Shown piece by piece: positions 1 to 32,000 of a DNA stretch of 32,000 nucleotides (the stretch's first letter is position 1; every line of letters begins with the position of its first letter). The stretch comes from Patescibacteria group bacterium (GTDB lineage Bacteria > Patescibacteriota > Patescibacteriia > 2-01-FULL-39-33), in contig JBAZMW010000001.1 in the NCBI GenBank assembly GCA_041649575.1, forward strand, positions 210,001-242,000, given 5' to 3'. The notes below the pieces were generated by a model. It was not told the DNA's origin, searched no databases, and saw only the letters and a list, made by a program, of their open reading frames with translations. The position numbers and the translations under genes are program-made.

Positions 1-939
1 CCGGATTTACGGATTGATCTGCCGGCCACTAACGGTTTTTGGGCCAATGAATGGCAGAAAAAAGAAAGCAAGCAATATTTTATGGACGGTCCAAGAGGTG
101 ATAACTGGATGACGGCCCGAAGCGTGCGGGACAGCGGTTTCAGCTTTTGTCCCAGCCCGGATATCAATGTTGATTATGATGGTTACCTGAATTTATTAAA
201 CAACCCTCGTTTCAAGAGCGCTAGCGACCCCCAGGGCTTATTAGTCAGCGGTACGATTAATAAAAATGGCACAGTTAAATTTGACCCGTTTGTCTATTTG
301 CCAGAAACCTTTCTTGATTTAGAACCAAATAGTGGGGGTGACTACCAGTTTGTTTTACTCGATGAAAACAAAAAGGAATTAAGCAAGTCGGGTTTTGATG
401 TTTATTTTTATCAGTATGATCCCGGTGGCGGGCCGCTGGAGGAGACTTCTTTTGCCTACCGGATTGAGTGGAAGGAAGGAACTAGCTTGATAGAATTACG
501 CAACAAAGCCGGTCAGGTTTTGGCTAGCCGGCAGGTATCAAAGAACAAGCCGGAAATCGAAGTGGTTTATCCCAACGGCGGTGAGGTTTTTAAGATTGGC
601 AAAAAAATAGAGCTTAATTGGCAAGCGAGCGATGCCGACGGCGACGAATTGTTTTATTCTTTGGCCGTAAGCTCGGATGGCGGCAAAAGTTGGCTACCCG
701 TGGACATGGATTTGAAAACGACAAGCTATGAACTTAATACCGCCGCTTTAAGGCCGGGCGATTATCTACTTAAAGTCAAGGCCAGTGACGGTGTAAATAC
801 ATCACAGGATGTTTCTGACAAGACTTTTGAAGTTAAGGCTGTAAAAAAAATCAAAAATTTGTATTTTTTGGCTTGGGGCGTGGCGATGCTGATTTTATTG
901 GGGATTTTATGGAAGAAAAAGTTTGTCCGAAAGAAATAG
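1..939 (+). CDS. Cell-envelope/surface protein, 5' end cut by window edge; beta-rich Ig/FN3-like region and C-terminal TM anchor
   Basis: Frame 1 is open from nt 1, with no stop before the ATG at 82. Stop TAG is at 937-939. C-terminus has LYFLAWGVAMLILLGILW followed by KKKFVRKK. A hairpin terminator follows. Confidence 0.6.
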   Translation, partial: PDLRIDLPATNGFWANEWQKKESKQYFMDGPRGDNWMTARSVRDSGFSFCPSPDINVDYDGYLNLLNNPRFKSASDPQGLLVSGTINKNGTVKFDPFVYLPETFLDLEPNSGGDYQFVLLDENKKELSKSGFDVYFYQYDPGGGPLEETSFAYRIEWKEGTSLIELRNKAGQVLASRQVSKNKPEIEVVYPNGGEVFKIGKKIELNWQASDADGDELFYSLAVSSDGGKSWLPVDMDLKTTSYELNTAALRPGDYLLKVKASDGVNTSQDVSDKTFEVKAVKKIKNLYFLAWGVAMLILLGILWKKKFVRKK

Positions 940-944
940 CTTAT

Positions 945-984
945 AATAAAAACACCCCCGATAATTTTCGGGGGTGTTTTTTTA
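945..984. terminator. Bidirectional intrinsic terminator between convergent genes
   Basis: Stem ACACCCCCG (952-960) / CGGGGGTGT (969-977) with an 8-nt loop. T-run at 978-983 on +; A-run at 945-951 gives a T-run on -. Confidence 0.75.
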
Positions 985-994
985 CAAATAAGCT

Positions 995-2068
995 TTAATA
1001 CAGGGGACAAGTTTGAGATAAAATTGGTTTATTGGCGGTAGTGCCGCAATTATTAATATCTAGACAATTCCGGTATCTTTGACCGTCTAAATAGCAGACG
1101 CTCCAGGCAGTGCAGGACCAATTTTCAGTGCAGAGGCAGGCTTGGCTGGTGCTGGGTCGGTAGTAATAAGTGCCGCAGCTGTTGCTGTCGGTACAGGAGC
1201 GGTATTGCTGGCCGCCTTGGCAGACGCCCCAATTATTACAAGTCCAATTTTCAACGCAAGAAAAACAAGATTGGCTTTCCGGAGGTTTATTATCATTTAC
1301 ACCGCAGCGATTACTGTCAGTGCAGGTGCGGTATTGTCTATTGTAAACGCAAGAAGACCAGCTGTTACAGGTCCAGTTAGGATTGCAATGATAATTCAGG
1401 CTGACGCTGATTTTGGTCAGGGCATCTTCGCGGTTGTAGATTGTCGATCCATTGGGGTAGGTCATTGAAGGATCCACGTCGAGAATCACCGATTCGAAAC
1501 GAAAATTATTACTGGTAAAGCCACTGTCGGTCACCAGTCGTTTTTGGCCGTTTTGGATGTAGTAAGTATCAAAAGAATTTTTATAGCGCAGCAGCGTGCC
1601 GTCTGGCAGTTTTTGATTGGAAGTGATATCACAAACGCCGTCATTGTAGTAACTAGATTCAAAGCCGGCGGGAATAACCAAAGCGCGGTTATATTGGTAG
1701 TTGCCATAATGAGCAGGAGCGCGGCAAAGTCTTCCGTTGGGCAGTACGGCGTACATCTTTAGGCTGCTGCCAAACCGCACCAGAGCATAGCCAGGGCGAA
1801 CCGTGACGTTTTTTCCGACAAGCAGCTGGTTAAACTCTGATTCCGAAACGGTGATAACCGACTGGTTTTTCCAAGAGCCGGTATACCAACTGAAGAAAGT
1901 TGATTCGGTCGGAAAGAGATGGCGTCGATCATTGGCATCCACATAATAAACACTGGGGTTGTTGCGGATTTTAATCAGATCACCATCGCTCGGATAATAA
2001 GCCAGTGCCGGCGCGGTGACCAGAACCGACAACGCCATAATGGCTAAAACAAGCAGTTTTTTGGTCAT
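995..2068 (-). CDS. Secreted protein with signal peptide, N-terminal beta-rich repeats and three C-terminal ~42-aa Cys-rich repeats
   Basis: 357-aa ORF. N-terminus MTKKLLVLAIMALSVLVTAPALA. C-terminal repeats follow C-x2-NW-[ST]-C-x2-W-x2-C...YR-x-C-x-D-x-N-x-CG...Q-x-C, three times. No SD upstream, like the other native genes. Confidence 0.75.
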   Translation of the reverse strand: MTKKLLVLAIMALSVLVTAPALAYYPSDGDLIKIRNNPSVYYVDANDRRHLFPTESTFFSWYTGSWKNQSVITVSESEFNQLLVGKNVTVRPGYALVRFGSSLKMYAVLPNGRLCRAPAHYGNYQYNRALVIPAGFESSYYNDGVCDITSNQKLPDGTLLRYKNSFDTYYIQNGQKRLVTDSGFTSNNFRFESVILDVDPSMTYPNGSTIYNREDALTKISVSLNYHCNPNWTCNSWSSCVYNRQYRTCTDSNRCGVNDNKPPESQSCFSCVENWTCNNWGVCQGGQQYRSCTDSNSCGTYYYRPSTSQACLCTENWSCTAWSVCYLDGQRYRNCLDINNCGTTANKPILSQTCPLY

Positions 2069-2101
2069 AGTTTTTAATCAAGGTAGTTAAAAGTTGTTAG
2101 A

Positions 2102-2130
2102 AACTTAACAAAAAACAACCGGCTTGTCAA
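2102..2130 (-). promoter_or_regulatory. Sigma70-type promoter for the 995..2068 gene
   Basis: Read on the minus strand: TTGACA (2130-2125), 17-nt spacer, TAAGTT (2107-2102). Confidence 0.5.
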
Positions 2131-2226
2131 TTAGAAAAATTGGTTGTTGGCAGCGGCAGAAAGTTTGAGCCAAACGGTTGTTTTCCTTTCTAATTTTGCT
2201 ATACTTAAATTCAGTTAAGTGTTTTT

Positions 2227-3591
2227 ATGAAAATTTCTTTTTACGGCGCCTGCCGCGAGGTCACCGGCTCGTGTATTTTGGTGGTAACAACCAAAAATAA
2301 ATTTTTGGTTGACTGTGGTATTTTTCAGGGCGAAAAATTTGCTATGGCAAAAAATTTTGAACCGTTTGAATTCGACGCCAGTTCGATAGATTTTGTGCTA
2401 CTGACTCATGCGCATCTAGATCATTGCGGCCGGCTGCCCAAGCTGGTCAAGGCGGGATTTAAGGGAAAAATATATTGCAGCGAACCAACCAAGGATTTGA
2501 CCGAAATTATTTTAGAAGATTCGGCCAGAGTGATCCAGGAAGAGGCAAGACGGCACCAGCACCAGCCGCTTTATCTGGCCAAAGATGTTTTGAGAGTTAA
2601 ACCGTTTTTATCGCCCTTAGCCTATGGCCAAAAGATTAAAATTAATTCTAATACTAGTATTAGAATTTTAGATGCCGGGCACATTTTGGGTTCGGCAATT
2701 TTTGAAGTTTGGCTTAAAGAGAAAGATGGAGAAAAGAAGCTGGTTTTTTCCGGTGACTTGGGCAACCCACCGGCGCCGATAGTGAGAGACACGGAATTTG
2801 TCTCAGGCGCTGATTTGGTGGTTGTCGAGTCAACTTATGGCGGCAGGACCCACGAGTCGCCGGAACTACGACGACAACTCCTGCAACAAGCGGTTAAGGA
2901 TTCTGTCGGTCGGGGAGGGGCGCTCTTAATCCCGGCTTTCGCCCTTGAAAGAACGCAGGAAGTTTTGTACGAATTAAATTTTTTGGTGGAAAACAAAATG
3001 GTGCCGGCGGTGCCGATTTTTGTCGACAGCCCTTTGGCCATCAAGGTCACTAGTATTTATAAAAAGTACGCCTCGTTTTATGATCAGGAGTCGAGAAAGC
3101 TGATTGAGGCTGGTGATGATTTGTTTAATTTTCCAGGCTTGGTTTATACGCCGACAGTGGAAGAATCGAAAAAGATTAATATTACACCGGCGCCAAAAGT
3201 GATTTTGGCCGGCAACGGCATGGCTAACGGCGGCCGCATTCCCTACCACTTGAAACTAAATCTGGACAATCCTAACAACCAGCTGTTGATTATTGCCTAT
3301 CAGGTGGCCGGATCCTTGGGCAGGCAGCTCTTGGATGGCGCAGAAAAAGTGATTATCGACGGGGCAGAAGTAAGAGTCAGAGCTAAAGTGACGGCCATTG
3401 GTTCTTATTCTTCCCATGCCGACGGGCCCACCCTGCTGCATTGGCTGGAAAAAATAAAGCAGCCGAAACCCAGGCAGATTTTTGTAGTGCATGGCGAAAA
3501 AGAGTCAAACTTCATGTTGGCCGACAAAATCAAAGAAAAATTAGGAATTTCGGCGACGGTTCCCGAGCCCGGCCGAATTTATGAAATTTAA
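2227..3591 (+). CDS. MBL-fold beta-CASP RNA-metabolising hydrolase (RNase J / CPSF-like family)
   Basis: 454 aa. HxHxDH motif (LTHAHLDHCG), later DAGH, ESTYG, SSHAD and VHGE motifs typical of beta-CASP nucleases. TGCTATACT extended -10 lies upstream (about 2198-2206). Confidence 0.85.
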   Translation: MKISFYGACREVTGSCILVVTTKNKFLVDCGIFQGEKFAMAKNFEPFEFDASSIDFVLLTHAHLDHCGRLPKLVKAGFKGKIYCSEPTKDLTEIILEDSARVIQEEARRHQHQPLYLAKDVLRVKPFLSPLAYGQKIKINSNTSIRILDAGHILGSAIFEVWLKEKDGEKKLVFSGDLGNPPAPIVRDTEFVSGADLVVVESTYGGRTHESPELRRQLLQQAVKDSVGRGGALLIPAFALERTQEVLYELNFLVENKMVPAVPIFVDSPLAIKVTSIYKKYASFYDQESRKLIEAGDDLFNFPGLVYTPTVEESKKINITPAPKVILAGNGMANGGRIPYHLKLNLDNPNNQLLIIAYQVAGSLGRQLLDGAEKVIIDGAEVRVRAKVTAIGSYSSHADGPTLLHWLEKIKQPKPRQIFVVHGEKESNFMLADKIKEKLGISATVPEPGRIYEI

Positions 3592-3655
3592 AAACCGCTT
3601 GCCTATTAATCATCAAAGTTATAAAATAAGAAAAAGATAATTAACAAACAACAAT

Positions 3656-4414
3656 ATGGAAAATTTCAAATCACCCAAGGCGATTATAGCCCTTTTGGCG
3701 TTAATCGCCATTACGGCGGTAGTTATCATTTCGATTTTAAGAGATAGAATCGTTAACCAGCAGCCTTGGCAGGTGGCGGTCGTCGGCCAAGGCAAGGTGG
3801 CTTATCAGCCGGACATTGCCGATGTCACTTTGGGGGTACAAATAGACAAGGTGGCCAAGGCGGAAAACGCCCTAAATCAGTTGAATGACAAAGTTAATAA
3901 AATTATCGCGGCCGTAAAGGCGGCCGGCATTCCGCCGGAAGATATTCAGACTCAAAATTATTCTCTTTATCCGCAATATGATTCGCCAGACAATGTCATG
4001 AGTCTATCGGGGTACAATGCCAATCAGCAGCTATTAATAAAAGTCAGGGGCATAGACAAGGAACCAGAGAGGGTCAGTAAGGTGGTGGCGGAAGCCACTA
4101 AGGCCGGAGTCAATCAAGTGGTGGGAGTAAGTTTTGATGTCTCTAATTTGGAAGAATTAAAGCAACAGGCGAGAATCAAGGCCATAGGCGATGCGCAAAT
4201 CAAGGCCAGCAGTCTGGCCGCGGCGGCCAGAGTGAGATTGGGCAAGGTTATTGGTTGGTGGGAAAATATAATTCAAGCGCCAGGAATAGGTAATGCTTAT
4301 TATGGTGATAAGGGAGGCATGGGAGGCGGACTGGGCACGGGAGCGACGTCTTCATTGCCGACCGGCAGTCAAGAAGTTATTTTAGAAATCAACCTTAATT
4401 ATCAGGTTAGATAA
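3656..4414 (+). CDS. SIMPL (DUF541) domain protein with N-terminal membrane anchor
   Basis: 252 aa. N-terminal TM segment AIIALLALIAITAVVIISIL. Body resembles 26-kDa periplasmic immunogenic/SIMPL family proteins, recognised from memory. Confidence 0.75.
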   Translation: MENFKSPKAIIALLALIAITAVVIISILRDRIVNQQPWQVAVVGQGKVAYQPDIADVTLGVQIDKVAKAENALNQLNDKVNKIIAAVKAAGIPPEDIQTQNYSLYPQYDSPDNVMSLSGYNANQQLLIKVRGIDKEPERVSKVVAEATKAGVNQVVGVSFDVSNLEELKQQARIKAIGDAQIKASSLAAAARVRLGKVIGWWENIIQAPGIGNAYYGDKGGMGGGLGTGATSSLPTGSQEVILEINLNYQVR

Positions 4415-4440
4415 ATTGTATAAAAAAGTTATTAAAAATG

Positions 4441-4466
4441 ACTCCGTTAAAACGGAGTTATTTTTT
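4441..4466 (+). terminator. Intrinsic terminator after the SIMPL gene
   Basis: ACTCCGT (4441-4447), loop TAAA, ACGGAGT (4452-4458), then TATTTTTT. Confidence 0.75.
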
Positions 4467-4493
4467 GACAAAATTAATAAAAAATGTAAAAAT
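4465..4493 (+). promoter_or_regulatory. Promoter of the tRNA cluster
   Basis: TTGACA (4465-4470), then a 16-17-nt spacer ending in TGT, then TAAAAA/AAAAAT (4487-4493). The tRNA-like sequence begins about 11 nt downstream. Confidence 0.55.
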
Positions 4494-4504
4494 ATCAGAT
4501 AAAT

Positions 4505-4539
4505 GGGCTTATGGTCTAGTGGTATGACGCCACATTCGT
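4505..4539 (+). other. tRNA 5'-half-like leader (acceptor strand, D-arm, 5' side of an anticodon arm with CGT); no matching 3' half found
   Basis: GGGCTTA-TG-GTCT-AGTGGTA-TGAC-G-CCACA-TTCGT. The D-arm has G18G19. No TGTGG strand and no T-stem could be found. See findings. Confidence 0.35.
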
Positions 4540-4551
4540 CCCGCCCCTTTT

Positions 4552-4625
4552 GGGCTCGTAGCTCAGTTGGCTAGAGCGCCGCATTCGCATTGCGGAGGTC
4601 AGGGGTCCGACTCCCCTCGAGTCCA
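4552..4625 (+). tRNA. tRNA-Ala (anticodon CGC)
   Basis: Acceptor GGGCTCG/CGAGTCC includes the G3:U70 identity pair. D-arm GCTC/AGTTGGCTA/GAGC. Anticodon arm CCGCA-TTCGCAT-TGCGG. T-arm AGGGG-TCCGACT-CCCCT. Discriminator A. No encoded CCA. Confidence 0.85.
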
Positions 4626-4649
4626 AAAGGAGCGGGATGGAGGCGGCAG

Positions 4650-4669
4650 CCTGCCTGCCGGCAGGCAGG
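4650..4669. repeat. Perfect 20-nt palindrome CCTGCCTGCCGGCAGGCAGG
   Basis: Read directly from the sequence; self-complementary over all 20 nt. Lies between tRNA-Ala and tRNA-Val. Confidence 0.85.
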
Positions 4670-4693
4670 TTTGATTCGGTCTAGATCCAATTG

Positions 4694-4767
<74 letters not shown>

Positions 4768-4782
4768 ATGATTATTTTTTTC

Positions 4783-5730
4783 ATGTTTAAGCGACATTCA
4801 AAAATTTTTTATTTTATTTTTTTTCTGGCCGGGGTAGCGGTTTTTTTATTATTGGCCAGCCCGAGTCTGTCCTCAAAAGTCAAGCCGTTTTTTGTAAAGC
4901 CAGCCGTTGAAAAATCAGCTGATAGCTTGGAAGGCAGGGAAACGGAGAGCGCGGAAATATCAAAGATTTTTGGGGCGGCTATTAACACGGCCACTACCAC
5001 AGCCACCACTCATAGTCAAGCTCGATCGTTTAGTGAAACAAAAACAGCAAAAAAAATATCTCTGGAGTTGCCCATCCTCATCTATCATCATATCGACAAA
5101 CTACCACAGAAAACTGCTTACCCGGGTTTGTTCAATGATCCGGCTGTTTTTGAGCAACAGTTGATTGCTTTGAAAAATGATGGTTACCAAACGATTTTTT
5201 TGAAAGACCTGGCCGAAGCGTTGACAGGCAAAAAACAGCTGCCAGTCAAGTCATTAGCCTTGACTTTTGATGATGGTTATGAAGATTTTTATCAGCAGGC
5301 TTTTCCTTTGCTGAAAAAATATGACAGCAGGGCCACCGTTTTCGTAATTGTTGATTCTTTGAATACTCCCGGGTATTTGACAACAAAACAGCTAAAAGAA
5401 ATGTCGGCCAGCGGCTTGGTGAAAATCGGTTCGCACACCTTGAGCCATATTAATTTGAAAATAGCTTCTGATCAGCAGATCAGAGAAGAAATTGTAAACA
5501 GCAAAAAGAAGTTAGAAAAGATTTTGGGTCAGGCGGTCGATGATTTCGCCTATCCTTACGGTTTTTTTAACGGCCGCGATGAGCAAACCGTTAGAGAGGC
5601 TGGTTATTCCTCGGCCGTGTCCACCAGGATCGGAAAATATCAGAGCCAAAATGATATTTTTTCTCTGCGGCGTCTGCGACCGGGCAATAGGGTGGCCAGC
5701 GGATTATTAGATTTTTTAAAAGCTTTTTAA
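4783..5730 (+). CDS. Polysaccharide deacetylase (NodB homology domain) with N-terminal TM anchor
   Basis: LTFDDGYEDFY, GSHTLSH and AYPYG motifs. The ORF track starts at 4768, immediately after the tRNA, so I prefer the second ATG at 4783 (MFKRHSK...). The start is uncertain. Confidence 0.8.
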   Translation: MFKRHSKIFYFIFFLAGVAVFLLLASPSLSSKVKPFFVKPAVEKSADSLEGRETESAEISKIFGAAINTATTTATTHSQARSFSETKTAKKISLELPILIYHHIDKLPQKTAYPGLFNDPAVFEQQLIALKNDGYQTIFLKDLAEALTGKKQLPVKSLALTFDDGYEDFYQQAFPLLKKYDSRATVFVIVDSLNTPGYLTTKQLKEMSASGLVKIGSHTLSHINLKIASDQQIREEIVNSKKKLEKILGQAVDDFAYPYGFFNGRDEQTVREAGYSSAVSTRIGKYQSQNDIFSLRRLRPGNRVASGLLDFLKAF

Positions 5731-5858
5731 TTCTTATGAAAAATCATGCTAAAGTCGGCGGGCGCAAAGGTCTGCCGGGATACCGGACACCTTCGAGCTT
5801 TAGGTTTCGTAAAGACTTAGCAGTAAAAAGCTTGAAAGCTTTTAAAAGGGTTAAATAG

Positions 5859-5887
5859 TTGTCAGGAGGCACAGAGTTTGTTATACT
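5859..5887 (+). promoter_or_regulatory. Candidate promoter upstream of uvrB (implies a long structured leader)
   Basis: TTGTCA (5859-5864), 17-nt spacer, TATACT (5882-5887). Confidence 0.4.
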
Positions 5888-5944
5888 AGTCCCTAGCCGA
5901 CCAAAGCACGGTGATTTTTGCGTATATTTGCGTATATAAGTTAT

Positions 5945-6123
5945 TTTTTCTTTTCTAGGAAAAGAAAAAGCTAACAAAAAGAAAAGTCGCGAGCTAGATG
6001 AAAATTTGGCGCTTCAAGTCAAAATCCTAACAAAATTTTATAACTCCTCGCTTCGCTCGTCAAACAGATGAAACTTAGTAACGAATTTTGACTTACGCTT
6101 ATCCCAAATTTTCATAGGCTCGC
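5945..6123. repeat. Composite hairpin element, copy 1: 11-bp A/T-G hairpin plus ~135-nt GCGAGC...GCTCGC inverted-repeat module
   Basis: TTTTTCTTTTC-TAG-GAAAAGAAAAA (5945-5969). GTCGCGAGC at 5987-5994 pairs with GCTCGC at 6118-6123. The arms GATGAAAATTTGG..AAGTCAAAAT and ATTTTGACTT..CCAAATTTTCAT are complementary. It is related to 20143-20333 in the opposite orientation. Confidence 0.7.
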
Positions 6124-6147
6124 AAAATAAGAAAACAATTTTTAATA

Positions 6148-7986
6148 ATGTCAGGAAAATTATTTAAATTAAAATCTAAATTTGCCCCAGCGGGCGATCA
6201 GCCTCAAGCGATTGAGAAGCTTTGGCATGGCCTTGAGAAAGGGGATGCTTTTCAAACGCTGCTGGGCGTTACGGGGTCAGGCAAAACTTTTACCATGGCC
6301 AATTTGATAGCCCGACTAGATCGTCCAGTACTAGTGATGGCGCCGAACAAGGCTTTGGCGGCCCAGCTTTATCGCGAGTATAAAAATTTTTTTCCGGAAA
6401 ACAGTGTTAATTATTTTGTGTCTTACTATGATTATTATCAGCCGGAAGCGTACCTGCCGACGACTGATACTTATATCGACAAAGAAGCGATGATTAATGA
6501 AGAGATAGATCGTTTGCGGCACCAGGCCACTTCGGCTTTGTTGTCGCGACGGGATGTGATCGTGGTGGCCTCGGTTTCCTGTATTTACAACCTGGGTCTG
6601 CCGGAAAGCTATTTGGAGTCGCGTCTGCATTTGACGGTCGGCCAGCCGATTGTTCGCGCCGATCTGATTCGCCAACTGGTCAAAATCCAGTTTACCCGGA
6701 CTCCTGGTGAGCTGAAACGCGGGACTTTTAGGGTGCGCGGTGATGTTTTTGAGATTATGCCGGCAGCGGCGCAGGTGGTTTACAGAGTAGAATTAGCGGA
6801 GCAAAAAATAAAAGAAATTCACATTATCAATCAATTGACAAGAAAAAGATTGGCAAGTTTGTTCGAGCTTGTTGTTTTTCCGCCCAAACACTTTGTTTCT
6901 TCCAAGCCGGAAATCGAAAGAGCCATTAAAGATATTAAATTAGAATTGAAAGACAGATTGAAATACTTTAATAAAAAAAATTTATATTTGGAGACGGAGC
7001 GACTAGAGCGGCGCACTCGTTATGATATGGAAATGTTGAAAAGTATCGGTTATTGCCATGGCATCGAGAATTATTCGCGTCATTTGACTGGCAAACTGTC
7101 GGGTGAAGCGCCGGAGACATTACTAGCCTATTTTCCTAAAGATAAGAAAGGCCAGCCAGACTTTTTGACTATTATGGATGAATCACATATCGGCTTACCG
7201 CAAGTGCGAGGCATGTACGCTGGCGATCGAAGTAGAAAAGAAGTTTTAGCGCAGTATGGTTGGCGATTGCCCTCCGCTTTGGATAATCGGCCACTGACTT
7301 TTGACGAGTTTTTGCGGCGTATTGGCCAAACTATTTTTACTTCAGCGACTCCGGGTGATTGGGAAATTAAGCATTCGACTCAAGTGGCGGAGCAGGTGAT
7401 TCGGCCGACCGGACTAATTGATCCGCCAGTAGAGGTAAGGCCGGTTTTTGACAAAAAGAATAATTACAGTCAGGTTGATGATGTGATTAAAGAAGCTAGA
7501 AAAATAGTAAAGCAGGGTGAGCGGGCGATTATTAATACTTTAACTAAGAAGCAAGCTGAGGATTTGGATAATTATTTGCGCGGCAAGGGAATCAAATCCG
7601 ATTACTTGCACAGCGACATTAATACGATCCAGCGCACCGAAATTCTAATGAATTTCCGCAAAGGCAGGTTCGATGTTTTAATCGGCGTCAATTTGCTCCG
7701 GGAAGGCCTGGATTTGCCGGAAGTGACTTTAGTGGCTATTTTGGATGCGGATAGGGAAGGATTTTTGCGCAGCGAGGTATCGCTAATGCAAACCATGGGT
7801 CGGGCGGCCAGAAATGTCACCGGCAAGGTAATTTTGTATGCTGATAATCTGACCGGTTCGATTAGAAGGGCGATAAAAGAGGTAGCCAGAAGGCGTAAAT
7901 TACAAATGGAATACAACAAGCAACACGGCATTCGGCCGGAGACAATTATCAAAGAGATTGAAAATTTTTTGGATATTGAAAATTAA
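6148..7986 (+). CDS. uvrB: Excinuclease ABC subunit B (short form lacking the C-terminal UVR domain)
   Basis: 612 aa. GVTGSGKT Walker A, DESH box and helicase motifs. Ends at ...YNKQHGIRPETIIKEIENFLDIEN, without the roughly 60-aa C-terminal tail of E. coli UvrB. Confidence 0.95.
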   Translation: MSGKLFKLKSKFAPAGDQPQAIEKLWHGLEKGDAFQTLLGVTGSGKTFTMANLIARLDRPVLVMAPNKALAAQLYREYKNFFPENSVNYFVSYYDYYQPEAYLPTTDTYIDKEAMINEEIDRLRHQATSALLSRRDVIVVASVSCIYNLGLPESYLESRLHLTVGQPIVRADLIRQLVKIQFTRTPGELKRGTFRVRGDVFEIMPAAAQVVYRVELAEQKIKEIHIINQLTRKRLASLFELVVFPPKHFVSSKPEIERAIKDIKLELKDRLKYFNKKNLYLETERLERRTRYDMEMLKSIGYCHGIENYSRHLTGKLSGEAPETLLAYFPKDKKGQPDFLTIMDESHIGLPQVRGMYAGDRSRKEVLAQYGWRLPSALDNRPLTFDEFLRRIGQTIFTSATPGDWEIKHSTQVAEQVIRPTGLIDPPVEVRPVFDKKNNYSQVDDVIKEARKIVKQGERAIINTLTKKQAEDLDNYLRGKGIKSDYLHSDINTIQRTEILMNFRKGRFDVLIGVNLLREGLDLPEVTLVAILDADREGFLRSEVSLMQTMGRAARNVTGKVILYADNLTGSIRRAIKEVARRRKLQMEYNKQHGIRPETIIKEIENFLDIEN

Positions 7987-8011
7987 AACCCGCAGGCTGG
8001 AGTGCTTGCGG
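7978..8011 (-). terminator. Minus-strand intrinsic terminator abutting the uvrB stop codon
   Basis: On the minus strand: CCGCAAGC-ACTCCA-GCCTGCGG (8011-7990), then GTTTTAATTTT (7989-7979). The T-tract overlaps the uvrB stop. Confidence 0.6.
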
Positions 8012-8048
8012 TGTTAGAGAACAGGGGGGGGGATGTGCTGCTAGCGGG

Positions 8049-8293
8049 TTAAGGTGCGCGGTGATCCGGAGGTGGGAGGGGGAACTTCGGGTGATTTGAT
8101 TTGAAGCCCGAGGAGTCCGTGTTAGAAATGTGCTGGCCGACAACTTTGACCGCGTTGCCGACTTCCTGGTAACAGCCCAGGGCGAAGTTATGAGGAAGAA
8201 GAGGGGCGTTAGGGTTAGGATCAGTCCCAAAAACAGAGCCATCACGCAACCTTTGGGGGGAGGCCCTAGTGGCGTTTCATTGGTGTTTTCCAT
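8049..8293 (-). CDS. Small island gene A; hypothetical protein with unresolved reading frame (possible frameshift)
   Basis: AAGGAG (8306-8301), 7 nt, then ATG at 8293 opens a frame (MENTNETPLGPPPKGCVMALFLGLILTL...) that runs through the terminator to 7949. The -1 frame has no ATG/GTG start but ends at 8049, before the terminator, with ...KFPLPPPDHRAP. Confidence 0.35.
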
Positions 8294-8334
8294 GATCAGT
8301 CTCCTTGTGGGGTTAATGTACGCATTGATAGTTA

Positions 8335-8362
8335 ATTATATTGTTTAATAGTAATTTGTCAA
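8335..8362 (-). promoter_or_regulatory. Promoter of island gene A
   Basis: Minus strand: TTGACA (8362-8357), 16-nt spacer, TATAAT (8340-8335). It starts directly after the upstream unit's terminator. Confidence 0.6.
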
Positions 8363-8363
8363 T

Positions 8364-8414
8364 AAAAAAAAGAGTCCCCGAAAACCAGTCTTCCGCGAAG
8401 ACCGGTTTTCGGGG
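8364..8414 (-). terminator. Strong intrinsic terminator of island gene B
   Basis: 18-bp stem, one G-U pair (plus coordinates 8376-8393 / 8397-8414), 3-nt loop. On the minus strand it is followed by ACTC and T8 (8371-8364). Confidence 0.85.
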
Positions 8415-8430
8415 GGTTTGTCAACCTTGT

Positions 8431-8631
8431 CTAACTGACAAGAGCGAGCGGCTGAGCAACGGACGTACACTCATATGGATACGCCCAGCGCTTGCCAGCC
8501 AGGCCAGCAAAGTGAAGAGTCAGAAAGTCTCCTGGCTCGGCGACGACACTAGCTGTCTTGCCGTTAAGTTTGTTTCCTCCTTGAGCTGAATTGAAGATGA
8601 CGGTTCTGTTCTGGCGATGTGTTTCACTCAC
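8431..8631 (-). CDS. Small island gene B; hypothetical 66-aa protein
   Basis: GAGGAG (8645-8640), 8 nt, then GTG at 8631. Product MSETHRQNRTVIFNSAQGGNKLNGKTASVVAEPGDFLTLHFAGLAGKRWAYPYECTSVAQPLALVS. A terminator lies 17 nt after the stop. Confidence 0.55.
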   Translation of the reverse strand: MSETHRQNRTVIFNSAQGGNKLNGKTASVVAEPGDFLTLHFAGLAGKRWAYPYECTSVAQPLALVS

Positions 8632-8675
8632 AGCTGTTTCTCCTCATAGTTGTTGACAGAAAATGGAGCTTCTGT

Positions 8676-8704
8676 AGTGTATTACATAATAAGAATTTTG
8701 TCAA
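8676..8704 (-). promoter_or_regulatory. Promoter of island gene B
   Basis: Minus strand: TTGACA (8704-8699), 17-nt spacer, TACACT (8681-8676). The -35 lies only 6 nt from the uvrA ATG. Confidence 0.45.
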
Positions 8705-8709
8705 ATATT

Positions 8710-11403
8710 ATGCAAGAAAAAATAATTATTCGCGGTGCGCGGGTGCATAACCTGAAGAATATTTCCTTGGAAATACCGCACAATAAGTTGACGGTGATGA
8801 CCGGAGTCTCGGGAAGCGGCAAATCTTCCTTGGCTTTTGATACTATTTTTGCCGAAGGTCAAAGGCGTTATATCGAATCATTATCGCCTTACGCGCGGCA
8901 ATTTCTGGGACAGATGAAGCCGGCCGATGTGGACGAGATTATTGGTTTGGCGCCAGCCATTTCCATTGATCAAAAAGCGCTTTCTCACAATCCACGCTCC
9001 ACAGTCGGCACGCTGACCGAGATTTATGATTATTTACGCGTGCTTTATGCGCGACTAGGGGAGGTGTTTTGTCCTAAATGCGGGCACAAGATCGAAAAAT
9101 TGGCCCTGGATGAGATGTTAGACATTATTATTAATCGCGCTAAAGAGAGTAAGGCAGAGTATGTGACTATTCTATCGCCGGTAGTAATAGATAGAAAGGG
9201 AGAGTATTACCAATTGCTTTATGATTATTTAAATCTTGGTTATGGGGAGGCGCGGATTGATGGGGAGCTTCATTCTTTGCATGAAAAAGTCAAACTAGCC
9301 AGATATAAGAAACACAGTATTGAAATAGTGATTGACAAGGTGATGACTCGCCCTGTTAAATCCGGCGAAGCCGGACCATTAGAAATAGTATTTAACAGGG
9401 TAAATGATGAGGGTCGGCTGTCGGAAGCAGTGGAAAATGCCATGTCTTATAGTAAGGGGTTAGCAATAGCTGTCTTTGGCAAAGAAGAAACTTTGTTGTC
9501 AGCTAATTGGACCTGCCCCAATGACGGCTTTGCTTTTCCCGAGGTGGAACCGCGATTGTTTTCTTTCAACTCACCACACGGCGCTTGTCCGGAGTGTCAC
9601 GGCTTGGGCAGAAAAGAAAAGTGGGTTTTAAGGCAAAAAGAAAGTGAAGATGATGATAATGAAAATAAATATGAATATCAAGTGGAAGAGTGTGCTGTTT
9701 GCCAAGGTAAACGGTTGAAGCCGGAAGCTTTGTCGGTTAAGGTAAATGATAAAAATATTAATGAGGTTTGCCTGTTACCCTTAGATAAGGCGGCTAAGTT
9801 TTTTGAAAGTTATTATAATAAAATGACCGAGCGACAGAAAACTATTGCCGAGGATGTGGTGATGGAGATTAGTCAGCGCTTGGATTTTTTGCTTAAGGTC
9901 GGGTTGAATTATTTATCGTTAAGCCGGGAGGCGGAGACGCTCTCGGGCGGCGAGGCGCAAAGGATTCGTCTGTCTAGTCAGATAGGCTCGCATTTGTCGC
10001 ATACTCTATATGTTCTTGACGAGCCGACTATCGGCTTGCATGAGCGTGACACAGACAGATTAATTGAAACCCTAAAGTCGTTGCGAGACCAAAACAATAC
10101 GGTAATTGTAGTGGAGCACGACGAGCGGACTATTCTGGCCTCTGATTATTTGGTCGATTTGGGACCGCTGGCCGGACGGCACGGTGGTGAAGTGACGGCC
10201 ATAGGAGAGACTAAAAAACTTCTCTCTGGTGTCATTGCGAGGAGCGAAGCGACGAAGCAATCTCGTGGCAAAGAGAATGGGATTGCCACCAGTCTCGCCG
10301 AGCCAAGGCGGACGCTCCCTGTGGTCGCTCGCAATGACAGTTTAACATTGCAATATCTGCGTGGCGATAAAAAAATCGATTTAGACAGAACCAGGCGGCA
10401 CAAAGACAGCGAGGCGATAAAAATTATTGGCGCTCGAGCAAATAATTTGAAGAATATTAATGTCGATATACCACTGCGAAAATTGGTGGTGATTACCGGC
10501 GTATCTGGTAGCGGTAAGTCGTCTTTGCTTTATGATGTTTTGTATAATAATGTGGTTAAAATCAAGCATGGTTTTCGTAAAGATTTAGTTGAGGTGGCCA
10601 AAATTTTGGGCACGGAATATGTTAATAAAATCGTGATTGTGAATCAGTCGCCCATCGGCCGCACGCCGCGTTCTAATCCGGCCACTTACACAGGAATTTT
10701 TACGCCCATCAGGGAGTTTTTCAGCCAGTTACCCGAAGCCAGAGAGCGTGGCTATACGCTCTCCAGATTTTCTTTCAATCGTCCAGGCGGCCGTTGCGAG
10801 TCTTGCGATGGAGCTGGTTTTAATTTGATTGAAATGCATTTTCTGCCGGCAGTGCTGGTGGAATGCGAGGTTTGCCACGGCAAGAGATTTAATCGCGAAA
10901 CATTGCAGGTGAAGTACAAAAAGAAAAACATTGCCGAGGTTTTGGATCTGACAATCGAGGAAGCCATAGGATTTTTCGACGGCCAATATTTGATCACCGA
11001 CAAACTAAAGGTTTTAGATGAAGTCGGTTTGGGATATTTGCGTTTGGGCCAATCGGCGACCACGCTTTCTGGCGGTGAGGCGCAAAGAATAAAACTAGCC
11101 AGGGAATTGACGCATACGCTCGGTTCAAAAACTTTGTATTTATTGGATGAACCGTCGGTTGGTTTGCATTATTATGATATAGAGCTGTTGCTTCAGGTTT
11201 TAAATAAATTAATTGATAGAGGAAATAGCGTGGCGCTCATCGAACATAATATGCACATTATCAAAGAAGCCGATTATATTATCGATTTGGGGCCGGAAGG
11301 CGGCGAAGGAGGCGGCAAGGTGGTGGCACAGGGCGCGCCGGAAAAAATTGTTGATAGTAAGGGGAGTCTGACGGGAGAATATTTAAAGGGGTATTTGAAA
11401 TAA
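8710..11403 (+). CDS. uvrA: Excinuclease ABC subunit A
   Basis: Start chosen at [18 protein letters not shown], the canonical UvrA N-terminus; the ORF track extends to 8650. Two GVSGSGKSS Walker A motifs, two LSGGE signatures and Zn-finger Cys pairs. Confidence 0.95.
10231..10338. repeat. 108-nt palindromic repeat element inserted in-frame (36 codons) in uvrA
   Basis: Termini GTCATTGCGAG (10231-10241) / CTCGCAATGAC (10328-10338), with internal GCAATC..GATTGC pairing. Translates as [36 protein letters not shown] between LLSG and SLTLQYLRG. Confidence 0.75.
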
Positions 11404-11424
11404 AACTGGTCTATAAAACCAAAC

Positions 11425-11463
11425 ATCCCTACCTGACAAGTCAAGATAGGGATTTTTGATTTC
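11425..11463 (+). terminator. Intrinsic terminator after uvrA
   Basis: ATCCCTA (11425-11431) / TAGGGAT (11447-11453) with an inner TGAC-AA-GTCA, followed by TTTTGATTT. Confidence 0.6.
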
Positions 11464-11542
11464 CTGTTACGGAAATCTCAGAGGTCGGGCCAGTACCTCT
11501 ATTTAGCATTTTCATGCCGGCCTTATTGTGCGTTCGCCCGCT

Positions 11543-11731
11543 CTACGACTCGAGCAGTTGGCGCAACAGTTGTTGTGCTTTTCTCTGTCTCCGCGACTTA
11601 ATAAGAGCCAAGACGACGGAAGAGGAATTAAGCACTTTAGTCTGTGGAGCTCCCTCCAATATCTCACTTTCCTCTTTTGTGAGTTCGGGTGATGTCAGTT
11701 GGAGGATCTGTTTTACAACACTCTGGTTCAT
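11543..11731 (-). CDS. Small island gene H; hypothetical 62-aa helical protein
   Basis: AAGGAG (11744-11739), 7 nt, then ATG at 11731. Product MNQSVVKQILQLTSPELTKEESEILEGAPQTKVLNSSSVVLALIKSRRQRKAQQLLRQLLES. Roughly 70-nt 5' UTR containing hairpin CACAAGCA-ACAG-TGCTTGTG. Confidence 0.55.
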   Translation of the reverse strand: MNQSVVKQILQLTSPELTKEESEILEGAPQTKVLNSSSVVLALIKSRRQRKAQQLLRQLLES

Positions 11732-11818
11732 GGCGTAGCTCCTTTTTTACACCGTTTCGGTTTAGAGTACACAAGCACTGTTGCTTGTGGGCTCAGTTGT
11801 CAGTGTTACGACTTATTT

Positions 11819-11847
11819 ATCATAGCATATAATAATATTTTTGTCAA
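11819..11847 (-). promoter_or_regulatory. Promoter of island gene H
   Basis: Minus strand: TTGACA (11847-11842), 17-nt spacer ending in TGC, TATGAT (11824-11819). Confidence 0.6.
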
Positions 11848-11933
11848 GTATATTTACTATTTTTATTGAAAATAGTGGTTATTTTTGGCTAAAATTATTT
11901 TAAAAAATCTATATAAATGTTAATATATATGAA

Positions 11934-13139
11934 ATGGAAAAAACGCAACTAAAATCAAAATTACAACAACAGGCCGCGAAATTACCGCTAAATCCCGGCG
12001 TGTATTTTTTTGTTGATAAAAATAACAGAAGTCTCTATATCGGCCGAGCCACTTCGCTAAAGAAACGCGTCAGTCAGTATTTTAGAAATGACTTAGATCC
12101 GAGGATCGCTGAGATGGTTCCTTTAGCAAAAAAAATTAAACATCAAAAAACAGAAACTCTGTTAGATGCAATTATTTTAGAAGCTAATTTGATTAAAAAA
12201 TATTGGCCGAAATATAATGTCAAAGATCGTGATGACCGATCATTCGTCTACGTGGTTATTCCCAAAAAAGATTTTGCCTACCCTTTGATTGTACGACAAA
12301 GGGATTTAAAAAAATTTCCGGCAGGTAAAGCAGACCCGTCTCGCCATCGGCGAGCCGAGGTAGAGATTTTTGGACCGTATCAGAACGCCACCTTATTGAA
12401 AAATGCTTTAAGAATAATTCGTCGTATTTTTCCTTATGGCACCTGCCGCCCCAACTCCGGCCACACCTGTTTTGATTATCAGGTTGGCTTGTGTCCCGGG
12501 TCGTGCCTCGGCTTAATTTCCAAAAGTGATTATAATAAAAATATCAAAAATATTTCCCTGATTTTCAATGGCAAGAAGAAACAGTTAATAAATAAATTAA
12601 AAAAAGATAAGCCGGAGGCGGTTAAGGCCTTAAAACAAATTCAAGACGTAACCTTGATAACCAAGGACGAATTAAGTGGTGATTTGTCGCAGAATCGCAT
12701 TGAGGGCTATGATATTTCCCATCTGTCGGGCAAGGAGACAGTAGGAGCGATGGCGGTGTTTGTCGGTGGCCAGCCGGATAAGGCCCAGTATCGTTTATTC
12801 AATATTAAATCAGCCGCAGCCAATGATGATTTGCGGGCCTTGGAAGAAATGGTTTCCCGCCGACTCAATCACCAGAAATGGCCTTTGCCAGATATTTTTT
12901 TAGTCGATGGCGGCCGGCCGCAGGTTGATTTCGTCCAAAAAATATTGCAGATTAGAAATATTAATCTGCCACTTATTGGCATTTCCAAGCTTGGCGGTGA
13001 TAGGCTGGTTTTTGGCCGAGGCGCCAAAAAACCGATCAGGGAGCTGGCCGAAAATCTCAAGGGGACACTGCTTGAAGTCCGTGACGAGGCGCACCGTTTT
13101 GCCAATGCGGCTAGAAGAAGAAAAACAACCATCAGATAG
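11934..13139 (+). CDS. uvrC: Excinuclease ABC subunit C, minimal form (401 aa)
   Basis: GIY-YIG N-terminus (PGVYFF...LYIGRATSLKKRV). Cys cluster CRPNSGHTCFDYQVGLCPGSC. RNase H-like endonuclease region (IEGYDISHLSG...DGGRPQ...DEAHRFA). The central region is shortened and the C-terminal (HhH)2 is missing relative to E. coli UvrC. Confidence 0.9.
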   Translation: MEKTQLKSKLQQQAAKLPLNPGVYFFVDKNNRSLYIGRATSLKKRVSQYFRNDLDPRIAEMVPLAKKIKHQKTETLLDAIILEANLIKKYWPKYNVKDRDDRSFVYVVIPKKDFAYPLIVRQRDLKKFPAGKADPSRHRRAEVEIFGPYQNATLLKNALRIIRRIFPYGTCRPNSGHTCFDYQVGLCPGSCLGLISKSDYNKNIKNISLIFNGKKKQLINKLKKDKPEAVKALKQIQDVTLITKDELSGDLSQNRIEGYDISHLSGKETVGAMAVFVGGQPDKAQYRLFNIKSAAANDDLRALEEMVSRRLNHQKWPLPDIFLVDGGRPQVDFVQKILQIRNINLPLIGISKLGGDRLVFGRGAKKPIRELAENLKGTLLEVRDEAHRFANAARRRKTTIR

Positions 13140-13141
13140 AC

Positions 13142-13171
13142 TTGTTGTTGATTTTTGTTTTGTGCTATAAT
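13142..13171 (+). promoter_or_regulatory. Promoter for the 13227 gene
   Basis: TTGTTG (13142-13147), 18-nt spacer ending in TGC, TATAAT (13166-13171). Confidence 0.5.
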
Positions 13172-13226
13172 GAAAGCGATTAAAAAGACTATATAATTTA
13201 ATTCATAAAAAATTTAAACAAAAGCT

Positions 13227-13910
13227 ATGAAAAAACTTCTTTTTGGTTTGGTTTTGGCCTCGGCCATGGCTTTGGCGGCCGGCGGGGTCGGAGCCCAGGT
13301 ATTTAAAGGTACCAACACCAATCTTAATGCCAACATTAACGGCAATATAAATATTAACGCCGGAGCCAAAGCTCAAGCGGTCAAAGGCGCGATCGCCCTG
13401 TGTGCCAACATCGAGTCCAGGGTCAAGATGAAGATCGCCAATTATGAAGCCGGCAAAGTAAGGCATGCCAACGCTTACAATAATTTGAAGAGTCGTTTGG
13501 CGGCTTTAAATGACAAGTTGGTGGCCAAAGGGGCGGACACGACTAAGCTGCAATCAGATCTGCTCCAGCTGGATAGTAAGGTTGCTAAATTTTTGGCTGA
13601 TTATGACACTTATATCAATAAGCTGCGAGAAGGCCAGGCTTTTGTTTGCGGCAAATCGCAGGGTCAGTTTTTGGCAAAAATGAAAGAAGCTCGGGCGGCT
13701 TTGAAGGTGGTTTGGCAAGATGCCAAGGAGATTAAGGATTATTATGTCAAAACCATCAGGCCGGATTTGCAAGCCATCAGAGAACAGCTCAAAAAACAGC
13801 AGGCGGCAGCAGCGGCTAGCGCCGATATCAATGCCGAAGCGGTCAATGGACAGGTTAATTCGGAAACCACCCAAGAAGGAAACGGCGATGCGGAGAATAT
13901 TAATCAGTAA
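13227..13910 (+). CDS. Secreted coiled-coil protein, unknown function
   Basis: Signal peptide MKKLLFGLVLASAMALAAGGVGA. Asn-rich NxN repeats followed by long heptad-like helices. Confidence 0.7.
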   Translation: MKKLLFGLVLASAMALAAGGVGAQVFKGTNTNLNANINGNININAGAKAQAVKGAIALCANIESRVKMKIANYEAGKVRHANAYNNLKSRLAALNDKLVAKGADTTKLQSDLLQLDSKVAKFLADYDTYINKLREGQAFVCGKSQGQFLAKMKEARAALKVVWQDAKEIKDYYVKTIRPDLQAIREQLKKQQAAAAASADINAEAVNGQVNSETTQEGNGDAENINQ

Positions 13911-13936
13911 TTAATAATTCAAATAAATTAAAATCT

Positions 13937-14275
13937 ATGTTTAGCAATAAAAAATTTTTGAAAAGGTCTTTGTCCTTATTTAGTTTGGTGTTGATTTTGG
14001 TTTTGGCGGCTGGAATTTTGGGCGGTTGCGGCCAGAATAATGACGAGGAAGATTATGGCGCTAACATCAACGAGGAAGAAGTGGCCACTCCGGATAATAT
14101 TAATACGGAAGAAATTGATACTAATCAAAACGCGGGAGCCGACGAGACAAATCAGCCAGTGGTCGAAGAGGTTAATGTCGACGCTGAAATTAATCAACTA
14201 GACGCTTCGATTCAAGGGGTAAGTCCGGATGATTTTAAGGATGATGGCTTGTCAAACAAAGAATTAGGCATATAG
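13937..14275 (+). CDS. Acidic lipoprotein, unknown function
   Basis: Lipobox ILGGC after a hydrophobic signal sequence. The mature part is rich in D/E/N. Confidence 0.65.
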   Translation: MFSNKKFLKRSLSLFSLVLILVLAAGILGGCGQNNDEEDYGANINEEEVATPDNINTEEIDTNQNAGADETNQPVVEEVNVDAEINQLDASIQGVSPDDFKDDGLSNKELGI

Positions 14276-14284
14276 TTTTAAATT

Positions 14285-14316
14285 AAAAAAGCTCCCGACC
14301 AGTCTGGAGCTTTTTT
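14285..14316 (+). terminator. Intrinsic terminator after the lipoprotein gene
   Basis: AGCTCC (14290-14295) / GGAGCT (14306-14311), flanked by an A-run and T6. Confidence 0.75.
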
Positions 14317-14371
14317 AATTATTGTTTAAATCTGCTATGATTAAGTTGTTTTTAGTTAAATATTTATAAAA

Positions 14372-14974
14372 ATGATGCTCACCAGAAAACGGGTAATTGA
14401 GATTATCAAATCGGGCGGTATTGGCATTATGCCCACTGATACTATTTATGGTTTGGTGGGCTTGGCTTTGGATAAGAAAGCAGTGGAAAGAATTTATCAG
14501 GTTAGGCAAAGGAAGCCGGATAGGCCGCTGATAATTTTGATCGGTTCTTTGAGTGATCTAAAATTATTCGGCGTGGACATAGATTCTAAAACAAAAGAAG
14601 TGTTGGCCACTTATTGGCCGGGAGCAGTGAGTGTGGTTTTGCCTTGCAAGTATAAAAAATTCGAATATCTGCATCGCGGCGCCAAAACCCTGGCTTTTCG
14701 CTGGCCTAAAGGCTTTGCTTTAGAAGAGACGCTTCTGAAAACCGGACCACTGGTTGCGCCCAGCGCCAATCTGGAAGGCAGGGAGCCGGCCAAAAATATT
14801 AATGAGGCCAAAAATTATTTTTTGGACAGCGTGGATTTCTATTATGGCCACAAAGATCTGGTTTCCTTGCCTTCAACTTTGATTAAAATAGAAAACGGCG
14901 AAATTCTGGTTTTGCGTCAAGGCGCGGTCGCTATAAAAAATAAACGCCCGGCCGACGTCGGAGACATCGGCTAG
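14372..14974 (+). CDS. tsaC: L-threonylcarbamoyladenylate synthase, short YrdC/TsaC type
   Basis: 200 aa. PTDTIYGL, RPLIILIG and VAPSANLEG motifs of the Sua5/YrdC family. Confidence 0.85.
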   Translation: MMLTRKRVIEIIKSGGIGIMPTDTIYGLVGLALDKKAVERIYQVRQRKPDRPLIILIGSLSDLKLFGVDIDSKTKEVLATYWPGAVSVVLPCKYKKFEYLHRGAKTLAFRWPKGFALEETLLKTGPLVAPSANLEGREPAKNINEAKNYFLDSVDFYYGHKDLVSLPSTLIKIENGEILVLRQGAVAIKNKRPADVGDIG

Positions 14975-15003
14975 GCGGTCTGGGTGCTCGTTTCACCGAG
15001 CAA

Positions 15004-15264
15004 CTAGGAGTTGGCGGTGACAACAGTCGTGTTTCTTTTCATTTCCTGGCAGACGGCGCTCACGACCTTGCTGACCGTATGAGGGACTCCTGCCTGGAGA
15101 TCGGGCCAAACCCCGAATCGCAGTTCGCCATTGACGGCCAGGGTTTCCAGTCCCATGACGATAGTCTGGTCGTTCACCTCGCCCTCCTGGGCGAAACCAT
15201 AACCCACCAGGAATTCCTCGACAAAGGCGCGAACCTCCATCTCAACGCTACTTGCGCAACACAT
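15004..15264 (-). CDS. Small island gene C; hypothetical acidic 86-aa protein
   Basis: AGGAGGG (15279-15273), 8 nt, then ATG at 15264. Product MCCASSVEMEVRAFVEEFLVGYGFAQEGEVNDQTIVMGLETLAVNGELRFGVWPDLQAGVPHTVSKVVSAVCQEMKRNTTVVTANS. Only a weak hairpin (TGCTCG/CGAGCA) lies downstream. Confidence 0.55.
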   Translation of the reverse strand: MCCASSVEMEVRAFVEEFLVGYGFAQEGEVNDQTIVMGLETLAVNGELRFGVWPDLQAGVPHTVSKVVSAVCQEMKRNTTVVTANS

Positions 15265-15319
15265 GGCCTATACCCTCCTGTTGTGGTTACCACCGGTTGT
15301 CCAAAACAGCACAAGATTT

Positions 15320-15348
15320 ATTATAACAGGCATTTTTTATTTAGTCAA
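15320..15348 (-). promoter_or_regulatory. Promoter of island gene C
   Basis: Minus strand: TTGACT (15348-15343), 17-nt spacer, TATAAT (15325-15320). Confidence 0.6.
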
Positions 15349-15361
15349 AGAGTAGTATAAT

Positions 15362-15390
15362 TTGTCAATAATATTTATTGTTTGTATAAT
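15362..15390 (+). promoter_or_regulatory. Promoter of the PfkB kinase gene; predicts a leaderless mRNA
   Basis: TTGTCA (15362-15367), 17-nt spacer, TATAAT (15385-15390). The ATG at 15397 lies 6 nt after the -10, so the transcription start should fall on or next to it. Confidence 0.6.
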
Positions 15391-15396
15391 AATCAT

Positions 15397-16350
15397 ATGT
15401 TGAAGCAAAATAAAAAATACGATTTGGTCGTCATTGGCGGGGCGACGCGCGATATCCTTTTCTATTCCAAAGAAGGCGAGCTGATTTCTACCAACAATAT
15501 TGCCAGGCAAAGAATGCTGGCTTTTGAATACGGCGCCAAAATATATGCCGATCGGGTGTTTACCGAATTCGGCGGCGGGGCGGTCAATGTGGCGGTCGGC
15601 GGAGCCAGGCTGGGGCTAAGGACCGCTGTGATTTGCCGCGTCGGCAATGATCAGAACGGCCGCGAGGTGATCGAGAACCTCAAAGAAAAAAAAGTGGATG
15701 TCTCTTTGGTCAAGATTGATCGCTCGGCAGTGACTGGTTTCTCGATAATTCTAACCATTAACAATCCGGCCAAAGAACACGTGGCTCTGCTTCATCGCGG
15801 CGCTAATGAAATGCTGTCGGCTAGCGATTTGGCACTGGGAAAATTAAAAACAGAATGGTTTTATCTGCCGGCTTTACCCAAGGTTGGCTGGGAAAAAATC
15901 ATGGAGGCGGTAATCAGGCAAAAAGTCAAGGTTGCCTGGAATCCGGGCCGTTATCAATTAGAAAAAATAGATAAGATAAAAAAATTTTTGCCGCAGATCA
16001 AGCTGCTTATAGTCAATCGCGACGAAGCCCTGGAATTTAGGAAGCTGAAAGAGATCAAGGGTTTGCTAAAACATATTAAAAGTCTAGGACCAGAACTGGT
16101 GGTAATAACCGACGGCGCCAAGGGAGCGTATGTTTACGACGGCAAAAAGTATTATTTTATGAAAGCGGCCAGTGTGAAAAACATCAATACGATCGGGGTG
16201 GGCGATGCTTTTGGCGCCGGCTTTACAAGCGCCCTGATCTATGGTAAGAATATTAAACAGGCTTTGAGATGGGGGATAATTAACTCGGCGGCGGTGGTCA
16301 GCAATATTGGCGCCCAAAAAGGCCTGCTGAATCTTCGGCAGATAAAATAA
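15397..16350 (+). CDS. PfkB-family carbohydrate kinase (ribokinase-like)
   Basis: N-terminal DLVVIGGATRD, GGGAVNVA, and C-terminal GVGDAFGAGF signature. The start is set at the ATG rather than the TTG at 15382 used by the ORF track. Confidence 0.85.
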   Translation: MLKQNKKYDLVVIGGATRDILFYSKEGELISTNNIARQRMLAFEYGAKIYADRVFTEFGGGAVNVAVGGARLGLRTAVICRVGNDQNGREVIENLKEKKVDVSLVKIDRSAVTGFSIILTINNPAKEHVALLHRGANEMLSASDLALGKLKTEWFYLPALPKVGWEKIMEAVIRQKVKVAWNPGRYQLEKIDKIKKFLPQIKLLIVNRDEALEFRKLKEIKGLLKHIKSLGPELVVITDGAKGAYVYDGKKYYFMKAASVKNINTIGVGDAFGAGFTSALIYGKNIKQALRWGIINSAAVVSNIGAQKGLLNLRQIK

Positions 16351-16412
16351 AATAACGGTCCGAAAACAGGGAACCCGACCGTGCCGACAGGCAGGGTAGG
16401 CAGAGGTGAACG

Positions 16413-16446
16413 GGCTTAAATAAAATTTGGGTCTGTTTTTATTTTA
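16413..16446 (+). terminator. Probable terminator after the PfkB gene
   Basis: GGCTTAAAT / ATTTGGGTC, a 9-bp stem with G-U pairs and a 3-nt loop, followed by TGTTTTTATTTT. Confidence 0.5.
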
Positions 16447-16451
16447 CTTTT

Positions 16452-16537
16452 AATGTCATCGCGAGGGAGTGAAACGACCGTGGCGATCCCGCGGGATTGC
16501 TTCGCTGCGCCCTTTGGGCTTCGCTCGCAATGACATT
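16452..16537. repeat. Palindromic repeat element, same family as the uvrA insertion
   Basis: GTCATCGCGAG (16455-16465) / CTCGCAATGAC (16524-16534), with flanking AAT/ATT and internal GCGATCCC-GCG-GGATTGC pairing. Confidence 0.7.
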
Positions 16538-16558
16538 AATAAATAATTATCAAAAATT

Positions 16559-19210
16559 ATGTCGGAAAAAAAATTTGTCTATGCCTTCGAAGAAGGCAAT
16601 AAAGACATGAAGGAAATCTTGGGCGGCAAGGGCGCTAACCTGGCTGAAATGAGCAATTTGGGCATTAATGTGCCGCCGGGGTTTACCGTCACGACCGAGG
16701 TTTGCGATCTTTATTACAAAAGTAATAAGAGCTACCCCCAAGAAGCCAAGGAGCAAATTGCTCAAAAATTAAGACAGCTCGAAGAAAAGATGGGCAAAAA
16801 GCTGGGTGAACCCAACGACCCATTGCTGGTTTCGGTAAGAAGCGGCGCCGCTTCTTCTATGCCGGGCATGATGGATACGATTTTAAACCTAGGCCTTAAT
16901 GATCAATCAGTTTTGGGTTTGGCCGCAAAGACCGGCAATAATCGTTTTGCTTGGGATTCCTACCGCCGTTTGATTCAAATGATGGGTAATGTGGTTTTGG
17001 GCCTGGAGCACCATGAATTTGAAGAAATTTTGGAGAATATAAAAGACACCAAGGGCGCTAAATATGATACCGACTTGACTACCGAAGATCTGCAAGAGCT
17101 GGTACGACGTTATAAAGCCAAAATCAAGGAAAAGACGGGCAGTGATTTTCCGCAGACTCCTTTAGAACAGTTGCAACTTTCCATTGACGCGGTTTTTAAC
17201 TCCTGGAACAACTATCGTGCCATCAGATACCGCGAGATTAACAACATCAGAGGTTTAATCGGAACGGCGGTCAACATTCAGGCGATGGTGTTTGGTAATT
17301 TGGGCGAGGATTCCGGTACGGGTGTTTGTTTTACCCGCAATCCTTCGACTGGCGAGGCCAAGTTTTATGGTGAATATCTGATGAACGCCCAGGGCGAGGA
17401 TGTGGTGGCCGGGATTCGCACGCCGCAGCCGGTAGAAAGACTTAATGAGCAGCTGCCAGAAATTTATAGGGAATTAGTGGATGTTTGCAATAAGGTGGAA
17501 AAACATTATCGCGATATGCAAGATATGGAATTTACCATTCAACGCGGCCGTTTGTATATTTTGCAAGCTCGCGTCGGCAAGAGAACCGCTACTGCAGCCG
17601 TCAATATCGCCGTGGATATGGTGAATGAGAATCTGATTTCTAAGATCGAAGCAATTTTAAGGGTTGACCCCAACCAATTGAACCAGCTGCTCCATAAACA
17701 GCTGGATCCGCTGGCCAAGCAAGAGGCAGAAGTGGTAGCGCAGGGTTTGCCGGCTTCACCTGGCGCGGCAGTCGGGGAAATAGTTTTTACCGCGGCCGAA
17801 GCGTATGAGAAAGCTCGCACCGGCATTGACGTGGTTTTGGTGCGCACCGAAACTTCGCCGGAAGATATTGATGGCATGCATGCGGCCAAGGGAATTTTGA
17901 CCGCTCGCGGCGGCATGACCTCTCATGCGGCTGTGGTGGCCCGCGGCATGGGTACTTGTTGTGTGGCTGGTTGCGGCGATGTCATTATCGATGAAAGAGC
18001 CAAAACCCTAACCATCAAAGACAAGGGCATTATTTTGAGGGAAGGAGACTTCATTACCCTGGACGGCTCCGATGGCAAGGTTTACTTGGGCCGGCTGACC
18101 ACCAAAGATCCGGATATGTCCGGCAATTTTGGCAAGTTGATGGGTTGGGCCGATGAAGTCAGAAAAATCAATGTCCGCACCAATGCCGACACGCCGCATG
18201 ATGCTCAGGTGGCCAGAAGTTTCGGCGCCGAAGGCATCGGTTTGTGCCGCACCGAGCACATGTTCTTTGAGGGCGATAGAATCAAGGCGGTGCGGGAAAT
18301 GATTTTGTCTAGCAACGTGGAGGGCCGCCAAAAGGCCTTGGCCAAGTTATTGCCTTATCAAAAAGAAGATTTTATTGGCTTGTTCCATGCTATGGAAGGT
18401 TTTCCGGTGACCGTGCGTTTGCTCGATCCGCCACTGCACGAATTTTTGCCCACTGAAGAAAAGGACATCTATGAATTGGCTCGGGAAATGGAAGTGGATG
18501 TCGGCACCTTGAAAGCCAAAATTTCCGATTTGCATGAATTCAATCCGATGTTGGGGCATCGCGGTTGCCGACTGGCCATCACTTATCCGGAAATTTACGA
18601 TATGCAAGTGACGGCGATTATCGAAGCGGCTATAGAGGTGGGACAAAAGTGTCCCAAGTGCGGCCGTTCCAGCGAGATCAGGCCGGAAATCATGATTCCA
18701 CTGGTGGCGACTACCAAAGAGTTTTCTATTTTAAAACAAAGAACAGTGGAAATAGTGGAAAAGAAATTAGCCGAGGCCGGCGTCAAGATTGTTTATAAGA
18801 TCGGCACGATGATCGAAGTGCCCAGAGCGGCTTTGGTTGCCGACAAGATCGTGGAAGCCGGAGCGGAGTTTTTCTCCTTTGGCACCAACGACTTGACCCA
18901 GATGGGCGCCGGACTGTCCCGCGACGATGCCGGCAAATTCCTTAAGGAATATGTGGCTCAAGGTATTTATGAATATGATCCGTTTGAAGTCTTGGATCAG
19001 GAGGGTATTGGCGAACTTATCCGTATTGCCATCAAGAAAGGCAGGGGAGTCAAGAGTGATTTGAAAGTTGGTATCTGCGGCGAGCACGGCGGCGAACCGC
19101 AGACCGTGGAGTTCTGTCATCGTGAAGGATTTAATTATGTTTCCTGCTCGCCTTTCCGCGTACCGATTGCCAGACTGGCGGCGGCGCAGGCAGCAGTGAA
19201 GGAAAAGTAA
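16559..19210 (+). CDS. ppdK: Pyruvate, phosphate dikinase
   Basis: 883 aa. GGKGANLAEM N-terminus, catalytic His motif GGMTSHAAVVARGMG, C-terminal PEP-utilising GICGE motif. Confidence 0.95.
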   Translation: MSEKKFVYAFEEGNKDMKEILGGKGANLAEMSNLGINVPPGFTVTTEVCDLYYKSNKSYPQEAKEQIAQKLRQLEEKMGKKLGEPNDPLLVSVRSGAASSMPGMMDTILNLGLNDQSVLGLAAKTGNNRFAWDSYRRLIQMMGNVVLGLEHHEFEEILENIKDTKGAKYDTDLTTEDLQELVRRYKAKIKEKTGSDFPQTPLEQLQLSIDAVFNSWNNYRAIRYREINNIRGLIGTAVNIQAMVFGNLGEDSGTGVCFTRNPSTGEAKFYGEYLMNAQGEDVVAGIRTPQPVERLNEQLPEIYRELVDVCNKVEKHYRDMQDMEFTIQRGRLYILQARVGKRTATAAVNIAVDMVNENLISKIEAILRVDPNQLNQLLHKQLDPLAKQEAEVVAQGLPASPGAAVGEIVFTAAEAYEKARTGIDVVLVRTETSPEDIDGMHAAKGILTARGGMTSHAAVVARGMGTCCVAGCGDVIIDERAKTLTIKDKGIILREGDFITLDGSDGKVYLGRLTTKDPDMSGNFGKLMGWADEVRKINVRTNADTPHDAQVARSFGAEGIGLCRTEHMFFEGDRIKAVREMILSSNVEGRQKALAKLLPYQKEDFIGLFHAMEGFPVTVRLLDPPLHEFLPTEEKDIYELAREMEVDVGTLKAKISDLHEFNPMLGHRGCRLAITYPEIYDMQVTAIIEAAIEVGQKCPKCGRSSEIRPEIMIPLVATTKEFSILKQRTVEIVEKKLAEAGVKIVYKIGTMIEVPRAALVADKIVEAGAEFFSFGTNDLTQMGAGLSRDDAGKFLKEYVAQGIYEYDPFEVLDQEGIGELIRIAIKKGRGVKSDLKVGICGEHGGEPQTVEFCHREGFNYVSCSPFRVPIARLAAAQAAVKEK

Positions 19211-19234
19211 AAATAATACAAAAGGTTATTATAA

Positions 19235-19266
19235 GGGCGGTCCTTGTGGCCGCCCCGTTTTTTGTT
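19235..19266 (+). terminator. Intrinsic terminator after ppdK
   Basis: GGGCGG (19235-19240) / CCGCCC (19250-19255), followed by CGTTTTTTGTT. Confidence 0.75.
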
Positions 19267-19381
19267 GTCATTCCGACCGAGTCCAGCCCTGTACAGCGGG
19301 CTGGACGAGTGGAGGAATCCCTTTAAATAGAATTTAAGGGATCCCTCCACGCGCTCACTTCGTGAGTTTGGTCGGGATGAC
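19267..19381. repeat. Nested palindromic repeat element (GTCATTCCGACC type)
   Basis: GTCATTCCGACC (19267-19278) / GGTCGGGATGAC (19370-19381). Inner hairpins GTCCAGCCC..GGGCTGGAC and GTGGAGGAATCCCTTTAAA..TTTAAGGGATCCCTCCAC. Confidence 0.7.
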
Positions 19382-19401
19382 AATAAAAAATATTTTCATA
19401 T

Positions 19402-19451
19402 AAAAAAAATCGACCCCGCACCTAGTTGCTTGTTCAGCTTTCGGTGCGGGG
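19402..19451 (-). terminator. Intrinsic terminator of island gene D
   Basis: Minus strand: CCCCGCACC...GGTGCGGGG (9-bp stem; plus coordinates 19414-19422 / 19443-19451), followed by TCGA and T8. Confidence 0.8.
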
Positions 19452-19475
19452 GTGGACCAAGTTGCGATGGTGGCG

Positions 19476-19949
19476 TTACCTCTCGGGTGGTGGCAACCAA
19501 CCCACGAAGTCTTGATAGAGCCGCGGGTACATCCGTTCACGCCACAAAACGACTGGATCGTAGTCGGACACAGAAATCCCCTCGGCCTCGCAGAAAATCG
19601 TGATGTACGGCTCCTGGTGAACCAGGCCGCTACTAATATCGAGCCACCACATATCTTTCCGCGGCACTTGCTCGTGGTTGAGGTATTTCGTCAGCACTTC
19701 GGCGCGCCAGTTGGCGGTATCGCTTACTTCTACGGCTGTCGTGGCTTGGTGCTGCCGTGTGATTTCTTTGAGCAGCCAAAGAGTAGAAATAAACGTGGCA
19801 ATACAGAGGAGAACCAAGGATATTACCCATAAATAGCGGTAAAGTTTTCTCTGTATCTTCCGCGTAAGTAACACCACAAGCAGGGTGATAGTCGTCGCCA
19901 CAAAAGCCCAGGCGAAGACGACAGATAGAATAGACACAAACAGGTCCAT
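19476..19949 (-). CDS. Island gene D; membrane protein (2 N-terminal TM helices) with a C-terminal WWL-motif domain; paralog of 28794..29384
   Basis: GAAGGAG (19963-19957), 7 nt, then ATG at 19949. 157 aa. The segment WRAEVLTKYLNHEQVPRKDMWWLD...LWRERMYPRLYQ aligns with repeats in gene E. Ends with WLPPPER. Confidence 0.7.
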   Translation of the reverse strand: MDLFVSILSVVFAWAFVATTITLLVVLLTRKIQRKLYRYLWVISLVLLCIATFISTLWLLKEITRQHQATTAVEVSDTANWRAEVLTKYLNHEQVPRKDMWWLDISSGLVHQEPYITIFCEAEGISVSDYDPVVLWRERMYPRLYQDFVGWLPPPER

Positions 19950-20035
19950 TTCCAGACTCCTTCTATTTCGAATGTGCGTTAGACGATTCTTCTAGGCGAT
20001 CGTCACCAGCCTTCTGGTCATCAAATCATTATATA

Positions 20036-20064
20036 ATTATAGCATACATACAATATTTTGTCAA
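20036..20064 (-). promoter_or_regulatory. Promoter of island gene D
   Basis: Minus strand: TTGACA (20064-20059), 17-nt spacer ending in TGC, TATAAT (20041-20036). Preceded by CAATAAATAATA. Confidence 0.7.
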
Positions 20065-20124
20065 TATTATTTATTGTTTTTTTATGGAAAATATTAGTTG
20101 ATTTTGTTTAAAATAAGGTATTTT

Positions 20125-20340
20125 TTGTCACTTTTTATTTTTGCGAGCACTTGAAAATTCAGCCACAAAATCAAGCCAGTTGAGCGGTTCCGCCTTTTAG
20201 GCGGAAAGGCCATAACTGGAGCGTAGCGACTTTATGGCCTAGCGAAACTGGCGCCAGATTTTGTCTGAATTTATCAAATAGCTCGCGACTCTTTCTTTTG
20301 CGTCAGCTTTTCTTTCTCTTAGAGAAAGAAAAGTGACAAA
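20125..20340. repeat. Composite hairpin element, copy 2 (inverted relative to copy 1)
   Basis: GCGAGC (20143-20148) ... GCTCGCGAC (20281-20289) with long complementary arms. 12-bp hairpin CTTTTCTTTCTC-TTA-GAGAAAGAAAAG (20307-20333). Outer inverted repeat TTTGTCAC (20125-20132) / GTGACAAA (20333-20340). Confidence 0.7.
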
Positions 20341-20409
20341 CTGCATTAAAATACTTTATTATCTAACAAAATTATGCTAAAATAATAGAAATAAAAATCT
20401 CATCACTCT

Positions 20410-22497
20410 ATGTCAAAAAACAACAAGCTGAACAAATTTTTTCATCCCAAAAGCATTGCTTTAATCGGCGCTTCCAATCATGCTGGCAAGGTGGGTTATG
20501 ACATCATGCTTAACTTGTTAAAGAATTTCGACGGAGAAATTTATCCGATAAATTTGGATGACAAAGAAGTTCAGGGCAAAAAGGCTTACCCGACAGTCAC
20601 CAAATTAAAGGCAGCTCCGGATTTAGTGATTATTGTTATTCCGGCAGCTTTTGTTATCAAAGCAGTGACGGAATGTGGCCAGAAAGGTTGTAAAAACATC
20701 GTGATTATTTCTGCCGGCTTTAAGGAAGCAGGCGAAGAGGGAGTGAGGCTGGAGAAGCAACTGGTCGATTTAAAGAAAAAATATAAGTTAAAAATATTGG
20801 GGCCAAACTGCCTGGGTTATATTTCCACCAGTCCGGAGGTCAACGCTTCTTTTGCCAGGAGTTTTCCGCCCAAAGGCAAGGTGGCTTTTGTGTCGCAGTC
20901 CGGCGCTTTGGGTACGGCGGTTTTGGATATGGCCGAAGCGCAACAAGTCGGCCTGTCTTATTTCGTCAGCTTGGGCAATAAATGTGATTTAAGTGAACTA
21001 GACTTATTGCTCTATCTTAAAGATCATACTCCGACCAAGGTGATTACTATGTATTTAGAAAATATTATTGCTGGCCAGAAGTTCATGGCCTTGGCCAAAG
21101 AAGTGGCCAGAAAAAAACCAATAATTGTTTTGAAATCGGGCAAGACCGAAAAAGGACAGCGAGCGGTTTCTTCGCATACCGGCTCTTTGGCCGGTTCGGC
21201 TCGGGCCTACAGTACCGCTTTCAGCCAGTGCGGAATCATTGAAGCCGAAGATCTGGAGGACTTTTTCAACTATGCCGAAGGCTTGGCTTATCAGCCGCTA
21301 CCCGCCGGCAAAAGGGTGGCGGTGATTACCAATGCCGGAGGACCGGGGATACTGGTGACCGACTTGTTGCCGCCACACGGTTTGGAATTAGCAGAACTGT
21401 CTGGCGTCACTTTAAAAAGATTAAAAACCACTTTGCCGCCGGCGGCCAATATCCACAATCCAGTTGACGTTTTGGGCGATGCCAAAGCCGATCGCTACGC
21501 TTTGGCGATCGAGGCGGCCCTAAAAGACAAAAACGTCGATAGTCTGATCGTGGTTTTGACGCCGCAGAAGATGACAGAAATAAAACAGACGGCCGAGGCG
21601 GCTGGACGCTTGAGCCGCAAATACAAAAAAACCACCGCTTTGTGTTTTATGGGCGAGGCGGAAATTACCAAATATTATGATGTTTACAAAAAATATTCCC
21701 TGCCGCAGTTTAATTTTCCGCTGCAGGCGGTAAAAGTTTTGGGAAAAATGTGGCAATACAGCTGGCAAAAGACACAAACGGTTTCCCAAAAGACATTTTT
21801 TAAACCGGACAAAAAAATGATTAATCAGGGAAACAAACTTTTGCGGAAAAAGGAAATAACCGAAGATAGCGCCAGAGAAATTTTGGCCCGGTTTGACTTT
21901 CCTTTGCATCGGGCGCTACTGGTTAAAAATGTTCAGCCAGCAATCTTAGCAGCCAAGAAAATTGGCTACCCCATCGCTCTGAAGGTGGTATCGCCACAGG
22001 TGATACACAAGTCAGAGGCCGGAGGGGTAAAGATTAATATAAAAAGCGATGAAGAGCTGAAAAAGGCGGTTTTGGAGATGAAAGAAAAAGTTTTAAAGAA
22101 GTATCCGCAAGCCAAAATTAATGGTTATTTGGTGGGGGAGATGGTCAAAGGGCTGGAGCTGATTATTGGCATGAAGCGTGATCCGCAATTCGGGCCGCTA
22201 CTGATGGTTGGTTTGGGCGGAATTTATACTGAAGTTTTCCAGGACGTGGCTTTTGGTATTGCGCCGCTGCAAAAGGAAGCCGCCTTAAAGATGATCGGGA
22301 GCTTAAAAATCTATCCGATTATGAAAGGAGTTCGTGGTCAGCGGGCGGCGGACATCGAGGCGCTGGCAGAGATCATAGTAAAATTGTCGGAATTTAGTTT
22401 GAATTATCCGCAAATCAAAGAAATTGATTTTAATCCGGTGATACTGAAAGCCAAGGGCCAGGGCGGCACAATTGTAGATCTGCGGCTATTAAAATAA
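20410..22497 (+). CDS. ADP-forming acetyl-CoA synthetase (acetate--CoA ligase), fused alpha/beta domains
   Basis: 695 aa. N-terminal CoA-binding domain (KSIALIGASN), SHTGSLAG phosphohistidine-loop region, C-terminal ATP-grasp domain. Confidence 0.9.
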   Translation: MSKNNKLNKFFHPKSIALIGASNHAGKVGYDIMLNLLKNFDGEIYPINLDDKEVQGKKAYPTVTKLKAAPDLVIIVIPAAFVIKAVTECGQKGCKNIVIISAGFKEAGEEGVRLEKQLVDLKKKYKLKILGPNCLGYISTSPEVNASFARSFPPKGKVAFVSQSGALGTAVLDMAEAQQVGLSYFVSLGNKCDLSELDLLLYLKDHTPTKVITMYLENIIAGQKFMALAKEVARKKPIIVLKSGKTEKGQRAVSSHTGSLAGSARAYSTAFSQCGIIEAEDLEDFFNYAEGLAYQPLPAGKRVAVITNAGGPGILVTDLLPPHGLELAELSGVTLKRLKTTLPPAANIHNPVDVLGDAKADRYALAIEAALKDKNVDSLIVVLTPQKMTEIKQTAEAAGRLSRKYKKTTALCFMGEAEITKYYDVYKKYSLPQFNFPLQAVKVLGKMWQYSWQKTQTVSQKTFFKPDKKMINQGNKLLRKKEITEDSAREILARFDFPLHRALLVKNVQPAILAAKKIGYPIALKVVSPQVIHKSEAGGVKINIKSDEELKKAVLEMKEKVLKKYPQAKINGYLVGEMVKGLELIIGMKRDPQFGPLLMVGLGGIYTEVFQDVAFGIAPLQKEAALKMIGSLKIYPIMKGVRGQRAADIEALAEIIVKLSEFSLNYPQIKEIDFNPVILKAKGQGGTIVDLRLLK

Positions 22498-22505
22498 TTA
22501 ACCGG

Positions 22506-24197
22506 GTGTTTAAAAGATTAATCAACTCTAATTCAAAGTCAATTACTTCGGCGGCGATAATTATCGGCGGCCTGTCTTTGGTCAGTCGTTTGGTGGGAAT
22601 TTTGCGGGACAGAATTTTGGCCAGTGAGTTCGGAGCCGGCGACGTGCTAGACGCCTACTATGCCGCTTTTCGCCTGCCGGACTTTGTTTACAATTTGATA
22701 ATCCTAGGCGCGGTTTCGGCGGGGTTGATACCGGTGTTTACCTCGCTATTGACTAAAAATCAGAAACAAGAAGCCTGGAAGCTCATAAATAGCATCCTTA
22801 ATTTGTTATCTATCGGACTGATTGTCGCTTGCGTAATTCTTTTTATTACGGCGCCGTGGCTGATGCCTTTGGTCACGCCAGGATTTTCTCAAGCCAAACT
22901 GAAGCTGGTGGTTGGATTGTCGCAAATTATGTTTTTAAGCCCGATATTTTTGGGAATATCGGCAATTTTTGGTTCGGTTTTACAATCCTTTAGGCGGTTT
23001 TTTGCCTATTCCATCGCACCGATTTTTTATAATGTCGGCATCATTATTGGCGCTCTATTTTTCGTCAAGTGGTGGGGTGTTTATGGCCTGGCCTGGGGCG
23101 TGGTTCTGGGCGCCCTGCTTCACCTGATTATTCAATTGGCCCCGATTTTTTTGACCGGTTATAAATATACCCTTGACCTAAATTTAAAAAATAAAAACGT
23201 TATTCAGGTTGGCAAATTAATGTTGCCGCGGACTTTGAGCCTGCTGATTACTCAAATCAATTTTTTGATCATTACCATAGTGGCTTCAACCCTGGCAGTC
23301 GGCAGTTTGGCGATTTTTAATTTATCGAATAATTTACAGAATTTCCCGTTGGGAATTTTTGGCGTCTCGCTGGCGGTGGCGGCCTTACCGGTTTTGTCTT
23401 CGCTCTGGGCCGAGAAGAAAAAAAATGAATTTGTGGCCACTATTTCCACTACTTTCAGGCAGACGTTGTTTTTTATTGTGCCAACTTCGGTGTTAATGTA
23501 CGTGCTTAGGGCGCAAATCGTCCGCGTTATTTTGGGCGCCGGCAATTTCAATTGGTACGACACCAGATTAACCGCAGCCAGTTTGGCAATTTTTTGCCTG
23601 GGACTGTTCGCCCAAGGCGCTTTCCCTCTGATTATTCGCGGTTTTTATGCCTTGCATAACACCAAAACCCCGTTCTACATTGGCCTGGCCACCATGGTTG
23701 TCAATTTTTTATCACTGATATTTTTCCGCTGGCTTTATAGTTTTCATAACGGCTGGTTGTTTTTTACCACGGCGATTTTGAGAATTGACGATTTGTCGCA
23801 ACTAGTGGATTTCCGGGTTTTGGCTCTGCCGGCGGCAATCACGGTTTCTTCGGTTTTTGAATTATTGGCGCTGATGATTTATCTAAGAAAAATAATTGGG
23901 CGGCTGGACGGCCGGAAAATTTTGGATTCGGTTTTCAGAATCTTATTTGCTTCCTTGGGGGCGGGACTGTTTGCCTACGGCACCTTGCAGATTATGGAGA
24001 AGTTTGTGCGGACCGAAACTTTCGTTGGTATTTTTACCCAAGGCTTATTGGCCGGGCTAATTGGTTTGGCCGGTTATTGGCTGATAGGATTTTTGTTGCG
24101 GATGGAGGAAATGGCGATTTTTATGTCTTCGATAAAACGCAAACTGTTTAAGTCGGCGCGGGTAGTGGCTGAAGATAATCTGGGTGAAGCGGATTAA
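22506..24197 (+). CDS. murJ: Lipid II flippase MurJ (MviN family)
   Basis: 563 aa, polytopic. N-terminus ...SRLVGILRDRILASEFGAGDVLDAYYAAFRLPD is typical of MurJ. GTG start 8 nt after the preceding stop. Confidence 0.9.
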   Translation: MFKRLINSNSKSITSAAIIIGGLSLVSRLVGILRDRILASEFGAGDVLDAYYAAFRLPDFVYNLIILGAVSAGLIPVFTSLLTKNQKQEAWKLINSILNLLSIGLIVACVILFITAPWLMPLVTPGFSQAKLKLVVGLSQIMFLSPIFLGISAIFGSVLQSFRRFFAYSIAPIFYNVGIIIGALFFVKWWGVYGLAWGVVLGALLHLIIQLAPIFLTGYKYTLDLNLKNKNVIQVGKLMLPRTLSLLITQINFLIITIVASTLAVGSLAIFNLSNNLQNFPLGIFGVSLAVAALPVLSSLWAEKKKNEFVATISTTFRQTLFFIVPTSVLMYVLRAQIVRVILGAGNFNWYDTRLTAASLAIFCLGLFAQGAFPLIIRGFYALHNTKTPFYIGLATMVVNFLSLIFFRWLYSFHNGWLFFTTAILRIDDLSQLVDFRVLALPAAITVSSVFELLALMIYLRKIIGRLDGRKILDSVFRILFASLGAGLFAYGTLQIMEKFVRTETFVGIFTQGLLAGLIGLAGYWLIGFLLRMEEMAIFMSSIKRKLFKSARVVAEDNLGEAD

Positions 24198-24207
24198 TTT
24201 TTTTTTC

Positions 24208-24260
24208 TTAAAATAAACAAGCCAGCGATACTCTTCTCCGAAGAGAAATTTCTCGCTGGC
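24208..24260 (-). terminator. Intrinsic terminator of island gene F
   Basis: Minus strand: GCCAGCGA...TCGCTGGC outer stem (24260-24253 / 24228-24221) and inner CTCTTC/GAAGAG, followed by TTGTTTATTTT. Confidence 0.7.
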
Positions 24261-24284
24261 AGGTAGTTCGTGGCTTTGCAGCCT

Positions 24285-24479
24285 TTAGGGAGGTGGTAGT
24301 TCGTTCATCAGGTTGGCCACAAGCATCAGCACGATGCCAATGGCGACTGCGACGGCTATGACCGTTTTGACCAGCCTTGTTTTGCGGCGGAAACGAAGGA
24401 AGAGGAAGTCGATGAGGAAGACGACTGCGCACAGGACGAGGCCGCCCCAAAACATTACGCTAGCCCAGTTGATATTCAT
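24285..24479 (-). CDS. Island gene F; 64-aa two-TM membrane protein
   Basis: AGGAG (24491-24487), 7 nt, then ATG at 24479. Product MNINWASVMFWGGLVLCAVVFLIDFLFLRFRRKTRLVKTVIAVAVAIGIVLMLVANLMNELPPP. Confidence 0.65.
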   Translation of the reverse strand: MNINWASVMFWGGLVLCAVVFLIDFLFLRFRRKTRLVKTVIAVAVAIGIVLMLVANLMNELPPP

Positions 24480-24540
24480 AGTAACGCTCCTGTCGGCTTA
24501 GAGCCGGTTGATGGCCATGGCTTCGAAAGTACAACAAACA

Positions 24541-24569
24541 ATTTTAGCAAATAGATTTATATTTGTCAA
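24541..24569 (-). promoter_or_regulatory. Promoter of island gene F
   Basis: Minus strand: TTGACA (24569-24564), 17-nt spacer ending in TGC, TAAAAT (24546-24541). Confidence 0.7.
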
Positions 24570-24581
24570 TTCAATTTTTAT

Positions 24582-24818
24582 AAAAAAATGACGGGGCACG
24601 ATCCTTGCGGACGTACCCCTGACATGTAGTCGGATTTCTCCACACCGCGGCGGTGCGAAGAGCGCCTGCAGACTACATTGCATGTCTTTGGCCGACTCGC
24701 CGGTTAGAGCGAGTTGTCGGAGCACCATGGTTGGGCCCGTTGCATAAGACCTGTGCAACGGACCGATGGTTACCCCTAGGCAGAGATAGGTGCTCTGTCT
24801 CACCTAGAAAGTACTAAC
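24582..24818 (-). ncRNA. Candidate ~237-nt structured non-coding RNA of unknown family
   Basis: Has its own consensus promoter and intrinsic terminator (GGGGTACG..CGTGCCCC, then GTCA and T7). At least four internal hairpins. No SD or convincing ORF. The 101-aa track ORF reads through the terminator and the next promoter. Confidence 0.5.
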
Positions 24819-24824
24819 ATAGCC

Positions 24825-24853
24825 ATTATAGCACACAGGTATATTTTTGTCAA
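24825..24853 (-). promoter_or_regulatory. Promoter of the candidate ncRNA
   Basis: Minus strand: TTGACA (24853-24848), 17-nt spacer ending in TGC, TATAAT (24830-24825). Preceded by CAATAAATGGCTA. Confidence 0.7.
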
Positions 24854-24919
24854 TAGCCATTTATTGATAATTTATATAAATTTGTTAAATATTATCTAAA
24901 TTTAAACAAAATAAAATAT

Positions 24920-24948
24920 TTGATAAAGACGGTATTTTTTGCTAAAAT
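24920..24948 (+). promoter_or_regulatory. Promoter of lepA
   Basis: TTGATA (24920-24925), 17-nt spacer ending in TGC, TAAAAT (24943-24948). Leader of about 12-19 nt with no SD. Confidence 0.6.
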
Positions 24949-24967
24949 CTAATAATATCTTTATCTT

Positions 24968-26740
24968 ATGAATAACAATATACGCAACTTCTGTATTATT
25001 GCCCACATCGACCACGGTAAGTCCACTTTGGCCGACCGAATGCTAGAAATTACCGGCACAGTCAGTAAACGCGAGATGAAAGACCAGCTGTTGGATCAAA
25101 TGGATATTGAGCGAGAAAGAGGAATTACTATTAAACTCCAACCGGTGCGGATGAATTATCAGGGTTATGAGCTTAATTTAATTGACACGCCGGGTCATGT
25201 GGATTTTACTTACGAAGTTTCGCGCAGTCTAATGGCTGTGGAAGGAGCTTTGCTTTTGGTTGATGCCACTCAAGGGGTGCAGGCGCAAACCCTGGCTAAT
25301 TTGTATTTGGCCCTGGAGTATGATTTAAAAATTATACCCGTGATTAATAAAATCGATTTGCCTAATGCGCAGGTGGAAAAGACAGTCGAAGAAATTATAA
25401 ATTTACTGGGCTGTTCACGAGAAGATATTTATAATACTTCCGGCAAAACCGGTCAAGGAGTGGAAGAAATAATCAAAGCCGTTATCAGCAAAGTGCCGGC
25501 GCCCAAAAAAGAAGAAAGCCGGCCGCTTAAATGCTTGATTTTTGATTCGGTTTATGACGAATATCGAGGGGCGATAGCTTATGTCAGAGTTTTTGAAGGT
25601 AAGATAAAAAATGGCGACAAGATAAAATTCGTTTCCAATGATTTGCCGATTGAGGCGCTGGAAGTCGGCCACTTCGCTCCCAAGCATATAAAGGATCAGG
25701 AGTTGGCTGCCGGCGAAATCGGTTATATCGTCACCGGGCTGCATGAGGTGGCGCAATGCAAGGTCGGCGATACCATCACTTTGGCGGCAGACGAGGTAGA
25801 GGCCCTGCCGGGATATAAAGAGGTCAAGCCGATGGTCTACGCCGGAGTTTTTTGCAAAGACGGCAGCGATTTTTCTCGCCTCAGAGAGGCGATAGAAAAA
25901 TTAAAACTCAATGACGCCGCCCTGGCTTATGAGCCGGAAAATTCGCAGGCCTTGGGTTTTGGTTTCCGTTGTGGCTTTTTGGGGTTGCTTCATCTGGAAA
26001 TATTTCAGGAGCGGCTGAAGCGGGAGTTTGGATTGGAACTGGTAGTGACTGTGCCAAGCGTGGCTTTCAAGGGTTACTTCAAAAATGGCAAAGAAGAAAT
26101 CGTTTATAATCCGGCCGCTTTTCCCGACCCAACTTTTATCGAGCAGGTGGAGGAGCCGATTATGAAAGTCGATATCTTCACTCCCAAGGATTATTTGGGG
26201 GGAGTAATGCAGCTGGCCGCGGAGAAAAGAGGAGTTTATTTAAACACCGAGTATCTGGATGAAGATTTGGCGGTGATACACTATCATCTGCCTTTAACGC
26301 AACTGATTGTTGATTTTTATGACAGGCTAAAATCAATTTCCTCCGGTTACGCCTCGCTTAATTATGATTTTTATGGTTATCAGAAAACCGAGGTGGTAAA
26401 AATGGATATTCTGGTGGCTGAAGAAAAAGTGGAGGCGCTTTCAATTATTACTTACCAAGACACCGCCTATCAGGTTGGCAAAAAAATCGTGGAGATTTTA
26501 AAAGATGTTTTGCCGCGCCAGCAGTTTGTGGTGAAAATTCAGGCGGCAGTGGGCGGCAAAGTCATTGCCGCTGAAAGGATCTCGGCCTTAAAAAAAGACG
26601 TGACAGCCAAGCTCTATGGCGGTGACTGGACGCGGCGGGCCAAATTACTTGAGAAGCAGAAAAAAGGCAAGAAAAAGATGATGAATTTGGGTAAAGTGGA
26701 TATTCCCACCGAAGCCTTCCTGGCGGTTTTAAAAAGGTAA
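24968..26740 (+). CDS. lepA: Elongation factor 4 (translational GTPase LepA)
   Basis: 590 aa. NFCIIAHIDHGKSTLADR G1 motif, DTPGH, NKID, and a LepA-specific C-terminal domain. Confidence 0.95.
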   Translation: MNNNIRNFCIIAHIDHGKSTLADRMLEITGTVSKREMKDQLLDQMDIERERGITIKLQPVRMNYQGYELNLIDTPGHVDFTYEVSRSLMAVEGALLLVDATQGVQAQTLANLYLALEYDLKIIPVINKIDLPNAQVEKTVEEIINLLGCSREDIYNTSGKTGQGVEEIIKAVISKVPAPKKEESRPLKCLIFDSVYDEYRGAIAYVRVFEGKIKNGDKIKFVSNDLPIEALEVGHFAPKHIKDQELAAGEIGYIVTGLHEVAQCKVGDTITLAADEVEALPGYKEVKPMVYAGVFCKDGSDFSRLREAIEKLKLNDAALAYEPENSQALGFGFRCGFLGLLHLEIFQERLKREFGLELVVTVPSVAFKGYFKNGKEEIVYNPAAFPDPTFIEQVEEPIMKVDIFTPKDYLGGVMQLAAEKRGVYLNTEYLDEDLAVIHYHLPLTQLIVDFYDRLKSISSGYASLNYDFYGYQKTEVVKMDILVAEEKVEALSIITYQDTAYQVGKKIVEILKDVLPRQQFVVKIQAAVGGKVIAAERISALKKDVTAKLYGGDWTRRAKLLEKQKKGKKKMMNLGKVDIPTEAFLAVLKR

Positions 26741-26774
26741 TGGTCGTTATTGTTTTATTAGTCTCTTAAAATGA

Positions 26775-26808
26775 CCAAAAATTCAAAAACCCCCGGATTA
26801 ACGGGGGT
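26775..26808 (-). terminator. Intrinsic terminator of the 34-aa peptide gene, facing lepA
   Basis: ACCCCCG (26789-26795) / CGGGGGT (26802-26808). The T-tract is on the minus strand (TTTTTGAATTTTTG). Confidence 0.7.
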
Positions 26809-26833
26809 TGGGGCACGACTACTTAAGGGAAAA

Positions 26834-26938
26834 CTAATAGAACAGCGGCATAGCGGTGAAAAATAACATCGACAAAATCATTAAAAAAGCCACAATAATC
26901 CAAGCCACTCTCATTAATTGTTTCTTTTTCATTTTCAT
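26834..26938 (-). CDS. Leaderless small hydrophobic peptide (34 aa); not in the ORF track
   Basis: Translated by hand as MKMKKKQLMRVAWIIVAFLMILSMLFFTAMPLFY plus stop. The ATG lies 6 nt downstream of a TATAAT box. A terminator follows. Confidence 0.45.
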   Translation of the reverse strand: MKMKKKQLMRVAWIIVAFLMILSMLFFTAMPLFY

Positions 26939-26944
26939 ATTCAA

Positions 26945-26973
26945 ATTATAATTCTAATTTTTAAAAATGTCAA
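26945..26973 (-). promoter_or_regulatory. Promoter of the 34-aa peptide gene; its -35 overlaps the recJ start codon
   Basis: Minus strand: TTGACA (26973-26968), 17-nt spacer, TATAAT (26950-26945). The recJ ATG is at 26967-26969. Confidence 0.6.
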
Positions 26974-28721
26974 AAAATTGGCAAGTAATACCTAAGGTCA
27001 CCAAAGATTTTATTGATAAATTTCCCGAGATCAATAATGTCGTTTTGCAGCTTTTGGCTAATCGCGGTTTAAGCAGTCAGGAAGATGTTGACAATTTTTT
27101 GTTTCCCAATTACGAAGAGCAGGCCTTGGATCCGTTTTTGTTCAAGGATATGCCTAAAGCGGTGGAACGGGTCTTGCTGGCCTGGCAAAAAAAACAAAAA
27201 GTGATGATCTTTGGCGATTACGACGCCGACGGGGTTTGTTCGACGGTGCTGCTTTTTTTGACTCTGAAAGCCCTGGGACTGGAAGTGGAGACCTATATTC
27301 CGTTTCGAGAAGGAGAGGGCTATGGATTGAATACTAAAGTTGTTCAGCAATTTATCGAGCAGGGTTATGAGCTTTTGATTACCGTCGATTGCGGCGTGTC
27401 TAATAAAAACGAGATAGAAATTCTAAACGACGGAAAAGTAGACGTTATTATTTTGGATCATCATGAGGAGCCGATTGAATTGCCGTCGGCGCTGGCGATT
27501 ATTAACCCGGCCTTAAAGACTAGCGGCTATCCAGAGATTGAGCTCTGCGGGGCGGGTGTGGCTTTCAAATTCGTGCAGGCGTTGATGAAAGAACAGGAGC
27601 GAACCAACAGCCCCATAAAATTGCCGACCGGCTTTGATAAATGGCTACTAGACTTGGTGGCCGTGGCTACCGTTGGCGATATGGTGCCGCTAATCAAGGA
27701 AAATAGAATTTTTGTCAAATATGGATTGACTGTTCTAGCCAAGACCAAAAATTTGGGATTGAAAAAATTGATGGAAACAATCAACAATAAAACGGGGAGA
27801 TATGATGCTGAATATCTGGGTTGGCGGGTGGTGCCAAGAATTAACGCGGCTGGAAGAATCAAACACGCTTCGGTGGCCTTTAATTTATTGACCAGCAGCA
27901 GCAAGGAAGAGGCGGCCAAGTGGGTGGAAATTTTAGAAAACAACAATACGCAACGACAGCAGATAACTGAAAAAATTCTAGAACAAGCCGTTTATCAAAT
28001 CGGCGAAGTTAAAGCCGAAGAAAAAATTTTATTTGCCTCTGGCGACGAGTGGTCGGCCGGGGTGGTGGGGCTGGTGGCTGGAAAAATTTGCGATCGCCAC
28101 TATCGTCCCACCTTGGTTTTTAGCCGTGAAAAGGAAGGAGAAAAAATAAAGTATGTCGGCTCGGGTAGGAGCATCGAGGAATTTGATATTACAGCCGGTC
28201 TCAAAGAATGCCATGAATTTTTGGCTCGTTATGGCGGTCATCCCCAGGCCTGCGGCTTGACGATTTTAGGCGAGGATAATTTTAATAATTTCAAACAAAG
28301 AATAACGGCTTTAGCGCAAAAACAATTGGCTGGTGTGGATTTAATGTCCAGATTAATAATCGAGGCCGAAGTGAAGTTGGCGGATATCAATTGGGAATTG
28401 GCTGACGAGCTGGAAAAGTTTGAGCCTTATGGCGAAGGCAATAGAAAACCGCTGCTAGCGGCTTTTGGTTTAAAGGTTGAAAGAGTTGATACTGTCGGGC
28501 AGGATGGCAAACATCTAAGGATGATGGTTAGCCAGGACGACCCGCAAACTCCAATTCGTCCCGATTGGAAAAAGTTGATCGGTTTTTCCTTCGGGGATTG
28601 GTGCGCCAAACTCAAAGTTGGAGAGGAGATTGATATTGTTTTTGAGTTGGGGGTTAATGAGTGGAACGGGAATAGGGAATTGCAATTAAAAATCATTGAC
28701 TTAAAATTGAGTGAAAAATAA
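26967..28721 (+). CDS. recJ: Single-stranded-DNA-specific exonuclease RecJ
   Basis: 584 aa. DHH family motifs (GDYDADGV, VDCG, ILDHHE), DHHA1 region (GGHPQACG), C-terminal OB-like domain. Confidence 0.9.
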   Translation: MSKNWQVIPKVTKDFIDKFPEINNVVLQLLANRGLSSQEDVDNFLFPNYEEQALDPFLFKDMPKAVERVLLAWQKKQKVMIFGDYDADGVCSTVLLFLTLKALGLEVETYIPFREGEGYGLNTKVVQQFIEQGYELLITVDCGVSNKNEIEILNDGKVDVIILDHHEEPIELPSALAIINPALKTSGYPEIELCGAGVAFKFVQALMKEQERTNSPIKLPTGFDKWLLDLVAVATVGDMVPLIKENRIFVKYGLTVLAKTKNLGLKKLMETINNKTGRYDAEYLGWRVVPRINAAGRIKHASVAFNLLTSSSKEEAAKWVEILENNNTQRQQITEKILEQAVYQIGEVKAEEKILFASGDEWSAGVVGLVAGKICDRHYRPTLVFSREKEGEKIKYVGSGRSIEEFDITAGLKECHEFLARYGGHPQACGLTILGEDNFNNFKQRITALAQKQLAGVDLMSRLIIEAEVKLADINWELADELEKFEPYGEGNRKPLLAAFGLKVERVDTVGQDGKHLRMMVSQDDPQTPIRPDWKKLIGFSFGDWCAKLKVGEEIDIVFELGVNEWNGNRELQLKIIDLKLSEK

Positions 28722-28750
28722 ACAAGGAGTGTCAATGTTGGCACTCCTTG
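28711..28750 (-). terminator. Intrinsic terminator of island gene E; T-tract overlaps the recJ stop codon
   Basis: CAAGGAGTG (28723-28731) / CACTCCTTG (28742-28750). On the minus strand it is followed by TTTATTTTTCAC. Confidence 0.7.
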
Positions 28751-28793
28751 GTAAAGGACGGGTGGTATTCTGGCGTGGCGTTCTAGGCCCCCA

Positions 28794-29384
28794 TCAAGTT
28801 GCCGGCGGCAGCTTGATGGTGTAACTATTTAGAGCCGTGAGCAGTTCTTGAGGCGGGCCGTCGAAACCGATGGCTAGAATCTTTAGAACGAACGACTCTT
28901 TGTTTCGGAGCCACCAAGCATCTCCCGGGCTTAGCGGTTCTCTGGCGAAGTACTTGGCCAGGACGTCGATGCTCGCCTGAAGAGAAGAGAGCTCTTGAGG
29001 CAGGCCTTTCCTTGTCGGGTGGCCAGAGAGCTTGATCCGGCGGTCGTCCATAGTTATTCGCGCCTGGTAGTAGAGCTTGTCCCACAGACGGCTTGGCGTT
29101 TGGTAGTGAAATTTGCCCCACCAATAGCTGTTGTCGTCCGGCCGAATTTTTCTGGCAATCGGTAGCACTTTCGCCTGCTTGGTTCTTAGCCACCAGGCTT
29201 GTTCAGGGTACACAGCGTTGTCCTGAAAGTAGTAGTTTAGGATCTCGACCTTCCATTCGTATTGCGGGTCGGGTGGTGCCAGCGGGAAAAGCCGCGAGCC
29301 GGCCCAACCGCAAAGCACAACCTCGACAATCAGAAACAGCACCAGGGCATGACGATCCCTCATAGAAAGTTCAATTCCATTCAT
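28794..29384 (-). CDS. Island gene E; membrane-anchored protein with two WWL-motif repeats; paralog of 19476..19949
   Basis: GGAGG (29398-29394), 9 nt, then ATG at 29384. 196 aa. N-terminal anchor HALVLFLIVEVVLCGWAG. Internal repeats VEILNYYFQDNAVYPEQAWWLRTKQAKVL and IDVLAKYFAREPLSPGDAWWLRNKESFVL. Ends with KLPPAT. Confidence 0.7.
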   Translation of the reverse strand: MNGIELSMRDRHALVLFLIVEVVLCGWAGSRLFPLAPPDPQYEWKVEILNYYFQDNAVYPEQAWWLRTKQAKVLPIARKIRPDDNSYWWGKFHYQTPSRLWDKLYYQARITMDDRRIKLSGHPTRKGLPQELSSLQASIDVLAKYFAREPLSPGDAWWLRNKESFVLKILAIGFDGPPQELLTALNSYTIKLPPAT

Positions 29385-29452
29385 GGTTCTCTCCCTCCCT
29401 CGCCAAGGCGCGGGTGATTGAAGTTAGAAGCGGTCGACCGTCGACCGTCCTT

Positions 29453-29482
29453 ATTTTACAGTCAAAATTCTTAATTTGTCAA
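29453..29482 (-). promoter_or_regulatory. Promoter of island gene E
   Basis: Minus strand: TTGACA (29482-29477), 18-nt spacer, TAAAAT (29458-29453). The 5' UTR contains a tandem GTCGACC GTCGACC. Confidence 0.55.
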
Positions 29483-29542
29483 TTAAAATTATTAGTAAAA
29501 TATGGTATGATAAAAGAGACAAGGCGGTTAAAAAATCAACTT

Positions 29543-29947
29543 ATGTCCAAAAAAGCGATTCTCTATACGGATGGGGGAGCAAGAGGCAATCCGGGACCGG
29601 CCGGTATCGGCGGGGTTTTAAAGCTGGGGGAAAGAATTGAAAAATTCAAAAAATATATCGGTGAAGCGACCAATAACCAGGCGGAATACTGGGCTTTGAT
29701 TTTGGGTTTGGAAAAAGCCAAGGATTTGGGAGTGGAAGAACTCGATTGCTTTTTGGATTCGGAACTGGTGGTCAAACAATTAAATAAAGAATACAGGGTA
29801 AAAGACAAAGATTTGGCGCCGTTGTTTGTGAAGGTCTGGAATTTGTCTGTAAATTTTAAAAAAATAACTTTCAAACATATTTTTCGTGAACAAAATAAAT
29901 TGGCAGACAAATTGGTTAATGAGGCCATTGATGGCCGAGAAGATTAA
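29543..29947 (+). CDS. rnhA: Ribonuclease HI
   Basis: Start chosen at MSKKAILYTDGGARGNPGPAGIG; the ORF track extends to 29414. Contains the DEDD-type RNase H motifs (TNNQAEY, DSELVV...). Confidence 0.85.
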   Translation: MSKKAILYTDGGARGNPGPAGIGGVLKLGERIEKFKKYIGEATNNQAEYWALILGLEKAKDLGVEELDCFLDSELVVKQLNKEYRVKDKDLAPLFVKVWNLSVNFKKITFKHIFREQNKLADKLVNEAIDGRED

Positions 29948-29961
29948 AGCAAAAAATAATT

Positions 29962-29999
29962 TAAAAAACAAAAACCCCGCTGTTGGCGGGGATTTTGTT
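29962..29999. terminator. Bidirectional terminator shared by rnhA (+) and rnpB (-)
   Basis: CCCCGC (29975-29980) / GCGGGG (29986-29991) with a 5-nt loop. ATTTTGTT follows on +; TTTTTGTTTTTT follows on -. Confidence 0.8.
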
Positions 30000-30403
30000 A
30001 TCCAAACGGGCCTATAAGCCGAATTCTGTATCCCGATGAAAATCGGGATGATGATCATCTATCTGTTCTCGGCATTGCTGCCGGAATCAAGCTCCCTACT
30101 AAATTTGGGATTGCACCAGGTAGAGTTTACCACGGGCTCTCTGTCGCCAGAGGCCGAGTGACGTAGTTTTAATTTAAGGAGATATCTCTTGCTTAATTTA
30201 AAACATCATCACACTTTTCACCTTTCATCCCGCTAACAGCAGGATTAGTATTGTCTCTGTGGAACTGGTCCTCTTCGGCCGTCGCCAGCCGAAGGGTGGG
30301 CGTTACCCACTACCATGACATTGATCTTTTTAAGAATCAAAGAGTGTTCGGACTTTCCTCCCCGATAAAGTATCAGGGCAATCATCCAACCCGTTTGGAT
30401 AAA
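29997..30403 (-). ncRNA. rnpB: RNase P RNA (bacterial type)
   Basis: Read on the minus strand. P1 pairs TATCCAAACGGG with CCCGTTTGGATA. Conserved GGGGAGGAAAGTCCGAACAC (the P4 5' strand) and ACAGAATTCGGCTTATAGGCCCG (the P4 3' strand) are present. Preceded by a promoter and followed by a terminator. Confidence 0.9.
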
Positions 30404-30407
30404 CAGA

Positions 30408-30436
30408 ATGGTAGCAAATAATTTTATTTTTGTCAA
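30408..30436 (-). promoter_or_regulatory. Promoter of rnpB
   Basis: Minus strand: TTGACA (30436-30431), 17-nt spacer ending in TGC, TACCAT (30413-30408). Confidence 0.7.
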
Positions 30437-30441
30437 TGGGC

Positions 30442-30470
30442 TTTCAAAAATACGATAACCTTGTTATTAT
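30442..30470 (+). promoter_or_regulatory. Candidate promoter of a small RNA / leader
   Basis: TTTCAA (30442-30447), 17-nt spacer ending in TGT, TATTAT (30465-30470). Confidence 0.4.
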
Positions 30471-30476
30471 TAGTTT

Positions 30477-30609
30477 ACTGGTGGGAGCGCCTACGCCCTG
30501 CCAGTTGAAATAGCCGCTAGTTGAGTTGGGCACGGGCTGGTTCATCGCCGACTCTTTAAGCTTTAGTAGTGATAAGCGAACGGGCTACTAGCGGCCCTTT
30601 TTTATTTTT
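30477..30609 (+). ncRNA. Candidate ~130-nt structured sRNA or cis-regulatory leader upstream of the sugar transferase gene
   Basis: 12-bp hairpin at 30477-30505. A 9-bp closing stem GCCGCTAGT (30513-30521) / ACTAGCGGC (30587-30595) encloses at least two sub-hairpins. It is followed by CCTTTTTTATTTTT. Confidence 0.35.
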
Positions 30610-30655
30610 GACAAAATGGTTTTTTTATGATAGGCTCTTTTGTTAAAATTAATTT

Positions 30656-32000
30656 ATGAAACGTTCGGAAATCGCTATCTCGGCCAGCCTGGTGCCCATT
30701 GATTATCTGATGATTATCTTGGCTGGGATAGTCTCTTATTATATTCGTTTTTGGGAGCCGGTAAAAAACATTCGGCCGGTGGTTTTTAATCTGTCTTTCA
30801 ATGCCTTTTTAAGCTATTTGTTTTTAATCGCTTTCATTTGGCTGATCAGCTTCGCTTTGGCCGGATTGTATTCGATGCGAGGCACACGTCGGACTATCGA
30901 TGAGATTTCGAAAATAGTTCTGGGCTGCTCAACGGCAGTAATGATTTTGATGTTTGTCTTTTTTTTCAGTCGCAATCTTTTTGACTCCCGCTTTATTATC
31001 TTGGCCGGCTGGCTGTTTAGCATAATTTTTATTCTCATCGGTCGGGGGCTGGTGCGCACCGTTCAGCGTCGGCTCTATGGTTTTAATATCGGGACGCACC
31101 GTGTGATTATCATTGGCAAAGGAGCCGTAGCCGAGGAAGTGGCCAGTAATTTTAACAAAGACATAAAAGCGGGTTTTAAGGTGGTTGATCAGTTTGCGGA
31201 TTTCAGCGAGGTGGTGGAGAGCCAATTGCAACTAATGGTCAAAGACGATAAGTTTGATGAAATTTTGGTAGCTACGCCCAATCTTTCCCCGGAAACCCTA
31301 GAAAGAATTAATGATTTTTCTTATATAAATCATGTGGCCTTGAAGTATGTGGCCGATATTTTTGAATTTCCTATTAATAATTTTGAAATTAATAACATTT
31401 CCGGACTGCCAATAGTGGAAGTAAAAAAAACCAGCCTGGATGGCTGGGGCCGGATTTCCAAAAGAGTTTTTGATTTAATTATTTCAACCATAATTATTGT
31501 TGTCTTATCGCCAATATTTCTGCTAACGGCCTTAGCTATTAAGCTGGATTCGCGCGGTTCGGTGTTTTTTACCTATCGCCGTATCGGCGAGCAGGGCCGA
31601 GAGTTCAGTTATTTCAAGTTTCGTTCAATGATTAGTGATGCTCATAAATATCGTTTTGACGAAGAATTCCTGAAAGAGCACCAAAACTTGCGCGCTGGCA
31701 CGCCAATGATGAAATTCAAAGACGATCCGCGCATTACCCGAGTGGGAAAAGTCATCCGTCGTTTCAGTATTGACGAGTTGCCCGAGCTGTTTAATGTTTT
31801 TATTGGCAAGATGAGCCTGGTGGGGCCAAGGCCGCATGAGATAGAAGAAGTGGCTCGGTATCAGAATTATCACCGCAAGGTTCTGACTATCAAGCCGGGT
31901 ATGACTGGCATGGCCCAGGTCTCGGGCCGGAGCGATTTGAATTTTGACGAAGAAGTCCGGCTGGATGTTTGGTATATGGAAAATTGGAGCTTGAAACTGG
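30656..32000 (+). CDS. Polyprenyl-phosphate glycosyl-phosphotransferase (WbaP/bacterial sugar transferase family); 3' end beyond the window
   Basis: Not in the ORF track because there is no stop within the window. Translated by hand from ATG 30656: MKRSEIAISASLVPIDYLMIILAG..., several TM segments, then DSRGSVFF...KFRSM...DPRITRVG...DELPELFNVFIGKMSLVGPRP...KPGMTGMAQV. Confidence 0.85.
   Translation, partial: MKRSEIAISASLVPIDYLMIILAGIVSYYIRFWEPVKNIRPVVFNLSFNAFLSYLFLIAFIWLISFALAGLYSMRGTRRTIDEISKIVLGCSTAVMILMFVFFFSRNLFDSRFIILAGWLFSIIFILIGRGLVRTVQRRLYGFNIGTHRVIIIGKGAVAEEVASNFNKDIKAGFKVVDQFADFSEVVESQLQLMVKDDKFDEILVATPNLSPETLERINDFSYINHVALKYVADIFEFPINNFEINNISGLPIVEVKKTSLDGWGRISKRVFDLIISTIIIVVLSPIFLLTALAIKLDSRGSVFFTYRRIGEQGREFSYFKFRSMISDAHKYRFDEEFLKEHQNLRAGTPMMKFKDDPRITRVGKVIRRFSIDELPELFNVFIGKMSLVGPRPHEIEEVARYQNYHRKVLTIKPGMTGMAQVSGRSDLNFDEEVRLDVWYMENWSLKL

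Follow-up and report, generated by a model that had tools for sequence, protein, structure and literature searches.

In Bacteroidia, the anti-Shine-Dalgarno (anti-SD) sequence is masked by bS21, bS18 and bS6, and the rare SD-led gene is rpsU, which is involved in bS21 autoregulation (PMC7797042, PMC9976891, PMC13000453). In part of the Parcubacteria, the anti-SD motif is reportedly missing (PMC9297842). A trade-off between SD sequences and local mRNA structure is established: SD-less genes are locally unstructured at their starts, and genes with structured starts tend to have an SD (Scharff et al. 2011, PMC3121790). The window considered here is a whole stretch of 32,000 nt from the MAG of a Patescibacteria (CPR) bacterium, a groundwater organism with a tiny genome related to Parcubacteria/Buchananbacteria. 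As in Bacteroidia, most of its genes are SD-less with A/U-rich, unstructured starts, and a small minority has a strong SD, which implies a retained anti-SD. In contrast to Bacteroidia, SD-led genes are numerous (about one per 5 kb), orphan or accessory and variable between species, and they are not rpsU, a gene that is absent from the window. The CPR host is also set apart by its conserved genes, which have sigma-70 type promoters and are leaderless or carry short leaders. Whereas Scharff et al. (2011, PMC3121790) described a statistical tendency within genomes, the division found here is all-or-none and coincides with gene conservation.

Conserved genes of this genome are not preceded by an SD. 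When the region -22..-1 was scored against CACCUCCUUU, assuming a canonical CCUCC tail that may not be the host's own 16S 3' end, the 18 non-cassette genes of the window yielded anti-SD duplex energies between +2.9 and -3.8 kcal/mol. Five genes in the 10 kb 5' of the window, including CorA, ranged from +0.7 to -3.7 kcal/mol. This means that an SD is missing from 23/23 non-cassette genes across 42 kb of genome, all at -3.8 kcal/mol or weaker. An earlier reading of the sequence alone had found no SD at about 18 other window genes, and this was borne out for 18 of 18. The native minus-strand genes g2068 and CorA (located on the window's minus strand) are SD-less, too, and so are the core genes of four relatives. 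Core start regions have a GC content of 19% in the 30 nt upstream and a fold energy of -3.9 kcal/mol. The -10 boxes of core genes are located 6-38 nt from the ATG, and pfkB and the Bac_transf gene appear to be leaderless. rRNA genes are present neither in the window nor in the compared loci, and the sequence analysed likewise contains no ribosomal protein genes.

Seven units on the minus strand, designated A, B, H, C, D, F and E, are built differently. All seven ORFs were found at the positions that the sequence-only reading had assigned to them, and its claim of a strong SD in front of each holds: The anti-SD energies are -8.3 (A), -8.6 (B), -8.1 (H), -10.8 (C), -8.8 (D), -7.7 (F) and -12.4 kcal/mol (E) compared to -3.8 kcal/mol or weaker for the 23 other genes. 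A GGAG core is present in 7/7 cassettes 6-8 nt from the start (10 nt in one unit). When the minus strand was scanned without bias, AGGAG/GGAGG/GAGGAG occurred at only 30 sites. Few of these precede a start codon with an ORF, and the seven cassette starts all belong to this small group. An own near-consensus sigma-70 promoter had also been proposed for each cassette and was confirmed by a scan of 5700-25000 and a separate inspection of E. Five of the top seven promoter matches in this interval belong to cassettes A, H, C, D and F (11-12 of 12), and the remaining two to an ORF-less unit at 24853 and to the plus-strand pfkB; the promoter of B scored 10 of 12. As predicted, an intrinsic terminator is present in most cassettes: All except A end in a hairpin of -14.7 to -32.5 kcal/mol with a T-run behind it. 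In five units, the distance between ORF end and terminator is 16-43 nt. The leaders comprise 35-81 nt, are GC-rich and have no significant common motif or structure apart from the SD. Cassette start regions have 53% GC in the upstream 30 nt and a fold energy of -10.4 kcal/mol (p = 3.5e-4 versus core). The presence of two sharply different initiation designs within one genome is supported. The cassettes are transcribed divergently from neighbouring promoters.

Unit A (7949..8362) comprises the promoter TTGACA-16-TATAAT (8362-8335), the SD AAGGAG (8306-8301, spacer 7) and an ORF of 114 aa (8293-7949), which shares 38 nt with the 3' end of uvrB. Unit B (8365..8704) has the promoter TTGACA-17-TACACT (8704-8676), the SD GAGGAG (8645-8640, spacer 8), a GTG-start ORF of 66 aa (8631-8431) and a terminator with an 18-pair stem of -32.5 kcal/mol (8414-8376, T-run to 8365). 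In unit H (11395..11847), the promoter TTGACA-17-TATGAT with TG (11847-11819) is followed by an 81-nt leader with the SD AAGGAG (11744-11739), an ORF of 62 aa (11731-11543) and, about 90 nt beyond the ORF, a terminator stem (11453-11406) with T-run. Unit C (14934..15348) is composed of the promoter TTGACT-17-TATAAT with TG (15348-15320), the SD AGGAGGG (15279-15273), an ORF of 86 aa (15264-15004; NCBI hypothetical WC518_01065) and a terminator (14977-14945 plus T-run) that overlaps the sua5 3' end. Its product is acidic, helical and soluble. Single-sequence AF2 yielded a pLDDT of 72.6 and a pTM of 0.62, and the predicted structure had no fold match.

Unit D (19399..20064) carries the promoter TTGACA-17-TATAAT with TG (20064-20036), an 80-nt leader, the SD GAAGGAG (19963-19957), an ORF of 157 aa (19949-19476; NCBI WC518_01080) and a terminator (19457-19409 plus T-run). 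The protein has two predicted N-terminal TM helices and a WWL motif. Unit F (24207..24569) has the promoter TTGACA-17-TAAAAT with TG (24569-24541), a structured 55-nt leader with the SD AGGAG (24491-24487), an ORF of 64 aa (24479-24285; NCBI WC518_01095) for a protein with two predicted TM helices and a C-terminal LPPP, and a terminator (24264-24217 plus T-run). Unit E (28712..29482) is the largest: The promoter TTGACA-18-TAAAAT (29482-29453) and a 62-nt leader with the SD GAGGGAGGGAG (29401-29391) precede an ORF of 196 aa (29384-28794; NCBI WC518_01110), and the terminator (28750-28723) is shared with the convergent recJ. The E protein has a predicted N-terminal TM anchor and an internally duplicated WWL motif. 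The two copies match in tblastx with E = 5e-5, and the residues that are identical between them differ in their codons. D and E have a repeated motif in common that is conserved at the amino acid level despite codon changes. D is a paralogue of E, and the internal duplication of E is under protein-level constraint. In total, membrane anchors are predicted for 4/7 products (A, D, E and F). The cassette products may function at the cell envelope. The minus strand contains an eighth unit (24853-24582), which shares the promoter type and also has a terminator. It lacks an SD-led ORF and looks like a structured RNA.

The sequence-only reading had suspected that the cassettes are more GC-rich than the core genes, and the computed values agree: 0.531 versus 0.455 (Mann-Whitney p = 2.5e-5). 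GC3 is 0.60 in the cassettes and 0.50 in the core (p = 0.0024), and codon usage differs with p = 7e-27 (chi-square), which is in part a strand effect: GC3 and codon contrasts partly reflect replication-strand asymmetry. The GC3 skew of the cassettes is equilibrated to neither strand. Their amino acid composition is atypical with 3.0% versus 0.7% Trp and 6.5% versus 3.8% Pro. The GC enrichment is not universal, as the SD-led genes of the related genome L010 are no GC-richer.

Compared to related genomes, the cassettes are presence/absence indels, as had been predicted. In L009, the closest relative compared (PPDK 83% aa identity), the C slot is empty (52-nt spacer), as is the F slot (160-nt spacer), and the D and H slots contain unrelated SD-led ORFs. 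In L004, too, the D slot contains unrelated SD-led ORFs, located on the minus strand there and on the plus strand in L009. The C slot of L010 is occupied by an unrelated bicistronic SD-led cassette, and E is absent in L003 and L004. Hence, slots in relatives are either empty or occupied by unrelated SD-led orphans on either strand. L004_168 corresponds to an indel of ~650 nt versus L003 (~80% nucleotide identity), and for L009_326 no homologue was found. Location on the minus strand is not general for the class: SD-led orphans occur on either strand in relatives, and 5 kb upstream in this genome, an SD-led 86-aa ORF is oriented like the core genes. When ORFs were called mechanically in five related genomes, the SD energies of the 97 ORFs were bimodal, and no value fell between -8 and -6 kcal/mol. 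A GGAG-type core 5-10 nt from the start and an A-rich 5' flank characterise the 17 SD-led genes of the five genomes; the SD core of L004_168 is GGGG. Absence of an SD is associated with conservation (Fisher p = 8e-4) and, in this genome, with a Pfam match (p = 4e-4). The SD-led genes of L003 form a radical-SAM/SPASM cluster with a GC content of 0.47-0.49 versus 0.37 in the core, a typical accessory island.

On balance, the seven units are probably self-contained monocistronic accessory modules with fast turnover, orphan products and SD-dependent starts. Such a module begins with a strong sigma-70 promoter and ends, except in A, with an intrinsic terminator. In between are a long leader, which is GC-rich and partly structured, a canonical SD and a small ORF. 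The modules occupy intergenic slots among conserved core genes. Translation of the conserved genes would be SD-less and start from leaderless mRNAs or from AU-rich, unstructured leaders of 5-30 nt. At the orphan modules, the 30S subunit would be recruited through SD/anti-SD pairing, on which they would rely because their start regions are GC-rich and structured. The coexistence of both regimes would imply that a functional CCUCC tail has been retained in the lineage. The SDs are presumably used, and the 16S tail is presumably canonical.

The proposal that the cassettes are horizontally acquired cargo was not confirmed: Atypical composition and presence/absence agree with it, but neither a donor homologue nor a mobility signature was found. 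With ORFan/accessory islets acquired by HGT, the modules share atypical GC, codon and amino acid usage, presence/absence in close relatives and the lack of an assignable function, and the L003 set is a recognisable accessory cluster of this kind. In contrast to such islets, they do not form islands but are dispersed as single-gene modules, one to an intergenic slot, each of which brings its own promoter and its own terminator. They show no integrase, tRNA-adjacent or repeat hallmarks and have no donor homologues in the collections searched. As had been noted, the products resemble no recognised family: There was no match in Pfam, NCBIfam or PHROG and no significant one in PADLOC. E has no homologue in 5.8 billion clusters or 1.84 billion representatives, and D has none but itself in the 5.8 billion clusters; A, B, H, C and F were compared against family libraries and local loci. 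Viral contigs contained no homologue of E, D or C, and plasmids none of E. Neither a donor nor a mobility gene, target duplication or flanking repeat was detected; the modules may be foreign, from an undetected donor, rather than of in-situ origin. Integron gene cassettes, which are likewise small, mostly orphan ORFs in insertable units that vary among relatives, were considered and rejected: The 42 kb contain no integrase, and there is no array and no attC-type 3' site. Instead, the units are dispersed, have their own promoters and end in plain GC hairpins and T-runs with no common 3' repeat.

It is unlikely, though worth weighing, that the ORFs are proto-genes that arose de novo in transcribed intergenic DNA and are still young and poorly optimised. 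GC-rich stretches would be the places where long stop-free frames can occur in an AT-leaning genome. This would agree with the lack of any homologue of E and D, the low coding-frame scores (which are driven by amino acids and are below those of core genes), the atypical Trp and Pro contents, the divergence from neighbouring promoters and the unequilibrated GC3 skew; A and B also resemble marginal ORFs. However, in the syntenic slots of sister genomes, which are empty or filled with unrelated DNA, blastn and tblastx detected no alignable non-genic precursor. The spacers of the genome are AT-rich (34% GC at 20001-20500), so that an origin of 53% GC DNA in situ would be unexplained. Moreover, every unit has a full set of optimal signals, and the constrained internal duplication of E and its paralogue D speak against proto-genes.

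A dedicated SD-dependent regulon, also put forward by the sequence-only reading, is less likely still. Here, ribosomes would normally ignore SDs, and the orphans would be switched on jointly once the anti-SD is freed, for instance by life stage, stress or an altered ribosome composition. The Bacteroidia with their SD-blind ribosome and one SD-led regulated gene provide a precedent (PMC7797042, PMC9976891, PMC13000453). In addition, the conserved genes are fully SD-less, and the SD is intact at optimal spacing in ~20 accessory ORFs from five genomes. The promoters of all units are strong and constitutive-looking, which makes translation a plausible control point. On the other hand, the leaders share nothing beyond the SD, and the L003 SD-led genes are an ordinary accessory cluster. 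Membership varies among species, so that no conserved regulon exists. We give little credence to the broader idea that the anti-SD is retained only for fast-turnover orphan, envelope-directed genes and that pairing is a global switch or a channel for foreign or young genes separate from housekeeping translation. In this case, the switch could operate by masking of the anti-SD as in Bacteroidia or by an RNA that is C-rich and anti-SD-like, for which unit A is an example. The link between the age of a gene and its mode of initiation would then be mechanistic, beyond correlation.

That the units specify no proteins but small non-coding or regulatory RNAs, or contain spurious ORFs in GC-rich transcribed islands, is quite improbable. 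The same ATTGACAAAAAT...TGnTAnnAT promoter also drives RNase P RNA as well as the 230-nt unit that has no ORF, and single open frames in A, B, H, C and F are not improbable (P = 0.06-0.23 each). In unit A, the frame score is 5th of 6, GC1/2/3 are flat, an antisense frame outscores the ORF frame, and the C-rich RNA contains the anti-SD-like motifs CCACCUCC/GGAUCACC near 8060-8080. By contrast, 7/7 units have a GGAG 6-10 nt ahead of the start codon of their ORF, and in five units the ORF extends almost to the terminator. The chance of an open frame is ~5e-4 for D and E each, and their shared motif is conserved in amino acids across codon changes. F and D display clean TM helices and C a confident fold. 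The fold z-scores of the cassette transcripts (-2.2 to 0) resemble mRNA controls, in contrast to -5.3 to -5.9 for the neighbouring ncRNA. The ORF frame ranks 1st of 6 in H and F (GC3 0.72 in F) and is the top of six, yet weak, in B. The claim of seven protein genes is convincing for D, E, C and F and probably correct for H and B, whereas coding by A, which lacks a coding signature, is doubtful.

A type I toxin-antitoxin-like arrangement, in which F and possibly A are membrane toxins curbed by their structured leaders together with a small RNA nearby, is very improbable. F is a small hydrophobic peptide (64 aa, two TM helices); its gene has a strong promoter and a structured leader and lies directly 3' of the highly structured 230-nt RNA. 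F fits the class and A does so loosely, but B, H, C, D and E fall outside it (with 196 aa in E and 157 aa in D, and C being acidic and soluble), no antisense promoter or complementary RNA was found, PADLOC gave no significant match, and pairing of the ncRNA or RNA A with cassette starts was mostly no better than with shuffles (z -1.2 to +1.6, by a method that gave implausible long duplexes).

If the partition into SD-less conserved genes and SD-led accessory modules holds genome-wide, one ribosome would serve two mRNA populations by two mechanisms divided by gene age. This would provide a concrete reason for anti-SD retention in SD-less lineages, and in CPR genomes, genes that are accessory or orphan could be recognised from sequence alone by their strong SD. 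The cassettes constitute a tractable set of highly expressed-looking, putatively membrane-directed orphans that may mediate an episymbiotic lifestyle. Gene callers trained on the SD-less core overlook a part of such ORFs: A and B were called by no annotation pipeline and the 86-aa ORF by no gene caller, and F and H were partly called, the latter by JGI, ENA and Logan but not by NCBI.

The seven small minus-strand ORFs A, B, H, C, D, F and E (starts at 8293, 8631, 11731, 15264, 19949, 24479 and 29384) are probably accessory gene modules that are autonomous and turn over rapidly, with predicted Shine-Dalgarno (SD)-dependent initiation. All seven ORFs and their SD motifs, first listed in a sequence-only reading, were found at the positions claimed. 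SD strength was scored as pairing of the 22 nt before the start with CACCUCCUUU, a canonical tail that was assumed and may not be that of the host. The seven cassettes reach -7.7 to -12.4 kcal/mol. The remaining 18 window genes, at which this reading had seen no SD, score +2.9 to -3.8 kcal/mol. The large ORFs of the window are uvrB, uvrA, uvrC and those for a Sua5-like protein, a PfkB kinase, PPDK, an ADP-forming acyl-CoA synthetase (acs), MurJ, LepA, RecJ and RNase H; two tRNAs and RNase P RNA are encoded, too. In the 10 kb upstream on the same contig, five genes (for a 1275-aa surface protein, DnaX, a TraG-like ATPase, a 175-aa protein and, on the window's minus strand, CorA) score -3.7 or weaker. 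The entire minus strand contains just 30 AGGAG/GGAGG/GAGGAG motifs; few of them precede a start codon with an ORF, and these few include the motifs of 7/7 cassettes.

The same partition is seen in relatives. ORF E is identical to the NCBI protein WC518_01110 of a 'Patescibacteria group bacterium' MAG, and the window is 100% identical in two further public assemblies. The nearest species-level relatives found, a Candidatus Buchananbacteria MAG (Buchananbacteria belong to the Parcubacteria group) and a Patescibacteria MAG, share 58-59% aa identity in the synthetase. The metagenome contigs L009 and L010 are closer (PPDK identity 83% and 81%, respectively). In the four relatives L003, L004, L009 and L010, core genes lack SDs. 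A mechanical ORF call in five genomes yielded bimodal energies: 14 ORFs lie at -8 or stronger, and the range from -8 to -6 is empty. For 13 of these 14, the other loci contain no homologue (Fisher p = 8e-4); a mis-started murJ is the single exception. Across 17 SD-led starts, the SD has a GGAG-type core (GGGG in the 168-aa orphan of locus L004), lies 5-10 nt from the start and has an A-rich 5' flank.

The supposition that cassettes come and go as indels is borne out. L009 is syntenic from uvrC to recJ. Its sua5-pfkB spacer comprises 52 nt and therefore lacks C; its murJ-lepA spacer comprises 160 nt and therefore lacks both F and the ORF-less RNA unit located directly upstream of F. Instead, L009 carries an unrelated 167-aa ORF (+ strand, SD TGGAGGA) in the ppdk-acs spacer, the slot of D, and an unrelated 326-aa ORF (- strand, SD AAAGGAG) upstream of uvrC. 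L010 has five SD-led orphans, among them a minus-strand SD-led bicistron in the C slot upstream of pfkB. In L004, the D slot upstream of acs is occupied by the SD-led 168-aa orphan (- strand, TTGACA promoter). As a whole, this unit is a ~650-nt indel compared to locus L003, which is ~80% identical at the nucleotide level; no target duplication was found at it. The SD-led orphan proteins of the relatives resemble neither each other nor any family. In L003, the SD-led genes encode two radical-SAM/SPASM enzymes and a 76-aa ORF (GC 0.41-0.49 vs 0.37 for the core).

Location on the minus strand, originally regarded as a class property, did not hold up. The native minus-strand genes g2068 (995-2068) and corA (20506-21074 of locus L089, upstream of the window) have no SD, and SD-led orphans of relatives occur on either strand. 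An eighth SD-led orphan of the same genome is situated ~5.2 kb upstream of the window, with the TraG-like gene and dnaX on either side (17000-17260, - strand of L089, i.e., the window's plus orientation). This 86-aa ORF, uncalled in the ENA annotation, has GGGAAGGAGG 7 nt before its ATG, a GC content of 0.59 and a terminator. It is in core orientation, and thus, the class is not limited to the minus strand.

Once computed properly, the suspected GC-richness of the cassettes was confirmed: 0.531 vs 0.455 for the core (p = 2.5e-5) and 0.60 vs 0.50 for GC3 (p = 0.0024). Such an enrichment of SD-led genes is frequent, not universal: Those of L010 are not GC-richer. Codon usage of core and cassettes differs strongly (chi-square 223, p = 7e-27), e.g. 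57% vs 11% TTR for Leu. This gap is partly due to replication-strand asymmetry: TTR is likewise avoided in g2068 and corA, both of them rich in C3, and Leu/Ile/Val codon choice is very different between native minus-strand and plus-strand genes. GC3 skew amounts to -0.43 for g2068, -0.51 for corA, +0.14 for plus-strand genes and -0.07 for the cassettes, which fits neither strand class. Foreign codon usage as proof of horizontal transfer is weakened, since native minus-strand genes show part of the same shift. Cumulative GC skew climbs throughout the window, and strand asymmetry is strong.

The impression that the products belong to no known family was correct: None of the seven has a significant match in Pfam, NCBIfam, PHROGs or PADLOC, and neither have the SD-led proteins of the relatives. 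For E, 5.8 billion clusters yielded only E itself, and a complete HMMER search of 1.84 billion representatives yielded nothing. D retrieved itself alone, and the 326-aa protein of L009 either itself or nothing. Viral contigs, queried with E, D and C, and plasmids, queried with E, contained no homologues. No similarity in any frame (tblastn, tblastx) was detected to the loci fetched from relatives. Within the own genome, it is confined to an internal repeat of E and a motif shared by E and D. An Rfam search (gathering threshold; E <= 1) returned only RNase P and the two tRNAs. The cassettes may, as first proposed, be horizontally acquired cargo. Composition, indels and the L003 radical-SAM cluster are in accord with this, but very large databases hold no donor. 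A repeated mobile element was rejected because the promoter is the sole DNA the cassettes share.

For the accessory genes proposed here, coding evidence is graded. D is open over 156 and E over 195 codons (P ~5e-4 each, from shuffles favouring open frames). A motif, (E/D)(I/V)LxxY(F/L)...P..(A/M)WWL..K...VL, is duplicated within E (tblastx E = 5e-5) and occurs once in D. Here, the same residues are encoded by different codons, which argues for constraint on the protein. Hydrophobic helices, N-terminal or internal, are present in D, E, F and A. C yields a confident helical single-sequence model (pLDDT 72.6, pTM 0.62) with no fold match in the PDB, whereas E could not be modelled (pLDDT 36). C, D, E and F display the coding pattern GC1 > GC2 with GC3 highest. 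Under locus tags from WC518_01065 (C) to WC518_01110 (E), NCBI lists C, D, F and E as hypothetical proteins. Only other pipelines call H, and none calls A or B. D, E, C and F are regarded as genes, and H and B as probable genes. A is regarded as a real transcription unit whose coding status is uncertain: GC1/2/3 are flat, its frame ranks fifth of six, an antisense frame scores higher, and it overlaps uvrB by 38 nt. Structured ncRNAs were rejected, as the cassette transcripts have mRNA-like fold z-scores (-2.2 to 0, like coding controls; -5.3 to -5.9 for the ORF-less neighbour). De novo birth of the ORFs would explain orphan status and weak coding statistics. However, no precursors were found, the cassettes are GC-rich DNA within AT-rich spacer surroundings, and D and E are paralogous, so this origin is improbable.

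The cassettes, in our reading autonomous modules, each have the near-consensus promoter ascribed to them. In a scan of 5700-25000, the top seven hits are A, H, C, D and F (11-12 of 12), the ORF-less minus-strand unit at 24853 and plus-strand pfkB; B attains 10 of 12. The E promoter is located at 29482-29453 (- strand). The RNase P RNA promoter has the same ATTGACAAAAAT...TGnTAnnAT design. Intrinsic terminators, noted for most cassettes, were found at 6/7 (a hairpin, -14.7 to -32.5 kcal/mol, plus T-run). Hairpins start 16-43 nt past the stop, in H 89 nt; A has no terminator. The C terminator (14945-14977) overlaps the 3' end of the convergent core gene sua5, and Sua5 exceeds its L009 orthologue by 12 residues, its tail being encoded by the complement of this terminator. 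In the E terminator (28712-28750), the T-run comprises the recJ stop codon.

Core genes indeed appear to have short AT-rich leaders or none; their -10 boxes are 6-38 nt away from the ATG. GC content of the 30 nt preceding the start is 19% in core genes vs 53% in cassettes, and the mean fold of -30..+30 is -3.9 vs -10.4 kcal/mol (p = 3.5e-4). In predicted structures of the cassette leaders, the SDs are in part base-paired. That SD use trades off against local structure is already known (PMC3121790); in this genome, the same relation is all-or-none. Because their -10 boxes are 6 nt from the ATG, pfkB (TATAAT before ATG 15397, 15385-15399; likewise in L009) and the sugar-transferase gene at 30656 (30640-30658) are likely leaderless. 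At 4694-4770, tRNA-Val including the encoded CCA extends to 4767, and the polysaccharide deacetylase ATG follows at 4768; thus, tRNA 3' processing would free a leaderless mRNA. A ~130-nt GC-rich spacer (30470-30600) separates the RNase P promoter from that of the divergent sugar-transferase gene; it has no ORF call or detectable promoter of its own and is not conserved in L003 or L004. Cassette leaders share no significant motif; UCUAAC occurs 15 times window-wide vs 10.6 expected, which is not significant. This speaks against a dedicated SD regulon. A precedent would be Bacteroidia, whose SD-blind ribosome translates rpsU through its SD (PMC7797042, PMC9976891, PMC13000453). With the core/orphan partition itself as sole positive support, such a regulon appears improbable here.

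As accessory modules, the orphans would initiate via SD, and conserved genes would use leaderless or AU-rich SD-independent starts. Intact, optimally spaced SDs in ~20 ORFs of five genomes suggest that the SD is in use, which would imply a canonical anti-SD tail in this lineage. In part of the Parcubacteria, the anti-SD motif is reportedly missing (PMC9297842). We found no paper that breaks down SD usage in CPR bacteria by class of gene. Lineages poor in SDs, ORFans and a trade-off between SD and structure are each known; the clean coincidence of an SD-poor core with the latter two in a CPR lineage is new. It would bear on the persistence of anti-SD tails and on finding accessory genes in CPR genomes.

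The ORF-less unit (24582-24853, - strand) has a perfect TTGACA-17-TATAAT promoter with TG, a ~230-nt GC-rich RNA (MFE -100.6 kcal/mol, z = -5.9) and a terminator. It has no Rfam match and is a candidate for a novel structured ncRNA. The unit A transcript (8000-8270, - strand) consists of 35% C and has several CUCC-type tracts. Especially at 8060-8080, CCACCUCC beside GGAUCACC resemble the 16S anti-SD region, and A could be a C-rich RNA that pairs with SD sequences instead of an mRNA. Pairing predictions of either RNA with cassette start regions were uninformative.

A MITE-like palindromic element (~80-110 nt, GC-rich, terminal inverted repeats GTCATTGCGAG...CTCGCAATGAC) is common to related species: window 10231-10338 and 16455-16535 (pfkB-ppdk spacer), L003 19897-19986 and 7952-8037, L010 ~7680-7795. 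The first copy is inserted in frame in uvrA, adding ~36 residues; the others are intergenic. No remnants were found at the cassettes. D, F and E end with Leu-Pro-Pro-(Pro/Ala) <=3 residues from the stop (..GWLPPPER, ..NELPPP, ..IKLPPAT; 19476-19500, 24285-24300, 28794-28815), and the proline codons of E differ from those of D and F. These ends may act as a peptide motif at the C-terminus or stall termination as a PPP-stop. A conserved ~80-nt intergenic element with the hairpin CTTTTCTTTTT/AAAAAGAAAAG adjoins the -35 box of the acs promoter (20258-20352, +) and recurs inverted upstream of uvrB (5946-6006) and in the murJ-lepA spacers of two relatives (L003 14048-14123; L004 5726-5801 and 6068-6136). 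The element might serve as an operator or have another promoter-associated role.
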